64,000 nucleotides of DNA. It comes from Sedimentisphaerales bacterium (GTDB lineage Bacteria; Planctomycetota; Phycisphaerae; Sedimentisphaerales; SM23-30). How positions within the stretch are numbered: the first letter of the stretch is position 1; the number at the start of each line of letters is the position of its first letter. Shown one piece after another: positions 1 through 64,000 of the stretch. Both the position numbers and the translations under genes were made by a program. Where the stretch lies: assembly GCA_963666285.1 (NCBI GenBank), contig OY762711.1; one strand, written 5' to 3'. The notes under the pieces are model-generated. The model saw only the letters and a list, made by a program, of their open reading frames with translations, did not search any database and was not told the DNA's origin.

Positions 1-2571
1 ACTGGAAATAAAATATTCGACACCAAGATCAATATTCTTATTAGTTTCGTAAACAATTCCGGCTTTTGCAGTATTTATTCCTTCCCGATCATTATCCAGA
101 CCAATATATCCTTCAAGATAATAATAGAAATTAACCGAACCCTCGAAATTTTCATTATCAAGATAATGATACCAGCCAAGACCTATAGAGTTACTATTAT
201 AGTAATCCGGAGACCAGTATTTAGTATCAAACTCTCTTGTCTGATAAAAATAGGAATCGAAAATTGTCTTTAATATTGTCGGGTACTTCAGCAATTCATA
301 TTCAGCCCGGATATCATACTCAGCGGACCTGTTACCATCGCTAACCCAATAATGTTTGGCCGTAAAACCCAAAGAGGTATAGAAAAAAGGCCTGGTATAA
401 AATTCAGCACCTATATACTTTCTATCTGTTTTGTCAAAATAAGTCAGGCTGTTAGTGATATAATCCTGCTTACCGGCCAAAACCGAAGCGTTAAAATATT
501 CGAATTTTTTCTCCAGCTCAGACGATATCTCAAATGAATCAAAAGAGCTTACACTATAATCATTAAAACCTAAATCAATATTCAGGTTCAAATCGTCAGC
601 CAGCATATCAGACATTGAAATCGAAGCAGAATTCTTTGTTGTATCGATGTCATTTAACGACAGCCTGTCAGTTGCCAGCGCAAATTGCCATTTACGATCT
701 GCCAGCTCTCTTTGCGGGCTGTAGCTGATACGACTGGAGAAACGTCTAATATCGACATCGCCATTTCTGCCAGAATCGTCAGAATAAACGCTATAAAAAG
801 AGGCACTCTGTTTTTTTCTAAATGCTTCAGCTATCAAAGCCTTAGAAGCCTGGATATGCCAGGGATGGTCGCTGACAATCTCTGAATACAATGCTTCAGC
901 CTTATGATTTACTCCCAAACGATCGTAAATCTGTGCCAGATCATAAAGCAGTTCGACATCATCTGGCTTATCATCCAGCAATTCCTCATAATAACGCGCC
1001 GCCAGAATGTATCGTCCAATCCAGTTATTCTTTTTAGCAAGCAATTCCGTTTTATAGACAAGATCATTAAAGTAATTGAACATATCCAGATAATAAGCAG
1101 AAGCCCTGGAATATTCCAGGTTCCAGCCGGCTAACCTTGCCTGCTCCAGCCTGGCTTGCTCATCGCCATGATTAACACTGCAATAAAGATCATACCAATG
1201 TAATGCCTGAGAGAAATCATTGATAAAAACATAGATTCGAGCAATTTCCAAAGCAAGACAGTCATCGCCGCCTTTATCGTTATAATCCTGCAATATATAT
1301 TTTAAATGAGCCCGGCACAACATATCTGCTTCAAGAGCCATATCATTTTGCCGAAGAACTGAAGATGCTTCAATTATAACTTTGGCATCAGACGGTTTTA
1401 ATGTAAGATAACTTTTATACCGCTTAAAAGCCAGCTGGATATCACTATTTCTGACAGCATTTCTGGCCGCCTGCAACAGAATAACATCCCGGGTAAACAA
1501 ACTGTAATTCCGGACATTATTATTCAAAATATGACAATAATAGATTTCTGCCTGTCCGTATTGCCGATCATTATGGAGAAAATTGGCATATTCAAACATA
1601 ACATCAAGATCATCAGGATGCAAAGCCAGGAACTTCAGATATAACAAGTTTGCTTTATCATTCCGGCCAAGAATCAGGCTTGCCCTGGCAAAAGGTAAAA
1701 TGAGTTTTTCATCCACAATTTCGAGAACCACTACTTCATCGTTGATATCATAAAAGATATCCAGTAATGAACCGGGCACCTGGTGCAACTCCTGAATAGC
1801 TACAGCGAGTGCAATACAGAGCTGCGGATCATCCAAACCAAACGGCAAGCATTTTTGCAGCATCTCTACTGCTTCAGAATGCTTACCTTGAGCAGAGAGC
1901 ACAAAAGCCAATTTCTTATACAGCTCTTTTGACGGTTCTACAGCAATTGCCTGCTCAAGAATCTGCCGGGCAAAGATATAATTATCCTGCTGTTTTTCAC
2001 CATTACCAGGATCTGACAGTGCTATATCAGCTAATGCCAGATATAGGCTGATATCAGTATTGTATTTTTCTATCAACTGCAAATAAAGGCTAACAGCTTT
2101 TTGCTTCTGGCTAATTTGCAGGTATAAACCCGCCAACTCAATCATAGCATCTTTGTCATCGGGATAGTGTTCGACATACTGAGTGAACCTGTTAACGGCT
2201 TGTGCTACATCCTGCATTGAGTAAGCATTTCTACAAAACATAAGCCAGACATTTCGCCTCTCTTCCATATCCAGCTCGCTTTCCGAACCCAATAATGAAG
2301 ACAGTATATTATCAACATTACGGTACTTCCCGTTATTATTGAGAATATTTACAGCATTAAGTTTTTGCCTGACATTGAATTTATTTACAGCAGCATTTTC
2401 AATTACATTTACCTGCTCTTCTGTGATATAATCAGCCGCTTTCAAGCTATGCAGCAATACATAATCGGAATAGTATCTGACTAAAATAACCCTGCTGACC
2501 CAAGCAATAACCGGGATAGCAAATAACATAACTATCGTTATTCTATTTTGTATCTGCTTATTAACAGGCAT
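1..2571 (-). CDS. TPR-repeat protein with probable C-terminal outer-membrane beta-barrel (BcsC/PgaA-like polysaccharide export protein); runs off the left edge, so it is absent from the ORF track
   Basis: The ATG at 2571-2569 overlaps the end of the synthase gene (MPVNKQIQNRITIVMLFAIPVIAW...). Spot-checked parts of the frame are open. TPR-like helices (AIAVEPSKELYKKLAFVLSAQGKHSEAVEML) and barrel-like strands with YWSPDYY occur near the edge. Confidence 0.75.
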   Translation of the reverse strand, partial: MPVNKQIQNRITIVMLFAIPVIAWVSRVILVRYYSDYVLLHSLKAADYITEEQVNVIENAAVNKFNVRQKLNAVNILNNNGKYRNVDNILSSLLGSESELDMEERRNVWLMFCRNAYSMQDVAQAVNRFTQYVEHYPDDKDAMIELAGLYLQISQKQKAVSLYLQLIEKYNTDISLYLALADIALSDPGNGEKQQDNYIFARQILEQAIAVEPSKELYKKLAFVLSAQGKHSEAVEMLQKCLPFGLDDPQLCIALAVAIQELHQVPGSLLDIFYDINDEVVVLEIVDEKLILPFARASLILGRNDKANLLYLKFLALHPDDLDVMFEYANFLHNDRQYGQAEIYYCHILNNNVRNYSLFTRDVILLQAARNAVRNSDIQLAFKRYKSYLTLKPSDAKVIIEASSVLRQNDMALEADMLCRAHLKYILQDYNDKGGDDCLALEIARIYVFINDFSQALHWYDLYCSVNHGDEQARLEQARLAGWNLEYSRASAYYLDMFNYFNDLVYKTELLAKKNNWIGRYILAARYYEELLDDKPDDVELLYDLAQIYDRLGVNHKAEALYSEIVSDHPWHIQASKALIAEAFRKKQSASFYSVYSDDSGRNGDVDIRRFSSRISYSPQRELADRKWQFALATDRLSLNDIDTTKNSASISMSDMLADDLNLNIDLGFNDYSVSSFDSFEISSELEKKFEYFNASVLAGKQDYITNSLTYFDKTDRKYIGAEFYTRPFFYTSLGFTAKHYWVSDGNRSAEYDIRAEYELLKYPTILKTIFDSYFYQTREFDTKYWSPDYYNSNSIGLGWYHYLDNENFEGSVNFYYYLEGYIGLDNDREGINTAKAGIVYETNKNIDLGVEYFISS

Positions 2572-4744
2572 GGGTTAATTCCTTAATAACAGAAGAAGAC
2601 AAACTATCGATTTCATCAATTATAATGACAGATTTCCACAATTTTGTCCCATGGAAAAAGAAAGGTTTATTTTCAGCGGCCCTTCCATAAAACAGTATTT
2701 GGCCCATGGGAGTAGCAATGGCGACATGCAACTTATCATCCAAAGCAAGCTCATGCTCGATAAGAACCACGACCTCGGATGAGCTGATAGTTTCGCTTCT
2801 GCAATGCTGCCAGTCATTTTTCCTGGAATCCAGATTAACCGGGAAATCAGTCCTGTAATTATCCTGCATACTAAATGAAATACTTTCACTTTTTATCAAG
2901 GCTTTGCCCTTCCGGTTAAGATGGTCGAGCAGCCGGGGAACCGTATACAACATAGTATGGAGATTAAGCATATCCCGGCAGATATTATCAATTGCCGTAA
3001 AACGGCATTCGTAGCAAAACATCTTACCGGAATCAGAATTGAGCACATTTACGACATCTACTTTAACAGGCAAACGAAAGGTGCGAAGGATTAAAGTAGC
3101 GTCTAACTGTGTCCCAACATCAAACTGATCGTTAAAATAAGCAGTAAACCCTTCATTACCATAATCTTTTGTAATTGCAGTCTTTTCCAGGTTTTCCTTG
3201 TCTTTGTAGAGAACAGGGATAAAATCATAAAATTTCATTTTTTCAACGGAACTACCGTACGCCGCAGAAAGCATAATCACTTTTAAGGCAAACAAGAGAT
3301 TCCATACACACCAAAAGAGAGAAATTGCGATACCCATAACATTGCTATCTATATCATACTGAAGTTTAGTAATACCGCAGACAATAGCAAAAACAGTAAC
3401 CAATACAAACAGTATCTGAGGTACAATAGAAGCAAATGGATACCTTTGTTCGCCCGACTTATTAGTTGTAACAAATTTATGGGGCTTAATATTAAGATAC
3501 GCCCTGAAAAATGAAGATGTAAAAATCCAGAAAGTAATCATATGATAAAATTCTTCATATACAAAGCTTCCCCTGCCATATGTTGTAAAGCGGTAAGTTG
3601 TCAACTGCAGAATAACATTGGTAATAAAAAGAAATAAAAGCACATTGGAAACAGGTTCGGCAGGATAAATGCCAAATAACAAAATAATTAACGGGGAAAT
3701 ATAGAAAACCATTTTCCTGATACCGTTAAGCCAGAAAAAGATTGAGCTCAAATAGCTAATTCGCTGAACGAAGGAAAGTCCCTTGAGTGTAATGGGATTA
3801 CAGTAGAGAAAAGTTCTTAAATTACCAATGGCCCACCTGGCCCTCTGAGTATGATAGGAGAACATATCCTCCGGAGCCAGCCCGGAAGATAAATGTTCGG
3901 CAGTATAAACCGATTTCCACCCCAGACTGTGGAGCTTGATAGAAGTTTCAATGTCTTCAGTAATAGTTTTAGTAGAAATACCGCCAGCCTGATCCAGGGC
4001 CTCGCGTCTAAAAACAGTACCTGTGCCACAAAAATATACGCTATTCCACTTGTTTTTGCCGGGCATAATAAGATGAAAGAAGATTTCCGCCTGTTCCCTG
4101 AGCCAGCCTTTTTCCATATCTACCGATTCTTCAAGAGCATCCAGATTATAATAGGTTTGAGGAGTCTGCACAAAAGCAACTTTCGGGTCATTGAAATATC
4201 CAAGTGTTTTATTAAGGAAATCCGGCAGCGGGACATGGTCAGCATCAAATATAGCCAGAAATTCACCAGAGATATATTTTAAGGCATTATTTAGATTACC
4301 TGCCTTGGCATGAAGATTATCATTTCTGGTGATATATTGAACCCCCAAATTCTGAGCCAGTTCCTTAACGCTCTGTCGATGGCCATCGTCAAGCAGGTAA
4401 GTAGTATGGGGGTAATCTATTGCCTCACAGCCAAGGATAGTTTTTCGGAGGAGCTCAACATCTTCATTATAGGTACAGATCAGGATATCGACGGAAAGCC
4501 CTTCCGGCGGAGATTCAGGTTCAGGAAAAGACGGACTCCAGATATCAAAACAGAATAGGAGATAATTCAAATAACCCTGCAACTCTGCACAGAAGAATAA
4601 TACCCAGAAAAACAGATAATGATGGTTTACCGTAAACATAAACCGGTAATATAAATAAATGGCTCCAAATAAAAGAGAAGCCATCATCATTATTTTTCGA
4701 GCGTTTCTATTTATATGAATGATTTTTTCGACTTTCTTATTCAT
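2561..4744 (-). CDS. bcsA: BcsA-like processive GT2 glycosyltransferase (cellulose/beta-glucan synthase) with C-terminal PilZ-like domains
   Basis: DDG, HAKAGNLN, DADH, QTPQ, FCGT, TED and QRARW (QxxRW) motifs plus multiple TM helices. Confidence 0.85.
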   Translation of the reverse strand: MNKKVEKIIHINRNARKIMMMASLLFGAIYLYYRFMFTVNHHYLFFWVLFFCAELQGYLNYLLFCFDIWSPSFPEPESPPEGLSVDILICTYNEDVELLRKTILGCEAIDYPHTTYLLDDGHRQSVKELAQNLGVQYITRNDNLHAKAGNLNNALKYISGEFLAIFDADHVPLPDFLNKTLGYFNDPKVAFVQTPQTYYNLDALEESVDMEKGWLREQAEIFFHLIMPGKNKWNSVYFCGTGTVFRREALDQAGGISTKTITEDIETSIKLHSLGWKSVYTAEHLSSGLAPEDMFSYHTQRARWAIGNLRTFLYCNPITLKGLSFVQRISYLSSIFFWLNGIRKMVFYISPLIILLFGIYPAEPVSNVLLFLFITNVILQLTTYRFTTYGRGSFVYEEFYHMITFWIFTSSFFRAYLNIKPHKFVTTNKSGEQRYPFASIVPQILFVLVTVFAIVCGITKLQYDIDSNVMGIAISLFWCVWNLLFALKVIMLSAAYGSSVEKMKFYDFIPVLYKDKENLEKTAITKDYGNEGFTAYFNDQFDVGTQLDATLILRTFRLPVKVDVVNVLNSDSGKMFCYECRFTAIDNICRDMLNLHTMLYTVPRLLDHLNRKGKALIKSESISFSMQDNYRTDFPVNLDSRKNDWQHCRSETISSSEVVVLIEHELALDDKLHVAIATPMGQILFYGRAAENKPFFFHGTKLWKSVIIIDEIDSLSSSVIKELTHAC

Positions 4745-5282
4745 TATTCTGCCGGCAATATTTAATTATATTATCCATGTGCAAGATAGCCTTATCGACA
4801 GCATCTTTTTTCTTATCAAAGTCGCTATCTTCAAGCAGTTCCGCCATTGCCTGCCTGAACCGGTCTGCTTCATGATTTATTTCCTCAGCAATAACTTTTT
4901 CAGACTTTTTATTAAGATAGTGTTTAAGCCTGACAAACACTTCCTGATGGTTAACAGGTTTAATAATATAATCATCTCCCCCGCAATCGAATCCGTTAAT
5001 CCTGTCATTATCATTTCCCATAGATGTAATAAAGATCAGGGGTATAATGGCGGTATCAGGATCCTGTTTGATCTGCCGGCAAGCGTCAAAGCCATTCATA
5101 ACAGGCATATTAACATCCATAAAAATAACGTCAGGACTTAATTCTTTTGCCTTTTTAACGCCTTCCTGACCATTGGATGCTTTTTCCACACGCAACCCCT
5201 TTTCCCTGAGCATATTGGCCAGTAAAAGAGTCAAAGCACTATCATCATCTACCAGTAATATCAGTTTACTTTCTGTTGACAT
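4737..5282 (-). CDS. Response regulator: receiver domain with a short helical tail and no recognisable output domain
   Basis: ILLVDDD, DVIFMDVNMPVMNG and DYIIKP motifs. Confidence 0.9.
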   Translation of the reverse strand: MSTESKLILLVDDDSALTLLLANMLREKGLRVEKASNGQEGVKKAKELSPDVIFMDVNMPVMNGFDACRQIKQDPDTAIIPLIFITSMGNDNDRINGFDCGGDDYIIKPVNHQEVFVRLKHYLNKKSEKVIAEEINHEADRFRQAMAELLEDSDFDKKKDAVDKAILHMDNIIKYCRQNNE

Positions 5283-5305
5283 ATTCTATCCCTCATTTTA
5301 AAGAG

Positions 5306-8300
5306 CTATTGTTTAAAGAATCTGTTCTCAATATATTGCAACACTTCATCCACAACCACAGTCAATTCCTGATTAGCCTGAGCGTATTCACCTGCCCTAC
5401 TTTCGACCGCCAACAATTCCAACGATTTAGCATTTTCATATACTTTTTTCATAGAGAGTGTTCCAGCGGTATTTTTAATTGCATGAGCAGCCACCCTGAC
5501 AGCTTCAGTATCATTATTTTCAATAGCGGCGGCAACCTCCTTTTTGAGCCGTTGAATATCCTCATATGACAATTTTAACGCTTTGATATAATCCTTCATT
5601 TTAATATTGAGCTGTTTCATTGTCTCCAACGGGTCAATAAAACTCCTGGCTTCCTGAGAATCATCCTCTTCCAGATTTTGAACAGCTTCAATTTCATTTG
5701 TTTCTTCCTGAAGGAATTTTTTCAATTGGACATCCATCTGGAATCTATTGATAGGTTTAAACACAATGCCGCCAAAGCCCATCTGCTTACATTTGGCAAT
5801 TGTTGCCGGTAAAGCATCAGCAGTAAGAGCAAGAATATTCAGATCAGGGGCCAGTTTCTTAATTTCTTTAAAAGTATCAAATCCTGAAATTTCAGGCATA
5901 TGCAAATCAAGCATAATCAGATCATATTTATTGTTATGATTAACTCTATCGATGGCTTCCTGGCCACTATTGGCAGTATCCACGATCAAGCCAATGGCCT
6001 CCAGCATCATACGGAAGAGAATAAGGTTGGTTTGAGTATCATCAACAACAAGCACACGACCGACGTACCTTGTTTCGCTTCCCCGGTCATACTCAGCAGC
6101 TAATTCGGATAACTGTTCATAACTATCTTTAACTTCCAACTGCCGGTCAGTACCTGCCGGAATGGTAATTGTAAATTTTGCTCCTTTTCCTTTTTCGCTC
6201 TCTACAGAAATCTCGCCGCCCAGCAAGTTAACCACCTGCCTGGTTATCGAAAGGCCTAATCCTGTACCGGCAAACGCCGTATCGGTTTCAACGCCGAGCT
6301 GCTCAAACGGTTCAAAAATACTTTGCTGCTTTTCTCTACTTATCCCTATACCGGAATCAGCAACAGCAACTTTCACATAATTACCATCGGCCAGTTCAGT
6401 CAAACATGCAGATATGACAATCCTGCCATTTTGAGGGGTAAACTTCACCGCATTACCAAGCAGGTTCATAATACACTGCTGAACTCTAAGTGAATCTGAA
6501 TATATAATTACAGGCAGCGGCTCATATTCTGTAACCAGACTAATATTTTTTTCATCACATAATGTCTGAATAATAGAACTACAGGAATACAGTACTTTTA
6601 TAATAGACATTTCCGCAAAATGCAGCTTCATCTTACCAGATTTGATTTTTTCCTGATCCAGCAGAGTATTTATTATATTAAGCAAAAATCCACTATTGGA
6701 ATGGATAACAGCCAGATTGTTTTTTATTTCAGGGTAATCTGCTGCCAATTTTAATGACAGGTCGGTATATCCCAGAATAGCGGTAAGAGGGGTACGTATT
6801 TCATGACTCATAGTTGCCAAAAACAGGCTTTGGGCCTTATCAGTCTCCATAGCCTTAAGAGCCAAGGATTCATTAAATTGCGCCATTTGCTTTAATTCTA
6901 TAGTATATGACCTAAGCTCTTCATTTAAGGCAACCAGCTCCTGTTGGTTATGCTTAATCTCAGTAATATCAGTAAAGAAATAGATAGTATAATTACCGCT
7001 ACTCCAACAGAACCTGCATTGGAGCAGCTTTGACTCGCCTGTCCTGGTCCTAATGCTAAACTCTATTTCGTTTATACAATCCAACTCTTTGGCACATGTA
7101 CCTTTGCAGGCATTAGCAGCAAAATCAACAAGTGAGTTAATAATATCATCCGGTAACTGATCAGCTTCATAACCAAATATATTACAAACATAATCATTTG
7201 AAAACACAATTTTATTATCCCGGTCCAATGTCAATATTGCAGCCGGACATGATGAAAGTATAATTTTATTCTTTTCCTGCTCATATTTTCTTTGTTTATT
7301 CATTTCATGCCTGGCGTGAAATAATACAACAATAGAATAAGAAATCAGCAGATCAGTAATAATCTGAAAAAATAACAACAAAAATTTATTTTCATAATGC
7401 CAGTGATAAAGAGTAATATTTTGATATTGTTGTCTTAGATCATCTAATTGAATTGAGAATAGCAGATATATAGGCTCGTCAGCTTTGCCAGCCTTTGATT
7501 CCAAAGAAAAACCTACTCTTTGGCTCATACCATCTTTCCAGTTTAATACCTGATAGATAATTATCTGATTTTTTGTTTTTATACTACCCTGCCTATTATT
7601 GCGCATTTTCTGCCATATCTCAGGAGAATCCAAAGCAATATTACCTCTATGGATATCGGTCAGAATAAAGCCCCATTCCTTATCTTTTTCCCTGCTGTTA
7701 AGGAGCCAGTATCCATCCTTATTTAACAATTCAACTTTAACATATGGAAGCAGATTTTCTTCATGATGTAAATATTGAAAAACATCTCTCATCCTGTAAT
7801 TTATAACAAAAAGGAAATTAGTATTGCCATCTTTATCACGAAGAGGAGTAACCAGCCTTATAACAGGTTTGTATGGGACTTCAATCGCATTATTTTCGAC
7901 ATTCAAGTCAATAGGAGAAACATACACTTCACCATATCCAAGCTTCATCCCTTGTTTAAAATATTCTCTTTGCGATTTATCCTGCAATTCTGTTTCTTTA
8001 CAAACATACGAAGAAGAATCGTCAAAATTGATTCTCAATGCTTCGCGCCCATTTATATTTAACAATCTCACCTGGTCAATATCAGGATATTTTCGCCCAA
8101 TTGTTGTGTAGATATTAATCAGATTATCAAATTTTACCTGATCGCCATAAATGTTCTGTTCCGCGAAATCAGCCAAAATTGATAATTTATTCACCATACC
8201 ATGAAGGTTGTTTTGGGAATTTATAATACTGGCATCCAGACTATTTTTAGTTTTTTGAGTGGCGTGATATGCCCAGACTCGTTTTTCCCATACAATAAAT

Positions 8301-8395
8301 AAATGAAAAGCAAGAGAAGTTAACATAAACAGTACAGCAAAAAGTAAAAGAGTTTTAATTAGAATCTGTTTATTAAAATGTGACTTTATCCCCAT
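5306..8395 (-). CDS. Hybrid sensor histidine kinase (Cache-PAS-HisKA-HATPase-REC-HPt)
   Basis: Periplasmic Cache-like LQDKSQREYF/PYKPVIRLVTP, H-box MSHEIRTPL, NAVKFT, GTGLGL, receiver DLHMP and HPt AHAIKN. Confidence 0.92.
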   Translation of the reverse strand: MGIKSHFNKQILIKTLLLFAVLFMLTSLAFHLFIVWEKRVWAYHATQKTKNSLDASIINSQNNLHGMVNKLSILADFAEQNIYGDQVKFDNLINIYTTIGRKYPDIDQVRLLNINGREALRINFDDSSSYVCKETELQDKSQREYFKQGMKLGYGEVYVSPIDLNVENNAIEVPYKPVIRLVTPLRDKDGNTNFLFVINYRMRDVFQYLHHEENLLPYVKVELLNKDGYWLLNSREKDKEWGFILTDIHRGNIALDSPEIWQKMRNNRQGSIKTKNQIIIYQVLNWKDGMSQRVGFSLESKAGKADEPIYLLFSIQLDDLRQQYQNITLYHWHYENKFLLLFFQIITDLLISYSIVVLFHARHEMNKQRKYEQEKNKIILSSCPAAILTLDRDNKIVFSNDYVCNIFGYEADQLPDDIINSLVDFAANACKGTCAKELDCINEIEFSIRTRTGESKLLQCRFCWSSGNYTIYFFTDITEIKHNQQELVALNEELRSYTIELKQMAQFNESLALKAMETDKAQSLFLATMSHEIRTPLTAILGYTDLSLKLAADYPEIKNNLAVIHSNSGFLLNIINTLLDQEKIKSGKMKLHFAEMSIIKVLYSCSSIIQTLCDEKNISLVTEYEPLPVIIYSDSLRVQQCIMNLLGNAVKFTPQNGRIVISACLTELADGNYVKVAVADSGIGISREKQQSIFEPFEQLGVETDTAFAGTGLGLSITRQVVNLLGGEISVESEKGKGAKFTITIPAGTDRQLEVKDSYEQLSELAAEYDRGSETRYVGRVLVVDDTQTNLILFRMMLEAIGLIVDTANSGQEAIDRVNHNNKYDLIMLDLHMPEISGFDTFKEIKKLAPDLNILALTADALPATIAKCKQMGFGGIVFKPINRFQMDVQLKKFLQEETNEIEAVQNLEEDDSQEARSFIDPLETMKQLNIKMKDYIKALKLSYEDIQRLKKEVAAAIENNDTEAVRVAAHAIKNTAGTLSMKKVYENAKSLELLAVESRAGEYAQANQELTVVVDEVLQYIENRFFKQ

Positions 8396-8693
8396 ATAAT
8401 GTATTTGCTTTCCACTACCATATTTAAGTTAGATGTTGAATTACAATTCTATGCCCCAATAACTTATTCGGTTAAATAAAAAACAGGCATTACTGGTGAA
8501 ATATGCGAATAAAAAAACAGAAATGCGACAGAGTACAGCAATCTAAACTTAAATACTTACAGGTAATACGGTTATGCAAAAACAAAAAACTAGTTTAACT
8601 GTTACAATTCAACTGTCTCCACATGATATACATCTGAAATGGGCACCTATATCATTTTTATAGGTCCTTAACAATAGATATAGTTCTAACAGG

Positions 8694-8894
8694 TATGCGG
8701 TATCGTTCTTATGACTGTTCAGCATTATACGCAAAGGCGAACGGGCAATTAGGTTAAAATTGAATAATAATAAGTAAAAAACTAAGGTGTTGGACTATCC
8801 TTCGACTAGCTCAGGGCAGGTCGTCTCACGTTTTGATTAAATTGAAGATTCACCTGAACGGCCCTTTTAGGCGATTTACCAAAGGCACCGTATA
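8694..8894. repeat. Dispersed structured intergenic repeat, copy A (divergent, different central segment)
   Basis: Shares TGACTGTTCA-CATTA-ACGCAAAGGC and GGCCCTTTTAGGCGATTT with the copies at 36730, 40612 and 59629. Confidence 0.8.
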
Positions 8895-8897
8895 TTC

Positions 8898-10664
8898 TTA
8901 AGCCTGGGTATGATCTGTTGATGGTCGGGTAAGAAGGCTGATGACCACAAGAGTGGTAATGGAAACAAGGATAGCGGGAAGAACCGCATCAAGTTCGCCG
9001 AGCCAGCCTTTCCCTTTCAAATAAGGCTGAACGGCTTCTCCCCAGAGCAGAGTAATGATAGTGCCGGACAATATTGACACTACAGCACCCTTAGAGGTAG
9101 CACGTTTCCAGACGATGGCAGCAACCAGACAAGGTGTTATGGCAGAGCCGTAGATAGTGTAGGCATAGAGGGCTTTGTCAAAGAACCCGGTCGATTCTGA
9201 AAACAGCAGAGATACGCCGTAACCGATAAACCCGAAAATAAGAATCAGAACCCGGTTGAGGAAAATCAGCTGCTTTTGTCCGGCGTCAGGATTGATGCGA
9301 TTTTGATATACATCCTTCATAAAGGTAATCGTCGGGATAAGCAGGAAAGAATTGGCAGTTGAAATAATAATGCCGACGACAGTAACCAGGAAGACCAGCC
9401 CCAAGGCAAACGGCATATGATTTTTGGCAGCGTAAATTAGGACATATTTCCCATTTTCGGGGTTGGGGATCATACTGGAAGCGACCCAGGCATCGGCAAT
9501 GATCATAACCTCAATGGCAAGAGCCAGAAAAATCATAACAATAACAGCCTGTCGGGCACCTTTGGCGTTACGGCTGGCAAAAATGCGCTGGTACTGGTTG
9601 GCATCGCCAAGGATAAGCAGGAAAACCGGCAGCAGGAAATTCACCAGCTGAACCGGGGAATAAACACCCCAGAATTTCATATGGTCGGCTTTATTACCCA
9701 TGATGGTAAACGCATCGGCCATGCCAGAGAAACCACCAGCTTTGCTGAGCAAAACCGGGAAAGCGACAAGCACTGAAACTGTAATGAGTATGCCGGTGAC
9801 AATATCCATATAGGCCAGGCTCATAAGACCGGCCAGCATGGTATAGGCGATAATGAAAGCAGCGGCAATTATTGTGGCTTTCCGGGCAGAAATTTGCGGT
9901 TCTATCAGTTGCAGCGAACCAGCATCCGGTATGTTTTTGAGTTTGAAAGCGATATTGTGGCCGGTAATAGAAAATTTAAGTTTTACCGAATAGTCTTTCT
10001 GGACAACAGAGATATTATCCTGTTCTTCAACTTCTTTGGCAATCTGCATGAGATCAGCCCTTTCAACCACTTTGACAGTATAAGGGATAATATTATCGGC
10101 ATTATCAGCGGCTACCGCTTCGAGCTTAACAGTTCCGGTCCAGTCCTGGGGAGGGGTATAAGAGATACGGCCAGCTGTGAGCTGTTTTTTGGTGAAAGTA
10201 TCTTCGTCGGCAACAGGAATCGGTTCCTTATTGCCGGAGATAACCTCGATTACGGCACCACCGGCATTAAACTGATAGCTGACAATAACCATATAAGCAG
10301 TTATCAAGGCAATAACCGAAAGGAATCTGGCAGACTGGCCATAGCGTCTGCCGATGATTTCCGGAACAGACGAGGCTTCGATATTGCGGGCACGAGAGGC
10401 GATAAACGAAAGCAGGATCATGCCGAAAAAGGTGCCAAGCGGTATAATCATTGCCGCAAGACCGGTATTATAAGTCTTTTCGGCATTGCCGACAATTGAG
10501 CCGGTACCAATCCATACGGCAAGCATGGTGCAGACCATAATCCAGGGTGAAAGCGATCTGCCGGCAACAGCGAAATCTTCCTCGTTGTGCACCTGCCTGG
10601 ATTTGTATACGCCAATGACAACTAACAGTATAAGATATGAAAATATTGCTGTAATATAGATCAT
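8898..10664 (-). CDS. Sodium:solute symporter (SSS/PutP family) with an inserted soluble domain
   Basis: EDFAVAGRSL, AVWIGTGS, YQRIFASRN and ISTANS motifs; about 13 hydrophobic segments. Confidence 0.9.
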   Translation of the reverse strand: MIYITAIFSYLILLVVIGVYKSRQVHNEEDFAVAGRSLSPWIMVCTMLAVWIGTGSIVGNAEKTYNTGLAAMIIPLGTFFGMILLSFIASRARNIEASSVPEIIGRRYGQSARFLSVIALITAYMVIVSYQFNAGGAVIEVISGNKEPIPVADEDTFTKKQLTAGRISYTPPQDWTGTVKLEAVAADNADNIIPYTVKVVERADLMQIAKEVEEQDNISVVQKDYSVKLKFSITGHNIAFKLKNIPDAGSLQLIEPQISARKATIIAAAFIIAYTMLAGLMSLAYMDIVTGILITVSVLVAFPVLLSKAGGFSGMADAFTIMGNKADHMKFWGVYSPVQLVNFLLPVFLLILGDANQYQRIFASRNAKGARQAVIVMIFLALAIEVMIIADAWVASSMIPNPENGKYVLIYAAKNHMPFALGLVFLVTVVGIIISTANSFLLIPTITFMKDVYQNRINPDAGQKQLIFLNRVLILIFGFIGYGVSLLFSESTGFFDKALYAYTIYGSAITPCLVAAIVWKRATSKGAVVSILSGTIITLLWGEAVQPYLKGKGWLGELDAVLPAILVSITTLVVISLLTRPSTDHTQA

Positions 10665-10724
10665 GCTATTCCTTTAAAATTGGCAAATTAATTCTCCGGT
10701 TATCTATCGCGTGAAAATAACCAG

Positions 10725-12245
10725 CTACTCATTTATGGCATAACGCCAGTCAGTCCGCTGGGGGTGTTTGAAGATATCTGCGATCAGCTTTTCCAGCTGA
10801 GGGTCATATTTTGCCAACTGTTCGCGAGAACTGATAGTTTCGCCGGTCGAAACTTTAATCGAACCGGAATTGAAAAAGAGGCTGGTGCCATGGGCAAAAT
10901 ATTCAAAACGATTGGCAGAGACCGGGGTAGATTTCCAGAGGTTCTTTTCCATAGCAGCAGCATATAGATCCCTGAGTTTATAATCGAAACGAATATCCAT
11001 TCGCTCCAATCCGATTTCATATTGCTGCTTTTGCCTTTGGGCCTTAAACGCCAGATCTACCGGGCGAACACCATTATATATATATGCGGCAAGAGCCAGA
11101 TCGTGAACCAGGGAATCTTGTGTATTAGAGTCGATATATAAATGAAACTGCTCAGGCAAACTTATATGCATATATTTCTCTTCGTTGATAAAAGAATCGA
11201 CTTTTAGAGGATTGTCCTTTAACGTTGAAGGCAACTGCTTATAAACAGCCACAGAAAAATCGGCATCAATCATGGTTTTTAAGATATCATAACGATAACG
11301 AAACATATTGCGGACGATATTAGCAGTATTAAGCATCAAAGAGTCAGGAGTGTCTTTGGTGCCAAAAACCGAGAAATCCCAGAACCGGACAAACTTGCTA
11401 AAATTATCAGAAGCATCGGACGTATTTATCTTTTCTACGAGAGGAAGGTCATTGAGCGGCACATAACGCCAGTCATTATCGTCGGTAACTTTGAATATTT
11501 CCCGGACAAAGGATGCCATATCAGGATCGTAGGCAGTAAGCTCTTCGCGGGTGTTGATATCGTTATGGTTCCAGTTGTTCTGACGATCACAATCGAAAAA
11601 TGCCTGTACTGATTCGGCCCAGTATTCCGCGGCATTAGTAGCTGCATAATCATACTTGTAAAGACCTTTGTCCATCGCCTGCTGATAAAGGGCATCCAGC
11701 CTGCCTTGAAATGATGGATCACAATTGTGCAGACCGGGATGATGGATACCATGGGCCAGTTCGTGGATAAGAATACTTTCATCATCATATCGGTCACCCG
11801 GCAAGTTAAGTATATTTTCTTCGCCGCAGCTGGTGGTTCTGCCGCCGAAACCGCGTGCCCGCTGATTCCAGAAAGCTTTCGGTTTCATATGGGAATATTC
11901 AGGGACATCGGTAATCTGTTCTTCCCGGGCAACGATAATATAGCGGAACCCGGCATCAACCAGGGTCTGCCGAAGATCTGGACGATTGGCGAGCACATTA
12001 TCCAGTAATTCCTGTAAACGATAAAAGGCTTTGTCATCGACCTGATTGGAGCCAATCACAACAATGCCATCACAATCGAGATACTTTTCATAAAAAGGGT
12101 CTAATTTAAGTTCTGCCGGAGGAGAAGAGACATGGTTTGTACTACAGGAACATAAGCCGAAAAGAGCGCCCCCGGTAAGAACTAAACATAATATGTGCCT
12201 AAACATTTCAAACCTCATTAATTCAATGTAAAAATGTGTTGCCAC
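10725..12245 (-). CDS. Secreted or lipoprotein zinc metallopeptidase (HExxH) with an internally duplicated domain
   Basis: Lipobox-like LCSC; IHELAH...YAATNAAEYWAE; the second half repeats the pattern (HDLAL...NRFEYFA...SREQLAKYDP). Confidence 0.75.
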   Translation of the reverse strand: MATHFYIELMRFEMFRHILCLVLTGGALFGLCSCSTNHVSSPPAELKLDPFYEKYLDCDGIVVIGSNQVDDKAFYRLQELLDNVLANRPDLRQTLVDAGFRYIIVAREEQITDVPEYSHMKPKAFWNQRARGFGGRTTSCGEENILNLPGDRYDDESILIHELAHGIHHPGLHNCDPSFQGRLDALYQQAMDKGLYKYDYAATNAAEYWAESVQAFFDCDRQNNWNHNDINTREELTAYDPDMASFVREIFKVTDDNDWRYVPLNDLPLVEKINTSDASDNFSKFVRFWDFSVFGTKDTPDSLMLNTANIVRNMFRYRYDILKTMIDADFSVAVYKQLPSTLKDNPLKVDSFINEEKYMHISLPEQFHLYIDSNTQDSLVHDLALAAYIYNGVRPVDLAFKAQRQKQQYEIGLERMDIRFDYKLRDLYAAAMEKNLWKSTPVSANRFEYFAHGTSLFFNSGSIKVSTGETISSREQLAKYDPQLEKLIADIFKHPQRTDWRYAINE

Positions 12246-12529
12246 TTTAATAATTAGAAAAACAGCTTATCGGTCAAACGAAGACAAAGAATATCGTTTA
12301 TGTCATTTTACAGTTTACTATAATGCTTTCAAGGATTGTTTTAACGAACTAATAATTCTCACTACATCACAAACAGCTTGAATAGCTTGCATGAAAAGAC
12401 TTTATGTGTGAGATAGAATGGGAAATATGCGCAATGGCTGGCAAATCTTCAAATAACTGCACCAAAACAAGGAGACAATCTAAACAGATCGTATTTTATG
12501 AAAAATGAGAAAATTACCTATATATAAAA

Positions 12530-12560
12530 AATAAAGGCTGAAATTGATATATCTCAGCCT
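12530..12560 (-). terminator. Probable intrinsic terminator after the NUDIX gene
   Basis: AGGCTGA...TCAGCCT hairpin followed by a T-rich run on the minus strand. Confidence 0.55.
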
Positions 12561-12587
12561 ATTTGGAATTATCTCGGTTAAATACTG

Positions 12588-13229
12588 TTACAGGATATCG
12601 TGGCCCTGATGGTCAAGCATATGTTCAATGCCATCAAGGCAGAGGCTGGACCAGGTTTCCATAGTATCTTTAACAGCTTGCAGTTCATCAGGAGTAGAAA
12701 AGCCTATCTGGGTGATCATCTGCTCGCGTTTGTCAACCGCTTCGGCATCCAGCTGCCAGAGATGAACAACGCCAAGATGAACCTGGCCAACTTCGTTGGT
12801 ATCATCGTTGAGCAAAGCGACAATTCGGTCGGTATGGCCGGTACTGACAATAACTTCTTCTTCGATCTCACGTTCAACCGCCCTGCGATATATATCTTTG
12901 TAGTCAATTTCAGAATCATTGTTGACATGATCGACAGGATTTATATGACCACCGATTCCCATGGAACGATTGCCAACAAGCCGCTTTTCACCGCCACGCT
13001 TGCCACGGACATAGCTCAGGAATTTACCGTTGCAGGTCATAAGAACATAGGGTATAAGCTGCTTATAGGAAGGATCGTTTTCTGCTTCACTTCTAAGCAT
13101 AAACTTGAGATTTCCAGGGGCAAAGATACGGCTGACATACTCATCAATATCAAAACACAGGCCATGAAAAAGCGGGCCGGTTTCTTCGAGAACTTCACGT
13201 TTGACTACTAATACTTCCTCTTCTGCCAT
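12588..13229 (-). CDS. NUDIX-family phosphoesterase
   Basis: KQLIPY, GIGGHINP, REIEEE Nudix box and VGQVHLG. Confidence 0.85.
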   Translation of the reverse strand: MAEEEVLVVKREVLEETGPLFHGLCFDIDEYVSRIFAPGNLKFMLRSEAENDPSYKQLIPYVLMTCNGKFLSYVRGKRGGEKRLVGNRSMGIGGHINPVDHVNNDSEIDYKDIYRRAVEREIEEEVIVSTGHTDRIVALLNDDTNEVGQVHLGVVHLWQLDAEAVDKREQMITQIGFSTPDELQAVKDTMETWSSLCLDGIEHMLDHQGHDIL

Positions 13230-13301
13230 GATATTCCTTAACTATTGTTAACTGCGGTCAAAATTCGACAATACAGTTCATATACATTATAATTTATACT
13301 A

Positions 13302-13739
13302 TTATTTGTCTAAAGCGGCATCACATTTGGAGCTGCATTTTTCACACTGTTTTTTTGCTTTATATTCCTCATATTTGTCACGGGAATATTTAAACGGAGC
13401 GGTAACAATATCTTTCAGAAAAATAACAGGATCAGAAACTGCTCGTTTCGCATTGCTTTTGCTCCAGGTTTTATACTCATCCTGAGGCGAATCGGTATCA
13501 AGTGCGGTATAGCCGGTAACATAAGGATTAGGCTTGATACTGTCATAAGGTTCAGGTTTAATCTCGGCCTGTGTCCAGTTCCTATGGATAATATCTTCCG
13601 GTACATATTCGGCAGTCTGTGCGCAAGACTGTTCACCGCAATTAGCGTCAGGTTTAACAGAGAGAAACTCATTAACCTTGCCACAACCGGCAAGAGTAAG
13701 AGCAACCAGAATAAGAACAGGATACAACTTCCTTGTCAT
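13302..13739 (-). CDS. Hypothetical lipoprotein
   Basis: Signal peptide with LAGC lipobox and a GGAG RBS. Confidence 0.75.
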   Translation of the reverse strand: MTRKLYPVLILVALTLAGCGKVNEFLSVKPDANCGEQSCAQTAEYVPEDIIHRNWTQAEIKPEPYDSIKPNPYVTGYTALDTDSPQDEYKTWSKSNAKRAVSDPVIFLKDIVTAPFKYSRDKYEEYKAKKQCEKCSSKCDAALDK

Positions 13740-13796
13740 TTTTTACTCCATATTTTATATTCAACGAGCAACCGGTAAAGCCAGGCTGCTCAATAA

Positions 13797-15263
13797 TTAA
13801 CCAACAATATCACCACAGGAATAATTCGGAGCTTCCTGGGTAATGCTAATATCGTGCGGATGATTTTCTCTAACAGAAGCGGCGGTAATCTTGATGAACC
13901 TGGCATCGTTACGCAGTGTTTCAATGTCCTTTGTACCGCAATATCCCATCCCGGCACGCAGTCCGCCAACCATCTGATAAACAAATTCACTGAGCTTGCC
14001 ACGGTAAGGCACACGCCCTTCAACACCTTCCGGAACGAGTTTGTCAGCTTCGCGGGTATCCTGGCCATAACGGGCACCGCCGCCTTTGACCATAGCTCCC
14101 ATAGAGCCCATACCTCGATAAGTTTTGAACTGTCTGCCCTGATAGATTACTAATTCACCGGGCGACTCTTCGAGTCCGGCAAAAAGAGAGCCCAGCATAA
14201 CACTACTGGCACCAGCGGCAATAGCCTTGACAATATCGCCACTCTGCCTGACACCACCGTCAGCAATGACAGGAATACCAAATTCGTTGCCGGCACGAGC
14301 GGCATCCATGATGGCAGTGACCTGCGGTACACCTACGCCAGATACTACTCGAGTAGTACAAATGGACCCAGGTCCAATACCAACCCTGACAGCGTCAGCA
14401 CCAGCTTCGGCGAGAGCTTTGGCACCTTCATAAGTTGCGACGTTACCAGCAATAATTTCGATATCCCAGTTGCGTTTGATTTCTTCCACAGTCACCAGGA
14501 CATTCTTAGAATGGCCGTGGGCAGAGTCAACGGTAATAAAATCAACATCACTCTGGATAAGCTTTTCGACTCGATCGAAATCCATAACAGAGATAGAAGC
14601 CCCGACTCTCAGCCTACCGCGACTGTCCTTGGTAGCTTTGGGGTATTGATGAACTCTTTCGATATCACGCATTGTGATCATTCCCGCTAAAGTACCATCA
14701 CCGTTAACAAGAAGCAGTTTTTCCACCTTATGCTGGTTCAGGATAGCCTGAGCCTGAGACAGTTCAGTGCCGGCCGGACCGGTAACAAGATTGCCACTGG
14801 TCATAAGAGTAGAAACAAGCTGGGACTCATTTTCCAGAAAAGCCATATCACGGCGGGTAAGAATACCAATGAGCTTATTTTTGTCATCAACAACCGGTAT
14901 ACCGGAGATATTCTGGCGAGTCATCAATTCGCGAGCCTTACCAGCCAGGTCATCAGGTCCAAGTGTAACAGGATCAAGAATCACGCCATTTTCACTGCGT
15001 TTAACCTTTTCAACCTCGATAGTCTGTTCTTCGACAGACAGGTTTTTGTGGATAACGCCAATACCGCCTTCCTGAGCAATGGCAATAGCTAATGCCGACT
15101 CAGTTACGGTATCCATAGGTGAACTTACCAGTGGTATATTAACAGAAATATTGCGTGTCAGGCGGGTACTGGTATCGACATCTTTGGGCAGCAGTTCGCT
15201 GAAGGCCGGAACCAGTAAAACATCATCAAAAGTAATTGCCTGTCCAATAATTTTTTCACTCAT
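13797..15263 (-). CDS. guaB: IMP dehydrogenase with CBS pair
   Basis: [20 protein letters not shown] catalytic loop, YRGMGS and VPEGVEG. Confidence 0.98.
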
Positions 15264-15570
15264 TAGCGTCTTTCTAACTCCAGCCTTTCAATGGGCTTAT
15301 ACAAAGTTTTAAAATAAATTTATACCTGGCAAACAATTTTAACCGCATATAAAAGTAAAATCAAGGGCAAAACCAATTGCTAAAGCCTGGACCATAAAAG
15401 GCAAGAGTTATAACATGACATAAATGAAATAGCCGGCAAAAAATGCACCCAGAAATACAGGATAGCGGACAACAGGCAAAAAAACACCCCCAAGGAAAAG
15501 ACGACAACCCAACATAATTTTCAACTAAGTACTTATTAAACAAAAGTTTACGCAACCATCTTTCAGTAAA

Positions 15571-15606
15571 AGAAAAAGCCGCATCAAGCGTAGGCTCGTG
15601 CGGCTA
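15571..15606 (-). terminator. Probable intrinsic terminator
   Basis: AGCCGCA...TGCGGCT hairpin plus T-run on the minus strand, downstream of the 15641-16015 gene. Confidence 0.65.
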
Positions 15607-15640
15607 ATACTGTTCTTTTCAGAATATACTTATGTTATGA

Positions 15641-16015
15641 CTAGCAGACGACGACAACATTACCATCATTTAAGGAAAGCTCCTTGACGGAAAGTCCTTT
15701 AACCTTACGGTCTGCAAGCTTATTAAGCTGAATAATAAACTTATCATTTTCGAAAGCAATATATTTGGCAACTGACGGCTCCTGTACCTTTGCAGTAATA
15801 AACGGCTTCACCAGCGGCATAGCTTCGAGGCCAAGAGTAAGTATGCCGTCTGTATAGGATTCGAAAATAACGGTAATGTCAATCGTAAACATGACTTTAG
15901 CTTTGATTTTAATTTTATTGGCCTCAGCAGTAACAGAAGAAACCTTGTCAGGCAGCCAGTTATTCTTTTTTAGTATAGTCACCAGTTCGTCTAGTTGAAG
16001 TTCTAGTTTTGCCAT
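15641..16015 (-). CDS. Hypothetical protein
   Basis: 124-aa ORF with an AGGA RBS and a downstream terminator. Confidence 0.7.
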   Translation of the reverse strand: MAKLELQLDELVTILKKNNWLPDKVSSVTAEANKIKIKAKVMFTIDITVIFESYTDGILTLGLEAMPLVKPFITAKVQEPSVAKYIAFENDKFIIQLNKLADRKVKGLSVKELSLNDGNVVVVC

Positions 16016-16113
16016 GTTTATATCCTATATATTTATTTTTCTACATTAAACCAACTAAATATTCTAAATGTTAAGCAAATCGGGTTCAAGATAAATATTT
16101 GGAAGAAAACTGC

Positions 16114-16905
16114 TTATTCCGCCAGATGCCTGATAACCGCCCTCTTTCGAGGAAGCAGAATATCGGCTTTTTTGAACTCATCCGGCTGATCGGCCCAATA
16201 TTGCACATCGAGCAGCTCGACGAAATCAGCAGTATAGTCCTTGAGTATGCCTACAAGTTCGACAGGTTTATCTTTGTAGACAAATTCTGCAACAACCTTT
16301 CTGCCAATATACCGTTCCAGAAGCGGTTCGTAGGCAGTATCAACCGAACCGATAATTTCATTTTTCATCTGGGAGACATACTTCTCCTGGCTGCTGAGCA
16401 GGCCACCGGCCACGGTAGTTTTTTTACCTTGCGAAATAAGAACGTTTGAAACCTCCATAACGGTATCACGGATGGTTTTAAAGATATTTCCAATTTTGCG
16501 AAACAGCTTGCGGATTCCACTGGGATGGTAAGCTCTCTTGAGTTCTTTTTCTCTCTTTGAGTTATGTTTTGCCGTCAGGTATTCATGAAACCGAACAATA
16601 GCAGCTATATTACCATATTCATATTTATATATCATATAGGAAGACTCGACATGACCGTCGGTATCGAGGTTTGACTTTTCATAAATTAGTTCCATGCCGG
16701 TAGGTTCAACGCGAAGATTGCCCCAGACATGTTTCCCAGCCGAATCTTCGAGAGTGACCATATAGCCATTAAAAGCTTTCAGGCATTTATCCCTGTTTCT
16801 ACCCTTGATAAAAGCCGCGACAATAGTAGAAAGAAAAATAAAGCATATTGTCAGAAAAAACGGATTACTAAAACCGCTCCAGAAATTTGTTGCCTCACTC
16901 AGCAT
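16114..16905 (-). CDS. Hypothetical membrane-anchored protein
   Basis: N-terminal TM helix, AAGGGG RBS, co-oriented just downstream of the metal regulator. Confidence 0.75.
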   Translation of the reverse strand: MLSEATNFWSGFSNPFFLTICFIFLSTIVAAFIKGRNRDKCLKAFNGYMVTLEDSAGKHVWGNLRVEPTGMELIYEKSNLDTDGHVESSYMIYKYEYGNIAAIVRFHEYLTAKHNSKREKELKRAYHPSGIRKLFRKIGNIFKTIRDTVMEVSNVLISQGKKTTVAGGLLSSQEKYVSQMKNEIIGSVDTAYEPLLERYIGRKVVAEFVYKDKPVELVGILKDYTADFVELLDVQYWADQPDEFKKADILLPRKRAVIRHLAE

Positions 16906-16946
16906 ATATTGCCCCTTACGTAAATTCTAAAATCAGCCGAACCAAA

Positions 16947-18116
16947 TTATTGTTTTTTGCGTCCCCAAGCCGGCCACCCCCAGTTCCGGTCGGTCTTGTG
17001 ACGGTGATATCCGCGACGCTGCCTGCAAACGGGTTGAGCAGAGACACTAGTAACTTTAACACATCCGGCCAGATCAGTGTCAATTGTTATCCGGCTGCTG
17101 CGTAACAACAAGATCATATTGCCGCTGCGACCGTCAGCGACCACTTCAAACTCAACGCCCGGCATAAGTCCCATTCCAAGTATGCGTTCCCGTTCACATT
17201 TATTATTGACGCGTACAACTTTAAGACGTTCACCTTCCAGACAATCGTTAAGCGTGCGAGTGGCAGATTCTTTTTCAAGGCATTCGCTACAAACTCCTTT
17301 AATGATAAGGTGATGGTCAAGCACTTTGAAATTAGCCTGTCGGGCAGATTCATCCTGAAAATATTCCAGGCGCGGGTCATAAAACTCTATAATACCACCG
17401 CATTTGACGCAATAGTAATGATCATGATGCGATTCAGGGTGGAGGTGTTCGTATACAACTTTTCCGCCGACATAAAGGGGTTCGGCAAATCGATGTTCAC
17501 AAAGAATATCAATCACCGCCTGAACCTGCGAATCCGAGACATCCGGGGCCACGGTTTTACATTCCTGAACCAGACTTTCCAGTGAATGATGAAGGTCACT
17601 ACACATAAACACCTTGATTATCTTCTGCTGGCGGTCAGTCAGTTTTGTGCCGCACTCTGTCAGTATATCGATAACCCTGGATGGCAGGTCTCTTTCGCCC
17701 CGCTCAGATTCCTTTGGTAATTCACTTGAGGATAACCGCTGAGCCTGACAGTCCATGCTGGCAACCATCTTTTCAAGTACCTCCGGATCAATAACATGTT
17801 CCATCCGGCAGGCGTTTTCTTCGGCGACCTCAGGATCGATCATTAATTTTTCGACAAGATAGTTTCGGATAGCCTGATGCCGGGCATATACCTGACGAGC
17901 ACGTATCTCGCCCTTATCGGTGAGAGTAATCGGGGCATAAGAAGAATAGTTGATCAGGTCCTTCTCAGACAGCTGCTTGAGAGCCCATGACACGCTGGAT
18001 TTTTTAACATCCAGCATCTGGGCAATTTTATTGGCATTTGCCGCGTCTTCAGAAAGACAAAGTGTATATATTGCCTCAAGGTAATCTTCGAGGCTGGAAC
18101 TAAGTTTTTTATCCAT
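16947..18116 (-). CDS. Fusion regulator: DtxR/MntR repressor + Fur-family domain + FeoA domain
   Basis: LEDYLEAIY...EENACRMEHVI (DtxR); HHDHYYCVKCG...GVCSEC (Fur); RERILGMGLMPG (FeoA). Confidence 0.88.
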   Translation of the reverse strand: MDKKLSSSLEDYLEAIYTLCLSEDAANANKIAQMLDVKKSSVSWALKQLSEKDLINYSSYAPITLTDKGEIRARQVYARHQAIRNYLVEKLMIDPEVAEENACRMEHVIDPEVLEKMVASMDCQAQRLSSSELPKESERGERDLPSRVIDILTECGTKLTDRQQKIIKVFMCSDLHHSLESLVQECKTVAPDVSDSQVQAVIDILCEHRFAEPLYVGGKVVYEHLHPESHHDHYYCVKCGGIIEFYDPRLEYFQDESARQANFKVLDHHLIIKGVCSECLEKESATRTLNDCLEGERLKVVRVNNKCERERILGMGLMPGVEFEVVADGRSGNMILLLRSSRITIDTDLAGCVKVTSVSAQPVCRQRRGYHRHKTDRNWGWPAWGRKKQ

Positions 18117-18263
18117 TTATTACTCGTCTAAAAATACTACTATAGAGTTTCATTAAAATGTTTAATTGCAAACACTTAACTCTTAGCTGTGATATCTTAC
18201 CCCCCAAAATAAACCCGGTATATAACCACCAGACTATTGTTCGATTTCTCTAACTTCAGATGA

Positions 18264-18292
18264 ATTGTAAGATTAGCCTAACATCTTGTCAA
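18264..18292 (-). promoter_or_regulatory. Sigma70 promoter of the DtxR-Fur-FeoA gene with a DtxR/IdeR-type operator in the spacer
   Basis: The minus strand reads TTGACA-17 nt-TACAAT. Plus strand 18268-18286 (TAAGATTAGCCTAACATCT) matches 14 of 19 positions of TTAGGTTAGSCTAACCTAA. Confidence 0.8.
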
Positions 18293-18661
18293 GATGAAAG
18301 GAAATATGCGAATGATCTTTCACATAAATGCAATGCCGCCAGAACAAGAAAGCTGATTTTTGCACATTTGATAATCAAATATCAGTACTGAAAAGGCTGT
18401 TTGACGGCAGTATAACCGTCATAATCGGAAATACATTCTTAGCTTAACAATGGAAAAAAAATCTAATCATTATATTTACGTATTCTGTTTGTTTTTAAGA
18501 GCTTATTAATATTACATTTAGCTGTCAGGAGATAATCCTGACAACGGCAGAATAATAAACAATTGAAAACACACAAGTTATAGCGTTGCACTTTGGATGT
18601 ATGACAGCGGCAGAAATTGAGGCTTTTGCCAGCGGTCAAAAACGCATTTCCAGGAGGAAAT

Positions 18662-21600
18662 ATGAAAACATCCAGGTCCAAAGCAATAAAACGCGCCCGC
18701 CAATTCACACTCGAATCTCTCGAAAACCGTACCCTTTTAAATGCATCTTCCATTGCACAGGCTATTGACTGGCACGAACTGGAACATCAATATACAGATG
18801 CTTACGCAAAAGAAGGTTATGGTCATGCCGATCCAATATTCTCTGATCCAAGCGCATGGGACACAGCTTTTCTTGAAAGTGTACCTTATAATGACAGTAG
18901 CGATACGACTCCAGGCGGATGCACAGTATGTACAGGTTGCGGTCGATGTACCGGCAGCCAAGCATCTCAAACATCAGAAATTGAAGACAGTTTAGAATCC
19001 GATATAGAAGGATTATCGCTGGATGATGTATTTTCAGAGCCTCTAACCTCAACATCAACGGCATATACCCTCTACCTGAACTTTGACGCAGCCCGAGTAT
19101 ACAGCCAGTCAGGCGATTTCTGGCTAGGAAGCACTTATATCGATGTGCCGGGCTACGACCTGAGCATGTTCGGCTGGGACGGTTATGAAAGTCAAAGTAT
19201 AGATTACATAACCAATTTTGTAACAGAAGACTATGCGGCATATAACGTAACCGTAACGAATACCGAGCCAACAAATGGTGAATACACAACTATATATGTC
19301 GGCGGAACATCAGACTGGTTCCAGGCAAACAGCAATATAATAGGTGTGGCCAGCTACGACATTAACAACCGGGACGCATCAAATTATGGCTTTGCCTTTA
19401 CCGAAGAACTCGGCACATACTATAACTATTCGGGCGGTTCCTTACTAAATTTCAGTGAATATGTGGCAAACCTGATATCCCATGAAGCGGCACATACTTT
19501 TGGAGCCAACCATATCAATGATCCGAGCTATTTAATGAACCCGTATCTGCCGACATCACCAAGGACATCAAGTTTTGGAGTCGGAACAATATCAAACAGC
19601 AGTTCAACACAAGACACACAAGATTTGCTGGGCAATAATATGGGTTACCTGGGTTCACTGGATGATTACGGAGACACAGTATCAAGTGCCGAAACAATCA
19701 GTATGAACACCAATACAATAAGCGGTCTTCTGGAAAAAATAACAGATACAGATGCTTTTACGTTTACAGCAGATGCGTCAGGCACTTTTACTGTTGACCT
19801 GTCAACAACAGTTTACGGCAACCTGGATTCAACACTGACTATTTACGATGCCAATAATAATCAGATCGCATACAATGATGACTATTACAGCAGTAATGAT
19901 TCGCTAGTATCTTTCAATGTGACACAAGGCCAGGAATATACAATAGTAGTAGGCAGCTCAAATTACGAGACTTCCGGCACTTATATGCTGAGTTTTACAG
20001 CACCAGAAGGTACACCGGAAATAGAAGTAACTGACACAGAAGGCAGCAGCAGCGACCTGACAATAGATTTTGGCGATATCTATATCGGTCAGCAGCAGAC
20101 ATATACAGTTAAGATTGCCAACAGCGGCTTGAAAGCCCTGACGATAAGCCAGATAAGCACAACGGGCGATTTTGACTTTTCAATACCTAACAATAAAAGC
20201 TCAAATTTGAATATTAGCGCCGGTGATTACACGACTATCGAAGTTACATTCGAGCCGAATTCAGTTTCATCGGAAACAGGCCAGATAATAATCCGGAGCA
20301 ATGACGCTGACAACTCAACAATAATAATTAATGTAAGCGGAACCGGACTGGCAAACGATCCTGACATAGAAATCGCAAATACTGAAAACGGTACTATCGA
20401 TTTCGGTTCGATAATGACAGAGGTAATCGGCAGCGGAACAATAACAGTAAATAATACCGGTATCAATACACTGGAGATCAGTTCTTTTGATGTACCTGAC
20501 GGATTCAACATTGATATTGACACATTAAGTATCGCACCGGGTGAAAGCGAAACAATAAGTATATGGTTTACTTCCAATGAGACAGTATCATTGAACGGAG
20601 AACTTGTTATATACAGCAATGATCCAGATGAATCAGTGACAACTGTAATCCTTACCGCCGAAATATACAGCCCGGAAGATTACATAGCAAATACTTCATT
20701 GAGTTTTGAAGAAGCAGACGGAGTAAACGACGGCATTATTGACGGCGGAAGTATAGAAACAGGCAAAGACTCAATCATAGATCTATGGATAATCAGTAAC
20801 AACGGTTCAACTGATGTTACCCTTGATGTTAATCGCGTACTCGGCTCTGTTTTTGCGATGCCGACAGAAATTACAATAGCATCAGGTGAAACATATACAC
20901 TCAGCACGACATTCAACAGTTCATCGGCGTACACATATACTGACGAAATAGCAATTACGTTCGGCGAAGAACAGGCAACAGCTCCATTAACATTAACAGT
21001 TGAAGCGTATGCAGAATTCGGCGACAGAGATAAGTTTGAATTTTTTGATAGTGATGGTGACTTTGTTTCAGTTATCCTGAAGAATGCGACAGGAAGGATA
21101 ACTCTTAACTCTGACGGCAGCCCTGATATTAAAAACATAGAGATAAGCAACAACCAGGGCAATGCCAGCCTGGTAATTAAAACCGACAAAGATGGTCATA
21201 CCACAGTTGGAGATATTACCGGCAGCGGAGAGATTAAATCAATTACAGGCAAAACAACAGACCTTGCCGGTGAAATTAATATTGATGGAACTGTAGGGAA
21301 AATTCAGCTTGACAATATTCAAGATGAAGCATCCATAGACATTGAAACCGACTATAAAGGTACCAGCCTGCAATTTAACAACACAGAAGGAAAGATCAAC
21401 ATCGACGGCCTGCTAAAAGGCATAAAGGCTACCGGTGACATAGGCGGCGAGATAACAGTAAACGGTGATATCAAATCAATAAAAACCAGTTACAATATCA
21501 ACGCTACAATTAACGCCTATGGATATATCAATGCAGTAAACGCTCTGAACCTGGACAATGCCGACATTGAATCGAGCAGTTATATCAAAACGGTAAATGT

Positions 21601-21940
21601 CAAAGGCGACATGATAGACACAAGCATTTCAGCCGGTTATTCAAATGAATTTGGCTATGGCGAAGATTATGCATTGATCAATAAGCTAAGCGTAAAAGGA
21701 TTATTTATGGGCAGTACAGTTGAATCCGGCCTTATGCCCGAAAACAAAGGTTCAATGTACAACTCAGATACACCGGTTGTTACAATCAACAATATAAAAA
21801 TCGGAAGTGTAATAACTGACAATAACGGTGAAACATTTGGAATCTTTGCCGGTGGTTATGTAAATAAGGTAACAGTTGGCAAGGTAAAAATAACCGAAGA
21901 CTACCAGGAAAATGACTTTGTAGTATTAAATGAACAATAA
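18662..21940 (+). CDS. Planctomycete extracellular metzincin protease (LEPR-XLL motif, PPC and Ig-like domains, C-terminal beta-rich domain)
   Basis: AGGAGG RBS before ATG 18662; FTLESLENRTLL; HEAAHTFGANH zinc motif with Met-turn YLMNP; PPC-like LDSTLTIYD; repeated Ig-like SNDPDE units. Confidence 0.85.
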   Translation: MKTSRSKAIKRARQFTLESLENRTLLNASSIAQAIDWHELEHQYTDAYAKEGYGHADPIFSDPSAWDTAFLESVPYNDSSDTTPGGCTVCTGCGRCTGSQASQTSEIEDSLESDIEGLSLDDVFSEPLTSTSTAYTLYLNFDAARVYSQSGDFWLGSTYIDVPGYDLSMFGWDGYESQSIDYITNFVTEDYAAYNVTVTNTEPTNGEYTTIYVGGTSDWFQANSNIIGVASYDINNRDASNYGFAFTEELGTYYNYSGGSLLNFSEYVANLISHEAAHTFGANHINDPSYLMNPYLPTSPRTSSFGVGTISNSSSTQDTQDLLGNNMGYLGSLDDYGDTVSSAETISMNTNTISGLLEKITDTDAFTFTADASGTFTVDLSTTVYGNLDSTLTIYDANNNQIAYNDDYYSSNDSLVSFNVTQGQEYTIVVGSSNYETSGTYMLSFTAPEGTPEIEVTDTEGSSSDLTIDFGDIYIGQQQTYTVKIANSGLKALTISQISTTGDFDFSIPNNKSSNLNISAGDYTTIEVTFEPNSVSSETGQIIIRSNDADNSTIIINVSGTGLANDPDIEIANTENGTIDFGSIMTEVIGSGTITVNNTGINTLEISSFDVPDGFNIDIDTLSIAPGESETISIWFTSNETVSLNGELVIYSNDPDESVTTVILTAEIYSPEDYIANTSLSFEEADGVNDGIIDGGSIETGKDSIIDLWIISNNGSTDVTLDVNRVLGSVFAMPTEITIASGETYTLSTTFNSSSAYTYTDEIAITFGEEQATAPLTLTVEAYAEFGDRDKFEFFDSDGDFVSVILKNATGRITLNSDGSPDIKNIEISNNQGNASLVIKTDKDGHTTVGDITGSGEIKSITGKTTDLAGEINIDGTVGKIQLDNIQDEASIDIETDYKGTSLQFNNTEGKINIDGLLKGIKATGDIGGEITVNGDIKSIKTSYNINATINAYGYINAVNALNLDNADIESSSYIKTVNVKGDMIDTSISAGYSNEFGYGEDYALINKLSVKGLFMGSTVESGLMPENKGSMYNSDTPVVTINNIKIGSVITDNNGETFGIFAGGYVNKVTVGKVKITEDYQENDFVVLNEQ

Positions 21941-22023
21941 CCTTACGTTGTTCAAAGAGCAACATAAGCAGTGAGAAACTAATAGTGAAAAATTAAGGTG
22001 TTGCAACACAACCTTCATTTAAC

Positions 22024-24090
22024 TTATTCGAAAGTGAGCCAATCCGGTTTGACCCGATCATCCGGAGAACGAACAATCTGGACCTGGCATTTCGGCAGTG
22101 CCTCAACAAACATACTGCCGTATGCCTTTGTGACAACCCGCGGATCAAGAATCACGACAATGCCTTTATCAGAAGCAGACCGGATCAATCTGCCGAATCC
22201 CTGCTTCAGTTTAAGGACCGCCTCGGGGATCTGATAGTCAAAGAACGGACTACCGCCGTCTGCGGCTATCTTTTCCATACGAGCCTGCAAAAGCGGGTGG
22301 GTCGGGACAGCAAACGGGAGTTTGAAAATAATAACATTACTCAGACTTTCCCCGCGAACATCAACCCCCTGCCAGAAGCTGTCAACGCCAAGCAGGACAC
22401 TACTTGTGTCATATCGGAATTTTTCGAGGATATCCTGCCGGTTTGAACCAGCTCCGTGTATCAGTAAATTTATATTATTTGAGATACAGAAGCTTTCCAA
22501 TGCATTAGCAACTTTTTTAAGATGGACAAAACTGGTAAAAAGAATAAACGCCCTGCCTTGCGTCATTAACAGGTATTGCTTTATGGCATCTACAGCAGCG
22601 GCCATAAAGTCAACTTCGCTATTACCGCGAGGTTCCGGCAAAGCAGCCTCAACAAATACCTTTGCCTGAGATTCGTAATCGAACGGAGAGCCAAGATGCA
22701 AGGTATCACATCTATTGAGCCCGACTCTTTTGGTAAAGTAACGAAAACCCGGCGGGACATCGCCCTGGCCATCGGCATGACATGATTTATGTGATTCTTC
22801 TTTTCTGCCGGCAATACTTATTGTAGCGCTGGTCATAACTACAGACTCAAAAGAATCAAAAAGAGCTTCTTTGAGTACCGGTCCCAGGTCAAGCGGAGAA
22901 GCATTCAAGCTGGCAAACAGGTTGCCAAAGCGGTTACGACGAGCTTCAACCCAGTATACGCAAGGAGTGTCTACAGACTGGGAGACAAACTGGTCGACAC
23001 TTATGGCAAAGCTCTTACATCTATTAACATAATACACATACTCCATACGGTCTTCATCTTTGATCTCATTATCAGCGATACGGGTGATATCATTGGCCAG
23101 TTTCTCCAACGGCCCCGACAGGCAATTCATAAAGGCCTGTGGTTTCATTACGCGGCTGTTTGAGCCACTGTTGCGAGAATCATTATCGAAACGTTCTACT
23201 TCTTCAAAGAATACATCTGAAGCGGACACACACTCTTCGATAAGACGATTGGTATTATTAGTCATGACCCTGGCGAGAACACCGCGGCCTGTTTTCTTAT
23301 TGAAAAGTCGGTTGAGCATATAACGAACCTGGTAGTTGCTAACCTGCAGTCCGAAATGACTCCCGGCGGTTTTTTCCATGTTATGAGCTTCATCAAAAAC
23401 AACATAGTTGTAATCGGGCAGTACCTGAGCCTTGGTAAGCCGGGCGGCCAGGTCAGTGAATAACAAGGCATGGTTTACAATGAGTATATCCGCGTTGTAG
23501 GTCTGCTTGCGAGCTTTCTGATAAAAGCAGCTATCATACATTCCGCATCTTCTACCGGGGCATATAGCCGGGTCGCTGCGAACCAGCTCCCAGACACTTC
23601 GCTCAGGGGTAAAATCCATATCGCTAAGTGAGCCTTCACGGGCAGACATAGCCCATTGCTTAATATCACTTAGCTGGTCATATTGCCAGTCATCGTCAAA
23701 CAGCGTCTTGCCGGCAGCCATAGCCTTGTCAAGCCTGCGCCAGCAAAGGTAGTTGCCCCTGCCCTTAACAAGAACTGCTTTGAAATTGAAGTTACCGGCT
23801 TTCTTTAGAAAAGGAATATCTTTGAGGATGAGCTGTTCCTGGAGCGAAATAGTATAGGTACTGATAACGATTTTTCGTTTATGGGCATCATCCAGGAATG
23901 GTAGAACCGCAGCAGTATAGGCAAAGCTTTTGCCAGTGCCGGTGCCAGCTTCAACAACCAAATGCCGCTTATTGGAAATGGCGTTTCCAATAGCTTCTGC
24001 CATATCGAGCTGCTCCTGGCGAAGCTCGTAATCGTCAAGTTGTCTGGCAATAGGGCCATCCGGGCCCAATAATTCAAGCGGATCTATCAT
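22024..24090 (-). CDS. dinG: DinG/YoaA-family ATP-dependent helicase with Fe-S cysteines
   Basis: EAGTGTGKS, KGRGNYLC, DEAH, SAT, FWQGVDV and QGFGRLIRS. Confidence 0.93.
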   Translation of the reverse strand: MIDPLELLGPDGPIARQLDDYELRQEQLDMAEAIGNAISNKRHLVVEAGTGTGKSFAYTAAVLPFLDDAHKRKIVISTYTISLQEQLILKDIPFLKKAGNFNFKAVLVKGRGNYLCWRRLDKAMAAGKTLFDDDWQYDQLSDIKQWAMSAREGSLSDMDFTPERSVWELVRSDPAICPGRRCGMYDSCFYQKARKQTYNADILIVNHALLFTDLAARLTKAQVLPDYNYVVFDEAHNMEKTAGSHFGLQVSNYQVRYMLNRLFNKKTGRGVLARVMTNNTNRLIEECVSASDVFFEEVERFDNDSRNSGSNSRVMKPQAFMNCLSGPLEKLANDITRIADNEIKDEDRMEYVYYVNRCKSFAISVDQFVSQSVDTPCVYWVEARRNRFGNLFASLNASPLDLGPVLKEALFDSFESVVMTSATISIAGRKEESHKSCHADGQGDVPPGFRYFTKRVGLNRCDTLHLGSPFDYESQAKVFVEAALPEPRGNSEVDFMAAAVDAIKQYLLMTQGRAFILFTSFVHLKKVANALESFCISNNINLLIHGAGSNRQDILEKFRYDTSSVLLGVDSFWQGVDVRGESLSNVIIFKLPFAVPTHPLLQARMEKIAADGGSPFFDYQIPEAVLKLKQGFGRLIRSASDKGIVVILDPRVVTKAYGSMFVEALPKCQVQIVRSPDDRVKPDWLTFE

Positions 24091-24162
24091 ATTGTACCAT
24101 TTATCAGTATTAAACGTATTTTCACAAAGAAGTAATTATCGTCGAAATATGTATTTGTCGCA

Positions 24163-24192
24163 ATAAAAAAGCCGAAACTAAAGTCTCGGCTT
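24163..24192 (-). terminator. Intrinsic terminator after hydE
   Basis: AAGCCGA...TCGGCTT hairpin plus T-run on the minus strand. Confidence 0.7.
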
Positions 24193-24216
24193 GATTATTA
24201 ATAACAGAAGTTCATG

Positions 24217-25266
24217 CTACGTGGCAATCACACCATTTTGCCTACTGCCAGGCCCGGAACCTATGCCCCGATCGATGTTCCTAATTCTTCCCTGGATACA
24301 ATACCGGCAATCAGCAGCAGCTTCGTTAATACATACCTTCGCCGGGTAAATTTCATAGAATTCTCGATATTTCTGCGGTGTAACGTTCGGCATTACAATA
24401 TTAGCACCGCGATTAAGTCCATTTTCGCGTCCGGCAGCTTTGTTTAAGGATGCCAGTGCTGTCGTGCTGGGGATATTGGCTTCCGGGCATACCAAACGAG
24501 TAAGAGCAATTACCTTATAGACCATAAGCTCGGTATTTGGCACCTGCTGACCTTGCGGTAATGCCGTTTCTACAGAAGCAAGCGGTGTATCGTCATTCGG
24601 AATATATGGGCCAACCCCTATCATATCGAGGTCAAGCTGCCTGAAGAGCAGAATGTCATTCGCCAGAATATCGTAGCTCTGATCGGGCAGACCAATCATA
24701 ACCCCGCTACCAATTTCATAACCAAACTCTCTCAGCTTTAGCAACAGCTCAATCCTGGAGAGGTGATCTTTAGTAAGAGGCGGATGTATACTGGCATATA
24801 ACTCCGGATCAGAAGTTTCAAAGCGAAGCAGATATCGGTCAGCACCGTCCTGCCGCCACTGACGAAGCTCATCAAGCGACCGCTCCCCCATACTAAGGGT
24901 AACTGCCAGCGGAGTGGCAGCTTTGATCTCACGTATAATCTCACCGAGCCAATCGGCTTTTATGCCATAGTCTTCACCGGCCTGGAGAACAACAGTGCCG
25001 TAACCGAAACTAACGGCTTCATGGGCACACTCGATAACTTCTTCCCGAGTCATGCGATAACGCTGGAGATTATTACGATCGAACCGTAAGCCGCAATAAG
25101 TACATTGCCGAACACAATAGTTTGAAACTTCGATCAACCCGCGCAGATGTACATCATCGCCTACATATTGCTTGCGTACAGCATCAGCCATATGCCAAAG
25201 CTGTTCAAGCTGATTGGAATCTTCTTCTTTGAGCCAGTCGATAATCTCTTGCTTTGTAAAACTCAT
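24217..25266 (-). CDS. hydE: [FeFe]-hydrogenase maturation radical SAM protein HydE
   Basis: RGLIEVSNYCVRQCTYCG, RYLLRFET, IPSTTAL, GANIVMPN and YEIYPAK. Confidence 0.88.
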   Translation of the reverse strand: MSFTKQEIIDWLKEEDSNQLEQLWHMADAVRKQYVGDDVHLRGLIEVSNYCVRQCTYCGLRFDRNNLQRYRMTREEVIECAHEAVSFGYGTVVLQAGEDYGIKADWLGEIIREIKAATPLAVTLSMGERSLDELRQWRQDGADRYLLRFETSDPELYASIHPPLTKDHLSRIELLLKLREFGYEIGSGVMIGLPDQSYDILANDILLFRQLDLDMIGVGPYIPNDDTPLASVETALPQGQQVPNTELMVYKVIALTRLVCPEANIPSTTALASLNKAAGRENGLNRGANIVMPNVTPQKYREFYEIYPAKVCINEAAADCRYCIQGRIRNIDRGIGSGPGSRQNGVIAT

Positions 25267-25367
25267 AACCTACCTTCACTTAACAAGTTATAAATCATGC
25301 TAATCTATTGTTACATTATTACATAAGATTATAGCAAAGCGAAAGATAGTTTTTCTTGAAATAGATA

Positions 25368-25406
25368 ATAAAAAAGCACTTGCCAAAGTATTAAGACAAG
25401 TGCTTT
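25368..25406 (-). terminator. Intrinsic terminator after the giant surface protein gene
   Basis: AAAGCACTTG...CAAGTGCTTT hairpin plus T-run. Confidence 0.7.
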
Positions 25407-25427
25407 ACAATTTCAATCAATATAAAA

Positions 25428-28400
25428 CTAAATTACATCAACAGTAAACAACCCCGCATTGTAGGAATCGATTTGTGCCGGAAGGGTCTGTGACTTTACA
25501 CTGAGTTTATCACTACCAAAAGCACGCTGATATTTACTTACCGAATCAACTGTTATTGAACCGGTAACGGTGCCAGCTTCCCTGCCTTTCAGCAGCAGTT
25601 TGTCAACATCGTCAATAGTAATATAAGAATTTTCAAAATATAACGCCTGTCCAGACTTGATCGTTATGCTTCCGGCATGGGTAAAGTTTAATTCGGCATC
25701 TGTAAATGAGCCGGATTTGAACTTAACAACACTTTGGGCATCTATAGCACCGCTGAAATCATTTTTAATAGAAATAGTATTAACGGCGCCACTGATATCA
25801 ACATTAATCGTATCAGCTGAATCAGCAACCAAACTATTCAAAGTAAGCCCACTAATATCACCGGAATAAACACCTTTAACTGAAATCTTACCTATAGCCT
25901 GGGTGGCAGTAAGGTCAAACTCGGCACTGGATTTTGACGAAATAATGTCAATATCTTCGACAGAGATAGTACTTCCGGTTATACTGTTAGCAATAAGTTT
26001 AACCAAACCTGAATCAGACTGAATATCGGCATCTTCCAGATCTGTAACCTTGATCTGTATCTTGCCGGATGCTTCATTGATCGTAAGACCGGCAAAATCT
26101 ACAGCCTTTATACTGGAACAGTTACCGTCAACAGTAACATCACCTTCAAAATTGACATAAGGGGCGTTAAGCGACTTCAGGCCTCCATCAATATCAATAT
26201 TTCCTGCAATTATAACCGGTTCATTGGCTGAGCCGCCCTTGATTTTCAGAGAAGCTTTGTCACCACCGGTAATTTCTAATCCATAAATATCCTGAGGCTG
26301 GTCAGCTTCTGCGGAAAGAATGACATAACCGGAAGCATTACTTAAGCTCACCTTAATGTCATTACCTTCCAAATCAGTAACAGTCAGCGGATTTTTATTA
26401 TCCACAGCAACCCGGTTCGGCACCAGAACGGAACTTTCCTTGGCTGTTGAACCGTCAACAAAGACATACATTGCCTGCCAGCCATAATCAATAGTATCAC
26501 CATCAGTAGCGGCGGTGACAATATCTGCTTTCCAGAGAGATTTAGCAGTATCATATGTTAGCGTAACGGCCGGATCGGCCTCGATATCAAACCCATCACC
26601 ATCCAGATCCAGGTAGGCCTGAATATCAGCATCTTCGTCGATATCAAGATAAACCATACCCGAACTGTCAGCAACACTGTAACCGGTAACATAACCGTTA
26701 TCTCCAGGGGTTGAACCACCGCTACCACCACCAGAACCACTTTCGGAGATAGTAACAGAAATATATTCTATATCAGACTGGTTACCGCCGGAGCCGGTAT
26801 TGCCCTGATCATCAACCTGTATCCTGATAGTATCATTCAGACTTGATCCGCGGGTATAAGTAAGCCCGGCAAGAGCTGAATTAACCTCAGCCAGCGTACC
26901 TTCAAACTGGCTAAATGAGAGAGTACCGCTTTGTGTTGTAAGTATCACCCTCAGTTCTCCGCTGCCAGCATCAGAATCAGCAATTGATATACCTGAAACG
27001 GTTGTAACAGTATCATCATCAACTTCAAGACTGGAAGGAGCAGTTAAAACAGGCGGATCGTTTTCAGCAGAAATCATAATGGTAAAATCAACACTATCAG
27101 CCGAATTATCGCCATCATTAAGCGTCCCCCCGTTATCGGAAGCCATTACCGTTACCGTGGTACTGCCTGTAACACCCTGGGCCGGAGTAAAAGTAAGTAT
27201 ACCGGTGTAGTCAATAACAGGAGTAACTTCAAATAAAGAAGTATCATCAACCATAACAAGAAAAATTACTACCTGCCCACTCTCGTTTGGCCCTACAGAG
27301 AGATTCTGAGCCCAAGTTGCACTATATTGACCGCTGTCCTCGGTAACAGACACATCCCCAGCGGGAGTGAATGACGGCGGATCGTTAACGTCAGTTATGC
27401 TGACAGTTACAGTACCAGCAGATGATTCTACCTGACTATCAAACGCTACATAGGTAAAACCGGTATATGCAGTTCCGAATCCATCCTGGTCTGTTACATA
27501 TACCACCCTGCCGTTACTATCTGTGACCACGGAGCCTGCTGTTATAACAGCTCCCTTATAGTCTGAAGCACTGCTATCATATTGATACAATGTTCCTTTG
27601 GCCGGCAACGAATTGATCTTAAATGAAATCGAAAATGCATCTGTATCCAAAGCATTTTCCGCAGCAGTCAAAGTTATAACATTTGACGCATCTTCCAGCC
27701 CGCTGAACTCACTAAGAGCAGTAAGCGGTGCCCGGTTGGTCCAATTGGCATTATTACTGCCGGTAAAATCAATGTAAGTAATAATAGCTGAACTGTCCAG
27801 ATAGGCAGAAAGACCAGAATCCGAATCGTAGGTACAATTTGCCAGATTGGTATTATTCATATCTATTGTTGTTGTAGAAGGCCCACGATCGATAATAAAC
27901 GCAGTAGAGCCGTCAGTACTGTCTATAGTTATTTCAGAGCCATTCGAAGCACCCAGGTCGAGAACGGCAGTACCCTGCATTGTAACAGTTGAACCGCCAA
28001 CAAACTTTAAGGAGCCATTAGCAGTGCTATATTCAAGCTCAGCACCAGATTCGATTAGCGTTTCACCGAGCTGGAACTCATATGCACCAGAAAGAATGTA
28101 TCTACCGCCGGTAAAGTTCACATTTCCATGTAATTTGAAATCATCGTCGGCCAGTGCGGTCAGAGTCTTGTTGGTACCGCTGAGATTTACGGTACTACCG
28201 GAAGCAGCTGAAATATTAGTGGTTGAGCCAGCAGTATTTACTGTCACACTGCCATCAATTGTCAAGATTGCACCACTAGCAACAGAAATAATATCGGCAT
28301 CCTGGTTTAATGTCTGGTCGGCACTAAGCTCAACCTCACCGGCAGAAACCGCTATAGCCTGGCCGCCGGCAGTACTGAAATCAATTGCATTACCAATCGT

Positions 28401-30761
28401 CAGCTTGCCGCTTCCAGCGAAAGTTAAAGTCTGACCATTGGCAGAAAAGTTAGGATTAAATGTAGTCACCGTAACAGTACTACCGGTATCTTTTGTTACG
28501 GTATCTGACGGATCGAACATTGTCATAGTTGAGATAGTACCGGCACCTCTTAAAGTGATATCAGCAACAGGTGTAACCGTAGTAGACCAAGTAACACCAC
28601 CGGCAACATCGACAATAGCACCGTTAGTTAAATTAAGATTTGTAATTGTTGTATCTGCATTTACATCTAGAATTTCACCAGAATTGACTTCAACAGAAGA
28701 TATTGTACCAGTATTGCTCAAAGACAAAGTTTTGCCGCTTGCAATCACAGTAGTGGCTGTCAGTATTTTACCGGGAGCAACATCAATGTCAGAATCGCTA
28801 TTGACCGATATTGAATATATCGTATTTGACGCATTAACATCCAAGTCTCCGTCGGTGAGAATAATCGATGACAAAGTTCCACCACTTTCGTCAACAGTAA
28901 GCTCAGCCCCGTTATCAACTGTAATTACCGTAGAAGACAAATTACTTCCACCAGTATTTATTGCCGCATCAGCAGTTACTGAAACAGCCACGGCATTACC
29001 ATCAGCATTAAAGTCAAGTATTCCGCCAGCAGTGTCCATTTGCACGGCAGAAACAGAACCTGCGGCATCAATTGTCAGAGTATTGCCATTAACATCAACC
29101 GTGGAAGTAAGGACTCTACCGGAAGTGACGCTGATAGTTGCATCACCACTCATTGTTATATTATTTGACAAAGTAACATTATCAGTTATATCAAGACTAC
29201 CGGCAAGGTTGATAGCGGAAGAAATCGATAAGCTGCCGGTTCCGATATTAGGGAGATTTAAATCAGCTCCACTGGAAACAGATACAGAAGAAAGAGTAAG
29301 TGTCTTTGCAGCAGCAACATCAATTGCAGGAGAAGCAGCAGCAGTAACTTCTAACGTACTGATGGTACAGCTTTCATTAACATCCAAGGTCGAGGTATTT
29401 GCCAGCTGGATTTTACCTAAGGTACCAGCCTGAGTCAGCTGAAGGGTTTTACCGGCAGCGACCGAAGAACTTACAGTCTGCAAAGTTTTGCCGGAAGCAA
29501 TCTGAATTTCACTGCTTTCATTCAAGGTAAGTGACGTTATAGTACAATCTTCATCGATATCTAAAATCGAAGCTGCATCAAAGGTAATGTTTGAAATTGT
29601 ACCGGCTTCATCTAACTCAACTGTTTTACCGGCAGCAACACTACAGGTTCCAACAGTCAGCTGTCTACCGGAATCAACATTTAGTTTAACACTGCCATCA
29701 ATATCTAATGTTGTGACAGTTACACTAGAATCGACATTTAAGACACCTGCATCAGTATCCATCTGAACAGTTGAAACGGTACCTGTACTTTCAGAAAGAC
29801 TTAAAGTGTTACTATTGACATCAACAGTAGCAGTTAAAGTACTACCACCAGTTTGGATAGCCAGATCGCCCTGCCCTGCCGTCATTGTAAATACACCTGT
29901 AACAGTAAGGTCTCTGTCCAGGTCAAGTATAACCCCATCTGCATCAGCAATCAGATTACCGACAACCCGAAGCGAATTTGCCGTATCGCCAGTAATGTGA
30001 AGCTCAGAAGCGGTTTCGTCAAGAACAATACCACCAGAAGTTGTAAACGTTTCACTTGTTAAACCGGTTGTTCCCTGAAGCGTCAATATTTCACCGGCAT
30101 CAAGATCAATTGCATTAGTAACTGTCAGATTCACAGCTTCTGCCAATTTAATGGTCAGGTCATCGCCATTTGATGCCGGAACAAGCCCCTGAATAGTTAT
30201 TGCATTAGCATCTGCGTCAATAGAAGAACCATCCCCATAGGTAACAACACCAACTGATGATGCCGCAGTATCCAGTTTTAAAATGCTACCATCAGAAATC
30301 GTAATGGTTTTGTTGGAACCACCAACTGTACCGGAAATCGTAAGGGTATTGCCACTGTTGACCGGGGTAAAATCAAGGGTACCACCTCCACCGAGGTTAG
30401 CAGTTGTCATAGAACCGTAAATAGTCAGTGCAGCATCTCCCTGGTCAGCTGCACCACCAAATTTCAAGTTGCCACCACCGTAATTAACGGTAAGGGTTTT
30501 GCCAGAAGCAATAGTAAGAGCCCCAATTAAATCCGTATCACCATCAATAGTGAAAGTTGCATCAGCTGTCACAGAAATGGTATCACCATCAGCAATGGCG
30601 GCATTAATAGCGGCAGCATTATGTGGACCGGCAGTGCTTACAGTCCAGGTTGAAAGCAGCATCCTGGCTTCAAGCGGCTCAAAGCACAATTTTGCACTTA
30701 AACTCTTACCTGCAAGCAGTTTATCATTTCTTTTCATTTTTCTGGCCAGTTTTCGCAGCAT
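25428..30761 (-). CDS. Giant planctomycete surface protein/adhesin (LEPR-XLL motif, beta-helix repeats, cadherin/Ig-like domains)
   Basis: GGAGG RBS before ATG 30761; FEPLEARMLL; repeats of about 35 aa (VAAGKTLxLxxxGTI...LDV); VNDPPSF and ENDPPVL Ig-like junctions. Confidence 0.85.
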   Translation of the reverse strand: MLRKLARKMKRNDKLLAGKSLSAKLCFEPLEARMLLSTWTVSTAGPHNAAAINAAIADGDTISVTADATFTIDGDTDLIGALTIASGKTLTVNYGGGNLKFGGAADQGDAALTIYGSMTTANLGGGGTLDFTPVNSGNTLTISGTVGGSNKTITISDGSILKLDTAASSVGVVTYGDGSSIDADANAITIQGLVPASNGDDLTIKLAEAVNLTVTNAIDLDAGEILTLQGTTGLTSETFTTSGGIVLDETASELHITGDTANSLRVVGNLIADADGVILDLDRDLTVTGVFTMTAGQGDLAIQTGGSTLTATVDVNSNTLSLSESTGTVSTVQMDTDAGVLNVDSSVTVTTLDIDGSVKLNVDSGRQLTVGTCSVAAGKTVELDEAGTISNITFDAASILDIDEDCTITSLTLNESSEIQIASGKTLQTVSSSVAAGKTLQLTQAGTLGKIQLANTSTLDVNESCTISTLEVTAAASPAIDVAAAKTLTLSSVSVSSGADLNLPNIGTGSLSISSAINLAGSLDITDNVTLSNNITMSGDATISVTSGRVLTSTVDVNGNTLTIDAAGSVSAVQMDTAGGILDFNADGNAVAVSVTADAAINTGGSNLSSTVITVDNGAELTVDESGGTLSSIILTDGDLDVNASNTIYSISVNSDSDIDVAPGKILTATTVIASGKTLSLSNTGTISSVEVNSGEILDVNADTTITNLNLTNGAIVDVAGGVTWSTTVTPVADITLRGAGTISTMTMFDPSDTVTKDTGSTVTVTTFNPNFSANGQTLTFAGSGKLTIGNAIDFSTAGGQAIAVSAGEVELSADQTLNQDADIISVASGAILTIDGSVTVNTAGSTTNISAASGSTVNLSGTNKTLTALADDDFKLHGNVNFTGGRYILSGAYEFQLGETLIESGAELEYSTANGSLKFVGGSTVTMQGTAVLDLGASNGSEITIDSTDGSTAFIIDRGPSTTTIDMNNTNLANCTYDSDSGLSAYLDSSAIITYIDFTGSNNANWTNRAPLTALSEFSGLEDASNVITLTAAENALDTDAFSISFKINSLPAKGTLYQYDSSASDYKGAVITAGSVVTDSNGRVVYVTDQDGFGTAYTGFTYVAFDSQVESSAGTVTVSITDVNDPPSFTPAGDVSVTEDSGQYSATWAQNLSVGPNESGQVVIFLVMVDDTSLFEVTPVIDYTGILTFTPAQGVTGSTTVTVMASDNGGTLNDGDNSADSVDFTIMISAENDPPVLTAPSSLEVDDDTVTTVSGISIADSDAGSGELRVILTTQSGTLSFSQFEGTLAEVNSALAGLTYTRGSSLNDTIRIQVDDQGNTGSGGNQSDIEYISVTISESGSGGGSGGSTPGDNGYVTGYSVADSSGMVYLDIDEDADIQAYLDLDGDGFDIEADPAVTLTYDTAKSLWKADIVTAATDGDTIDYGWQAMYVFVDGSTAKESSVLVPNRVAVDNKNPLTVTDLEGNDIKVSLSNASGYVILSAEADQPQDIYGLEITGGDKASLKIKGGSANEPVIIAGNIDIDGGLKSLNAPYVNFEGDVTVDGNCSSIKAVDFAGLTINEASGKIQIKVTDLEDADIQSDSGLVKLIANSITGSTISVEDIDIISSKSSAEFDLTATQAIGKISVKGVYSGDISGLTLNSLVADSADTINVDISGAVNTISIKNDFSGAIDAQSVVKFKSGSFTDAELNFTHAGSITIKSGQALYFENSYITIDDVDKLLLKGREAGTVTGSITVDSVSKYQRAFGSDKLSVKSQTLPAQIDSYNAGLFTVDVI

Positions 30762-31179
30762 TATAACCTCCATGGGTTTTGACTATTACTTAATTTGATA
30801 ATTTTAAGATATCTTACCTTGTTATTTCGTCAATATGAGCATCACGGTTAAGCATCACAGAAATACGATATATGGTAATACCTAATAATCAGCAAAATCG
30901 GGCGATTAACAGGGTTCAACGCTCGATACAACCATGTATTTTTGAATATAACATTCAATTATTGGACTATTATTAAATTTACTAAACAATTTGATAACCA
31001 AACCCAAATGTCCGAAGATATACTACAGATGGCAAAACCGGCAAAAACAGAACTTAAAGGCTTGTCATCATTTACATTACAACAATAGTGACATAACTAT
31101 AAGTTGATATAAGTAATTGAAATTCGTATAATTAAGGTAAGAAGGAAAATACAATAGATACTCTAAAGAGAGAAATACC

Positions 31180-32691
31180 ATGAGAATACTTAAGAGTCAC
31201 ATCATCCTGGTTCTTATACTGACATTATCAATCCAGGTTGTTGCCGCCAGTAAAAAAGGTGATGATATTGCTATTGATACCGATATAAACCTGGGAAACG
31301 GCATGAAGATTACAAAAATCATTCATCCCCTGGCAGATTTCAAGCCGGAAGTTACTGTCGAACCTCAAGTAATGACCAAGGCAACTTATCCTTATCCAAG
31401 TGTTCCACTTGCCGGTTTTACGCCTTATGTGGCTGTATTGACATCGGATAAGGCCCTGAGCGACACTGAGTTAGAACATGTAATGGAAAGCTCTTACACC
31501 GGCCACCCTTTAGCCAGAGACCCAAATACAAATAATCCAAACTTTGTAATTGGCATACTTGACTCTGGTGCAGACACCGATCTTATAGCCGGCAGTTCAG
31601 CCAGTCACCTCGGGATAACTTCCCAATGGTTAACTGACAGTATTATACCAATAGGTGGTGCCGGTTCCGGATCAGTAGATGCTATCTGTACTTATCCAAT
31701 GGGGCTTTATGCGGCAGGACTCGGAGGTGTAAATACAGAAGATATGACCATAGATCCAAATTATCTCATTGGCCATAGTAATGCCAGCCTGCTTGCCTCA
31801 CCGGCTATTGTCTGTCAAGGACAGGAAACTGTTAGTGCCGCAGTAGGCAGGCCACTCATGTCATTTGTTACAACAATGATAAGAAATGACACTAAACACA
31901 CAGTAACTATTGGAGAGCGTAAGTATATTGGGCCAGACATACAATTTGGCTCAATTTATACCTCAGACATACCTGATTATACTCGCCGCATACCAATAAG
32001 CATCAATGCGGCGCTCCCGCCAGGAACGGCAGCATGGTCATATACTTTTGATGATTCCATTAATTTTTATCCGGCTTACCCTACTATGCTGACAGCTGTA
32101 CCAGGACTTTACCCTACAGGCGGTTACTATGAAATTCAAATTGATGTAACCCACGGAGAAGAAACACAAACCCTCAATCTTATGCTTGATACAGGAGCTC
32201 AAAGCTCTATCATTACAACAGCAACAGCAGACAGCCTTAGCCTGCCACTAACAGGCGATTTCATCGTTGAAGTATGCGGAGTAGCCGGTTCTACTGAAAG
32301 TGTTGATGGTTACTACCTTGATCAAGTCGGAATAAGTGCCGGTGGCGGAAAAATGAACTTTTCACATGTCCCAGTTGTTGTAATGGACATTGCCGGCGGC
32401 TATGATGGAATATTAGGCATGAATTTCTTCTATGACAGGAATATTACTTTTCAACCGGACTTAAGTACCAGTTCAGCGAAATTATACGTTTCAGACCCTG
32501 TTGATTTTGCCGATGCAGATTTTAACGATAGTGGACGCGTCGACCTGGAAGATTTTGCTTTGTTTTCAGATAGTTGGATGACTAGTTTCGGCCAGGAAGA
32601 TTACGTACTGGAATATGACTTATTTTTAAGTGACAGTATTGACATAGTAGACTTGCAGGTATTTGTAGATAACTGGCTGAAAGATAATTAG
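31180..32691 (+). CDS. Secreted aspartyl protease with two retropepsin-like domains and a C-terminal dockerin-like domain
   Basis: Signal peptide; ILDSGA and MLDTGA motifs; GILGMNFF; DFNDSGRVDLEDF...IDIVDL. Confidence 0.82.
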   Translation: MRILKSHIILVLILTLSIQVVAASKKGDDIAIDTDINLGNGMKITKIIHPLADFKPEVTVEPQVMTKATYPYPSVPLAGFTPYVAVLTSDKALSDTELEHVMESSYTGHPLARDPNTNNPNFVIGILDSGADTDLIAGSSASHLGITSQWLTDSIIPIGGAGSGSVDAICTYPMGLYAAGLGGVNTEDMTIDPNYLIGHSNASLLASPAIVCQGQETVSAAVGRPLMSFVTTMIRNDTKHTVTIGERKYIGPDIQFGSIYTSDIPDYTRRIPISINAALPPGTAAWSYTFDDSINFYPAYPTMLTAVPGLYPTGGYYEIQIDVTHGEETQTLNLMLDTGAQSSIITTATADSLSLPLTGDFIVEVCGVAGSTESVDGYYLDQVGISAGGGKMNFSHVPVVVMDIAGGYDGILGMNFFYDRNITFQPDLSTSSAKLYVSDPVDFADADFNDSGRVDLEDFALFSDSWMTSFGQEDYVLEYDLFLSDSIDIVDLQVFVDNWLKDN

Positions 32692-32693
32692 AG

Positions 32694-35600
32694 CTACTTG
32701 GCCAAAGCCTCAAAGTAAGCATTTATCACTCGCTCGTAGCCTTTATATTTCGAGGTCTGGTCCTGTTGGTTAGTGTCAATTTCCGTACTACCGGCTGCAT
32801 TTTGAATATATCGCGTTCGAACCTGGCTGCCGATTTCATGATGTGATTTTTTCAGAGAGTCAAGAGTCTGATTATAAGCCCTTCGTAATTCCGGACCGAT
32901 TTTAGGATTATCCAACTCATTTTCGAATGTCTGCATATTTTCCAAAGCACTTTCGAGTTCCGCAGTTGAAAGATTATGGCGATGTAACCTGGGTATAAGT
33001 TGTCGGGCAGAATTTGTAATAGCCTGCTGCTGAGTTTTGGCATCACGCATCTTCTGCAGAACCTTTGGCGGCAGTTGGCCACCAGAGCCAAAAATTGAAG
33101 CCTGATCAGTCATTTTGCCAAGCCCGGTACCACCGGTTTGTGCCCCAACATCTTCATCCCGCACATCACCACTCTCCAATGGCGTATTACTGGTTCGTTC
33201 TCGCAAAGAATATTCATTATCATGCAGATCTTTGGCAACAGATTCTACCATTTGTCCTTCACTCATGCCAGAACGCCCCGCCCCGCTTCGGCCCTGTATA
33301 ATATTATCTTCCGGTTTCTGGTCACCGGTAACACCCTTGGCACTGGTAGATGCAATAGTGCCATCAGACACAGGACCTGCTGTATGGTCAAGCGAATTAA
33401 GATAACTGCCAATATCTTCAACCTCCTGAGCCATCTCTTCTTCTGACGTAACCAGATCGCCTACCAGGTCTTCCAGTTCATCAGGCAGTTCTGCAAGAGG
33501 AGCGACCAGCTGCAGGTCTTCCGGCACTTCAGCAATAAACTGTATATGATCATAAAAATCCATAGTAGCTTCACAATTTATAAGAATCTCTTCAGCCATT
33601 TCAACAAGTTCAGTCTCCAGGCGGTAGGCATCAACGCGTGCCATACGATCATCGGCTGCCTGATCAGCTGTTTCGGCCAGATTTTCAGCGGCCTGATAAA
33701 TACTTGTCAAATTTTCAACCATCGCAGGATCGCCAAAATCCTGCAAATCTACTTTCGTAAAGTCATTCACTGCCGAACTTAAGATTTCAGCCAGCCTGGA
33801 CTGGTCAATCGCCAACCGGGCAAGATTGTCAACATCATCTTCGGTAAAATCCTCTACCGCTTTATCCATAATAAGGTCACGCCGGTGAGTTATGTTTTTT
33901 TGATGACTAACAAAATTATCAAGCTCAGTTACAAAATCATCCAATGACTCATCAAAAGTTTCATAAATTGACTTATCAAGCTCTGCTTTGGTTTGATTGC
34001 CGGCAGCTGCATTTTTGTCCTGCTCTCGCTGTAAAGCAATATCAGCTTTAAGGGCAATCAGCCTATCAAGAATATACTGCTGGAGTTCAGTAATACCAGC
34101 TAAAGAACGCCTGGTCATAGAGATATCCGGTTTACGCTGAGATGCCAGTACAACAATCTTGCTCAAGACCCTTGTATTTTCACCCCTGTAGATCTCACTA
34201 ATTTTATCTATAAAATCAGATCCCGGTTCAGAAGCACTGAGTACGGCCTGGTTTAGAAAACTACCTACCTTGGCCTGCTTACCCTGCAAACTATCTCGAT
34301 GGAGAATCAAATTATCACGGGCGGCGGCATCGTCACCAGTAACAATATCATCCAGATTAGCGATAATATTCTGCGAAGCTCCTAACGCATCTTTTTGGGC
34401 ATCAATAGCCTTATCCAGCAATTCAAAGACACCAATCGCCGGATCATCCGGGGCAAGAGTAATATCATCCAAAGACCGTATCGAAACCACTAACGGACTT
34501 GAATAGGATAAATTCTCTTCAGGACAAAAATCGGCGGCAACTGCACGTATGATATAACTGCTGCCCGGCTGAAATTTATGGGCATCGAGTGACAACAGCA
34601 GGTTTTCTTTTTTACTTTTTACTCCGGGCGGCCCTTCATAATCAGCAGAATTGACAACTTCAGGTTCAATAGAAGAATTATCTTTTTCAACAGTAACCTT
34701 AAACCAGCTCAGGCCATAATCATCAGAAAGCTTAACAGGTATATTCAAACGCTGACCCGGCACAGCAACCAAACTGAGCTTGTCTGTCTCAAACTCAATA
34801 TATGGCGGACTGTCAAGAGCAGGAACGACATTTCCGGCAAGAACATCAACTATTTTACCAATAGCCTTATAATCAGCCTTAATCGAATAGCTCCCCGAAA
34901 TACCAGCCGTAAAATCCAGAGTAAAGTTTTTTCCATTACCATCAAACAAAGAGGTTTTGCCCTGATAGATAAACTGCAAACTATCAACTGCTTTATCAAG
35001 AGTAATATTCATGGAAATTTTTGTATTCGGCAGAACAGAAATTTCGTTATTAGTTATATTCAGTTTATCAACATTACCTCCCGTATACTCCGGCAGTGCT
35101 GCCAGAAACTCGGATTTAACAACACAAGGCACCTTATTAACCTTAACCACAACAGAAGAGCTGTAAGTATCACCGGCAAAAACTCGAAAAGCCATATCAT
35201 GACGGACATTCTTAAAAGTATAAGTAAAGCTGTCGGCCCGTCCATCGACGGGATTTACCGGACGAACATTAAGATCAGATGTTTTAATTCCAGGCGGAGT
35301 TGCATCGACATAATAAGAGTCTCTACGCCATACTATTTCGGGATATTTTTTAAGCTGATATCCCGCGTGGTAAGTTTTGACATTTATTTGCACCTCCAGG
35401 TCATCACCTTCTGCAACTATAATTTCATCTCCATTCAAAACACCAATCTCTATCATGCCGGCCGGAGGAATATCTGCAAGCGGTTTCACATAACGACTCA
35501 TTGCATTCAGGGCATGACGGGTATGGGTAATACCGTAAGCCGTCCAGCAGGATAAAACAACAATAACAGCAAAGCTAAAAATCCTTATCAGTTTTGTTTT

Positions 35601-36071
35601 TTTTAATATCCCCGGAGTGATATTGCGAGATAAAGACAACGCTTCAGCTATTGTTGTCTCTGCAAATGGCTTTTCAAACTGTTTGAGCCTGAACTTGCCG
35701 TGCATACTGTTTCTGGTCTCAAATTGGAGAGAGTTAATCAGGATGTTATCTTTAAGCTGAAATTTACTCTCGATATCAAGAGCTATCTTCTCTGCCGGGT
35801 TTCGGTTAAGAAATGGGGAAATAACATGTCTAATAAGAAAATAACCGGCAATTACAATCGAAGATACAGAAACAGGAAGCCTCAACTCAGCCGGCAAATG
35901 AAAGTAGTTATCCAGCAAAAAGAAGCAAAGCCAAAAGCATAAAAACACCAGCAGCCATACCATAAAAGAACGGATCAGCCTGCCGGCATATATTGTTCTT
36001 GAAGCAAAATTCAAAATTGCCGCAATATTCTTTGATTGTTTTTTTCCAGGTGCCATCGGATACATTATCAC
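32694..36071 (-). CDS. Large membrane-anchored Ig-like/coiled-coil protein (DUF4175-like)
   Basis: Three N-terminal TM helices, DDYGL motif, long helical region and C-terminal YxxxINAYFEAL. Confidence 0.75.
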   Translation of the reverse strand: MIMYPMAPGKKQSKNIAAILNFASRTIYAGRLIRSFMVWLLVFLCFWLCFFLLDNYFHLPAELRLPVSVSSIVIAGYFLIRHVISPFLNRNPAEKIALDIESKFQLKDNILINSLQFETRNSMHGKFRLKQFEKPFAETTIAEALSLSRNITPGILKKTKLIRIFSFAVIVVLSCWTAYGITHTRHALNAMSRYVKPLADIPPAGMIEIGVLNGDEIIVAEGDDLEVQINVKTYHAGYQLKKYPEIVWRRDSYYVDATPPGIKTSDLNVRPVNPVDGRADSFTYTFKNVRHDMAFRVFAGDTYSSSVVVKVNKVPCVVKSEFLAALPEYTGGNVDKLNITNNEISVLPNTKISMNITLDKAVDSLQFIYQGKTSLFDGNGKNFTLDFTAGISGSYSIKADYKAIGKIVDVLAGNVVPALDSPPYIEFETDKLSLVAVPGQRLNIPVKLSDDYGLSWFKVTVEKDNSSIEPEVVNSADYEGPPGVKSKKENLLLSLDAHKFQPGSSYIIRAVAADFCPEENLSYSSPLVVSIRSLDDITLAPDDPAIGVFELLDKAIDAQKDALGASQNIIANLDDIVTGDDAAARDNLILHRDSLQGKQAKVGSFLNQAVLSASEPGSDFIDKISEIYRGENTRVLSKIVVLASQRKPDISMTRRSLAGITELQQYILDRLIALKADIALQREQDKNAAAGNQTKAELDKSIYETFDESLDDFVTELDNFVSHQKNITHRRDLIMDKAVEDFTEDDVDNLARLAIDQSRLAEILSSAVNDFTKVDLQDFGDPAMVENLTSIYQAAENLAETADQAADDRMARVDAYRLETELVEMAEEILINCEATMDFYDHIQFIAEVPEDLQLVAPLAELPDELEDLVGDLVTSEEEMAQEVEDIGSYLNSLDHTAGPVSDGTIASTSAKGVTGDQKPEDNIIQGRSGAGRSGMSEGQMVESVAKDLHDNEYSLRERTSNTPLESGDVRDEDVGAQTGGTGLGKMTDQASIFGSGGQLPPKVLQKMRDAKTQQQAITNSARQLIPRLHRHNLSTAELESALENMQTFENELDNPKIGPELRRAYNQTLDSLKKSHHEIGSQVRTRYIQNAAGSTEIDTNQQDQTSKYKGYERVINAYFEALAK

Positions 36072-36197
36072 AAACTTACATATTACGACCGATAATATAC
36101 TGAAAAATAATAAAACTCAACAAAAATAATTATTAGAATATTGATTAATTCAGAACAATATTTCCTGTTTTATGGATAAAAATGGTTAGACATGGAA

Positions 36198-36401
36198 CTA
36201 ATCAGAATATACTTCTTCTGCCAGTTCTACTCCGGATTGTTTGGCTTTGAGTTTCTCCAGCTCGAGCTTATTGAAATCATACCTGAGCTGAGCTTTATAT
36301 GTCTTTGCTAACTCGTTCATCTTTCCGGCCATTGCAGCAAGAAATACAAATGAGGTAAACGCGGCTCCCAGCATTGTTAAGGCCATTACTTCACCGGACA
36401 T
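36198..36401 (-). CDS. Small single-TM hypothetical protein
   Basis: GGAG RBS before ATG 36401; hydrophobic helix followed by a charged helix. Confidence 0.6.
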   Translation of the reverse strand: MSGEVMALTMLGAAFTSFVFLAAMAGKMNELAKTYKAQLRYDFNKLELEKLKAKQSGVELAEEVYSD

Positions 36402-36531
36402 ATCATACTCCAAAGCTAAAATCACTTTTTTACATTATTCACGATAAAAAACTGAGGACTACGGCACACCCTAATATTAACAACAATTAGAGGTGCCGTT
36501 TGCATTATCAGCGCATCAGTCCTTGCTCCCA

Positions 36532-36558
36532 ATATCGGCGACAAAACAAGCCAACTTA
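36532..36558 (-). promoter_or_regulatory. Sigma28 (FliA)-type promoter
   Basis: The minus strand reads TAAG-N15-GCCGATAT, against the consensus TAAA-N15-GCCGATAA. Confidence 0.6.
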
Positions 36559-36729
36559 ACTCGCAAAATCACCAACAACTATAAATAAACGGACAACCAT
36601 AATTATCGGAACCAGATAAAAAACAGTAAATTAGCATATAACCTTAATATTAAGATTAAAACAAGTGAATTCGGCTATTAAATATACCGAAGAAAACATG
36701 TAAGAAACTATAAAATGTTTCTTTTATAA

Positions 36730-36903
36730 GTGCGATTTTGCACTTTTGACTGTTCACATTACACGCAAAGGCAGAACAGGGCTTGTGAATGAAAAAGTTA
36801 TTTAATTATATTTTCGAGCTAATTCTCGAAAGTACATTTAATTCAAAGCGTTGCAGGAAGGCCCTTTTAGGCGATTTTGCAACTTAGAAATGCGAAAGAA
36901 AAC
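36730..36903. repeat. Dispersed structured intergenic repeat, copy B
   Basis: Near-identical to copies C and D; flanked by a TATAA direct repeat. Confidence 0.92.
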
Positions 36904-36961
36904 TATAACAGAATAAATATATTTGCAGAAAGTAACAATACCAGAGGCGAACGTTTAATAG

Positions 36962-39166
36962 ATGAGTGATAAGAAGAAAATCGATCCTGAATTATTCAAC
37001 ACCTTTGTTGAAGATACCATGGAAGAAATACGCCATGTAGAAGGATATCTGATCAAACTGGAAAAGAACCCGGATGATCATGAGTTGATTAATGCTATTA
37101 TGCGTCCGATCCATTCAACGAAAGGTAATTGTTCGTTTTTTGGTCTGCAAAATGGTAAAAAGCTTGCCCATGTATCAGAGGATGTACTAAACTGTGCCTT
37201 AAAAAACAAGCAGGTTATTACAAGTGAGCTGATATCAACATTTATAAAAACAATTGATATTATCAAAAAGCTATTGGGTAACGTCCAGTCAGGCAAAGAT
37301 GAACTCGAAGGCATCTCTAAAAAATACCATGATGCATTGGCCGTACTGGAAGATGCAAGAGACAGGGCAAGAGATGAAAAGTTTGACCCACAGGCAGTAC
37401 TGGAAAAACTAGGATCAATCGAGAAGGAACTCGAAGGGATCTCTGACAAACATGCAAAAGACCTGACCGAAGTAATTGAGATGCTGGTAAATACAGGCGG
37501 CATAGAAACTGCCGAAACCGGCATTCACAGTCAGATAAAAGAATTAATCCAGGATATGAGAAATATCTTCACTGCAGCAATGGAATGCGCGTTAGATGAA
37601 GAGCAATCCGACCAGGTAGGCGAGAAGCTTAAGAGTCTAAAAGAGATTACTGACGATACCGCCGCAGAAGAATTAATAAATGAAGCTGTCGAACAATATG
37701 CAAATATTACAGCCTCAGTCGGATTTGAACCATTCCTGGCAGAAATCCTGGAAGAACAGTTTGTAAAGCTGGAACAGATAATTGATGAAATTCCTGACAA
37801 AAAGGAAGACCTGCCGCAGGCAGAAGAGAAGAGTGACCAGGAACGAGAAGAAGAATATGACTTCACGTCAATGGATCGTTTCGAGCTCACCCAGGATGAA
37901 ATTAACGAACTATTGTTAAAGCGATACAGCACACCGGACGAAATCGAAGAACCTGAAGGCGAAGTAGATGAAGAATATCATGAAGCTGCACGTTCGATGA
38001 GAGTTTCCGAAGAAAGCATTGATAAATTCCTGGAATCTGTCGGCAACCTGATTGTTGTCAGAGAGATGTACAACAACCTAAGCAGGAAAATCACCCAGGA
38101 CAGTGAAATATCAGATTTCCAAAACCATTTCAAACGAATTAATGAAACGTTCTTTCAGCTATCTGAAAAGCTAAATGATTCGGTAATGGAAATTAGAAAG
38201 GTGTCTGTCTCAAGTCTCATGCAAAAGGTCCCGAGGATAGTCAGAGATGTAGCAGAAACCCGGGGCAAAAAGGTAAATGTCGTACTCGAAGGCGAAAAGA
38301 CACTTATCGACAAAAGACTTTTAGAGGTACTTGATGCGCCATTGATCCACATTATAAGAAATGCTACAGATCATGGTATAGAATTACCGGAAGACAGAAT
38401 AAATTCAGGTAAAAGTGAAGAAGGGAATATAAAAGTTGTATGCCAGCTAAACGGTGATGACGTCGAGATAAAGATTACCGATGATGGTAAAGGTCTGAAT
38501 TACCCGGCGATAATCCAAAAAGCTATAGAAATGGGACTGCTGAAACCTGACATTGATCTTTCCGAAGACGAAAAGAAAAACCTGCTGTTTTTGCCTGGTC
38601 TGACAACTTCACAAAATGTTACCGAAATATCCGGTCGCGGTATCGGCATGGATGTTGTAAAGAAAAACATTGAAGAGGCCGGCGGCAAGATCACAATTGA
38701 GTCTGAAAGCGGAAAAGGAACCGAGTTTATTATTACTTTACCTCAGGCTGTAATGACTCAAATTATAAACGGTTATGTTATTCGTATAGAAAATAATCAG
38801 TATATTTTGCCTATGGAAGAAGTTCAGGAAGTATTTTGTGTAACCGGCAGCCAGATCAATACAGTAACAGACAAAGGGATGTGTGTTAAGAGAAGGGACC
38901 AGCTTTTAAGTATAATTCGTCCGTTCAGCCCATATAACTATAATCTCAGCAGCGATGAAGTAATAGCACTGGTGGCAATGCAATGTAAAGGACAGATGGT
39001 CGCAATACATATTGACGAAGCTGTAGGTGTCCAGCGTGTTGTACTGAATGAAGTAAAAGGATTAAAGATAGCCAGCAATATATTCACTGCTTCGGCAATA
39101 ATGGGTGATGGTCGAATATCAATGGTTATCAATCCCAATTTCATCTGGGAATCAAAAGTAAACTAA
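36962..39166 (+). CDS. cheA: Chemotaxis histidine kinase CheA
   Basis: HPt IHSTKGN, HIIRNATDHGIE, DDGKGL, SGRGIGMDVV and a C-terminal CheW-like domain. Confidence 0.95.
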   Translation: MSDKKKIDPELFNTFVEDTMEEIRHVEGYLIKLEKNPDDHELINAIMRPIHSTKGNCSFFGLQNGKKLAHVSEDVLNCALKNKQVITSELISTFIKTIDIIKKLLGNVQSGKDELEGISKKYHDALAVLEDARDRARDEKFDPQAVLEKLGSIEKELEGISDKHAKDLTEVIEMLVNTGGIETAETGIHSQIKELIQDMRNIFTAAMECALDEEQSDQVGEKLKSLKEITDDTAAEELINEAVEQYANITASVGFEPFLAEILEEQFVKLEQIIDEIPDKKEDLPQAEEKSDQEREEEYDFTSMDRFELTQDEINELLLKRYSTPDEIEEPEGEVDEEYHEAARSMRVSEESIDKFLESVGNLIVVREMYNNLSRKITQDSEISDFQNHFKRINETFFQLSEKLNDSVMEIRKVSVSSLMQKVPRIVRDVAETRGKKVNVVLEGEKTLIDKRLLEVLDAPLIHIIRNATDHGIELPEDRINSGKSEEGNIKVVCQLNGDDVEIKITDDGKGLNYPAIIQKAIEMGLLKPDIDLSEDEKKNLLFLPGLTTSQNVTEISGRGIGMDVVKKNIEEAGGKITIESESGKGTEFIITLPQAVMTQIINGYVIRIENNQYILPMEEVQEVFCVTGSQINTVTDKGMCVKRRDQLLSIIRPFSPYNYNLSSDEVIALVAMQCKGQMVAIHIDEAVGVQRVVLNEVKGLKIASNIFTASAIMGDGRISMVINPNFIWESKVN

Positions 39167-39252
39167 CACCCCTCAATCGCACTGACCTGATTTCAGATAA
39201 GAAGTTTAACATTTCACTTGCATGGAAACTGTATAATATCTACAATTATCTC

Positions 39253-40569
39253 ATGCAAAATATTTCCGGTAAAAAGATTCTGGTGATGGGCCTTGGCCGT
39301 TTCGGCGGCGGTGTTGGTGCGGCTCGTTTTGCAGCCGAACATGGGGCAATAGTAACAGTAACCGATACCAACTCAGCAGAAAAACTGCAAAGCAGTATTG
39401 ATCAGCTTAGCGACCTGGATATAACCTACCATCTCGGCGAACATGTCGAATCTGACTTTACATCAGCAGACATGATCATAGTAAACCCTGCCGTCCCCCA
39501 GGAAAATGAATACCTGGAAATAGCCCGCAAAGCCGAGGTCGGCTTAACTACCGAAATGAATCTTTTCTGGCAATACTGCCCTGCTCCCGTGGTCGGAATA
39601 ACCGGCAGTAACGGTAAGAGTACCACCACCGCGATGACATACCATGTTTTGACCAGATGTATGCCTGAAAAAAAAGTATGGCTGGGCGGTAATATTGGTA
39701 AGGGGTCTCTGCTGGCCAAGATCGACCAGGTCGGCCCAGATGATATAGTCGTTCTGGAATTAAGCAGTTTTCAACTTGAAGACCTGGCACAACTCCAGCG
39801 CAGCCCACATATTGCTATTGTAACTAACATTGCTCCAAACCACCTGGACCGGCATGGCACTATGGCGAATTATATAACCGCAAAACAGAACATACTGAAG
39901 TTCCAGGGCGAAAATGACTATGCCATAATCTGCGGTGAAGATCATCAGCTGGATAGCTGGATGAATATTGGAAAGGCTCAAAAACAGAGATACGAAGAAA
40001 TAGCCGTTGATTTAATGGTACCGGGCAGACATAACAGGCTAAACGCAGCTGCGGCAGTAGCAGCTGCCGGTAAATTTGACATAAATGCAGAACAGGCTAA
40101 GGCCGCCCTGTCTGATTTTAGCGGACTGGAACACAGGTTAGAATTTGTAACAGAAATTGATGGGGTCAAATACTATAACGATTCAATATCAACCACCCCG
40201 GAAAGTACAATTGTAGCCATTGATGCCTTTTCATGCACCAAGATACTAATCCTGGGAGGCTATGACAAAAAACTGCCATTTAAGGAAATGGCGGCTAAAA
40301 TTGCGGGAAATGTAAAGGTTGCAGTTCTTATAGGCCAGACCGCTGACATTATTGCTAACGATATAGAAGAGGCTAAAGCCGATAGAGATTTTCTTCTGCC
40401 AAAAATCATTAAATGCGATACTTTTGAAAATGCCATAGCAGCAACAAAAGAAACAGCAACAAAGGGAGATGTTGTTCTGTTGAGCCCGGCATGTGCCAGT
40501 TACGGCATGTTCGAAAACTTTCAGCAGCGGGGTAATATTTTTAAGCAGATATTAAGACAGAACTCTTAG
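39253..40569 (+). CDS. murD: UDP-N-acetylmuramoyl-L-alanine--D-glutamate ligase
   Basis: ITGSNGKSTT, ELSSFQL, NHLDRH, YNDS and LSPACASY. Confidence 0.96.
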   Translation: MQNISGKKILVMGLGRFGGGVGAARFAAEHGAIVTVTDTNSAEKLQSSIDQLSDLDITYHLGEHVESDFTSADMIIVNPAVPQENEYLEIARKAEVGLTTEMNLFWQYCPAPVVGITGSNGKSTTTAMTYHVLTRCMPEKKVWLGGNIGKGSLLAKIDQVGPDDIVVLELSSFQLEDLAQLQRSPHIAIVTNIAPNHLDRHGTMANYITAKQNILKFQGENDYAIICGEDHQLDSWMNIGKAQKQRYEEIAVDLMVPGRHNRLNAAAAVAAAGKFDINAEQAKAALSDFSGLEHRLEFVTEIDGVKYYNDSISTTPESTIVAIDAFSCTKILILGGYDKKLPFKEMAAKIAGNVKVAVLIGQTADIIANDIEEAKADRDFLLPKIIKCDTFENAIAATKETATKGDVVLLSPACASYGMFENFQQRGNIFKQILRQNS

Positions 40570-40611
40570 CCGGTACCAAATATCCAAACAAAAAAAGACA
40601 AACACATAATA

Positions 40612-40791
40612 GTGCGGTTTCGCACTTTTGACTGTTCAACATTACACGCAAAGGCCAGAACAGGGCCTTGTGAATGAAAACTCTCTATTTAAATGTATTT
40701 CCGAGCTAATTCTCGAAAGTACATTTAATTCAAAACGTTGCAGGAAGGCCCTTTTAGGCGATTTTTGCAACTTAAAACTGCGAAAGTAAAC
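40612..40791. repeat. Dispersed structured intergenic repeat, copy C
   Basis: Near-identical to B and D; ACATAATA occurs at both 40604-40611 and 40790-40797. Confidence 0.92.
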
Positions 40792-41020
40792 ATAATATGG
40801 TCTGCCATTAATAAGATATTTATGCTGTTCCAGATATCACAAACCAGAACGGTTCTAATTATATAATCAATCTCGATTAATCACCGAAAGAGCTTGCCTG
40901 CTAAAGGCCTGCCCAGACAAAGTCTTCCTTATATAAAACTACATCAAAACTAGCGACACAGGTGAACTGTTAAAAATACAATCGCCGAGCATAGCGAGGT
41001 CTGATCAAGGATATGTCTTA

Positions 41021-42574
41021 TTAGGCCAACTGATCAGTTGCAATATGCCAATGCTTCAGATCTTCGTATATCTGAATGTCCAGCATATCACCTGCATTAT
41101 CAAGCAACCTGGTACACTCCGGGCTAAGATCTATCAAATGCAGCGTTTTACCCTGTTTGACGTATCGCTCGGCGAGAGAATTAATAGCTTCGATACCAGA
41201 ATGGTCAAATACCCTGGCATAATGAAAGTCTATTATCACGTCGTCAGGGTCTTCAGCCGGATTAAACAGTTCAGAGAAATTCTTTACAGAACCAAAAAAC
41301 AGCGACCCCCTCAGCCTATACACTTTCGACCCTTTCTGATCAATTTCAGAATGAAATTCTATCCGACTACCTTTTTTCCAGGCAAAAACCAGAGCAGACA
41401 CAATCACACCGACAAAAACCGCAATTGCCAGATCTTCAATTACCGTAACAGCTGAAACCAGTACTATTATAAAAGCATCAGACACGGGAATTTTTCTCAT
41501 TATCTTTATGCTAGAGAAACTGAACGTACTAATAACAACGGTAAACATAACACCAACTAAAGCTGCAACAGGTATGATTTCTATCAGCGATGAACCTGCC
41601 AGCACAAACAGGAGTAACGCAAGTGCCGCAGTTATACCAGATAACCTGCCTCGCCCGCCCGAATTGATATTGATCATGCTCTGACCGATCATCGCACAAC
41701 CTCCCATACCACCAAAAACACCACAGATAAGATTACCTATACCCTGACCAATACATTCCCTGTTACCACGCCCGCGGGTTTCAGTTATCTCATCAACCAG
41801 CGTCAAAGTAAGCAGTGATTCAATCAGTCCAACTGCCGCCGCCAGGGACGAATACGGCAGGATAATCTTTAGCGTCTCCATCGACATCGGCACCCCTGGA
41901 AACGCAAACTTCGGCAGCGATGCTTTCAATGATTTTAATTCCGGGTCAAGAAGCTGCACATAATCGATAACACTTCTATATTCGAATATACCAAACTTAC
42001 CAGCCGCTATCGCCCCTACTGTAACTACTATAATAGCCGTCAGCGACGCCGGTATCGCCTTAGTCACCAGCGGCAAAAGATAGCATATCGCCATCGTTAC
42101 AGCTACCATCCCCAGCATCACAACCAACTGCGGACCAACCAACCATGCGGCATCATCGCCAACACCAGTTTTAAACTGGCCAAGCTGTGCAAGAAATATC
42201 ACAATCGCTAAACCGTTAACAAAACCAAGCATTACAGAATGCGGTATAAGCCGCACAAACTTACCTAGTCGCAGCAACCCTGCCACTACCTGAATAACTC
42301 CCATTAGCAATACGGCCGCAAACAAATATTCCACCCCATATTCTATTACCAGCGATGCATAAACAACCGCTATCGCACCAGTTGCACCTGATATCATGCC
42401 CGGACGACCACCTAAAATCGCAGTTGTCAGCCCCATAATAAAAGCGGCATATAAACCAATTATCGGCGACACATGGCAAACAAAAGCAAAGGCTATAGCC
42501 TCGGGTACAAGCGCCAAAGCAACTGTTAGACCTGACAATACATCATTCTTACACTGGCTGATATCCAGTTTCAT
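41021..42574 (-). CDS. sulP: SulP-family anion transporter with STAS domain
   Basis: VALALVPEAIAF, GRPGMISGATGA, GGCAMIGQS, LFFGS and DHSGIEA. Confidence 0.95.
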   Translation of the reverse strand: MKLDISQCKNDVLSGLTVALALVPEAIAFAFVCHVSPIIGLYAAFIMGLTTAILGGRPGMISGATGAIAVVYASLVIEYGVEYLFAAVLLMGVIQVVAGLLRLGKFVRLIPHSVMLGFVNGLAIVIFLAQLGQFKTGVGDDAAWLVGPQLVVMLGMVAVTMAICYLLPLVTKAIPASLTAIIVVTVGAIAAGKFGIFEYRSVIDYVQLLDPELKSLKASLPKFAFPGVPMSMETLKIILPYSSLAAAVGLIESLLTLTLVDEITETRGRGNRECIGQGIGNLICGVFGGMGGCAMIGQSMININSGGRGRLSGITAALALLLFVLAGSSLIEIIPVAALVGVMFTVVISTFSFSSIKIMRKIPVSDAFIIVLVSAVTVIEDLAIAVFVGVIVSALVFAWKKGSRIEFHSEIDQKGSKVYRLRGSLFFGSVKNFSELFNPAEDPDDVIIDFHYARVFDHSGIEAINSLAERYVKQGKTLHLIDLSPECTRLLDNAGDMLDIQIYEDLKHWHIATDQLA

Positions 42575-42779
42575 CTACTATCTCCTCAATACATACAGAC
42601 ATTCTCTGTACCAACAGGGAATGTGCCGGGATTCTATCTACTTAACTTGATTGATTTATTCAAAACGAGACTACACTGTCGAGTCGACGGTGTAATATAG
42701 GCGTGTTAATCTTGTCATTGCAACAAGAACAAGATATATTAACACATTAGATGCTTATTGTCAAGCAGTAAACACCAAC

Positions 42780-42812
42780 AAAAAAGACAGACTCAATCGG
42801 AGCCTGCCTTTT
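42780..42812 (-). terminator. Intrinsic terminator closing the ECF/VIT-vWA gene run
   Basis: Minus strand AGGCAGGCTC-loop-GAGTCTGTCT followed by a T-run. Confidence 0.7.
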
Positions 42813-42844
42813 ACCGTCAATCATTACCACCAAAATGTTAAAAT

Positions 42845-43630
42845 TTATTTCATCGCATACTGGCCGAGGATACCATTCCAGGTTTTAGCTAACTCATCAA
42901 CCAGTTTAGAAAATGCCTGCCGCTCTGTATGTATTCGAGCACTGTCAATTGCTTCCTCGGTAGACCAGGCATTAGCAATATTGCTCCTGGAATCACTAGC
43001 TTCTGCCAGCCCATAGATATAACCTGTCCGCACATCATAAATAACAGCCGAAGCAGTAGTAGTAACCTTTGCCGACTTATTTGGCAATAACCCTAAAGTA
43101 ATAATGCCAAGCGGACCTATCTCCTGCGAATCTATTCTGAAACTGGTATCAAAAGTATAGAGTAATAACAAATCTGCGTGCAGCCCGGCTGCGGCCTGCC
43201 GAAGATCATGGACGGAATTAAGATCACGTGGTAACAGCAAACGATTTAATGTTCCAAGGCGATCAACCCCGGCCATCTTTGAGACCTTTTCATAATCCGA
43301 TTCCTGTTCAACTGTCCTGGCTGTAATAATACTGTATTTACCTTTGCCATAACTGTCACAATTATACGCACTATATCTATTACCCTGCACGCGGACAGCA
43401 ACAACATTAGCTGGGAAATTTGCCGCGGGTTTACTTTCAAACTGTTTGCGAATTTGATAGTCTTCTATCCTGACAATCTTGCCTCCGTTATTTTGACTGG
43501 CCGGATTAGCATACAATTGCTCATCCATTTCACTAAAATTAGCAGCAGGCCCAGGTGTGGTATAGTTAACCCCACAACCGGCTACAAAAAATAACATCAT
43601 TCCAGCCATAAAAATCATAATCTTCTTCAT
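42845..43630 (-). CDS. Hypothetical lipoprotein
   Basis: AGGAG RBS and VAGC lipobox. Confidence 0.8.
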   Translation of the reverse strand: MKKIMIFMAGMMLFFVAGCGVNYTTPGPAANFSEMDEQLYANPASQNNGGKIVRIEDYQIRKQFESKPAANFPANVVAVRVQGNRYSAYNCDSYGKGKYSIITARTVEQESDYEKVSKMAGVDRLGTLNRLLLPRDLNSVHDLRQAAAGLHADLLLLYTFDTSFRIDSQEIGPLGIITLGLLPNKSAKVTTTASAVIYDVRTGYIYGLAEASDSRSNIANAWSTEEAIDSARIHTERQAFSKLVDELAKTWNGILGQYAMK

Positions 43631-43642
43631 AATAATCTCCTG

Positions 43643-44026
43643 TTAGTTTAAATTACTTTCTGACATATTCACCGGAATAATCACCTTATTTTCATTTAGA
43701 AAAAATTCAACCGGAACACGCCCATCATCTTCAACCCCGCAAGAATGATAAAACTGATATCCTTCAGCATTCACTTCCCAAATATTCAAAACTTTATTAG
43801 CAACTTTTATCTTTGCCCACCCGTTATCATTCGTAATAATATTTTTTGTTTCCGGATAGTTTAAAAGAAAAAATGCAAGATAACGAACGGATACTTCAGC
43901 CCCCTCGACCGGTTGACTACTTTCATAGTCAACAACTTTAACTTCATATTCTTTATAACTATAAAACTTAATACATCCTGAAAGGAAAAACGGCATTGTA
44001 ACTATTACAATAATAATCTTCTTCAT
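43643..44026 (-). CDS. Small lipoprotein with a carboxypeptidase-regulatory-like beta domain
   Basis: LSGC lipobox; VVDYESSQPVEGAEV...TNDNG motif. Confidence 0.75.
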   Translation of the reverse strand: MKKIIIVIVTMPFFLSGCIKFYSYKEYEVKVVDYESSQPVEGAEVSVRYLAFFLLNYPETKNIITNDNGWAKIKVANKVLNIWEVNAEGYQFYHSCGVEDDGRVPVEFFLNENKVIIPVNMSESNLN

Positions 44027-44263
44027 ATTAACTCCCGCATAATCCCAACCCGACTAACACTTGCGCTAGCTTTAAATGAAATGTGAGTTTTCAGGCGAAC
44101 ACCTTAACTTATATCTCCTATCAGCTCCGGTCCTCAACGGTAAATATAGACATAGAATATGCCTTTGCTCGATCGCTCGAAAGGTAAGCAATGACAGTAT
44201 AACCATTTACACTACGCTCGAACGGGCATTTTCAACTATTATGGGTATATAAATATCTATTAC

Positions 44264-46366
44264 TTAGTTTACCGTTGTTTCGTATTTCACGCCTTCCGGC
44301 ATTAGTTCAGGAACATTAACAGATACGCCATAATCTCCAGACGTTTGAGCTGTAGAATCAACAGCGACAAATGAAGTCAAATCACTCATAAGATTATAAT
44401 TTAATGCCGTTACAAGTATTTCAGAGGCGATGCTATCATTACCTGAAATTACCAATTTATTATTCAACATCTCGATCTTTTTGCGAGCCCAGATGGCAGC
44501 AATGCCGTCATGACGAGTATTGTCACTGAATTCAGCAGGAACGGTATATTCCTGATCCAGGCTACCAACCCTACCGCTGACAGTAATATTGCACTTTTTG
44601 GTATTTTTACACTTTCCGGTTATAACTACTGCCCTGCCGGCAAAAAGGTCTGGGACTTTTTGGGGCCATACTTCGGCAACTTGCATATCACCAAAATTGA
44701 TAGAAATATCTGTCAGTGCAGGATGGGCAATAGTTTCATAGAAATTATCAACTGGCTCGACCGGACTGTCATTGTGACCAATATACGATACAGCACCCTG
44801 GCCGATAGCTGCCATACGATCAAGCAGATAACGATTAGGCGAACTGCCTATACCGAAGCTGAAAATACGGCTTTCACCGAGCTTTTCACTGATGGCTTTG
44901 AGAATCTCAGCTTCATTACCAATATAACCGTCAGTCATAAATGAAACAATTCTGAAGCGTTTAGGATCATGCTCGAAATCAAGAGCCGCCTTTATTCCTT
45001 CGATCATCATAGTTCCACCACTAACATTCAATTGTTTTACATACTTTAATCCTATATTTATATTCTCCTTAGAAGCAATAACAGGTTTGCTACCAAGCCT
45101 GGAAGCATTATTACTGAACTGGATAATCTGAAAACTATCATCCGGTCCCAAACGCTTAAGAGCACGACTAATGGCTTGTTTCGAAATATCCATTGGCCAG
45201 CCATTCATACTGCCGGAACAGTCAAGTACAAAAATCATCTCCATTGGCACTCGCTTCAGCTGTGTAATGCTTTCCGGCGGATACAGCATCATAGTAAAAT
45301 AACTCCCGTTTTCATCGGAAGTTGTCATTATACCGGTTTTTACCTTGTCACCTGCAACGTTATAACGAAGTACAAAATCCTTGTTTGGGATAGTATCGTT
45401 ACGGGCGATCTGCACATTTACCCGGCTGTCAGAGTTGTATTTTTTCTCAATTATATGGCTGCTGCATACCAAATCTTCAATTTTTACACCGGCATCAATA
45501 TTAACTGCAAGTGAGATATCGTGTCCGCTTCGCTGATCCGGTTTGAGGTAATGAACTTCGCTTGACTGACTGCTGGTTCCGTCTGGTGTGCCGTGGGCAA
45601 CAGCTGCTACGCCGTCAGTTGTATGCGGAGGGTTAAAACGCGGTCCTACAACCATTGGAAAGACAAACTCATACCAACCGTCTTTATAAGCCAGAGTATT
45701 GAAATATTTTATATTGATATCGATAGCTTTGCCTGGCTCTATATTGGCAACTTTCTGGGTGAAAATATTAGGTCGCTGCTGAGTTAGCAGGCTAGCTGTA
45801 TAACCTAACCCACGAGCCTGTTCATAAATCTTCTTAGCTTCTTCTTTTTCTCTTATTACACCTCGAATAGTTCGATCCCCTATTGTCATCAAAAAATCAT
45901 TAACTGCAGCATTTTGAGGTAAAGGAAAGACATATTTCGCTTCAATCTTAACAGCATAAGGATTATGAAACTTCTGCCTTACTTCTACGGTTGCAATATA
46001 ACCCGAGACATTACCATTGACATCAGTATGCTTTAATGGCAATGGTACTTCCTCTTTTTGATCAGGCACCTTCGCAATGCAAGAGCCACTAAGAGGTACG
46101 TCTACATCGCAACGGAAAGACCCTTCACTAATATCAGTTTTTTGTATTACCCATATTTCATCAGCATCAACATTAATAACACCATCTGAACTTGCCAACT
46201 CATGCAGCTCTGCATCACTAAGCTCATTCAGCATACGTCGATTAGCACTCTCAACTGCAAACCTGGCACTTTCTTTGGCTTTATTTAATGCAGGCATAAA
46301 TAATGAAACTATAAATGCAACTATAGCAAGTACAACTAACAGCCATATAATTTTATTGGTTTTCAT
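44264..46366 (-). CDS. VIT + vWA domain protein, paralog 2, with a pilin-like N-terminal helix
   Basis: LPLKHTDV...YVFPLP (VIT); FVLDCSGSM MIDAS motif, MTDG and LMSDLTSFVAVD. Confidence 0.92.
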   Translation of the reverse strand: MKTNKIIWLLVVLAIVAFIVSLFMPALNKAKESARFAVESANRRMLNELSDAELHELASSDGVINVDADEIWVIQKTDISEGSFRCDVDVPLSGSCIAKVPDQKEEVPLPLKHTDVNGNVSGYIATVEVRQKFHNPYAVKIEAKYVFPLPQNAAVNDFLMTIGDRTIRGVIREKEEAKKIYEQARGLGYTASLLTQQRPNIFTQKVANIEPGKAIDINIKYFNTLAYKDGWYEFVFPMVVGPRFNPPHTTDGVAAVAHGTPDGTSSQSSEVHYLKPDQRSGHDISLAVNIDAGVKIEDLVCSSHIIEKKYNSDSRVNVQIARNDTIPNKDFVLRYNVAGDKVKTGIMTTSDENGSYFTMMLYPPESITQLKRVPMEMIFVLDCSGSMNGWPMDISKQAISRALKRLGPDDSFQIIQFSNNASRLGSKPVIASKENINIGLKYVKQLNVSGGTMMIEGIKAALDFEHDPKRFRIVSFMTDGYIGNEAEILKAISEKLGESRIFSFGIGSSPNRYLLDRMAAIGQGAVSYIGHNDSPVEPVDNFYETIAHPALTDISINFGDMQVAEVWPQKVPDLFAGRAVVITGKCKNTKKCNITVSGRVGSLDQEYTVPAEFSDNTRHDGIAAIWARKKIEMLNNKLVISGNDSIASEILVTALNYNLMSDLTSFVAVDSTAQTSGDYGVSVNVPELMPEGVKYETTVN

Positions 46367-46396
46367 AACTAATTCTCCTATGTTAGACTTTCAACC

Positions 46397-48943
46397 CTAA
46401 TGTACTTCCTGAACCGTTGTTTCGTATTTCACGCCTTCCGGCACTGGAACAGAAACATTGACCGTTACGCCATGTTCTCCAGAAGTAACAGTAGCAGAAT
46501 CCACGGCAACAAATGAAGTGTAGTTGCTCATAAGGTTATAGCTCAACGCAGTAGTAAGAATAGCGTTTGAAAGATCTGTTGGACCGCCGGTATTGAGCAA
46601 ATTATTCAATATCTCAATCTTTTTACGAGCCCAGATGGCAGCAATGCCGTCATGACGAGTGTTGTCACTAAATTCAGCAGGAACGGTATATTGCTGATCC
46701 AGGCTGCCAACCTTACCACCAACTGTTATATTGCAGTTCTTTGGACTTTTGCATCTGCCGGTAATAACTACCGCCCTGCCGGCGAATAGATCCGGTACTC
46801 TAGGCGGCCATACTTCGGCAACTTGCATATCGCCAAAATCGATGGATATATCTGTAAGTGCAGGATGGGCAATAGTTTCATAGAAATTATCAACCGGCTC
46901 GATCGGGCTGTCATTGTGACCAATATACGAAACAGCACCCTGACCGATAGCTGCCATACGATCAAGCAGATAACGGTTAGGCGAGCTGCCAATGCCGAAG
47001 CTGAAAATACGGCTTTCACCAAGCTTTTCACTTATGGCTTTGAGAATCTCAGCTTCATTACCAATATAACCGTCAGTCATAAACGAAACGATTCTGAAGC
47101 GTTTAGGATCATGCTCAAAGTCCAGAGCTGCTTTGATACCTTCAATCATCATTGTTCCGCCGCCGCCATGAAGGCCCTCAAGATAGGTAAGCCCTTTTTC
47201 TATATTCTCTTGAGTTGCTTCGATTGGTTTGGGACCAAGCTGAGAAGCATTATTGCTGAATCTAATGATCTGGAAGCTGTCATCCGGTCCGAGGCGTTTC
47301 AGGGCACGGTTAATGGCTTTCTTTGACATTTCAATAGGAAAACCATTCATACTGCCGGAACAGTCAAGTACAAAAATCATTTCCATTGGTACCCGTTTGA
47401 GCTGGGAGATACTTTCCGGAGGATACAACATCATAGTGAAGTAACTTCCGTTATCGTCAGTAGTTGTCATAATGCCGGTTTTTACCTTATTGCCGGCAAC
47501 CTTATAACGAAGTACAAAATCCTTGTTTGGGATAGTATCGTTACGGGCGATCTGCACATTTACCCGGCTGTCAGAGTTGTATTTTTTCTCAATTATATGG
47601 CTGCTGCATTCCAGATCTTCAATCTTTACGCCGGCGTCAATATTAACTGCGAGCGAGATATCATGTCCGCTTCGCTGGTCCGGTTTGAGGTAATGGACCT
47701 CGGTTGACTGTCCGCTGGTACCGTCTGGTGTGCCGTGGGCAACTGCCGCTATGCCGTCAGTTGTATGCGGAGGGTTAAAACGCGGTCCTACAACCATTGG
47801 AAAGACAAATTCATACCAGCCGTCTTTATAAGCCAGGGTATTGAAATATTTTATATTGATATCGATAGCTTTGCCCGGCTCTATATTGGCAACTTTTTGG
47901 GTGAAGATATTAGGCCGCTGCTGGGTTAGCAGGCTGGCCACATGGCCCCGGCTGCGGGCGGCTTCGTATATTTGTTTGGCTTCTTCCTTTTCACGGATAA
48001 CGCCTCGGATTGTGCGGTCACCAACGGTCATAAGAAAGTCGTTTACCGCAGCATTCTGAGGCAGCGGAAAGACATAGCGTGCCTCTATCTTGGTATCGTA
48101 TGGATTGTGAAACTGCTGAACAACATTTACGGTTGCTATATAACCGGCGATATTGCCTGTAACATCTGTATGCTTAAGCGGTAACGGCACTTCCTCGGGA
48201 TTATCAGGCAGCTTAACAACACAACAGCCGCTGACAGGAGTATTATCGTCTACCGGCACTACCGATTTGGCAGTATCAACTTTAGCTATAACCCATAGCT
48301 CATCGGCATTGAAGTTGTTCAAAACAATTTGATTATTGATTGGTGCTTTCCCAAAAGAATACATCTGAGCCATCACACCACCATCCATACCACTAACGTC
48401 ATACCCAACAATACCCTGGCCAGCTGCGATAGGTTTTGCACTCCCCTTTTCAACAGTTGGATATTCTATTTTTTCTACTGGAGGAATTAGATCTTTATCA
48501 ACGGCCATTAAGTGCATTGTAACATTATGGTCCGCATTTCTGGATTTTTCATGCTGAATCTGCCATAACAACGCCTGCGAATACATATTTCTAAGGTATT
48601 TTGCCTGTTCGTTATAAGGGTCTACAGAAAGCAAACGATCTATAGTGTCAATAGCAGCTTGAAACCTTCTTTGCTCTGCAAACTTATTAGCAGTATGGAA
48701 TAAAGTACTTATAACCTGTACTTCTTGAGCTGCTTCTCTAGCTGAATCTCTGGTTTTATCTATTGCTTCAGTATCAGAACTCCCATGTTCATCAGAGGTG
48801 CCTCCCTGATAAGCAGCAGTATCTCCAGGGGCTGAGACGGTACTATTAATATCATTGCCACAGCCTTGAATAAGCAAGAATGCAGGTATTGCCAGCAATG
48901 ATAATAATAATCCAGTAAAAATTGATTTTCTTAGGTTAAACAT
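46397..48943 (-). CDS. VIT + vWA domain lipoprotein, paralog 1, with an N-terminal TPR-like segment
   Basis: IQGC lipobox and the same VIT and DCSGS/TDG motifs as paralog 2. Confidence 0.92.
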   Translation of the reverse strand: MFNLRKSIFTGLLLSLLAIPAFLLIQGCGNDINSTVSAPGDTAAYQGGTSDEHGSSDTEAIDKTRDSAREAAQEVQVISTLFHTANKFAEQRRFQAAIDTIDRLLSVDPYNEQAKYLRNMYSQALLWQIQHEKSRNADHNVTMHLMAVDKDLIPPVEKIEYPTVEKGSAKPIAAGQGIVGYDVSGMDGGVMAQMYSFGKAPINNQIVLNNFNADELWVIAKVDTAKSVVPVDDNTPVSGCCVVKLPDNPEEVPLPLKHTDVTGNIAGYIATVNVVQQFHNPYDTKIEARYVFPLPQNAAVNDFLMTVGDRTIRGVIREKEEAKQIYEAARSRGHVASLLTQQRPNIFTQKVANIEPGKAIDINIKYFNTLAYKDGWYEFVFPMVVGPRFNPPHTTDGIAAVAHGTPDGTSGQSTEVHYLKPDQRSGHDISLAVNIDAGVKIEDLECSSHIIEKKYNSDSRVNVQIARNDTIPNKDFVLRYKVAGNKVKTGIMTTTDDNGSYFTMMLYPPESISQLKRVPMEMIFVLDCSGSMNGFPIEMSKKAINRALKRLGPDDSFQIIRFSNNASQLGPKPIEATQENIEKGLTYLEGLHGGGGTMMIEGIKAALDFEHDPKRFRIVSFMTDGYIGNEAEILKAISEKLGESRIFSFGIGSSPNRYLLDRMAAIGQGAVSYIGHNDSPIEPVDNFYETIAHPALTDISIDFGDMQVAEVWPPRVPDLFAGRAVVITGRCKSPKNCNITVGGKVGSLDQQYTVPAEFSDNTRHDGIAAIWARKKIEILNNLLNTGGPTDLSNAILTTALSYNLMSNYTSFVAVDSATVTSGEHGVTVNVSVPVPEGVKYETTVQEVH

Positions 48944-48991
48944 CTTAAACTCCGAATATTGTAATTGTCTATGTTTTAATGTCTTATAATA

Positions 48992-49449
48992 TTAGTCACG
49001 ATCGGTAAGCCGGTAAGTCATATCAGCTTTTACCTTGTTTCCTTTGGCATCTGCGATGACAACCGGTGTAATTTCGAACTCCGGAGTCTGGTCGCCGGAA
49101 ATCATAAAGTGGAGGCGGGCACATCTGAACTTACCGGAAGGTAATGATTTATCGAGATTGAAAGCGGCAAGTATGATTCTGCCATGATTAAGAGCCTTTG
49201 GGTCGTAATAGCCCGGAGCTTTGAAAGCCTCGCAGTCGCCGCCTTCAACGCCGGAAAGCTTTGCAATACCTGATGTTACCTTAAGTTCGAACTGGTATGC
49301 CGCGATAGACTTATCAGCGGAATCGATTATGATATCGACAGGTACAAACCTGACATTGCTGAAGTCAGCCTGCGGTTCAAGAGCTTTGCCGAAACTGTAT
49401 GTAAGTGCGGTAAAACAAAGGGTTAATATAATAATTGTCATTTTGTTCT
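48992..49449 (-). CDS. Exon 2 of a secreted cohesin-like protein; exon 1 is ATGA at 50172-50169 and the spliced N-terminus is MKNKMTIIILTLCF
   Basis: Signal peptide followed by VPVDIIIDSADKSIAAYQFELK...ARLHF, a cohesin-like beta pattern; the frame is restored exactly by removing the intron. Confidence 0.75.
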
Positions 49450-50168
49450 GTCGAGTAGGCATGTCGCCTCCTTTCATTAATTTAACAAATTCTGAGTTTC
49501 ATTATATTTTGTGCAAGGAAACGCATGCCCCTCACAGAACCGGACTTGAAGATTTCCCTCATCCGGCTCTTCATTAATGCTCACTTTGACGGCTACATAA
49601 GGCAAAGTAATGTGCCTTGTAGAAGTCTCCGATAGAAGACGCTGTGGAACGTTCATGGTTTCTTCCAGTTCAGTGCCTGGCCAATATCCTGTTTCGCCTT
49701 TACACATTAATGCTGACCCCTTCGAGTGCCTCAAACTTCGAAACTCAACAGGCATTACCCTGTTTACTCCTCTACTATGAGTCAGTCCGACTACCAAAAT
49801 GCCATACGGCCGCGTCACGGTTTCAGCTCCTTGGCCGCTTCCTTTCGGAGCACTTCGGTTCTCCCAAGTTCCAATGCAGTCAGTTCGTTTGCCCGCTACG
49901 GACTCAGACCCCGGCTCGTCGATATATGCTCGCCGTATTTCGCATATATCGATATTGGCTTCAGGCATATGAAAACCCTGGCCCGGATGCGATAAGGAAT
50001 AATTTCGGGGCTCAACACCTTCACTTGCGTTGTGGCTGACAAACTCCTTTCCCGGGGCTTCGTACAGTTCGTTACCTCTCTGCACGCCCGGTGCTGTAAT
50101 GGGCGGGTGGCTAGCCCTTACCCATGCCGGATTGGCCGGCTTGACTACATTAGCTTCGCTTGGCGCTC
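49450..50168 (-). mobile_element. Group II intron (719 nt) without an intron-encoded reverse transcriptase
   Basis: Domain V GAGCCGGATGAGGGAAATCTTCAAGTCCGGTTC (49569-49537); domain VI with the branch A 7 nt from the 3' end (CCTACTCGAC); 5' end GAGCG; EBS1 TCATAT complementary to exon ATATGA; short domain IV. Confidence 0.93.
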
Positions 50169-50188
50169 TCATATTATTATCCTTCAAT

Positions 50189-50680
50189 TTAATTTATAAT
50201 CATTGCCAGCTGAGAGTTTAACCGGGCAGCAGCCGCCTGGTCCAGGTTGTTTATCTCAACTGCTTTATTGGCAACTATTTGCACATCAGTAATAGAAAGA
50301 TTATTGTCGTTGTTATAATCCCATTTCCGGTCGTATATGCCCTTGTCACGGATATGGATAGCGAGAGTCATAGCATCGAGTATATCTACACTTCCATCGC
50401 GGTTAACATCCTGCGGGGCAAAGGTTTGGGAATTGTGTAATACAAAGAAAGCCGATATAGCGACAAGCACAATTGCCGCGGCATATCGTAAATAATGTAT
50501 TAGAGGAGATTTACGCCGTTTGTTGAAAGCATCAAAATGAGCTCTGGCTCCCTCTAAAACAGCTCTATCAACATCAAGCGGAAGTTGAGAATCAGTTGTA
50601 AACTCTTTTTTCAATTCGAGTTGCAACTCATCTGATAGTTCCGGGATATCATCAAAATTGTTAATATTATTGTTATCCAT
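50189..50680 (-). CDS. Putative anti-sigma factor: cytoplasmic N-terminus, one TM helix, extracytoplasmic dockerin-like domain
   Basis: Directly follows the ECF sigma gene; YAAAIVLVAISAFFVL TM; DVNRDGSVDILDA...DYNNDNNLSITDV duplicated Ca-binding loops. Confidence 0.78.
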   Translation of the reverse strand: MDNNNINNFDDIPELSDELQLELKKEFTTDSQLPLDVDRAVLEGARAHFDAFNKRRKSPLIHYLRYAAAIVLVAISAFFVLHNSQTFAPQDVNRDGSVDILDAMTLAIHIRDKGIYDRKWDYNNDNNLSITDVQIVANKAVEINNLDQAAAARLNSQLAMIIN

Positions 50681-50700
50681 GGTTTATGGTCTCCGTATAT

Positions 50701-50729
50701 TTAGACCGCAGGTGAGTAAAATAGTTTCA
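50701..50729 (-). promoter_or_regulatory. ECF (sigmaE-like) promoter upstream of the anti-sigma gene
   Basis: The minus strand reads TGAAACT-N16-GTCTAA. Confidence 0.5.
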
Positions 50730-50744
50730 GAAAAATAAGAATAA

Positions 50745-51335
50745 TTACAAGAATAGTAATATCAAAGCTTTAAGGTCACGGATATTTTTAATAGCAGGTG
50801 AATCTTTAAGTTTTTTGAGAGTTCGATAATAAGTTGTCTTCACACTGCTTTCGGATATCTCAATCGCGGAAGCTATCTCGGCGAGTGTCATATCATCAAC
50901 GAACCGCATAAGGAGTATATGCCGCTGGGTATCGGATAGGTTGTCAAGAAGAGAAGCGAGATGTCGTCGCATTTCGTCTTGCGGCGTTTCGCCAATGGGT
51001 AAAGACGTATCAGGGATGTCAAGCGGCAGGTCAACGGATGAGTACCGCCGCTTACGTTCCTGCTGACGGATGACAGTATTCCGTACTGCCGGATACAAAA
51101 AAGATTTCATGCTGGAAGTAAGCGAAAAACCTGGAAACCGCGTATAAAACCACGTAAAGACCTCCTGGCAGACATCAGCTGCAATATTTTCGTCTCTATT
51201 GGCCAAACGCCAGGCAAGCTGGAAGGTCCAGTTTTTGTATCTCAGATATATACGCTCAAACCCTGCGACATCACCTGAATTAGCAATGGCAATATCGGTC
51301 TGGTCCTGAGCGTTAATATTGGAAGCATCTAACAT
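50745..51335 (-). CDS. ECF RNA polymerase sigma factor
   Basis: GDVAGFERIYLRY, AADVCQEVF (region 2) and LAEIASAIEISESSVKT (region 4). Confidence 0.92.
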   Translation of the reverse strand: MLDASNINAQDQTDIAIANSGDVAGFERIYLRYKNWTFQLAWRLANRDENIAADVCQEVFTWFYTRFPGFSLTSSMKSFLYPAVRNTVIRQQERKRRYSSVDLPLDIPDTSLPIGETPQDEMRRHLASLLDNLSDTQRHILLMRFVDDMTLAEIASAIEISESSVKTTYYRTLKKLKDSPAIKNIRDLKALILLFL

Positions 51336-51513
51336 GCTATAAGACGATACATTAAAAGATGCTGATAGTCAATTATACTTTCATTTCGAGCTGTTTTTGA
51401 TTAAGCTATCAAGAATGCTTTGGCTTGAATCTTATACAAGATGTGTACTGTTGACTGTTCAGCAGAACCAATTTAATGCCAGCTTAATGAATAAGATTAT
51501 ATAAGGAGTATTT

Positions 51514-51873
51514 ATGGCACGCCTGATAGAAAACGCAACAATTATAAAAGCAGCCGGTGAACCAGCAAAACAGATAGAAGAGTATATTGGCAAAGTAAAC
51601 TCACATAATAATGAAGTAAGCATAGCAAGAATGATAAGCCCTGCGGGATGGTCAGAACCTGGTCAGCGGCCAGAATTTGAAGAATATACCGTCGTTTTGA
51701 AAGGTGCCCTGGAGATGAAATTTGAAGGAAGCGAAATGACAGTTGAAGCAGGTCAGGCAGTCATAGTACATGCCGGGGAATGGGTTCAGTACAGTACCCC
51801 AGGCGGAGCCGAGTATATATCTGTTTGCATTCCAGCTTTTTCACCAGAGAAAGTTCACAGAGACCAGGAATAG
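51514..51873 (+). CDS. Cupin-domain protein (EutQ-like)
   Basis: GWSEPGQRPEFEEYTVVLKG motif and AAGGAG RBS. Confidence 0.85.
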   Translation: MARLIENATIIKAAGEPAKQIEEYIGKVNSHNNEVSIARMISPAGWSEPGQRPEFEEYTVVLKGALEMKFEGSEMTVEAGQAVIVHAGEWVQYSTPGGAEYISVCIPAFSPEKVHRDQE

Positions 51874-52272
51874 TTGAAACATACCAAATCTCTTAACATA
51901 ATAATTAAAAATCTTTTGAGCAAAACACGCTTCCACCAGGAGCTTGAGTGCACGTTTTATTTACTTAAAGCACACCAGGCTTCTAATTATATTGCCATGC
52001 ATTAAAAGTATTCTACGCCGTAAAAACTTTCAATTTGTTTTTTAGTCTAATAATAAACTAAGAACCACATCATATAATCTCAATGTTGCACAATAACTTT
52101 GTTTCATAGTAAACGAAAACAAACTGCCGGCACTTCCACGTATAGCGACATTTCTTTTTAAAGTTAAGTTCCGTTTCCTCTTTAACGAAAAGGGATAAAG
52201 AATATAAGAAAAGAGAAGATTCATTGCCAATGTATGCAATGTGTAATTAAACTTTTTTGTAGAGGAGAGAAC

Positions 52273-52851
52273 ATGGTTAATCTAAAAAGACTTTTAACAC
52301 TCGTTTTATGTATTACTCTTGTCACCGCCACAGCGTTATTAGCAGCTGAAAAGACAGAAGAAGAAAAATCTGCCCTGGCGAAAGAAAGTGAAAAAAGAGC
52401 AGAAGAAACAGCAAAAACCAAACCAACAGCAAAAATGATTATCGAGAAAGTAAATTCTGCATGCAAGCTTCTGGAGAAAGAAGGAGCAGAAGCATTTGAC
52501 AAATTCAAGGGAAAAGACAGCGAATACATATTTGCCGGAACGTATATCTGGCTGCACGATATGAAAGGTGTAATGAAAATGCATCCCATCAAATTCAAGA
52601 TGGAAGGAAAAGCATTGATAGGCCTGAAAGATAAGAATGGTAAACTCTTCTTTGCTGAAATGAATAAAGTTACACGAGAGAAAGGTGCCGGATGGGTAGA
52701 TTATATGTGGCCGAAACCAGGCGAAAAAGAACCAGCCCTAAAAGTATCATATGTAAAACTATGCAAGATGAAAGACGGCAGCGAAATAGTTGTCGGCTGC
52801 GGTGTCTACGATTTACCAAAAGAAGAAGTAGCAAAACTGCTTAGTAAATAA
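52273..52851 (+). CDS. Stand-alone periplasmic single-Cache sensor protein
   Basis: GAGGAG RBS before ATG 52273; signal peptide; MHPI...LKDKNGK...GWVDYMWPKPG...KVSYV. Confidence 0.88.
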   Translation: MVNLKRLLTLVLCITLVTATALLAAEKTEEEKSALAKESEKRAEETAKTKPTAKMIIEKVNSACKLLEKEGAEAFDKFKGKDSEYIFAGTYIWLHDMKGVMKMHPIKFKMEGKALIGLKDKNGKLFFAEMNKVTREKGAGWVDYMWPKPGEKEPALKVSYVKLCKMKDGSEIVVGCGVYDLPKEEVAKLLSK

Positions 52852-52910
52852 GTCATATTAAGATAAGACAATAACTAAAGTAGAGAGAAGATTATAAATT
52901 ATTTGGGAAC

Positions 52911-52945
52911 CAGACAGGCGAAGCGATAAACGATTTCGCCTGTCT
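52911..52945. other. Stable intergenic hairpin between the Cache and MCP genes
   Basis: AGACAGGCGAA...TTCGCCTGTCT inverted repeat without a T-run. Confidence 0.6.
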
Positions 52946-52978
52946 ATACAGCATTCATAATAGGAGAGAGGATTTTAG

Positions 52979-54715
52979 ATGAAGATGAATATCAGGCAAA
53001 AATTATTCTTATTTTTTGGATGGGCGGTTTGTGCAATACTTATTATTTGCATAATCGGTGCAATAAGTTACACAAGAATTGAAAAACGCCAGGAACTGAA
53101 AGCCAAACTGAATGCAACAGCGAAAAAAGTACAAGAGTGTCGTTTAATAGAAAAAAGTTATTTACAATATTTTTCTGATGAACAGAAAAAGCAATTCAGT
53201 TCAGTTGCTAATGAAATGACAACAATACTGGATGAACTGGAAAAACATAACGATAATGAAAATAATCTAGACAAAATAAGTGAGAAATATCGTCATCAAT
53301 TTGACCAGGTAGCTAAACTGCATGAGGAGCATGCTGAATTAAAGCTACAGATAGCACAACCGATGCAGAATGCCCTATCCAGTATGGATAAAATAAAATC
53401 TCTACTGGATGAAAGACAATACGAACTCCAAATAGAAGGAGAAGATCTGGGCCCGGAGGAGGTGCAACTAGCCACAATCTTACGCGATTGCAAAATAGCA
53501 TTCCTGGAACTAAAAAACCTGCAAACACAATTTCTGACAACAGGAGAAGTTTCCTATCTGGACAAATTCAAAGAAATATCAAATGGGAACGTGCAGGCAT
53601 TTATCATATCCTTAATGGAATTTTCCAGGGCACTCGAAAATAAAGACTATATTGCAAACTCTGAAATAGTAAATAAATCACTGGATAATTTCCTTGGGAT
53701 GATAAGTAAATCTTTAGAATACGGTCAAAAGGAAAATGAGGCAATTACTAACCTCGACCATGCCGGCAACGAAATAATTATAGAAACTGACAAATTCCTG
53801 ACAGCACAAGACGAACAGATAAAGTCGGAAAAATACCTGGCCTTGATGGTTGTCGTAATAGTCACAGGGATAAGTATCCTTGCATTTACAGGAATGTCAT
53901 TGCATATGATAAGATCAATCACTCATTCGATACAAGGTATAGTATCAGTGATAAAATCCGGAATAACCCAGATGGCAGAGTCTGCGACAGAAATAGCTAC
54001 CTCAAGCAGATCGTTATCAGAAGGGGCAACAGAGCAGGCGGCCTCACTGGAAGAAACTTCATCGACACTGGAAGAGATGTCATCCATGACAAAAAGCAAC
54101 GCGGTAAACGCCGGTGAAGCAGACAGCTTCATGGCAAGCACAAATGAGACAGTAAATACAACGAGTGTTTCAATGAACCACTTAATATCATCGATGCAAG
54201 ATATAAGCAAAGCAAGTGAAGAAACCGCTAATATCATCAAGGCAATTGACGAAATAGCGTTTCAGACCAATCTGCTGGCATTGAACGCAGCAGTTGAAGC
54301 AGCCCGAGCCGGAGAAGCCGGAAAAGGTTTTGCCGTGGTGGCAGAAGAAGTACGCAACCTGGCGATGAGATCGGCGGCAGCGGCAGATAATACATCCGCA
54401 TTGATAGAAACAACGTGCAATGAGATTAATAACGGAAGCAAACTGGTAACAGAGGCTAATACCGCATTTAACAATGTAGGGGAAAGTGCCGGAAAAGTTG
54501 GAGCTTTGTTAAGTGAAATAGCAGAAGCTTCCAAAGAACAATCGACCGGCATTAACCAGGTTAACGAAGCAATAACACGAATCGATCAGGTAACCCAACA
54601 ATTTGCAGCAGAATTATGTAATTTCACATGCACTTCAGATTCGATGAAGAACAAGGCCCAGGATATACGGACAGCAGTTGAAGACCTGGATGCATTAATT
54701 GGCGGCAAGAGATAA
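52979..54715 (+). CDS. Methyl-accepting chemotaxis protein
   Basis: Two TM helices, helical periplasmic domain and [37 protein letters not shown]. Confidence 0.96.
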
Positions 54716-54737
54716 AAAATTGTCAGATATAAATATA

Positions 54738-54771
54738 ACAACTCATCCTGAATACCTTGGGATGAGTTGTA
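54738..54771. terminator. Hairpin between the convergent MCP and nagD genes (probable bidirectional terminator)
   Basis: ACAACTCATCC...GGATGAGTTGT inverted repeat. Confidence 0.65.
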
Positions 54772-54777
54772 GTTATA

Positions 54778-55560
54778 TCAGCAATTTCCGGGAATATCAC
54801 CAACACCACTGAGAATTATTGATGGCCGGTAAGGGAAATTCTTTATATCCTGCTCACTGGTAATTCCACTTAAAACGAGTATAGTGTGAATTTCTGACTC
54901 GATACCAGCGATAATATCAGTATCCATCCTGTCGCCAATAATAGCAGTATCTTCACGACAACACCCAAGCTTCTTAAGAGAATTACGCATGATCAGCGGA
55001 TTGGGTTTGCCGATAAAATACGCCTGCTTTCCGGTAGCAAATTCGATGGGAGCCATAAGGGATTTACATGCCGGAACAATACCTGATTCTGAGGGTCCGG
55101 TCAAGTCCGGGTTGGTGCCGATGAGCTTGGCCCCGGCAATAACTAACTGGATCGCCTTTTCGATTTTTTCATAATTGTATTCCCTGGTTTCACCAAGCAC
55201 AACATAGTCCGGATCTTTGTCAGTGATTACGCAACCATATTCCAGCAAAGCCTCGGTAAGCCCGTGTGCACCAATAGCATAAACCCTGGCCCCCGGAGTC
55301 TGCTGGCTAATAAATAAAGCAGTAGAAATCGCACTGGTCATAAAACATGATTCAGCAATATCAAGCCCCATATCAAGCAATTTCTGGCGCAGCTGCCGCG
55401 GCGAACGTTCAGAACTGTTAGTAAGAAAAAGAAATTCCTTTTGGGTTTCCCTGATCCAGCCGAGAAATTCCCTGGCACCATCAAGCAATCGACTGCCATG
55501 ATAAATGACACCGTCCATATCACAGATAAATGCTTTTTTATTACGTATTATGTCCAACAT
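54778..55560 (-). CDS. nagD: HAD-IIA family hydrolase (NagD-like)
   Basis: DMDGV, LTNSS, GKPNP and GDRMDTDI. Confidence 0.9.
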   Translation of the reverse strand: MLDIIRNKKAFICDMDGVIYHGSRLLDGAREFLGWIRETQKEFLFLTNSSERSPRQLRQKLLDMGLDIAESCFMTSAISTALFISQQTPGARVYAIGAHGLTEALLEYGCVITDKDPDYVVLGETREYNYEKIEKAIQLVIAGAKLIGTNPDLTGPSESGIVPACKSLMAPIEFATGKQAYFIGKPNPLIMRNSLKKLGCCREDTAIIGDRMDTDIIAGIESEIHTILVLSGITSEQDIKNFPYRPSIILSGVGDIPGNC

Positions 55561-55797
55561 ACCTTATCCTATACCTACTTTCGTTCGAAAATATATAATA
55601 CAACAGAAAGAGCAAAAAGCAAAAGCCAGCATAACCACTTACCAATGCGACACTTAACACAATTTACTCATACCGTAATATTTCATACTCACCTGCTATT
55701 ATACATCGGTATAACAAGCAGCAACTTTATACTTTTACCTTCAGATTTTAAATATTAAAGGAGTAATCTACAAGTTATTTTGAGAAGTAAAAATACA

Positions 55798-57414
55798 TTA
55801 CTTACCTCTAGAGGTCAAAAGGGAAAGTTCGTCTGCCTTGAGCAGCCGGGCAGAAATATAATAAACAGCAGCACAGCCAAAAGTCAAAATAGAAATCTGG
55901 CTGTATTTATCAAGAGATAGTGTATACTTTAATAATATCATACCAACAACTGCCATAATCCCCGAAGCTATACAAGATTTGATAATGCACGGCATAATAT
56001 GTCCGCCAATGTTTAACTCATACCTTTTAACCAAAATGAAGAGCAATATTACAGACTGCAAAACAGCAGAAATAGTTGTAGCAAGCCCAAGTCCACCTGT
56101 TGCCAACGGCCAGATAAGGATAATATTCAGTAAAAAGTTGAGAGCAATCATACGAACAGCAATTTTCATTGGGGTTATGCTATCTTTGAAAGAATAGTAA
56201 GCTCTGACCACAAGTTGCTGGAGACAATATGCGGTAATACCGAAAGAATAATACACAAGAGTTATTGCAGTATTAGCGGTATCTGTCTCTGTAAACTGGT
56301 TTCCTTCGAAAATAGCTCTAACCATAGTAGATGACACTATTATCAGGCCAATAGTAGCAGGAATACCAATAAAAAGGACAATCCTAATGCCATGGTTGAG
56401 CTGTTTGCCGAAACCTTTAATATCATTATTAACTACACAAGAACTAAGAAATGGGAAAATAGCAGTTGCCAATGCTATGCCAAATACGCCTAATGGGAAC
56501 TGGTAACATCTTTGAGCATAAAATAAATATGTAACCGAACCTTCAAAAACCGGATAAGCAATAGTTTTCCCAAACAATGTAAAAGATTCGCCGCTTTCCG
56601 GGGTAGCACGCAACAGATAAGCAATAACCGTATCCATAAGAGTATTAATCTGAACCGCGGCCAATCCAACGATCATTGGAAGCATTATCCTGAATATTTT
56701 TCTAAGCGGCTCTTCATTGAATATAAATCGAGGGAATAAAGATATGCCATGCTTACGTAAAGCCGGAACTTGTATGGCAAACTGAATAACACCAGCAACA
56801 AGTACCGCCCATGCCGCGGAGTAAATCTGATCCCATCGAATATCGTCGAACCTTCCGCTAAACTGAAATCTTTCGCTGAAAAATATAACCCCGGCAATAA
56901 TAACAATATTAAGAAAAACCGGAGCAGCAGCAGGAGCAAGAAAATGACGGTGGACTTGCAGCATACCACCAACCATAGCAACCGAGCAGATCAAAATCAT
57001 ATACGGAAGCATAATCGCGGCCAAAGAAAGCATAAGTAAGGTTTTATTAGTAAAATATTCCTGACCACCATATATAAGAGCAAAAATTAAACAAATGCCA
57101 ATAATTGTTATTATAGAAAGGAAAATAACCAACAAAGTAAAAACACTGCGGGCAAGCAACCTGGCTTTTGCGGGATCTTGTTTTAGCTGTTCAGTATAAA
57201 CCGGAATCAGAGCGGCTGTGAGAGCACCTTCGCCGAATAATCTGCGGGATAAATTAGGAATAAGAAATGGTATATAAAAATAATCCAGAATAGCGGCACC
57301 AAAATAGCGGCTCATTACAGCATCACGAACGAGGCCAAGAATGCGACTAAGCAAAGTTAGCAGCGAGATTAGCTTGGCGGCGGAAACAAAGGATTTAGAT
57401 TTCGTTTCAGACAT
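55798..57414 (-). CDS. murJ: Lipid II flippase MurJ (MviN)
   Basis: SRILGLVRD, PNLSRRLFGEGAL, QFPLGVFG and RAYYS. Confidence 0.95.
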   Translation of the reverse strand: MSETKSKSFVSAAKLISLLTLLSRILGLVRDAVMSRYFGAAILDYFYIPFLIPNLSRRLFGEGALTAALIPVYTEQLKQDPAKARLLARSVFTLLVIFLSIITIIGICLIFALIYGGQEYFTNKTLLMLSLAAIMLPYMILICSVAMVGGMLQVHRHFLAPAAAPVFLNIVIIAGVIFFSERFQFSGRFDDIRWDQIYSAAWAVLVAGVIQFAIQVPALRKHGISLFPRFIFNEEPLRKIFRIMLPMIVGLAAVQINTLMDTVIAYLLRATPESGESFTLFGKTIAYPVFEGSVTYLFYAQRCYQFPLGVFGIALATAIFPFLSSCVVNNDIKGFGKQLNHGIRIVLFIGIPATIGLIIVSSTMVRAIFEGNQFTETDTANTAITLVYYSFGITAYCLQQLVVRAYYSFKDSITPMKIAVRMIALNFLLNIILIWPLATGGLGLATTISAVLQSVILLFILVKRYELNIGGHIMPCIIKSCIASGIMAVVGMILLKYTLSLDKYSQISILTFGCAAVYYISARLLKADELSLLTSRGK

Positions 57415-57496
57415 AGAATATATAAATACAGCTTTCGCCGACATCCACAACAAAATATATTAGGGTGTTCGCTACTACTCACAAATACTGATAAAG

Positions 57497-59575
57497 TTAA
57501 TATACCATTTCGACGATTTTTTCGGATATCTGCTCTGGAACACGTGCATAGGAGTCTGTTTCCATGGTATAGCCCGCCCTGCCCTGTGTAGCACCGCGAA
57601 GCTCTGAAGCATAACCAAACATTTCCGCAAGAGGGACTTTGGCATGTATAATGCGAGTCTGGCCTCGCTGCTCAGTTTCATAAATTTCAGCTCGTTTGCG
57701 AGTAAGGTCACCTTGTACAGCGCCATAAAAAGATTCAGGAGTAGCAACTTCCAGCTTCATAATCGGTTCCATAAGAACAGGAGCAGCACGATCCATAGCA
57801 TCACGAAAAGCCATTGACGCTGCCTGCTGGAAAGCCGGCTCGCTAGAGTCAACTTCATGGAAAGATCCGTCAATAATAGCAACCTTAATATTGGAACAAG
57901 GAAAACCGGCAAGATTACCATTCATCGCGGCATCTTTGAGGCCTTCAAGTGCCGGAGTGATAAACTCCTTAGGAATAACACCACCAGTAGTTTTATCTTC
58001 AACAACAATCGTTTCACCACCAGCTTCCGGTTCGTAAGGTTCCATTGCAATTACAACATGGCCATACTGACCGCGTCCGCCGGTCTGATGAATAAATTTT
58101 CCTTCACCCTTGGCAGATTTGGTAATTGTTTCCTTATAAGCAACACGAGGTTTACCGATAAGTACATCAACTTTCATGTCGCGAGTAAGCTTGTGCTGAA
58201 TAATCTCAAGATGCAGCTCACCCATACCAGAGATTAAAGTCTGACCTGTATCTTCGTTATACTGAGCATGGAAAGATGGGTCCTCGCGTTTGAGAGTTTC
58301 CAGAGCCTGAGCAAGCTTGGCACGTTCACCGGCAGTCCTTGGCTCGATAGACTGACTTATAACAGCTTCGGGTGACTCAATAGAATCGAGAACAACAGGA
58401 GTCTTTGTACCGCAGATAGTATCACCGGTATATACATCCTTTAATCCAACTACAGCGACAATATCACCGGCAGATGTTTTATCAACGGCCTCACGAGCAT
58501 TAGCGTGCATATGGAAAATCTTCGTAAGGCTTTCTTTTTTGTTGCGGGTAGAATTCAGAACACGTTCGCTTGGTTTCAGTGTACCGGAATAAATTCGTAA
58601 AAAGGTCAAATCGCCATGGGAATCAGAGGCGATTTTGAAAGCTAAAGCTACAAGCGGGCCACCGGGATCACATTTAACCGAAATTGCATCAGAGCTGCCT
58701 TTTTTGCCGGCAGGATAACCTGTAACATCAGGCCTGTCCAATGGAGAAGGAAGGAAGCTGACTACAGCATCAAGCAACTTTCGGGAACCAATACTTTGAA
58801 GAGCAGAACCGCACAGCGTAGGCTGAATCTGATTGCTAAGCGTACCGGCCCTTAGCCCGGCAATAATATCTTCAGGAAATACTTCTTCCTCAGCCAGATA
58901 TTTTTCCATTAACTCTTCAGAAAAATCTGCTGCGGCTTCAATCATCTCGCCCCGAAGAAGAACAGCTTCATCAAGCATATCAGCGGGGATATCTATTTCA
59001 TTATATTTAGCGGCGACCTTATCAGGTTCAAAATGATAAGCTTTCATATCGAGAAGATCAACAAAACCAGAAAAATCATCAGAGGCCCCAATAGGAATCT
59101 GCAAAACAACAGGTTTGGCACCTAATCTTTCACGGAGAGAATCGACTGCCATCTCAAAATCAGCACCAAGTTTGTCCATTTTATTAATAAAACATATCCT
59201 GGGAACACCGTATTTTTCGGCTTGATGCCAGACTGTTTCAGATTGGGCCTGAACACCTTCACTGGCATCAAAAACAGCAACAGCACCATCAAGCACTCTT
59301 AGCGAACGCTCAACTTCGATGGTAAAGTCTACGTGTCCGGGAGTATCGATGAGGTTAATGGTATGACTTTTCCATGGGCAGCGTGTAGCGGCGGAGGTAA
59401 TGGTTATGCCACGCTCCTGCTCCTCCTGTAGATAGTCCATAACAGCAGTACCATCGTGAACTTCACCAATTTTATAGGTACGCCCGGTAAAATAGAGAAT
59501 ACGCTCGGTAACAGTGGTTTTACCAGCGTCGATATGTGCCATAATGCCAATATTTCTGAGTTTGCTCAGGTCCAT
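57497..59575 (-). CDS. fusA: Elongation factor G
   Basis: [23 protein letters not shown] and GMGELHL. Confidence 0.98.
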
Positions 59576-59628
59576 TTATGCCTCTGAAATGTTCTCAACT
59601 GAATACAATTAAGTTTTCGGTACTGTTT

Positions 59629-59829
59629 GTGCGGTTTCCGCACATTTGACTGTTCAACATTACACGCAAAGGCCGGAACAGGGCCTTGTGAATGAAAAAC
59701 TAAATATTTAAGTGTATTTTCGAGCTATTTCTCGAAAGTATATTTAATTCGAAGCGTTGCAGGAAGGCCCTTTTAGGCGATTTACCAGAGGCACTTCGTT
59801 ATTGCAACATAGAAACTGCGAAAGTAAAC
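59629..59829. repeat. Dispersed structured intergenic repeat, copy D (between rpsG and fusA)
   Basis: Near-identical to B and C, with an extra ACCAGAGGCAC segment shared with copy A; ACTGTT is duplicated at both flanks. Confidence 0.92.
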
Positions 59830-59874
59830 TGTTATAATATCGTAAATTATACAGAATTTGATTTAATAAACATT

Positions 59875-59919
59875 AAAAAAGCCGCTGCACATCTGATTTG
59901 GCAGATGTAACAACGGCTG
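59875..59919 (-). terminator. Probable intrinsic terminator directly after rpsG
   Basis: AGCCG..ACATCTG-loop-CAGATGT..CGGCT hairpin followed by T6 on the minus strand. Confidence 0.7.
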
Positions 59920-59939
59920 TTATAATTCTGGTAAGAAAA

Positions 59940-60413
59940 TTACCATGCAAAGTGAGCGAAAGCCTTGTTAGCTTCAGCCATACGATGCACATTTTCTCTA
60001 GTGGTCATAGCGTTACCTTCTCTACGGTATGCAGCAGATAATTCATCTGCCAGCCGCTGAGCCATGGGCTTACCTTTTTTATTACGAACAGCAGCAAGTA
60101 CCCAACGAAAAGCAAGAGATTGCTGACGTTTAGCCGGAACCGGCATTGGAACCTGGTAAGTAGAACCACCAACACGCTTAGAACGAACTTCGATCTGAGG
60201 TTTGATGTTATTGATAGCTGTTTCAAAAGCTTCAAGCTCGCTGACATCCTTAACTCTCTGACCCATGATATCAAGGGCATCATAAACAACCTTCTGAGCG
60301 ATGGTCTTTTTGCCATCAAGCATAAGGTAATTGACAAACTTTGATACCAGGATACTGTTGAATTTAGGATCCGGTCTCAACTGCTTCTGTGATGCAGTGA
60401 ATTTCTTCGGCAT
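59940..60413 (-). CDS. rpsG: 30S ribosomal protein S7
   Basis: [15 protein letters not shown] and [13 protein letters not shown]. Confidence 0.99.
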
Positions 60414-60436
60414 TTTAGCTTATAACCTCCGTTATA

Positions 60437-60498
60437 GTGCCATTGCACTTTTAACTGTTAAACGCTTTACGCAAAGCCATTTAAGGCGAATAATGCAA
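60437..60498. repeat. Minimal 62-bp member (copy E) of the dispersed repeat family, between rpsL and rpsG
   Basis: GTGCcattGCACTTTTAACTGTTAAACGCTTTACGCAAAGCCATTTAAGGCGAATAATGCAA keeps both conserved ends and lacks the central arm. Confidence 0.7.
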
Positions 60499-60541
60499 AT
60501 TTAATAACAAAATTTATATATAACGAATATATTTAAGTAAT

Positions 60542-60913
60542 CTATTTAGGTCTCTTGGCACCGTATCTACTACGGCTTTGTTTACGTCCGTCAACACCAA
60601 GAGTATCAAGGCTACCGCGTACAACGTGGTAACGTACACCAGGCAAGTCACGAACACGACCACCACGAACAAGAACAATACTATGTTCCTGCAGGTTATG
60701 ATCTTCGCCAGGAATGTAAGCGGTAACTTCCTTACCGTTACTAAGTCTTACCCTCGCAACCTTACGCAAAGCCGAGTTAGGCTTTTTAGGTGTCTGAGTC
60801 TTAACCTGAAGACAAACGCCCCTACGCGCTGAACAACAATCCAGGTCAGGAGACTTGGTTTTCTTCTTTGGGATTTTACGACCTTTTCTAATTAGCTGAT
60901 TAATGGTCGGCAT
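60542..60913 (-). CDS. rpsL: 30S ribosomal protein S12
   Basis: [18 protein letters not shown] and [10 protein letters not shown]. Confidence 0.99.
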
Positions 60914-61126
60914 TTATTTCTCCAAAATATAAGTCACTGTTCAATAAGCAGTTATTATAATTAACACTATATAATACTATACTTCACTTGCAATAGTGAG
61001 TCGCAAATTATAAACAAAAAATTCATGGCTGTCAACAATATTTTATCAACAGCAAGGCAAAAAATATCAAACTTTAATCTTAGCTCTGTAACCTGTCCGA
61101 TAATAACAACTTAGCTAAGTGCTAAA

Positions 61127-64000
61127 TTATTCTTTTTCGGTAAGCCCAAGAGCCGCTTTCAATGCCTGCTCTGCCTTTTCTTCTTCCGACAATCTTTCCA
61201 GATGTTCTTCAGGACGAGCAGCGTCAGCACCTTTAGCTTCCAGGCCAAGCTCAACATTATGCTTAACCTTAATACCAAGATACGGTTTGTAAGCAGTACC
61301 AGCCGGAATAAGATGGCCCAGGATAACATTTTCCTTGAGGCCAAGAAGCTGGTCAACCTTACCAGAAATACTGGCTTCAGTAAGAACCCTGGTAGTTTCC
61401 TGGAAGCTGGCCGCCGAAACAAAGCTTTCAGAACTCAATGAAGCCTTGGTAATACCAAGCAGCAAGGTAGAAGCAGTCGCCGGACGGCATTTCTTACCAA
61501 CCGCAGGGTCACCACCAATAGCATTGATCGGCTCATTGATTTTTTCCAGTTCTTCCTTGGTTATCACCTGACCAACTCTCAGGTCTTTGGTATCACCAAC
61601 ATCACTGATTTTCAGGCTGCCCTGAAGTTGTTCATTTGCCAGACGGAACTGATACTTATCAAGTACATCGCCGGGCAGCAGATCTGTATCACCAGGACTG
61701 TCAACCTTAACTTTACGCAGCATCTGACTGACAACGATTTCCACGTGCTTATCATTGATATTCTGTTTCTGAGCCTGGTAAACACCCTGAATTTCATTTA
61801 GAAGGTATACCTGGAGGTCTTCTTCACCCTTAATTCTAAGAATATCATGCGGAACAAGCGGGCCATCAGTTAGCGGCTCACCAGCTTCCACATAGTCGCC
61901 AGAGTGAACAAGCATGTGTTTGTCATGCGGAACGTGATGTTCGACTTCCATGCCAGATTCAGAACGAACAATAATAGTCATCTTACCACGACGTTTATCA
62001 CTGCGAAGCTCAACCTGACCAGAAATAGATGCCATAGCAGCAGGCTCTTTCGGTTTACGAGCTTCAAATACTTCAGTAACACGAGGCAGACCACCGGTAA
62101 TATCCTGAGTACCGGAAATCGCACGAGGCTGTAGAGCCAGAACAACACCGGCTTTAACTTCAGAACCTTCTTCCACCTGGATACGAGCCTTAGCAGGCAG
62201 GTAATGGAAGTCAAGGATACGACCTTCGCTGTCTTCAACCATAATACGCGGATGCTTTTCACCCTTATGTTCGATAACGATCGGGCGGGCAATACCACGC
62301 TCAAGGTCGGTACGAATAGTTTCACCTTCTTCAATATCCTGGTAACGGACAATACCATTAGCTTCAGAAAGGATAGGTACGCTATGAGGGTCCCAGCTAA
62401 ACAGAGGCTGGCTTCTCTTAACTCTATCACCTTCCCGGACAAGAACCTGGGCACCATAGTTTACTTTGAACCTGTCAAGTTCACGCCCTTTGTCATCTTC
62501 CAGAATAATATTGGAATTACGTTTCAAGGAAATAAGAACACCGCTGTCCTCTGGGTCATCAACAGCATTCATATCAATATCAAATTTAATAATACCATCG
62601 TAAGTAGCCTTAACGTCATTTTCCATAACGTTACGCTCAGCAATACCACCAGTATGGAACGTACGCATTGTAAGCTGAGTACCAGGTTCACCAATCGACT
62701 GGGCAGCAATAATACCGGCAGCCAAACCTTTTTCTACAACTTTACCAGTACTAAGGTCAACACCATAGCATTTTGCACAAATACCAATCGGACTTTCGCA
62801 AGTCATCGGACTTCTTACACTGATTGATTCCAAGCCAAGCTCTTCAATCTTACGGGCAGCTTCGGATGTGATAATCTCATTTTCCTGTACCACCATTTCG
62901 TCAGTGATAGGGTTACGTACAGTTTCACGAGCAACACGACCGGTTATAATATTACGCAGCGGAATAGAAACCTCTTCACCCTGATATACAGCAGATTTCC
63001 TGATACCGTTGAGAGTACCGCAATCGTCAATATTAACAATAACATTCTGGCAGACATCAGCCAGTTTACGAGTAAGGTAACCTGAATCCGCAGTCTTAAG
63101 AGCGGTATCAGCCAAACCTTTACGAGCACCGTGAGTTGAGCTGAAATATTCCAGTACGTTAAGACCTTCGCGGAAGTTAGCCTTAATAGGTGTTTCAATA
63201 ATCTCACCAGACGGCTTAGCCATAAGAGCACGCATACCAGCCAGCTGCTGAATCTGGTCAATACGACCACGAGCACCAGACTCTGTCATCAGAAATACCG
63301 GGTTAAGATATTTGTAAGCTCCGGCATCACCTTCGAAAGCTTCCTTCATGTCTTCAACACGCCAGTCAATTTCCATCTCCTTGATCATCTCGCCGGTAAC
63401 TTCTACGCGAGCGTGAGTCCATGCGTCAATAATCTGGTTGTATCTTTCACCTTCGGTCAAGGCTCCGGCATTGAAGTTATCTTCGATCTGATCAACTTTA
63501 GCCTGGGTCTTGCCGATAATTTCCTGTTTACGAGAAGGAATACGCAAGTCAGTAACAGAAATAGACAATCCGGCAAGAGTAGCATATTTGAAACCGAGAT
63601 TCTTGATTTCATCAAGCAGGTCGATCGTATGAGCACGTCCTGAAATTTCAAAACAATCACTAATAACTCTACTGAGGCCCTTATTACCAAGCTGCATATT
63701 ATAGAACGGCATATCATCAGGCAGAATATCATTGAAGATACAACGGCCAACAGTAGTCTGAATAGTGGCACCATAATCGGTATATTTACCGGCAGCATCG
63801 ATAGCACGTTTATTTTCAGGCAGACGGACATGAACTTTTGCCAGAACAGCAACTTTTTTCAATTCGTACGCCATAATTGCTTCAAAGGTACTGCTAAACA
63901 GCATTCCCTCGCCCTTCTTGCCATCGCTCATCATGGTAATATAATAGTTACCAAGTACAACGTCCTGCGAAGGTGACATAATAGGTGCACCATTTGAAGG
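61127..64000 (-). CDS. rpoC: RNA polymerase beta' subunit, 3' part (5' end lies beyond the right edge)
   Basis: [50 protein letters not shown] and GLKENVILG. Confidence 0.99.

Follow-up and report, generated by a model that had tools for sequence, protein, structure and literature searches.

The bacterial MITEs already known include the Correia/NEMIS elements of Neisseria and the RUP elements of Streptococcus pneumoniae. The repeat family described here resembles them in being short, non-coding, present in high copy number and intergenic, in having terminal inverted repeats and a target duplication of fixed length, in sharing its ends with an autonomous IS found in that genome and in folding into long hairpins. 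It differs from them in its planctomycete host, its IS701-related ends and its 5-bp duplication, and in an interior that is unrelated to the IS and forms a mosaic of reassorting modules. BOX of Streptococcus pneumoniae and the BIMEs of enterobacteria are modular intergenic repeats whose boxes occur in varying combinations and have strong hairpin potential; the present family shares this modular, hairpin-rich intergenic build but, unlike BOX and BIMEs, shows a clear 5-bp duplication and has inverted repeats that match an IS. Elements of the REP/BIME and IS200/IS605 types insert without target-site duplication and have no terminal inverted repeats, and strand-specific ssDNA transposons are known for a replichore orientation bias. 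A MITE of Porphyromonas gingivalis, judged from the accessible portion of its description (PMC4596501), similarly holds a tandem repeat in its interior (a minisatellite) with a unit number that varies between copies; here the unit is 7 nt, occurs one to five times and follows a small GC hairpin, and the two elements differ in sequence, in host phylum and in presumed transposase. As far as the available parts of two sources on the IS701 family show (ISAba11, ISGka1/2; PMC9771954, PMC8024623), its members are single-ORF DDE elements with a 4–5 bp duplication, as is the presumed partner of the present family; the family is itself a non-autonomous derivative and not an IS.

The family was first noticed in a window of 64,000 nucleotides, the whole stretch of DNA initially described, and is very probably a MITE that was transposed by a DDE enzyme with duplication of 5 bp, the enzyme most likely having been supplied in trans by an IS701-family IS. 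An earlier, sequence-only reading had suggested a non-autonomous mobile element, and this is borne out by 5-bp duplications, a pair of filled and empty sites, orthologous spacers that are shorter in relatives and an IS701-family element with matching ends. That reading had also called the family unrecognised; no description of this particular family was found in the literature searched, but elements of this kind are well known. The copies are numerous and intergenic, they bear inverted repeats and 5-bp duplications, a filled site can be set beside its empty counterparts, two spacers hold extra DNA where those of relatives are much shorter, and a related IS produces duplications of equal length.

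The five copies in one orientation that were first described reflect the choice of window. Genome-wide blastn recovers about 236 loci in the 6.35-Mb genome, every one on the chromosome, with 115 on the + strand and 121 on the − strand, and five or more loci occur in 14% of 64-kb windows. A search of the genome contigs with an exact 27-nt core pattern gave 0 matches. The family occupies 0.54% of the chromosome, and 230 of the 236 loci are intergenic by crude ORF calls; their flanking-gene configurations (77/73/55/24) agree with the background of long intergenic regions (639/600/503/215). Left and right cores pair up in 139 cases, and a set of 109 end-anchored copies, termed full copies, was used for the counts of duplications, lengths and arm types. 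These are 85–253 bp long, mostly about 183–240 bp, with three short forms of 85–115 nt. Their coding capacity is nil: no frame stays free of stops for more than 71 aa.

All five copies in the window were confirmed in place on the + strand, with the layout first seen in them: a left GTGC..GCAC hairpin, a conserved block, a variable arm and a GGCCC..AGGCGA block. Copy A (8694..8894) has a degenerate left hairpin and is 3'-truncated, without the terminal right repeat; it adjoins the stop codon of an ORF at 8898–10664 on the − strand. Its arm had been taken for unrelated sequence, but is the second major arm type, the A type, present in 49 of the 109 full copies, and copy A shares 72–82% identity with other A-type copies across about 190 nt (blastn). 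Copy B (36730..36903) is complete and has the B/C/D arm type; its left hairpin is of the short form and the 18-nt insert is absent. Divergent ORFs lie on either side of it, and the duplication TATAA is found at 36725–36729 and 36904–36908. Copy C (40612..40791), also complete and of the B/C/D arm type, sits between convergent ORFs and is flanked by ATAATA at 40606–40611 and 40792–40797. Copy D (59629..59829) is complete, carries the optional 18-nt insert in its right-hand hairpin and lies in the rpsG–fusA spacer on the strand opposite to the operon, with flanks TGTTT and TGTTA that match at four of five positions. Copy E (60437..60525), in the rpsL–rpsG spacer, is a degenerate short form of uncertain right boundary made up of the left end and a portion of the right block; just 32–48 nt or so can be aligned with other copies, at 80–91% identity (blastn). 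The absence of an arm from copy E had been recognised correctly, whereas its end had been set at 60498 and probably extends to about 60525.

The element runs from GTGCGG.. at the left to ..GTAAAC at the right. Its terminal inverted repeats are imperfect: when the left end is aligned with the reverse-complemented right end, 17 of the 27 columns agree, and T.TCGCA.TTTT forms the core. The two ends had been proposed to pair, and do so as a terminal inverted repeat; the long-range helix AAAGGCC/GGCCCTTT that formed part of the proposal gives way in the fold to a local hairpin, AAAGGCC..GGCCTT. The exchangeable middle of the first description is well founded: copies differ in their arm (two types), in the left hairpin (long or short) and in whether they contain the 18-nt insert, and each of the eight possible combinations occurs. 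One arm type bears a 7-nt tandem array of one to five units immediately after a small GC hairpin, and variation in length is located at hairpin loops.

Insertion has left its mark on the flanking DNA. Exact 5-bp duplications are found at 48 of the 109 full copies, compared with a mean of 1.8 and a maximum of 6 for permuted partners, and the flanks match at four or more of five positions in 79 (permuted partners: mean 12.2, maximum 21). The target is AT-rich, with the duplication consensus T-A-W-W-A. One copy interrupts another small repeat, here called the host repeat, of which no fewer than 17 copies are present at an identity of 90% or above. The filled site reads ..acAGCAA[element]AGCAAtaaaa.. 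and the empty host-repeat copies read ..acAGCAAtaaaa..; the empty sites are exact, in that the five host-repeat copies examined differ from the filled site by the element and AGCAA alone.

Comparison with three genomes of the same genus extends this to the str operon. The rpsG–fusA spacer that holds copy D measures 365 nt here and about 170–196 nt in the relatives, and the rpsL–rpsG spacer that holds copy E measures 128 nt here and about 30–40 nt in the relatives; the shortfall is close to the sizes of D and E, in spacers too diverged to be aligned across the insertion points. The genes that border copies B and C show no synteny in the relatives. MITE insertions are thus tolerated within the rpsL-rpsG-fusA operon. 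Contigs from one sequencing run match both junctions of copy D without differences; they come from the same strain and are therefore uninformative on polymorphism, and the joints listed for contigs of sequencing runs join repeats or other organisms.

The duplications also bear on a quite different kind of mobility, in which a REP/BIME-like or IS200/IS605-type palindromic element is moved as ssDNA by a hairpin-recognising tyrosine (Y1/RAYT) transposase. Small hairpins at or near the ends, the modular build and the high intergenic copy number would suit such an element, as would a modest replichore bias, in that 142 of the 236 loci point away from the direction of the strand that carries most genes (Fisher p 0.003). 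Given 5-bp duplications at 48–79 of the 109 copies, a filled/empty pair and ends that match a DDE-type IS701-family element, this origin is extremely unlikely.

The candidate partner of the MITE is a 1.43-kb IS with one 430-aa ORF, of which the same genome holds 8 copies, 0 of them within the 64-kb window. Seven of its transposases are 100% identical and the remaining one is 91% identical (protein). The ORF matches Pfam DDE_5 (7e-22; 78.6 bits, cut-off 27) and NCBIfam transpos_IS701_3 (NF049999; 286.5 bits, cut-off 170). Perfect 5-bp duplications flank 8/8 copies of the IS, and the words TATGA, TATTA and TCTTA are common to its duplications and those of the MITE, whose target preference it resembles in its own. 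IS701 members are said, in the accessible part of one source, to make 4–5 bp direct repeats (PMC8024623), and the partner IS fits the family in this range as well as in its single ORF, its inverted repeats and a length of about 1.4–1.5 kb. Of the first 22 bases of the IS inverted repeat, 18 recur in the right end of the MITE, the left end of the MITE agrees with the IS end in 18 of 27 aligned columns, and a core GT..ACTTTCGCA.TTTTT is common to the inverted repeats of the IS and the ends of the MITE. Homologous IS ends in named Sedimentisphaerales and other Planctomycetota MAGs read GT(A/T/G)AACTTTCGCAC, and include a GTTAAC variant that is also seen at many MITE right ends.

Beyond about 22 bp no similarity between MITE and IS was found, and no blastn locus overlaps any copy of the IS; the MITE did not arise from it by simple deletion. 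The outermost six bases, read inward, are GTGCGG at the MITE left end, GTTTAC or GTTAAC at the MITE right end and GTAAAC in the IS; since they differ, the mobiliser could be a related IS701-group element, now lost or not found. Mobilisation by the IS701-family IS of this genome is still the most likely course. Two other elements were rejected as partners: an IS256-family element that carries a similar 12-mer close to its ends, which belongs to a different family, and a 4-copy DDE element of genome G003, whose ends are unrelated. A long copy enclosing a transposase was also sought, among seven pairs of cores 1–5.5 kb apart; the five intervals inspected hold ordinary genes.

In the proposed mechanism, DDE transposition, by either a cut-and-paste or a copy-and-paste route, would insert the element and duplicate a 5-bp AT-rich target, with the transposase provided in trans by the 1.43-kb IS701-family IS of the same genome. 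The modules (left hairpin, arms, 18-nt insert and 7-nt array) would then be exchanged from one copy to another, presumably through recombination or template switching together with replication slippage.

A rival, also raised in the sequence-only reading, is a multi-copy structured ncRNA; it could be a family of sRNA genes or act in cis as a regulator, and its plus-strand fold would be under selection and mobility secondary or absent. Copy C folds at −55.7 kcal/mol (z −5.3) into a closing helix and three hairpins, the + strand consensus fold includes seven G-U pairs, and length variation lies at hairpin loops. Between two species one stem shows two compensatory pairs (GUUGCA/UGCAAC versus GUCACA/UGUGAC), several blocks are invariant across the four-genome alignment, and divergence is slightly lower in paired than in unpaired columns (6.6% versus 9.1%). 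However, the minus strand of copy C folds equally well (−54.8 kcal/mol, z −4.5), and variants at Watson-Crick pairs are G-U in 81 cases and A-C in 86 (p 0.76); neither result supports the earlier impression that G-U pairs favour the plus strand. Covariation, proposed as a check, gave no signal in either alignment: the covariation term is −0.05 kcal/mol in the four-genome alignment, where most pairs are invariant, and within the genome double-sided changes affect 8 of 61 pairs and fill 10 cells, compared with 11–20 cells for shifted partners. As RNAalifold on a length-selected set produced a poor consensus owing to mixed subtypes, a subtype-specific alignment was used instead. The suggested search of Rfam for a known family found no match to the repeats at gathering score. 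Over the whole window it called group II introns only, and with E-values up to 10 copies C and D gave chance-level matches only, the best at E-values of 1–4 and to unrelated eukaryotic families. The orientation of loci relative to flanking genes is unbiased beyond background, a promoter scan calls nothing at the element ends, and the duplications and empty sites show that copies arrived by transposition. An ncRNA family is thus very unlikely. A Bacteroidetes promoter or FopS-like sRNA family was dropped from consideration, the host being a planctomycete, to which a prepilin-type protein and the IS homologues of Sedimentisphaerales MAGs point.

It is also conceivable, if quite improbable, that some copies of the MITE have been co-opted as terminators, mRNA-stabilising hairpins or outward promoters, with D and E in the str operon as examples. 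TTTT follows the left hairpin on the + strand, the right-end consensus TTGCAA-17 nt-TAAACT loosely resembles a promoter, the downstream gene is co-oriented with right-end cores in 116 cases versus 82, and copies D and E are tolerated in an essential operon. Against this, the left stem has just 5 bp, the right-end hexamers match at 8 of 12 positions, receive no call in the promoter scan and are not conserved in the copies of relatives, and the ratio of 116 to 82 follows from the surplus of intergenic regions that contain promoters (expected about 57%, observed 59%). A sigma-70 reading of the right end was discarded, as the scan makes no call at the ends, and a sigma-54 reading was discarded by eye, the spacing being 2 nt too long.

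Several internal blocks of the MITE are invariant in the alignment of ten sequences from four genomes. Such blocks are not obviously predicted by pure selfish-DNA decay; they may be subterminal transposase-binding sites or the sign of another function. A rather unlikely extension is that the element goes beyond inert selfish DNA and is a vehicle that spreads cassettes of a small GC hairpin plus a 7-nt tandem array, with the blocks under selection and the modules shuffled for diversity. If so, internal blocks would be kept even where a relative no longer has the transposase, and could serve, for instance, as a signal at the protein or RNA level.

Identification of the family as a MITE explains a conspicuous repeat, about 0.5% of a chromosome, in a poorly studied planctomycete lineage and ties the 7-nt tandem arrays to a mobile carrier. 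It leaves general knowledge of MITEs unchanged; the likely transposase, the exact ends and the target preference should aid the annotation and assembly of related genomes. The three same-genus genomes hold diverged copies of the family with intact 5-bp duplications, in far smaller numbers than the genome studied. They have no homologue of the partner transposase at E <= 1e-10, nor any family match that exceeds the cut-off, one of the three being only 72% complete. The expansion of the family where seven identical transposases are present, compared with three relatives without them, would offer a natural example of partner-dependent MITE amplification. Diverged copies were also seen in a sediment metagenome run, as a small share only.

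Copies A–E belong to a family of MITEs whose most likely mobiliser is an IS701-family element. Elements of this kind are already known; the particular family is new to the literature searched, no description of it having been found in open-access papers and preprints. What stands out is its copy number, an apparent reassortment of its modules, the heptamer array in its interior and the fact that copies have inserted into the str operon. Sequence inspection and blastn placed five stretches where the sequence-only reading had located them, every one on the + strand. Copies B (36730–36903), C (40612–40791) and D (59629–59829) are complete and 85–93% alike; copy A (8694–8894) has a different arm, the variable middle of the element, lacks the terminal right repeat and is degenerate at its left end; copy E (from 60437) is a degenerate short form. 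Five copies are ordinary for a 64-kb window of this genome, the mean being 2.4 and 14% of windows holding at least five.

Genome-wide blastn with the five copies returned about 236 loci in the 6.35-Mb assembly, in which the window occupies G000:C1:4096001–4160000. The copy number lies far above five, and the single orientation seen locally did not hold (115 loci on the + strand versus 121 on the −). All loci are chromosomal, with none on the three contigs of about 65 kb, and 230 of the 236 are intergenic by crude ORF calls. Their flanking-gene configurations (77, 73, 55 and 24, versus 639, 600, 503 and 215 for long intergenic regions generally) resemble the intergenic background, indicating that orientation is independent of adjacent genes. 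A modest bias does exist relative to the replichores, 142 of the 236 loci opposing the majority gene strand of their own replichore (Fisher p 0.003). Cumulative GC skew of the chromosome (G000:C1) peaks near 2.68 Mb and reaches its minimum near 5.72 Mb; in this span, the window's replichore, + copies outnumber − copies by 67 to 46, and outside it there are 48 + and 75 − loci. The common orientation of the five copies is in line with this bias.

Profile searches for the conserved end-proximal blocks found 164 left and 199 right cores, 139 of them paired at 40–120 nt spacing; 25 left and 60 right cores are unpaired (solo). In 109 full copies, anchored at both ends, the 5 bases preceding GTGCGG were compared with the 5 bases following GTAAAC. 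The flanks are identical in 48 copies and match at four or more positions in 79; a permuted-partner control gave means of 1.8 (maximum 6) and 12.2 (maximum 21), respectively. The duplicated target word is AT-rich (T-A-W-W-A). One 182-bp copy lies within a member of a separate intergenic repeat family of about 100 nt, of which at least 17 copies reach 90% identity (G000:C1:4257601–4257704, 4636278–4636379 and 433110–433208 among others, and 4095769–4095870, about 130 nt ahead of the window). The sequence at the filled site is ..acAGCAA[element]AGCAAtaaaa.., versus ..acAGCAAtaaaa.. in the five empty copies printed, a comparison which fixes both the ends of the element and its 5-bp duplication.

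The rpsG–fusA spacer is 365 nt here versus about 170–196 nt in three same-genus genomes, and the rpsL–rpsG spacer 128 nt versus about 30–40 nt; these differences approximate the sizes of copies D and E, at a divergence too high for alignment across the insertion points. The flanks of copies B and C show no synteny in the relatives. Directly past rpsG, on the strand of the operon, a hairpin with a T run after it (59840–59940, −) is conserved in the three relatives, and copy D is situated between it and fusA.

The suggestion that the middle of the element is exchangeable was borne out by the 109 full copies, of which 52 carry the B/C/D-type arm, 49 the A-type arm and 8 another. A 22-nt loop insert distinguishes the long from the short left hairpin, and an 18-nt insert of the right-hand hairpin is present or absent by copy. 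With both main arms, all eight of eight module combinations occur (32, 16, 14, 11, 10, 8, 8 and 2), which points to reassortment of modules between copies. In 41 A-type copies a 7-nt tandem array stands between a small GC hairpin and the arm, as in copy A at about 8745–8785. Its length mostly follows the series 16, 23, 30, 37 and 44 nt, and its units resemble GTGAAAA/ATGAATA, C being absent from that strand. An A-type arm persists at 20 of the 60 solo right cores, and what is left of a B/C/D arm at 6. Another small hairpin, of ACTGACCG..GGT type, lies upstream of 13 solo right cores (for example near 5982364 and 4841588 of the chromosome), in some cases followed by other heptamer runs and an A-type arm; these may be elements having another left end.

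The family had alternatively been proposed to be a multi-copy noncoding RNA, with G-U pairs favouring the plus strand. No Rfam family matches the five copies at gathering score across the window, nor, at E up to 10, copies C and D. The fold of copy C has three hairpins and a closing helix (−55.7 kcal/mol, z −5.3), the helix being no more than the inverted repeat; the opposite strand is equally foldable (−54.8, z −4.5). Four points speak for some constraint: the consensus fold contains 7 G-U pairs, paired columns are slightly less diverged than unpaired ones (6.6% versus 9.1%), one stem differs between two species by two compensatory pairs, and several blocks do not vary in the four-genome alignment. 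Covariation did not uphold the RNA reading: an alignment of ten copies drawn from four genomes has a covariation term of −0.05 kcal/mol and shows any double change in 4 of 31 pairs, and 49 distinct B/C/D-type copies hold 10 doubly changed cells in 8 of 61 pairs, versus 11–20 cells with shifted partners. Single transitions at Watson-Crick pairs yield G-U 81 times and A-C 86 times (p 0.76), so there is no wobble preference on the + strand.

For the MITE reading, a partner was sought among the many IS-like repeats listed by self-comparison of the genome. A 1.43-kb element present in 8 copies starts GTAAACTTTCGCACTTTTT, finishes with the inverted counterpart and is flanked in all eight by perfect 5-bp duplications (GGTTT, TTCTA, TATGA, AAATA, TATTA, TCTTA, TAGAG and TCATT). 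Read inward, the right end of the MITE agrees with the end of this element at 18 of the first 22 bases, and the left end in 18 of 27 aligned columns, a TTTCGCA.TTTT core being shared. The one ORF of the IS (430 aa) matches Pfam DDE_5 at 7e-22 and NCBIfam transpos_IS701_3 at 286 bits (cut-off 170), and the predicted product is an IS701-family DDE transposase. Direct repeats of 4–5 bp are reported for IS701 members (PMC8024623). Seven of the transposases are 100% identical in protein and one 91%, near-identity which suggests recent activity. Homologous IS copies in named MAGs of Sedimentisphaerales and of other Planctomycetota also bear GT(A/T/G)AACTTTCGCAC at their ends, and the variants include GTTAAC, a form frequent at the right ends of the MITE. 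Such IS homologues place the genome in Planctomycetota, probably Sedimentisphaerales. Past the ends, the MITE shows no relation to the IS interior. As the terminal hexamers are not the same (GTGCGG and GTTTAC or GTTAAC in the MITE versus GTAAAC in the IS), we infer the partnership, and the actual mobiliser is possibly a lost relative of this IS. An IS256-family element (G000:C1:223285–224732 and two more copies; Transposase_mut, 2e-111) is unrelated, its ends holding a 12-mer that resembles the MITE core by chance.

Among 40 relatives searched at the DNA level, each of the three remaining genomes of the genus carries the family (13, 4 and 1 matches, 71–87% identity); beyond the genus there are two marginal matches only. 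The same-genus copies likewise carry 5-bp duplications. In these three genomes, two of them 94–98% complete and one 72%, no partner transposase was found at E ≤ 1e-10, nor any family match above cut-off; the large expansion of the MITE is therefore seen in the genome that has the IS. One of the three, G003, has copies with intact duplications and no partner detected; it also contains a 1.5-kb, 4-copy DDE element (G003:C1:1946708–1950079 and three more copies) with ends unrelated to the MITE. Elsewhere in the window, an ORF-less group II intron-like unit at 49446–50186 (−) matches Rfam RF02005 at 116 bits and RF00029 at 55 bits; it belongs to a repeat of about 740 nt with 8 copies in the genome.

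Follow-up and report, generated by a model that had tools for sequence, protein, structure and literature searches.

Bacterial group II introns are thought to persist either by avoiding genes or by splicing efficiently. In fungal mitochondrial group II introns such as yeast cox1 aI1 and aI2, an ORF in frame with the upstream exon encodes an RT/maturase. Among bacterial lineages tied to particular gene positions, Michel et al. (2007, Biochimie) described IIB1 introns at start and stop codons; as outlined in the relevant portion of PMC12584367 (Gomes et al., 2025), the hallmark of this lineage is an extra 300-700 nt inserted close to the 5' end of domain I, its studied members lie in the groEL stop codon, and its route of colonisation is left unexplained. 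RT-less group II introns mobilised by the protein of a related intron have been found in Thermosynechococcus elongatus (TeI3/TeI4; Mohr et al., 2010, PMC2882425) and, according to PMC12584367, in the dnaN gene of Trichodesmium. The same source states that group IIC introns home to transcription terminators or attC hairpins.

We analysed a 64,000-nt stretch of planctomycete DNA (hereafter, the window) in which an RT-less group II intron of 719 nt was read on the minus strand (49450-50168), with its 5' end, GAGCG, starting at 50168, its 3' end, CTCGAC, reaching 49450, and exon 2 beginning with AGAAC at 49449. These limits agree with Rfam and with eight copies extending over the same 719 nt. The domain I core (49899-50135, minus strand) matched RF02005 (group-II-D1D4-6; model positions 1-225 of 225) at 115.9 bits against a gathering score of 49, and positions 49450-49571 matched RF00029 (Intron_gpII, domains V/VI; model 1-77 of 77) at 55.5 bits against a gathering score of 40, the end of the latter model coinciding with the proposed 3' splice site at 49450. 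Domain V was placed at 49537-49569 by the RF00029 alignment, and reading of the strand revealed no RT gene in the domain IV remnant (approximately 49572-49712, the limits given by the first-pass annotation). The two Rfam matches, one of them from the very Intron_gpII scan that this annotation had called for, and the empty domain IV thus bear out its claim of an RT-less group II intron. Domain VI (49452-49534) is an extended hairpin (-29.6 kcal/mol, z -5.45; an equal fold arose in 0 of 200 shuffles) for which a consensus was built from 20 relatives, and its branch-point A at 49456, 7 nt from the 3' end, was bulged in both the Rfam alignment and the minimum-free-energy fold. Unlike the lineage of Michel et al. 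(2007), as defined in the part of PMC12584367 cited above, the present intron has no large 5'-subterminal insertion: just 33 nt separate its 5' end from the Rfam domain I match, in an intron of 719 nt overall.

The intron lies directly after SD-N7-ATG-A. Upstream on the minus strand is the host ribosome-binding site (RBS), GAAGGA (50180-50185), of which AAGGA (50184-50180) is a candidate IBS2, followed by IBS1, ATATGA (50169-50174), in which two bases of the spacer lead into the host ATG (50172-50170) and then into A (50169), with which codon 2 opens. EBS1 (UCAUAU, 49972-49967) was located by the Rfam structure line in the terminal loop of a CAGG/CCTG hairpin and paired with IBS1 at 6/6 positions, reaching the 5' splice site, exactly as had been described for this locus. 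A candidate EBS2 is the anti-Shine-Dalgarno-like UUCCUU (49999-49994), which the Rfam structure line shows as single-stranded, immediately before the EBS1 hairpin; it is complementary to AAGGA of the RBS and is a consistent motif across copies. The EBS2 proposed earlier, ATTATT (50003-49998), pairs in the present copy only, and we rejected it as a general EBS2 because the spacer sequence it would contact differs in the other 7 copies.

Exon 2 (48992-49449, minus strand) encodes most of a secreted host protein of ~153 aa, and the predicted splice product restores ATG-AAG-AAC (MKN...). Two intron-less orthologs, P0123 and P0124, have the N-termini MKK and MKN with nothing derived from the intron, which, together with the strand itself, fits the claim that the gene is split after ATG-A; the more specific expectation of orthologs starting with MKNK held for the MK start, the one MKK and one MKN being compatible with the junction. 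Pfam gave no match to the host protein or to either ortholog even at E 5. A structure model (pLDDT 73.3) had cohesin modules as its top Foldseek matches, which points to a cohesin-like fold, and the neighbouring genes encode an ECF sigma factor and a dockerin-bearing membrane protein.

The first-pass annotation had explained this arrangement as a splicing switch domesticated to control one signalling gene through competition between EBS-IBS pairing and ribosome loading. Since EBS1 and the UUCCUU loop can pair with the start codon and the RBS, folding of the ribozyme and binding of the ribosome would be mutually exclusive, and the host gene does lie in an ECF sigma/dockerin/cohesin-like cluster; the label of "signalling protein" was a guess, yet, given the modelled cohesin-like fold and these neighbours, perhaps not an absurd one. 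However, the locus offers no feature specific to itself, the two orthologs do without an intron-derived N-terminus, and a search for sister copies, suggested by the same annotation, recovered 8 near-identical 719-nt copies in this genome, along with 1 decayed or diverged copy and 2 RT-encoding relatives of 1930 nt. Over all 719 nt, 4 copies were 100% identical, 3 were 99.72% identical, and 1 was 99.58% identical (0-3 base differences). Their host genes are mutually unrelated, and one copy (cp4) is at a non-gene site. A switch tailored to this gene is therefore very improbable, even if a contest between EBS-IBS pairing and ribosome loading is, judged from sequence, plausible for the lineage as a whole.

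The 8 near-identical copies at unrelated genes and the 2 RT-encoding relatives are instead the signature of a recently mobile, non-autonomous retroelement. Three marks of a non-autonomous derivative are present: the RT is absent, near-identical copies are many, and an RT-encoding relative resides in the same genome. The search for an RT/maturase that might act in trans, also recommended for this locus, led to the two full-length relatives (FL_A and FL_B), which encode an RT/maturase of 443 aa (TIGR04416, 340 bits; cut-off 300) that lacks an endonuclease domain and, when compared with solved structures, matches LtrA and IIC-type RTs best, at similar E-values. Its gene sits in domain IV, where the alignment with the RT-less form breaks. 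The RT motif is an intact YADD in FL_A and YADN in FL_B. We infer that this 443-aa RT acts in trans on the RT-less copies, both in their splicing and in their mobility; counter to such action, the motif of FL_B is YADN, and the two forms share only 85.7% identity over domain I, with the differences concentrated in the EBS1 and UUCCUU loops. The situation resembles those of TeI3/TeI4 and the Trichodesmium introns, as far as the cited sources describe them, in that many identical RT-less copies exist beside few RT-encoding relatives and families differ by retargeted EBS loops. However, the sites recorded there for those introns are other introns, IS elements, a tRNA gene, and gene interiors, rather than an RBS plus start codon.

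All nine RT-less copies (9/9) are inserted one base past the start codon, directly after ATGA, and the next exon base is A in 9/9. An ORF of 151-513 aa is opened after 6/8 of the near-identical copies, and 5/6 of these ORFs carry Pfam domains (GH16/DUF3472, BD-FAE, HlyD, transglutaminase, and prepilin N_methyl, the last of these starting at residue 1). The targeting of translation start sites, first noted at a single locus, is thus real and systematic in this genome and, as described below, in relatives. Therefore, the element is very probably a selfish, mobile group II intron that lacks an RT and homes to the translation start region, where landing costs little, rather than a regulator tailored to one gene.

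A further concern was activity. The 5' end, GAGCG, departs from the consensus GUGYG by one base, which is no bar to membership of the group II family. It is shared by each of the 11 copies in this genome that are complete or nearly complete, and GAGCG or GAGUG was also seen by eye among the listed flanks of relatives L029, L030, and L062; in the closest relatives the 5' end is GUGYG in 5/7 and otherwise GAGUG. On this non-canonical end one could argue that the present copy, having no RT of its own, is splicing-dead and that the host protein is made solely from an ATG inside domain VI, where the existing gene call of this genome (P0122) begins. Sequencing data bring no splice junction against this argument: 7 runs were found, of which 1 was RNA (share 0.06), and mapping gave contigs only, with no exon-exon joint 49449/50169 among them, the RNA run yielding just short pieces of related introns, 90-95% or less alike. 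However, retrohoming requires an excised intron, and 8 copies with 0-3 base differences have spread with GAGCG; moreover, domains V/VI score above the Rfam threshold, the branch-point A is in place, and the genome holds an RT with an intact YADD. A dead intron is thus decidedly unlikely, and because copies carrying GAGCG spread recently, the sequence comparison would seem to ease the doubt over activity.

We then considered what the mobile intron recognises. AAGG occurs 7-9 nt before the ATG in 7/8 near-identical copies, compared with 169/6259 (2.7%) of the free TATGAA sites in the genome (binomial P ~8e-11); cp8 and the diverged copy lack it. EBS1 would read its target by pairing UCAU(A/U)U with (A/U)(A/U)AUGA, a single intron base would pair with the invariant A at +1, and the anti-SD-like UUCCUU would pair with the RBS at a slightly flexible distance. 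A 2-nt variation such as that in the AAGG-to-ATG spacing is atypical of an IBS2. Among 8 aligned start-site introns, the EBS1/IBS1 core UCAU/AUGA is kept in 8/8, with a G-U pair at a GTGA site, and UCCUU is present in 7/8. In FL_A, the EBS1 position reads UCUUAA and the 5' exon ends in UUAAGA, a compensatory change that keeps the pairing, and in a full-length copy outside SD-ATG sites UCCUU is replaced by AGAAAUU.

Alternatively, only UAUGA|A might be recognised, through EBS1 and one further pair, with the SD being a passenger because insertions elsewhere have been lost. Direct pairing between UCCUU and the SD is a candidate interaction only, since the conserved UCCUU shows no covariation with individual targets, and both the spacing of 7 to 9 nt and the presence of AAGG at 4/9 sites outside this genome would suit a passenger; furthermore, the restart signal in domain VI (see below) would render start-site insertions uniquely harmless. 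However, any SD-like 4-mer accompanies only 12% of the 6259 free TATGAA sites, many of which are necessarily intergenic or in dispensable genes, and yet 7/8 very young copies have AAGG at 7-9 nt. Even cp4, at its non-gene site, is preceded by AAGGA at a distance of 7 nt, a point in favour of motif recognition over mere survival at genes, and the full-length copies, with a different sequence in the UUCCUU loop, are not at AAGG sites. We consider it unlikely, then, that the SD is a mere passenger, and the alternative that the intron itself reads the SD together with the start codon is taken up again below. The copies are also co-directional with replication (11/11, compared with 108/164 free target sites; P ~0.01), which may reflect insertion into the lagging-strand template at replication forks.

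In its choice of target the lineage is reminiscent of group IIC introns, which, in the part of PMC12584367 that covers them, are likewise endonuclease-less and recognise a generic functional motif at many loci with little harm on landing; here too, the choice of such a motif implies that landing does little harm. By the same account, group IIC introns differ in using a DNA hairpin and very short IBS pairings and in inserting after genes, whereas the present lineage has a 5-6-bp IBS1 with the start codon, a candidate second pairing with the SD, and insertion at the first codon. As with the introns of Michel et al. (2007), going by that section of PMC12584367, the link is with start or stop codons and not with the sequence of any one gene.

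Start-site insertion extends beyond this genome. Relatives in other Planctomycetota MAGs and in metagenomes are also located after ATGA or GTGA, their host genes including those for DapA, an aldolase, and a sulfatase, and all 7/7 complete relatives (from one MAG and 6 metagenome contigs) are one base past the start codon (ATGA in 6, GTGA in 1). Downstream exons of relatives open an ORF of at least 60 aa in 13/21 cases, with a Pfam domain in 10/13, and matches begin near the very N-terminus: position 1 of the DHDPS profile aligns from residue 3 and position 1 of the Aldolase_II profile from residue 6. The SD association is weaker outside this genome, as AAGG is found 6-9 nt before the start in the 4/9 mentioned above and any SD 4-mer in 6/9. 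RF02005 itself occurs in 28/151 genomes of the phylum, this genome counted, and by eye only L034 and L040 among 22 listed RF02005 5' flanks are SD-ATGA insertions; start-site homing is therefore the property of a sub-lineage and not of the whole RF02005 family. A literature search that included the phage-intron paper of Merk (2025) yielded no description of this lineage, of which an earlier account in Simon (2008) or Michel (2007) is possible.

A second unusual property concerns translation. The frame set by the host ATG runs without a stop for 231 codons (49480-50172, minus strand) from domain I to domain VI, containing 0 stops through the intron compared with 15 and 20 in the other two frames; none of 20,000 dinucleotide shuffles was open for as long, and a 230-aa homolog of 71% identity likewise starts with MRAP. 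It ends on tandem stops that abut an SD-ATG inside domain VI, so that a restart cassette (49460-49479, minus strand) is formed by TAA TGA (49479-49474), the SD AAAGGAGG (49474-49467), and an ATG (49462-49460) in phase with exon 2. In the predicted fold of domain VI, an internal UUUCCUU pairs with this SD and the basal stem takes in the ATG, so both would be masked. Neither TeI3/TeI4 nor the Trichodesmium introns have an in-phase domain VI restart signal described in the sources at hand, and the passage of PMC12584367 on the lineage of Michel et al. (2007) makes no mention of an anti-SD-like loop, a domain VI SD-ATG, or a stop-free frame.

Not every related intron keeps the frame set by its host ATG open: both full-length copies and the diverged one have a stop at codon 6, and in 7/7 relatives the stop comes at codon 31 or 32. 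In 5/7 relatives there is instead a chain of readings: host ATG, 30 codons, a stop, GGAGG, an ATG at +17 or overlapping as ATGA, 195-201 codons, a stop, AAAGGAGG, and an ATG at +17; L062 has no continuous chain. Since a 22-nt domain VI motif served as bait for these relatives, their second restart cassette is a consequence of how they were chosen. When the observed substitutions were placed at random, the 585-nt frame stayed open in 1.8% of trials with 111 changes and in 3.7% with 79 changes, a simulation that ignores RNA-structure constraints.

Such a frame is far longer than chance allows and might be thought to encode a functional protein, the more so as 254 database proteins, among 383 candidates, match it at E <= 0.001. 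However, a precomputed Pfam domain was recorded for 0/120 of the matches listed, and the similarity tracks the conserved ribozyme, the frame spanning even the catalytic domain V. Relatives switch frame within domain I and differ in their starts, giving 131-, 195-, and 230-aa forms, and the closed frames in the diverged and full-length copies speak equally against a coding function, which we find scarcely credible. No protein of 406-2000 aa containing the through-intron frame, such as an RT fusion, was recovered at E <= 0.001 among 618 candidates; with no fused protein found, in-frame translation of an RT from domain I as a common habit would rest on one truncated case, L034. As in yeast cox1 aI1/aI2, then, the reading frame of the upstream exon runs on into the intron, whereas here no recognisable protein results and the frame terminates at a signal for restarting in exon 2.

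Rather than coding for a protein, the frame may serve passage of the ribosome, and the intron appears, with less certainty than attaches to its mobility, to be built to be harmless when unspliced. On unspliced RNA, a ribosome would load on the intact host RBS and ATG and translate the stop-free frame across the ribozyme. In doing so it would melt the domain VI hairpin that masks the strong SD and ATG, terminate at UAA UGA, and restart 17 nt on in phase with exon 2, yielding a product with the N-terminus MPTRQ instead of MK. As a tentative model, possible rather than probable as a whole, we suggest that the lineage homes to the RBS and start codon by means of an anti-SD-like loop and an AUGA-reading EBS1, and that it is transparent to translation by means of one or two stop-free frames and a domain VI restart, such that spliced and unspliced RNA alike would yield the host protein.

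If this is true, ribosome loading and ribozyme folding would be in direct contest over the same few bases, which is testable. In annotation, genes hit by the element are at present called from the intron's own ATG, which misassigns their N-terminus. For gene-targeting tools, an intron that is short and portable, has a predictable generic target, and brings its own restart would be of interest, and its stop-free frame would bear on how introns and translation coexisted before their separation in eukaryotes. For the lineage itself, the low-cost residence in DapA, aldolase, sulfatase, and pilin genes would be explained, and a third route of survival would be added to gene avoidance and efficient splicing, namely landing on a generic signal that every gene has and carrying a spare copy of it.

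The intron occupies 50168-49450 on the minus strand (GAGCG...CTCGAC), preceded by the host ribosome-binding site GAAGGA (50185-50180), seven bases, the start codon ATG (50172-50170) and the last base of exon 1, an A at 50169, and followed by an exon 2 that begins AGAAC. The Rfam scan proposed in the first-pass annotation placed group-II-D1D4-6 (RF02005) at 49899-50135, minus strand (115.9 bits; gathering score 49), and the domain V/VI model (RF00029) at 49450-49571, minus strand (55.5 bits; gathering score 40), the latter match ending exactly at the proposed 3' splice site. In the Rfam structure EBS1, annotated as TCATAT (UCAUAU, 49972-49967), falls within a hairpin loop, and it pairs with the final exon bases at 6/6 positions; a bulged A stands at 49456, 7 nt from the intron 3' end. 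No RT was found between domains III and V, as the account of domain IV had held, and the description of the sequence as an RT-less group II intron inserted after ATG-A is correct. No exon-exon joint appeared among the contigs aligned to it; that the intron splices we infer from the recent spread of its copies.

The search for sister copies and an RT/maturase in the genome that holds the window, also proposed earlier, returned eight copies over the full 719 nt (four at 100%, three at 99.72%, and one at 99.58% identity), one diverged RT-less copy of 648 nt, and two full-length, RT-encoding relatives, 1930 nt long and 99.9% alike (L010, or FL_B, at 5395338-5397267 and L011 at 910721-912650 of contig C1, genome G000). 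Two fragments of the full-length intron on the same contig, 283 nt of its 3' part (4809700-4809982, 98.9%) and 50 nt of its 5' part (5748538-5748587, 92%), probably reflect insertions that were aborted or have decayed. A 443-aa protein encoded by the full-length forms matches TIGR04416 (group II intron RT/maturase) at 340 bits (cut-off 300); RVT_1 was its sole Pfam match, so that an endonuclease part is absent. The catalytic motif is YADD in one full-length copy and YADN in the other, whose RT differs by one further residue, and activity is likely for only one of the two. The 443-aa RT presumably serves the RT-less copies in trans; in Thermosynechococcus, RT-less introns are driven by a related RT (PMC2882425).

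ATGA precedes and A follows each of the nine RT-less copies in this genome. When the frame was continued from the ATG of the eight near-identical copies, six opened ORFs of 151-513 aa, of which five carried Pfam domains (DUF3472 + GH16; BD-FAE esterase; HlyD family; transglutaminase-like; and a prepilin N-methylation motif from residue 1) and the sixth was the window's own host gene; one further copy opened an 84-aa ORF without a family, and in another the frame stopped after three codons. AAGG occurs 7-9 nt upstream of the ATG in 7/8 of these copies, compared with 169 of 6259 unoccupied TATGAA sites genome-wide (2.7%; binomial P for at least 7/8, ~8e-11), any SD-like 4-mer being present at 749 of the latter (12.0%). 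Since the copy at a non-gene site (cp4) likewise has AAGGA 7 nt upstream, this enrichment points to recognition of the motif, beyond mere survival at genes. Three copies (cp4, the diverged copy and FL_B; L002, L009 and L010) are located within or next to a short, purine-rich genomic repeat with several ATGA motifs, which may act as a non-genic decoy target. The first-pass annotation had read the intron as a domesticated splicing switch that controls a signalling protein. We reject that reading, given eight near-identical copies at several unrelated genes and a non-gene site, and RT-encoding relatives in the same genome; the intron is instead a mobile, non-autonomous element with a low-cost landing site.

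Introns whose RT lacks an endonuclease are known to insert into the lagging-strand template. By GC skew, the origin of this genome lies near 5.73 Mb and its terminus near 2.70 Mb, and 11/11 full or near-full copies point in the direction of replication, versus 108/164 (66%) free AAGG-N7-9-TATGAA sites (P ~0.01 for the 11 copies; 0.035 for 8). This bias agrees with insertion into that template. Miura et al. (2022; PMC8919778) report a strand bias that depends on RT type.

When the RT-less form was aligned with the full-length one (85.7% identity across domain I), their differences proved to be concentrated in two loops. One is EBS1: the RT-less form has UCAUAU there and the full-length form has UCUUAA, to which UUAAGA, the end of the 5' exon at the full-length copy FL_A, is complementary. 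Since loop and exon end changed together with pairing kept, the EBS1 assignment and the 5' boundary are fixed. The second loop reads AUUAUUCCUUAU in the RT-less form versus UUAGAAAUUAA in the full-length form. The EBS2 annotated earlier (ATTATT) does overlap this UCCUU loop, but its proposed partner in the spacer differs in every other copy. UUCCUU is complementary to AAGGAA, and 7/8 aligned start-site introns contain UCCUU in this loop. Direct pairing with the SD has about an even chance of being correct; against it, UCCUU is conserved without co-variation, the AAGG-ATG spacing varies by 2 nt, and beyond the window's genome AAGG is present at only 4/9 sites and any SD 4-mer at 6/9.

RF02005 was present in 28/151 sampled genomes of the phylum, the window's genome included. 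By-eye reading of 22 of the 5' flanks placed L034 and L040 at SD-ATGA and most at other site types. One complete genome of 4 Mb (G032) has ten RF02005 matches, five of them at the same score, suggesting a further burst of a single intron family; the single site looked at there (L037) is not at ATGA. A protein-guided scan of species genomes yielded one complete copy from a Sedimentisphaerales MAG and three contig-end copies from Phycisphaerae and Planctomycetota MAGs, and a 22-nt domain VI motif retrieved 17 metagenome stretches. The seven complete copies are preceded by ATGA (six) or GTGA (one). Among 21 downstream exons, 13 open ORFs of at least 60 aa, ten of these with Pfam domains, including an IS transposase; seven stop within 30 codons and one ends at a contig end. 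At one exon the DHDPS profile aligns from its first position at residue 3, as Aldolase_II does at residue 6 at two exons, and by eye a sulfatase and two GFO/IDH/MocA oxidoreductases are each preceded by an arginine-rich, signal-like N-terminus. The junction is therefore at the true N-terminus of many unrelated genes, and the start-site targeting claimed at first pass is real and lineage-wide.

Across domains I to VI the frame of the host ATG is free of stops for 231 codons; the other frames hold 15 and 20 stops, and 0/20,000 dinucleotide shuffles were open as long. It closes at tandem stops TAA TGA (49479-49474, minus strand) that overlap AAAGGAGG, and an ATG in domain VI (49462-49460, minus strand) follows in frame with exon 2, as it would at every ATGA insertion because the intron is in phase 1. 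Domain VI folds as a long hairpin (-29.6 kcal/mol, z -5.45; 0/200 shuffles as stable), in which the SD is predicted to pair with an internal UUUCCUU and the ATG to lie within the basal stem; the SD-masking pairing is also predicted in 20 relatives, with changes confined to one side, the 3' strand of domain VI being fixed in them by the 22-nt search motif. A protein-database search gave 254 matches to the frame's protein at E <= 0.001 among 383 candidates, with no Pfam domain among the 120 listed; one 230-aa homolog (71% identity) likewise starts at the host ATG, and many others, of 195 or 131 aa, start inside domain I. A separate search, of proteins of 406-2000 aa, returned none that fuses the frame to an RT. 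The sole case seen of an RT joined to a frame through the ribozyme is L034 (600-1352, minus strand; G009), a full-length relative at SD-ATGA. Its ORF of 250 aa begins inside domain I, continues in the same frame into the RT domain and then breaks off beside an unrelated ORF.

Five of the seven complete relatives show two steps: from the host ATG, 30 codons, a stop, GGAGG and an ATG 17 nt past the stop (or overlapping it), and then 195-201 codons, a stop, AAAGGAGG and an ATG 17 nt past that stop. The second frame continues into exon 2 in one of the others, and in the last the chain is broken. Random placement of the observed substitutions, ignoring RNA-structure constraints, left the 585-nt frame open in 1.8% of trials for 111 changes (towards the window-genome variant) and in 3.7% for 79. 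In the diverged copy and both full-length copies a stop already closes the host-ATG frame at codon 6, which counts against generality. In the mechanism that we propose, a ribosome would load on the intact host start, traverse the ribozyme along the stop-free frame, open the domain VI hairpin and then restart; that the arrangement is meant for this we hold tentatively, somewhat below an even chance.

Two orthologs of the host gene (79% and 66% identity) begin MKK and MKN, in agreement with the predicted spliced N-terminus; the gene call P0122 begins at the domain VI ATG. Exon 2 (48992-49449, minus strand) encodes a secreted protein of 153 aa without a Pfam match, whose model (pLDDT 73.3, pTM 0.64, from a 3-sequence alignment) has a cohesin-like predicted fold, matching almost exclusively cohesin modules (best E 3.8e-4, TM 0.5-0.6). 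Directly upstream lie a dockerin type I protein that spans the membrane once (50189-50680, minus strand) and, before it, an ECF-type sigma factor (50745-51335, minus strand); on the other side, after exon 2, come two paralogous VIT + vWA proteins (46397-48943 and 44264-46366). Modelled as a complex, the cohesin-like and dockerin domains scored 0.73 against 0.00 for the best control, passing a mark reached by 116/157 solved complexes and 2/215 mismatched pairs, with at least 87% of contacts common to three runs and partner pLDDT of at least 69. Since cohesin-dockerin complexes have already been solved, the pass may simply reflect likeness to them. A sigma/anti-sigma module with a cohesin-dockerin contact (48992-51335) is possible.

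Introns of one known IIB1 lineage sit at initiation or termination codons (Michel et al., 2007, as cited by Gomes et al., 2025; PMC12584367); as described there, the defining feature of that lineage is an insertion of 300-700 nt close to the 5' end, and the 719-nt intron has no such insertion. In the full-text literature, with Michel 2007 and Simon 2008 outside it, no account was found of homing to start sites that goes with a domain VI SD-ATG or an open frame through the intron. The interest resides in the lineage, this one locus being ordinary. If read-through and restart take place, unspliced transcripts would be productive and polarity would be avoided.

Follow-up and report, generated by a model that had tools for sequence, protein, structure and literature searches.

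The window, a 64,000-nt stretch of DNA from a Sedimentisphaerales bacterium, carries on its minus strand an ORF-less group II intron of 719 nt (50168-49450) that runs from 5' GAGCG to 3' ...CTACTCGAC; all features described below lie on the same strand. The domain I-IV architecture is present (RF02005, 115.9 bits with a gathering score of 49, model positions 1-225 of 225), with the Rfam match to domain I (group-II-D1D4-6) at 49899-50135 (E 4e-32), and a covariance match to D5/D6 occupies 49571-49450 (RF00029, 55.5 bits, gathering score 40). Domain V (49537-49569) reads GAGCCGG...CCGGUUC with the catalytic AGC triad and is found by the RF00029 and plastid D5 models. Domain VI (49450-49536) is an unusually long hairpin; the D5-D6 fold has an energy of -48.8 kcal/mol (z -5.9), and the branch point is a bulged, unpaired A at 49456, 7 nt from the intron 3' end (...CUACUCGAC). 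The 5' end GAGCG departs at one position from GUGYG, where introns related to it in other genomes read GUGCG or GUGUG. Domain IV retains the relic start codon of a lost intron-encoded protein (49654-49656), which lies in frame 0, reads ...TELEETMNVPQRLLSE, and aligns with the N-terminal MPDTELEV... of full-length relatives.

The boundaries were set from the flanks of eight intron copies and from an intron-free orthologue: exon 1 ends at A 50169 (ATGA), and exon 2 begins at 49449. The last four bases of exon 1 (50169-50172) are thus the host start ATG plus an A and, with the preceding T, form the probable IBS1 (T-ATGA), which stands before the intron in all eight copies; a candidate EBS1 (UCAUA, 49776-49780) is proposed from its complementarity to the target UAUGA. 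Seven nucleotides before the host ATG is a Shine-Dalgarno-like GAAGGA (50180-50185); AAGG occurs at most 16 nt upstream of the ATG in seven of the copies, and the eighth has GAAGAGAA. A UCCUU in a D1 loop could conceivably act as EBS2 for the AAGGA of the targets, but the distance between the Shine-Dalgarno sequence and ATGA is not constant (5-7 nt), and a sequence of this kind is expected at any gene start. The gene upstream of the host start encodes 163 aa and ends at 50189. Exon 2 (48992-49449) gives a spliced product, MKNKMTIIILTLCF..., of 153 aa with a signal-peptide-like N-terminus and no Pfam family.

The eight copies of the 719-nt intron in this genome differ from one another at 0-3 positions and have identical ends at different loci. 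The insertion follows ATG-A (ATGA^A) in every one of them, that is, one base behind a start codon, and in six the start is that of a real gene; the host genes encode secreted or membrane proteins. With the query used, no orthologue of the window's own host gene was found in three congeners, and the host gene of copy 6 was taken instead; its intron-free orthologue in genome G003 reads ...AAGGAA-N9-ATGAAG.... The intron is a recently amplified mobile element. Full-length relatives occur in the same genome, among them FL_B (C1:910660-912800), whose 443-aa product contains RVT_1 (E 7e-36) as well as a YADD motif, and FL_A, which has YADN. In these full-length copies the RT frame is free-standing and the upstream frames are closed; the ORF-less intron is presumably mobilised in trans by their RT. 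Assembled contigs of four public runs break at the intron ends and include neither an intron-skipping joint nor a transcript of this organism; in the one metatranscriptome among these runs, only relatives of 85-90% identity are present.

The host reading frame and a possible restart site in domain VI

The frame that begins at the host ATG runs through the ribozyme uninterrupted. The minus-strand ORF extends from TTG 50187 (ATG 50172) to a stop at 49479-49477, and the part in phase with the host ATG (49480-50172) comprises 231 sense codons that translate domains I-VI; ORF translation re-derives what the sequence-only reading had reported. The frame closes with tandem stops, TAA-TGA (49474-49479, the TGA at 49476-49474), which are codons 232 and 233 in 8/8 copies. 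Across the region, stops are absent from frame 0 but number 15 in frame +1 and 20 in frame +2; the three reverse frames contain 5, 6, and 9. From base composition, 0.052 stops are expected per codon, which gives P ~4e-6 for a stop-free frame, and 2 of 200,000 dinucleotide-preserving shuffles lacked a stop (mean 11.1 stops); the earlier rough estimate of 1e-4 to 1e-5 for chance openness therefore holds. For the first 450 nt alone, none of 2000 shuffles was as stop-free. The stop-free host frame is thereby confirmed as an observation.

The peptide had been described as lacking RT motifs and as merely translated ribozyme; this is borne out, as Pfam assigns no family and there is no RT in the 231 aa. 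Variable sites number 54, 51, and 68 at the three codon positions (~194 sites each), and differing codons are synonymous or nonsynonymous in a ratio of 25 to 60 (~1 to 2.4). Between relatives, D5 changes in step with its RNA pairing, and the resulting amino-acid replacements are radical. The translated ribozyme peptide shows no amino-acid constraint.

At its end, the TAA overlaps an ATG (49477-49475) in phase with the downstream gene, as had been noted; this start reads MKGGDMPTRQNKMT.... A second ATG (49460-49462) likewise lies inside the intron and in phase with exon 2 (MPTRQ plus exon 2). It follows the host-frame stop after 15 nt, is preceded by the Shine-Dalgarno sequence AAAGGAGG (49467-49474) at a short spacing of 4 nt, and is better conserved than the ATG of the TAATG overlap: of 56 distinct tails from the wider intron family, 43 have an in-phase ATG. 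Conservation of the overlap itself, on the other hand, is contradicted, as relatives have TGA, or TAA with no overlapping ATG. The stop had also been placed in the domain VI loop; it does fall within domain VI, but in the distal part of the long hairpin rather than in a simple loop. The D6 consensus of 21 sequences has 18 pairs, four of them with compensatory changes, and from this covarying fold both AAAGGAGG and the in-phase ATG are predicted to be base-paired within the hairpin, the former with the UUUCCUU strand (consensus columns 67-72 with 15-20). A layout for coupling toward exon 2 is thus borne out, with a stop 15 nt before an ATG that has its own Shine-Dalgarno sequence and a restart site predicted to be buried in the D6 stem. 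New here are the position of the stop in the distal part of the long hairpin, the predicted pairing of the Shine-Dalgarno sequence and in-phase ATG, and a peptide free of amino-acid constraint.

Distribution of the open frame among relatives

The eight copies provide no within-family test of the frame because they are near-identical, and the evidence comes from more distant relatives. It was to be expected, if the frame matters, that homologues would be free of stops in the host frame and would have indels in multiples of three. On the first point the result is divided. P0002, a metagenome protein of 230 aa known from protein only, is 70% identical to the 231-aa peptide; it starts (MRAP...) and ends (...LLN) alike, and the two align with a single 1-aa gap. 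Given its divergence, the probability of no stop would be 0.02-0.03 without stop avoidance. A sister ORF-less clade, 80% identical, has the same D4 deletion as the 719-nt intron and therefore diverged as an ORF-less element. In 8 of the 12 lineages of this clade, according to DNA-pattern censuses, a 195-codon frame covers the same region and ends in a stop at the same place in D6. On the second point, the single indel of P0002 is of 3 nt and two of these eight sister lineages have in-frame deletions of 15 and 21 nt; one lineage instead has a compensated -1/+1 shift.

Stops that arise within the clade are also unevenly distributed. Among 14 clade members, polymorphic stop sites number 5 in the host phase and 26 and 27 in the other two; for sites carried by at most three sequences, the counts are 5, 14, and 13, host phase first (binomial P ~0.03). 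Derived stops are rarer in the host phase than in the other two phases of these 14 members.

Farther away, in the full-length archaeal relative L067 a single frame of 652 codons, opened by the host ATG, takes in D1-D3, the RT (YADD), D5, and D6; the TGA that closes it overlaps the ATG of D6. The ribozyme-derived residues 1-185 of L067/P0121 match 68 database proteins at identities down to 42%; 63 of these contain RVT_1, and 42 are at least 600 aa long. It should be noted that P0002 and the 195-aa and 650-aa proteins carry an ascertainment bias, because they come from gene-call databases, which list open frames only. With this proviso, P0002, the sister 195-codon clade, and the archaeal whole-intron frames point to stop avoidance.

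Against these cases stand the nearest relatives that the genome itself contains: OL_var (89-96% identical) and FL_A (86%) have stops in the host frame at codons 6 and 32, and FL_A has eight within the first 450 nt. Stops in close homologues had been named with the sequence-only reading as a finding that would refute its proposal, and in part they do so. In favor of the proposal, on the other hand, it is the open variant that was amplified to eight copies; OL_var, the closest stop-carrying variant, occurs once, and no ORF lies downstream of its site. At codons 6 and 32, an outgroup comparison gives a different base in each of the 719-nt intron, the FL_A/OL_var pair, and the outgroups. In pattern-based censuses, none of nine complete ORF-less relatives from metagenomes and none of seven from genomes is open from the host ATG, the first stops falling at codons 10-53; in the genome census, one of the 27 introns whose 5' end was found is open (L067). 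Of 29 family members left after dereplication, 18 show no stop depletion (P>0.1). An open host frame is thus not a general property of ORF-less relatives. Moreover, many relatives, in any context, have few stops in the ribozyme segment from about codon 60 to codon 150, and some of the improbability of the frame is therefore inherited.

Interpretations of the open frame

Selection that keeps ribosomes running through the intron had been proposed from the sequence. Openness beyond chance and the shortage of derived stops in phase are in its favor, and the closed frames of the same-genome relatives count against it as a general rule. We infer that the frame is translated, that re-initiation follows, and that selection holds the frame open; stated at the level of this lineage, selection for ribosome run-through and re-initiation is a reading to which we give an even chance of being right. 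The steps could be as follows. With the intron one base behind the start codon, any ribosome initiating on unspliced RNA from the host ribosome-binding site and ATG would enter it. If the entering frame is kept stop-free in this lineage, ribosomes would traverse D1-D6 and, in passing, would unwind the long D6 hairpin that hides AAAGGAGG and its ATG. Termination at UAA-UGA, 15 nt upstream of that ATG, would then be followed by re-initiation in the phase of exon 2; the host protein would be made as MPTRQ... or MKGGDMPTRQ... in place of MK..., and the downstream operon would still be translated even without splicing. Transcripts that fold before ribosomes load could splice and supply the mobile intron RNA. 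Selection of this kind would take the form of weaker purging of host-friendly copies. Avoidance of polarity and the use of translation as a splicing switch, which had also been suggested, may be further roles.

In its broadest form, the proposal would be that a family of group II introns inserting at start codons evolved to be translated through instead of shutting ribosomes out: archaeal full-length members would make their RT as a fusion from the host ATG, termination would occur in D6 with re-initiation on a hidden Shine-Dalgarno sequence and AUG, and host expression would be independent of splicing. We advance this version more tentatively and lean slightly against it. Were it correct, each transcript would be either translated, the intron then being a silent passenger, or folded and spliced, as a mobile element, and the 719-nt intron would be the ORF-less extreme of the design.

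The strongest alternative is chance combined with inheritance, in which a stop-poor ribozyme core was brought into phase with the host ATG by a few indels and substitutions, and the intron was amplified for unrelated reasons with a functionless frame. The openness of codons ~60-150 in many relatives regardless of context fits this account, as do FL_A and OL_var, which have the same indel pattern yet carry stops, and the 0/16 censused ORF-less relatives open from the host ATG. The eight copies represent one recent burst and hence one observation, and very many windows were looked at, so an event of 1e-5 can turn up. However, even when the stop-poor core is granted, about 140 more codons and two coincidences of phase are still needed (an estimated ~1e-4). 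The complete layout is repeated in P0002 at 70% identity, derived stops are depleted in the host phase, the frame ends exactly before the buried restart site, and the whole-intron layout recurs in distant archaeal relatives. On balance, we regard chance combined with inheritance as unlikely.

A second alternative, which we consider quite improbable, is that the frame is a relic of RT expression: an ancestral D1-D3 frame would have fed or been fused to the RT, in the manner of organelle-like "core creep", and would have stayed open by inertia after the RT was deleted, being useless now. Frame 0 does contain the relic RT start (ATG 49656), together with some 20 codons of the N-terminus. In 6 of 19 full-length relatives, some of them near-duplicates, an ORF of at least 100 codons spans D1-D3 and terminates no more than 30 nt from where the RT begins (with a TAATG overlap in L056), and in the archaeal relatives the RT is fused to the D1-D3 frame. 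As a whole explanation, such a relic is weakened by the D4 deletion common to the 719-nt intron and the 195-codon clade: their 20% divergence accrued with the RT already lost, and the frame is still open. It also crosses what is left of D4, and then D5 and D6, before reaching the restart site, a stretch that is not needed for RT expression, and the free-standing RT frames and closed upstream frames of the full-length copies in this genome fit the idea poorly. A search for a long fused RT protein matching the 231-aa peptide gave no hits among 618 candidates, which is weak evidence in the same direction.

An ordinary protein gene, overprinted on the ribozyme, is an extremely improbable reading of the frame: it is long, has a start codon with a ribosome-binding site, and is annotated by gene callers as a hypothetical protein (P0001, seven member sequences), but it matches no Pfam family, varies evenly over codon positions with more nonsynonymous than synonymous differences, follows RNA pairing in D5 at the cost of radical protein changes, and in one relative is read in another phase across D5 after the compensated frameshift.

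Comparison with known systems

A known intron clade similar to the present one in placement is the IIB1 start/stop-codon clade of Michel et al. 2007 (Avi.groEL, EcKTE56.groEL), which likewise consists of bacterial group II introns tied to initiation or termination codons in protein genes. According to the sections of Gomes et al. 2025 (PMC12584367) drawn on here, all its members reside in housekeeping genes and carry extra sequence of 300-700 nt inserted where domain I has its base. Insertion at the initiation codon, a feature of that clade, is shared by the 719-nt intron (8/8 copies after ATG-A). In contrast, the domain I insertion is absent here, the whole intron being 719 nt with 33 nt ahead of its Rfam D1 match, and the host genes encode secreted or membrane proteins rather than housekeeping functions.

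Organelle-like "core creep" introns are similar in that a frame runs from the 5' exon through the ribozyme, here for 231 codons from the host ATG. In those introns the in-frame ORF encodes the intron protein, as it does in the archaeal L067/P0121 but not in the 719-nt intron, which has no RT; their frame ends with the intron-encoded protein, whereas that of this prokaryotic intron ends at a site for restarting the host protein. Bacterial intron-encoded proteins are described, in the passages of a review that we cite (PMC3073962), as lying wholly inside intron loops and having their own signals.

Bacterial and phage group I introns such as that of T4 td face the same problem, in that coupled transcription-translation brings ribosomes to the 5' splice site; as portrayed in the relevant part of the same review (PMC3073962), they have in-frame stops just inside the intron that keep ribosomes out. 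The 719-nt intron has no stop for 231 codons and would represent the opposite solution, and its relatives with a stop at codon 6 are conventional in this respect. More generally, in the portions of PMC3073962 and bioRxiv 10.1101/2024.12.10.627823 consulted, prokaryotic introns are said to exclude ribosomes by early in-frame stops, by masked ribosome-binding sites, or by extragenic insertion, and ribosome entry into unspliced introns is regarded as a main cost limiting introns under coupled transcription-translation. The main texts of the literature searched contain no account of a group II intron in a prokaryote that combines a host frame free of stops with a restart site.

The end of the frame recalls termination-reinitiation coupling where a stop codon overlaps a start codon or lies close to it (ATGA, TAATG), as treated in the excerpts of PMC10666635 used here. 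The common features are the TAATG overlap or the 15-nt gap between stop and start, the Shine-Dalgarno sequence, and a restart site masked by structure, which is predicted in the present case. The differences are that the upstream "gene" is a ribozyme free of protein constraint and that the predicted masking helix is the branch-point domain of the intron.

If the proposed passage of ribosomes is real, a start-codon intron that lets ribosomes in and passes them to the host gene would meet the cost of ribosome entry in a different way, and would explain how such introns multiply inside genes (six of the eight copies are on real gene starts). It would also provide a natural system in which translation competes with ribozyme folding, and suggests a compact "pass-through" insertion cassette for engineering. 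For annotation, such frames warrant caution: in gene calls they appear under the name of hypothetical proteins, of host-protein fusions, or of 650-aa "reverse transcriptases" whose N-termini derive from the ribozyme.

The start-codon intron and its host sites

Rfam matches to RF02005 (D1-D4; 50135-49899, 115.9 bits) and RF00029 (D5/D6; 49571-49450, 55.5 bits) identify W8, at 50168-49450 on the minus strand, as a group II intron. Its source genome (6.35 Mb, 4 contigs) contains eight copies differing at 0-3 positions, and comparison of their flanks delimits a 719-nt element, GAGCG...CTACTCGAC, with T-ATG-A on its 5' side and A on its 3' side in every copy. With the intron removed, the ORFs at six of the eight sites encode 153-515 aa and have N-termini resembling signal peptides or prepilins (e.g. 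MKKRGFTLIELL); those at the remaining two encode 5 and 86 aa. The ATGA|AG junction is confirmed by a congener's intron-free orthologue of the copy-6 host gene, which begins ...AAGGAA-N9-ATGAAG.... Because only 337 of 6259 TATGAA sites genome-wide have both a Shine-Dalgarno (SD)-like motif and an ORF of 120 codons or more, the placement of six copies at gene starts is far above chance (~7e-7 by binomial arithmetic). W8 is a member of a start-codon group II intron lineage. We do not file it in the start/stop-codon clade, all members of which carry a 300-700-nt domain I insertion according to the available part of Gomes et al. (PMC12584367), since W8, at 719 nt, lacks that insertion. In the window, the host operon (44264-51335, minus strand) encodes an ECF-type sigma factor (196 aa), a 163-aa Dockerin_1-domain protein, the intron-bearing 153-aa secreted protein, and paralogous VIT+VWA proteins of 848 and 700 aa. 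One copy (L002; G000:C1:5266367-5267085, minus strand) is embedded in a short tract of GAAGGATGA repeats and followed by a frame of only 5 codons; this tract resembles a mimic of the target (an SD and ATGA) and not a gene start.

The stop-free frame and its distribution

The minus-strand ORF runs from TTG 50187 through the host ATG at 50172 to a TAA at 49479-49477, directly followed by an in-frame TGA, and comprises 231 sense codons counted from the ATG. The terminal TAA overlaps an ATG (49477-49475) that reads into the downstream gene. The host frame contains no stops, whereas the two remaining forward frames contain 15 and 20. From base composition, 0.052 stops per codon would be expected, and only 2 of 200,000 dinucleotide-preserving shuffles (mean 11.1 stops) were stop-free. 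Both the open frame and the rarity proposed for it in the sequence-only reading are thus borne out, and the frame is real and non-random.

The same genome contains two full-length relatives, FL_A (G000:C1:5395200-5397330, minus strand; loci L010/L013) and FL_B (C1:910660-912800, plus strand; L011/L015). FL_B encodes a 443-aa RVT_1 protein with YADD and is inserted after AAGA, not ATGA, with no obvious downstream gene; FL_A carries YADN instead of the catalytic YADD. A diverged ORF-less variant, OL_var, occurs once (G000:C1:1613500-1614260, plus strand; L009/L012). Its 5' part is FL_A-like (89% identity to W8), its 3' part is W8-like (95-96%), and 71 nt are deleted from D3/D4; contigs of the public sequencing runs X1 and X3 contain a joint with the identical 71-nt skip. 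OL_var may have arisen by recombination. Both FL_A and OL_var have host-frame stops at codons 6 and 32.

Closed frames also predominate in wider samples. In three further genomes of the order, six introns inserted behind ATGA have host-frame stops at codons 31-52. Of 115 stretches in a D5-pattern census of species genomes, 80 were retrieved; a 5' end could be recognised in 27 introns, of which 14 follow ATGA, and none of the seven ORF-less introns in this census is open from the host position. Searching metagenome contigs for the W8-type D5/D6 junction gave 34 stretches with nine complete ORF-less introns (eight after ATGA, one after ATGG), none open from the host ATG. In shuffle tests of the 5'-most 450 nt, run on 29 dereplicated introns, P was <0.01 in five (W8, L054, L067, L078, L120) and >0.1 in 18. 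By the criterion that the sequence-only reading set for itself, the strong form of its proposal, a conserved open host frame, fails, and the comparisons indicate a lineage-specific feature that is mostly not conserved. Likewise, the TAATG overlap is present in W8 but not conserved, as close relatives end in TGA or TAA without an overlapping ATG.

Domain VI and proposed ribosome run-through

D6 forms a hairpin of unusual length. None of 200 shuffles folded as well as the D5-D6 segment (-48.8 kcal/mol, z -5.9), and the D6 consensus of 21 sequences has 18 pairs, four with compensatory changes, within which both AAAGGAGG (49474-49467) and an ATG at 49462-49460 are base-paired. The branch-point A (49456) forms a bulge 7 nt before the intron end. 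The 231-codon frame ends in the distal AU-rich part of D6, 15 nt upstream of ATG 49462-49460, and this distal stretch has stops in both frames other than the exon-2 phase. Across the wider family, the in-phase ATG is kept in 43 of 56 distinct D6 tails (54 of 78 overall), 39 of which also have an SD-like motif. A Methanogaster/Methanobacteriota subgroup on archaeal MAG contigs (L065, L068, L069, L083, L084, L093, L097, L101, L102, L105, L108) has CTACTTGAC in the D6 3' strand, so that an in-frame TGA separates the in-phase ATG from the 3' splice site and read-out into exon 2 is impossible.

With the intron one base behind the start codon, incoming ribosomes are unavoidable on unspliced RNA. The conventional answer is an early stop, as in FL_A and OL_var; the other would be ribosome run-through, in W8, its relative P0002, a two-step sister clade and an archaeal clade. 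The D6 stem would mask the restart signals until opened by a ribosome, which would terminate just upstream of them and re-initiate in the exon-2 phase. The host gene would be freed from dependence on splicing, the operon (the small secreted protein and two VIT-VWA genes) would stay translated, and run-through copies would be purged less; the eight copies of the open variant, against a single OL_var at a gene-less site, fit such weaker purging. The proposed mechanism is coherent, and we give even chances to this reading, in which translation and re-initiation are inferred, as is what drives selection (polarity, RNA stability or coupling).

In the available part of Edgell et al. (2011, PMC3073962), bacterial intron proteins lie inside intron loops with their own signals, organellar ones are made fused to the 5' exon, and an in-frame stop just inside most group I introns keeps ribosomes out. 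Ribosome read-into is treated as a cost in a 2024 preprint on group II introns of archaea (bioRxiv 10.1101/2024.12.10.627823), whose accessible portion says nothing about start codons or in-frame placement. Zimmerly and Semper (2015) contains none of the terms start codon, initiation codon and in frame (or in-frame); our full-text literature search found no description of a W8-type layout.

Possible stop avoidance and alternative origins

That the open frame arose by chance, together with an inherited ribozyme phase poor in stops, is a possible, if rather unlikely, explanation. Some lineages give evidence of stop avoidance. The 231-aa peptide has 254 matches among predicted proteins, including P0002 (230 aa, 70% identity), which has the same first and last residues and one single-residue gap; the chance of no stop at this divergence is 0.031 conditioned on 67 changed codons, or 0.021 in 20,000 free simulations. 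About 40 listed clusters, 195 aa long, represent the sister clade, with an internal ATG start and the same end in D6. In the DNA of this clade recovered by the pattern censuses, the layout takes two steps: the host frame closes at codon 31, GGAGG(T/C)-N8-ATG or GTG follows (with a TGATG overlap in one relative), and a 195-codon frame then ends at TGA or TAA, 14 nt upstream of the D6 ATG. W8 departs from this arrangement by two small indels and by compensatory changes within a single D1 helix, which fuse the two frames. The long frame is intact in eight of 12 lineages (L110, L166, L172, L178, L179, L191, L182, L194), with in-frame deletions in L191 (15 nt) and L194 (21 nt) and a -1 shift offset by a +1 shift in L182; it is broken in L190, L162, L174 and L180, and in OL_var. 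Across the 195 codon columns of 14 aligned sequences, phase 0 has 5 polymorphic stop sites, against 26 in phase 1 and 27 in phase 2 (5, 14 and 13, respectively, for stops in at most three sequences), and four of the five phase-0 sites fall in three sequences sharing a large insertion. These comparisons lend moderate support to selection on the stop-free frame.

A relic of reverse transcriptase (RT) expression by coupling or fusion seems improbable. Evidence for stop avoidance extends to full-length relatives. In L067, a full-length intron after ATGA in a Candidatus Syntrophoarchaeum MAG, a single 652-codon frame passes from the host ATG through D1-D3, RT (YADD) and D5 into D6, where its final TGA overlaps the D6 ATG. 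Its ribozyme-derived residues 1-185 match 68 database proteins (identity down to 42%; RVT_1 in 63; at least 600 aa in 42), all gene calls, among which closed frames are invisible. Among six RT-bearing matches inspected, two reach L067's D6 end, two stop in the D6 5' strand and two end before D5. D1-D3 ORFs of at least 100 codons ending within 30 nt of the RT start codon occur in six of 19 full-length bacterial relatives examined, several of them near-duplicates; such frames, of 100-152 codons, are found in L019, L056, L062, L105, L119 and L125, and that of L056 meets the RT start in a TAATG overlap, which hints that RT translation may be coupled to the upstream frame in full-length relatives. 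The relic explanation is weakened by a D4 deletion common to W8 and the sister clade, which implies that their 20% divergence postdates RT loss. An ordinary protein gene is scarcely credible: the peptide has no Pfam match, and the absence of amino-acid constraint anticipated by the sequence-only reading is seen in the variable sites by codon position (54, 51, 68) and in the codons differing between W8 and L166 (25 synonymous, 60 nonsynonymous).

Long translated-ribozyme stretches also occur in P0132, P0151 and P0184, gene calls annotated as host enzymes (a glycosyltransferase, a DUF362 protein and a tRNA-synthetase-like protein); this is an artefact of annotation that the stop-free frames produce. 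In a Methanophagales MAG, L080:327-984 has two domain V matches on one strand, 616 nt apart, which suggests tandem or nested ORF-less introns.

Follow-up and report, generated by a model that had tools for sequence, protein, structure and literature searches.

An ORF-less group II intron of 719 nucleotides (nt) interrupts a small protein gene one nucleotide after its ATG, and the 3' strand of its domain VI carries a Shine-Dalgarno (SD) sequence followed by an AUG in frame with the second exon. We consider it likely, on comparative grounds, that this signal gives the host gene a backup start; the gene would then probably be translatable without splicing. The intron lies in the window, by which we mean the whole stretch of 64,000 nt of a Sedimentisphaerales bacterium that was analyzed. 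Its features and those of the host gene are listed in Table 1.

Table 1. Features of the intron, its domain VI and the interrupted host gene, in window coordinates
Feature	Position	Strand	Basis
Group II intron, ORF-less, 719 nt, 5' GAGCG ... CUACUCGAC 3'	49450..50168	(-)	Rfam; copies with shared ends; EBS1-IBS1
Intron 3' end, ...CCUACUCGAC	49450	(-)	5' end GAGCG at 50168
EBS1 UCAUAU, hairpin loop of domain I	49967..49972	(-)	complementary to exon 1 AUAUGA (last 6 nt)
Domain V	49538..49571	(-)	RF00029 alignment
Domain VI, 84 nt: 3 bp, bulged A, 7 bp, bulge, 9 bp, loop of about 40 nt	49450..49533	(-)	fold
Domain VI 5' strand GGCAUGCGUUUCCUU, partner of SD and AUG	49515..49529	(-)	fold
SD AAGGAGG, domain VI 3' strand, 4 nt before AUG	49467..49473	(-)	sequence reading
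Spacer CGAC between SD and ATG	49463..49466	(-)	sequence reading
Domain VI AUG, 13 nt from 3' splice site, in frame with exon 2 (MPTRQNKMT...)	49460..49462	(-)
Bulged branch-point adenosine A49456, 7 nt from 3' splice site	49456	(-)	MFE fold
Host SD-like GAAGGA, 7 nt before ATG	50180..50185	(-)
Host ATG and first base (A) of codon 2, last 4 nt of exon 1	50169..50172	(-)
Exon 2, rest of host gene; small protein; spliced N-terminus MKNKMTIIILTLCFTALTYSFG	48992..49449	(-)
Read-through frame from host ATG across the ribozyme, 231 codons, ending in UAA (49479-49477) and then UGA	49477..50172	(-)
Upstream AUG overlapping the stop (UAAUG, 49479-49475), in the frame of the domain VI AUG and exon 2 (MKGGDMPTRQ...)	49475..49477	(-)

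An ORF-less intron and its copies at host start codons

Domains I to IV of the intron match the Rfam family RF02005 (group-II-D1D4-6) at 49899-50135(-) with 115.9 bits against a cut-off of 49, over the full model (1-225) and starting at intron nt 34, and domains V and VI match RF00029 at 49450-49571(-) with 55.5 bits (cut-off, 40). A reading of the ORFs in the 719 nt revealed no reverse transcriptase, and the features of a group II ribozyme, i.e., domains V and VI, the branch-point adenosine and the EBS1-IBS1 pairing, are intact. The 5' end is GAGCG, compared to the consensus GUGYG; relatives begin with GUGCG, GUGUG or GAGUG, and GAGUG/GAGCG ends are present also in relatives that bear an IEP.

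The EBS1 loop and the 5' exon vary in step among relatives, where the EBS1/exon pairs read UCUUAA/UUAAGA, CCGUGU/ACACGG, UCAUGG/CCAUGA and UCAAUC/GAUUGA (the last at a TTG start), and this covariation fixes the 5' splice site after ATG+1. A conserved IBS2 adjoining IBS1 was looked for in the eight local target sites and none was seen. A loop just 5' of the EBS1 hairpin, UUCCUUA, was considered as a partner of the host SDs and set aside; the fit is 4-7 nt at a variable distance, and it is indistinguishable from what the SDs of real gene starts would give in any case.

Exon 2 begins at 49449 with AG AAC AAA ATG ACA. A Pfam search of the host protein gave no family; the protein is small and appears to be secreted, to judge from its signal-peptide-like N-terminus. 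Intron-less homologues of the host gene in other genera (41-53% identity) begin MKN.., MKR.., MKK.. or MKY.., and one of them has ATGAAGAAC, identical over these nine bases to the spliced gene. No orthologous empty site was found in close relatives, with no match in three genomes of the same genus. The contigs of four DNA runs contained neither an intron-less allele nor an exon-exon joint, and their loose ends are the flanks of other copies.

The 6.35-Mb genome holds eight copies of the intron, that of the window included, which are 99-100% identical, share the same ends and all lie directly after TATGA (ATG+1). Further relatives in the genome are a deleted form of 648 nt (L019), two IEP-bearing introns (1929 nt) and one 3' fragment. 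Removal of the intron restores an ORF of 86-515 codons starting MK or MN in seven of the eight copies, and behind the copy L002 no ORF was found. The N-termini of six host genes resemble signal peptides or prepilin leaders, as judged by eye and not by a predictor. A strict gene-start test, defined as an SD-like 4-mer plus a frame that stays open for 100 codons or more, was passed by 5/8 copies, compared to 363 of 6259 TATGAA sites (5.8%; P = 3e-5).

The two IEP genes are intact, encode 443 amino acids (aa) each and are identical to each other at 441/443 residues; judging from these sequences, they could act in trans on the ORF-less copies. The copies have what is expected of a trans-mobilized ORF-less family, namely near-identical members, no IEP ORF, and a related intact IEP gene. 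The IEP-bearing introns are 86-91% identical to the 719-nt copies over the aligned parts, and their EBS1, UCUUAA, differs from the UCAUAU of the 719-nt copies. IEP-bearing relatives are 1.9-2.07 kb long, including an ORF of 1.3 kb. The Pfam search of the 443-aa IEP showed RVT_1 only, and no endonuclease domain was found in it. The protein matches the solved reverse transcriptase of T.el4h, which we take to be IIB1, with an E value of 1.7e-30, LtrA with 4.4e-45 and a 427-aa group II intron reverse transcriptase with 6.8e-44.

The start signal in domain VI and its conservation

The 3' strand of domain VI reads AAAGGAGG CGAC AUG CCU ACU CGA C. The 16S rRNA of the genome ends in GGAUCACCUCCUU (final bases CCUCCUU), and AAGGAGG is therefore a full anti-SD match. 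The motif AAGGAGG-N3-9-ATG alone is at chance level, with 1 found and 0.89 expected in 64 kb; what is above chance is the position of the motif, its phase and its conservation in relatives, not the motif itself. In the fold of 49440-49580, GGCAUGCGUUUCCUU (49529-49515) pairs with AAAGGAGGCGACAUGCC, and a 19-bp helix holds the SD, the AUG and the branch-point A (MFE, -48.8 kcal/mol; z = -6.0; equaled by 0/200 shuffles). Domain VI alone folds at -29.6 kcal/mol, among the most stable of the set, with the SD paired at 7/7 and the AUG at 3/3 positions; the predicted structure in the window is thus that of a sequestered ribosome-binding site (RBS), with both elements in a stable helix. The branch point, 7 nt from the 3' end, lies in the usual place (7-8 nt). 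We note that the 13-nt distance between the AUG and the splice site is set by the geometry of the branch site and not by translation.

A sequence-only reading of the window had pointed out AAGGAGG and the ATG at 49462 in this strand, in the frame of exon 2, and had paired both with the 5' strand of domain VI; the sequence reads as it claimed, and the fold pairs both elements with GGCAUGCGUUUCCUU. It had also listed three possible N-termini, MKNKMT, MPTRQNKMT and MKGGD..., all of which read as stated. The third is not conserved, as its upstream AUG is out of frame (by eye) in the relatives L017, L022 and L027.

Relatives of the intron were collected from two sources. The query against genome contigs was the 443-aa IEP of the parent intron in this genome; it gave 495 related stretches, and 80 of the 495 were kept. 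All eight loci with 64-82% IEP identity end in ..AGGA(G/A)..AUAUUAUGYCUACUCGAC, and they come from MAGs labeled Pirellulales, Phycisphaerae, Lentisphaeria, Victivallaceae, Melioribacteraceae, Ignavibacteriales and Planctomycetota. Four loci at 51-59% IEP identity have a short domain VI with ACG in the place of the AUG and no SD, and an ATG at -13 is likewise missing, as judged by eye, from those loci at 41-47% for which a domain V was located. A metagenome scan with a pattern for the junction of domains V and VI matched at least 120 stretches; among the 80 of them that were examined, 71 have a recognizable 3' end and 61 have an ATG at -13. Exon 2 begins with A in 56 of these 61 introns, among the matches listed.

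When all sources were pooled and deduplicated, an ATG at -13 was present in 64/76 distinct domain VI sequences among the matches listed, a fraction that is not an unbiased population frequency because the scan pattern fixed GGGGYRT and so favors forms with CAU, the partner of the AUG. The branch A is at -7 in 76/76 sequences of the same list. An SD core of at least 4 nt lies within 18 nt in 62 of the 64 listed domain VI sequences with the ATG, and one of at least 5 nt in 54 of them; in other parts of these loci the longer core turned up in 8.9% of 18-nt windows, and on the 5' strand of domain VI in 10/64. The conservation of SD and AUG in homologous domain VI sequences, to which the sequence-only reading had looked as a check, is thus borne out. 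The SD-AUG spacing is mostly 7-9 nt in relatives and is short, at 4 nt, in the 719-nt family.

Insertion after the first base of the second codon is common in this lineage. Among the matches listed, 26 relatives combine an ATG at -13 with a 5' end verified by EBS1, and 20 of these are inserted at NTG+1 (21/26 when L126, with its short flank ..aataatga, is included); the exceptions are L017, L022, L152, L161 and L168. One of the three outgroup introns is at NTG+1, in this case TTG+1. The EBS1-verified set was used in place of automatic 5'-end calls, which included spurious short "introns" (244-442 nt and others). Downstream, 26 of 54 distinct exons among the matches listed keep the -13 frame open for 80 codons or more, or as far as the contig end, compared to 2 and 7 for the other frames, and no long in-frame ORF lies behind the -13 AUG in the other 28 listed; the lineage is therefore often, though not always, on real gene starts. 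The agreement in phase is built in, since the insertion follows codon position 1 and 13 = 4 x 3 + 1. What the sequence-only reading had noted in one intron, an AUG in frame with exon 2, accordingly proves general in the lineage, with insertion at NTG+1 and the AUG fixed at -13.

Pairing of the start signal and the read-through frame

The AUG is fully paired in the MFE folds of 62/64 relatives among the matches listed. The basal-helix pair at the AUG position is A-U in 52 sequences, G-U in 13, G-C in 9 and another combination in 2, and the CGU/ACG of the outgroup corresponds to the CAU/AUG of the lineage, a compensated change. Structure alone constrains the AUG, as it is one transition away from the outgroup ACG and always base-paired. 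The SD is at least 75% paired in just 34/62 of the relatives listed, and in many domain VI forms of 42-52 nt it lies in the terminal loop. In the class with a domain VI of about 120 nt the SD is paired, and six helix pairs show between 1 and 6 sequences with changes on both sides (alignment of 21 of the 22 sequences, L161 left out). Sequestration of the SD is therefore specific to some families, that of the 719-nt intron included.

Because the AUG lies within the branch-point helix, initiation at this codon and branching are mutually exclusive on one molecule, a consequence of the geometry that applies to the whole lineage. The sequence-only reading had proposed a switch in which the start is hidden while domain VI is folded for branching and exposed when it is melted. 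The pairing of the AUG (62/64) agrees with this proposal across the relatives, and the pairing of the SD (34/62) restricts its other half to certain families.

In the 719-nt family, the frame that starts at the host ATG runs through the ribozyme for 231 codons, and 0/5000 dinucleotide shuffles stay open as far. The end of its UAA is 14 nt away from the domain VI AUG, and the UAA overlaps the upstream AUG as UAAUG, so that the upstream frame ends within a few nt of the downstream start, which is the geometry of translational coupling. We considered the read-through ORF as a conserved protein gene and rejected it; it has no Pfam family and is closed in all relatives. Twenty relatives close the frame at codon 5-51, 72 or 154. 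Stops in the same frame number 9 in L019, 9 in the first 480 nt of L017 and 16 in L155, and L019 has the same domain VI as the 719-nt family, yet a stop at codon 5. The combination of a buried SD and an open frame is confined to one young family and is a single evolutionary event.

Melting of the helix by ribosomes arriving on the read-through frame, as the sequence-only reading had it, is accordingly possible in the 719-nt family alone, as the relatives close this frame early. A ribosome stopped at 49479 would hold the strand with the SD and AUG in its channel, and the helix would for this reason have to be open at that point in time. A conformational switch driven by such ribosomes is plausible for the 719-nt family only, and even there we hold it to be tentative and rather doubtful. 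Still somewhat more doubtful is the idea that the ribozyme of this family works as a translated spacer, with splicing and bypass as exclusive routes between which ribosome traffic decides.

Proposed mechanism, alternatives and known systems

We propose that the element is a mobile group II intron without an ORF, one of a lineage whose targets are the start sites of genes. It lands one nt after the start codon because EBS1 (UCAU..) pairs with ..AUGA. Insertion parts the host RBS and AUG from the coding sequence, and domain VI carries a replacement SD and an AUG whose constant place, 13 nt ahead of the 3' splice site, is in the phase of the insertion point. Owing to this match in phase, the unspliced transcript still encodes the host protein, with MPTRQ replacing MK; in most local host genes the altered N-terminal region would be a leader peptide that is removed anyway. 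We infer that translation starts at the domain VI AUG and that in the 719-nt family the helix is likely to be opened by a ribosome that started at the host AUG. Such a ribosome would read the 231-codon frame through the ribozyme, stop at UAA-UGA inside domain VI, and restart at one of two places, the AUG that overlaps the stop or, 14 nt further on, the SD-AUG.

The AUG and its purine run could instead be a structural by-product, merely helix material in an intron that splices efficiently and whose start is never used. The AUG itself behaves as this would predict, being paired in 62/64 relatives and having replaced the outgroup ACG through the compensated change from CGU/ACG to CAU/AUG; a long elaboration of domain VI is found also in distant relatives without the ATG, and the motif alone is at chance in the window. 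The SD core does not behave in this way. It is kept in domain VI forms of 42-123 nt that are unrelated in sequence, whether in a loop or in a stem, always on the 3' side and 4-13 nt from the AUG; it is present in 54/64 sequences, compared to the 8.9% background and 10/64 on the 5' strand; and it co-occurs with NTG+1 insertion and open downstream frames. We therefore regard a pure by-product as unlikely. The SD and AUG could also serve the intron itself, with ribosomes protecting the precursor or lariat from nucleases or Rho, or holding domain VI open and so tuning splicing or mobility, and with the host product incidental. A group II intron is reported to associate with ribosomes, which may shield it from nucleases (PMC3851717), and by the geometry of the fold branching must be blocked while a ribosome occupies the domain VI AUG. 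Protection alone needs neither the match in phase between NTG+1 and -13 nor the long ORFs in that frame (26, compared to 2 and 7 in the others), and we find it improbable that service to the intron is the whole purpose of the signal. Rescue of the host gene and service to the intron are not mutually exclusive.

One might also suppose that the copies are decaying and do not splice, that the genes are expressed from the domain VI start or from an internal ATG at 49441, and that the open frame arose by chance in a single master copy. Lacking an ORF, the copies depend on the IEPs of other introns, which are 86-91% identical to them over the aligned parts and have a different EBS1 (UCUUAA); the 5' end of the copies is GAGCG and not GUGYG. 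However, GAGUG/GAGCG ends occur also in the IEP-bearing relatives, no damage is seen in domains V and VI, the branch A or EBS1-IBS1, and eight copies at 99-100% identity indicate recent mobility, which requires splicing; 0/5000 shuffles kept the frame open over 231 codons. Decay is, in our judgment, very unlikely.

The usual account of bacterial group II introns is that they survive by staying out of genes. If domain VI does provide a start for the host gene, landing on the start codons of ordinary genes would be a fourth strategy, made harmless by an in-phase replacement RBS and AUG, and a single helix containing both branch point and start codon would couple the choice between splicing and translation. 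The introns would then be a natural system for the competition between ribosomes and ribozyme folding in bacteria, and their design could inspire gene-targeting introns that spare the expression of the target. Gene callers will mis-start such genes, since the longest ORF here begins MKGGDMPTRQ..., which is intron sequence. A 2015 review names three target specificities, i.e., homing sites in mobile DNA, sites after terminators, and attC, none of them at start codons, and a 2020 neighborhood survey speaks of "hiding and hijacking" and does not mention start-codon targeting. In the papers searched, we found no description of an SD/AUG in domain VI or of such targeting of start codons.

A monophyletic IIB1 family (Michel et al. 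2007) sits at initiation or termination codons according to the passages on it in Gomes et al. 2025 (PMC12584367). As described there, all of the members have 300-700 nt inserted close to the 5' end, where domain I has its base, and they reside in housekeeping genes; with the introns Avi.groEL and EcKTE56.groEL, UAA is replaced by UAG on insertion. The intron in the window resembles this start/stop family in being a bacterial group II intron at an exact translation signal, of which a usable version is kept. Unlike the members described in those passages, the whole ribozyme is 719 nt long without the 300-700 nt insertion, and the hosts appear to be secreted or surface proteins with signal-peptide- or pilin-like N-termini, compared to housekeeping hosts. 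The account of the lineage in these passages makes no mention of a start signal in domain VI. We do not place the intron in the IIB1 start/stop family, because it has no room for the insertion, its hosts appear to be secreted, its IEP is short and without an endonuclease domain, and the match to T.el4h is weaker than that to LtrA or the 427-aa reverse transcriptase.

Other systems share single elements with the one proposed here. Group IIC-attC introns carry internal outward-oriented promoters (PMC3001079), and in both cases an expression signal borne by the intron can offset the polar effect on the downstream gene; those introns use a promoter and insert at an integron attC site, whereas the intron here has an RBS and start codon in its branch-point domain and inserts at a start codon. 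In Thermosynechococcus elongatus, ORF-less group II families are mobilized in trans (Mohr et al. 2010, PMC2882425), and the relevant sections describe identical ORF-less copies beside related IEP-bearing introns, as in our genome, some of them between two start codons of an ORF. Those copies lie in intron ORFs and other sites, and the same sections describe no start signal in their domain VI, whereas the copies here lie at host start codons.

A parallel to a hidden start comes from the cases discussed by Edgell, Chalamcharla and Belfort 2011 (PMC3073962), in which ribozyme structure likewise conceals an RBS and an RNA occupied by ribosomes is at odds with splicing, although the sites discussed there serve intron-encoded ORFs and the site here would serve the host gene. 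The same review states that most group I introns have an in-frame stop right after the 5' junction, which keeps ribosomes out. The 719-nt family does the opposite and presents a ribosome from the host AUG with no in-frame stop for 231 codons.

Target choice and EBS1

The EBS1 of the two copies in the window's own genome that bear an intron-encoded protein (IEP), L017 and L018, reads UCUUAA. L017 is inserted after UUAAGA, a match to this EBS1 at a site that is not a start codon, and L018 is inserted after UUAUGA, with one mismatch. The EBS1 of the ORF-less family is retargeted to AUAUGA. At the metagenome locus L171 the insertion follows TTG+A and EBS1 is altered to match (UCAAUC with GAUUGA), and therefore non-ATG starts are targeted too.

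Directly 5' of the EBS1 hairpin there is an anti-SD-like loop, UUCCUUA. This loop could pair with the AAGGA(A) of the host genes at a variable distance, the match being 4 to 7 nt in the 8 sites and indistinguishable from the ordinary presence of an SD at gene starts.

Copies in repeats and in pairs

Purine-rich repeated sequence flanks the ORF-less copy L002, the deleted relative L019 (L009/L012) and L018 (L010), and also forms the 5' flank of the relative L022; the copies in such sequence are followed by no ORF. The repeats read AGGATGAAGGATGAAGG... and GAAGAGTTAGAAGA..AGCGAG..AGTTTAAATT.TGA; the copies lying in them include one that bears an IEP as well as the 648-nt relative, and L018 and L019 have a common 5' flank. 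Homing sites of a decoy-like or an ancestral kind are a possible reading of these insertion sites. Copies also occur in pairs (see table), with ~2.2 kb between the members of one pair and ~7 kb between those of the other; the two members lie in adjacent genes of one strand.

Coordinates of the host-gene neighbourhood, intron features and copy pairs
Feature	Position	Strand	Remark
ECF-type sigma factor	window 50745-51335	-	first in minus-strand order of 44264-51335
Protein with type I dockerin domain	window 50189-50680	-	between sigma factor and intron-bearing gene
Read-through frame	window 49477-50172	-	231 codons
Anti-SD-like loop	window 49985-49995	-	
Intron-bearing small secreted protein gene		-	between dockerin-domain protein and VIT-VWA genes
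Longest callable host-gene ORF	window 48992-49477	-	begins at domain VI loop AUG
Two paralogous VIT-VWA proteins	window 46397-48943 and 44264-46366	-	after intron-bearing gene
Copy pair L003, L004	G000:C1:3630861-3634543		
Copy pair L002, L007	G000:C1 5266365-5274243		

Reading frames and the long domain VI

The frame of the host ATG is free of stops through the ribozyme and terminates at UAA-UGA with a UAAUG overlap; the equivalent frame in close relatives holds 9 to 16 stops. A Pfam search of the read-through product matched no family. The longest ORF that can be called for the host gene begins MKGGDMPTRQ..., and its codons 1 to 10 are intron sequence. This start is an annotation trap, in that a gene caller would report an intron-derived N terminus for the host gene.

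In alignment A1, of the ~120-nt class of domain VI, an inner hairpin capped by a GAAA loop (CCGAAAGG) is conserved, as are the stretches AAUAUUGUGRCAC, ACAAA and CCUAAA, and numerous pairs are compensated. The long domain VI looks like a structured elaboration, and the long form is found in distant relatives without the AUG too.
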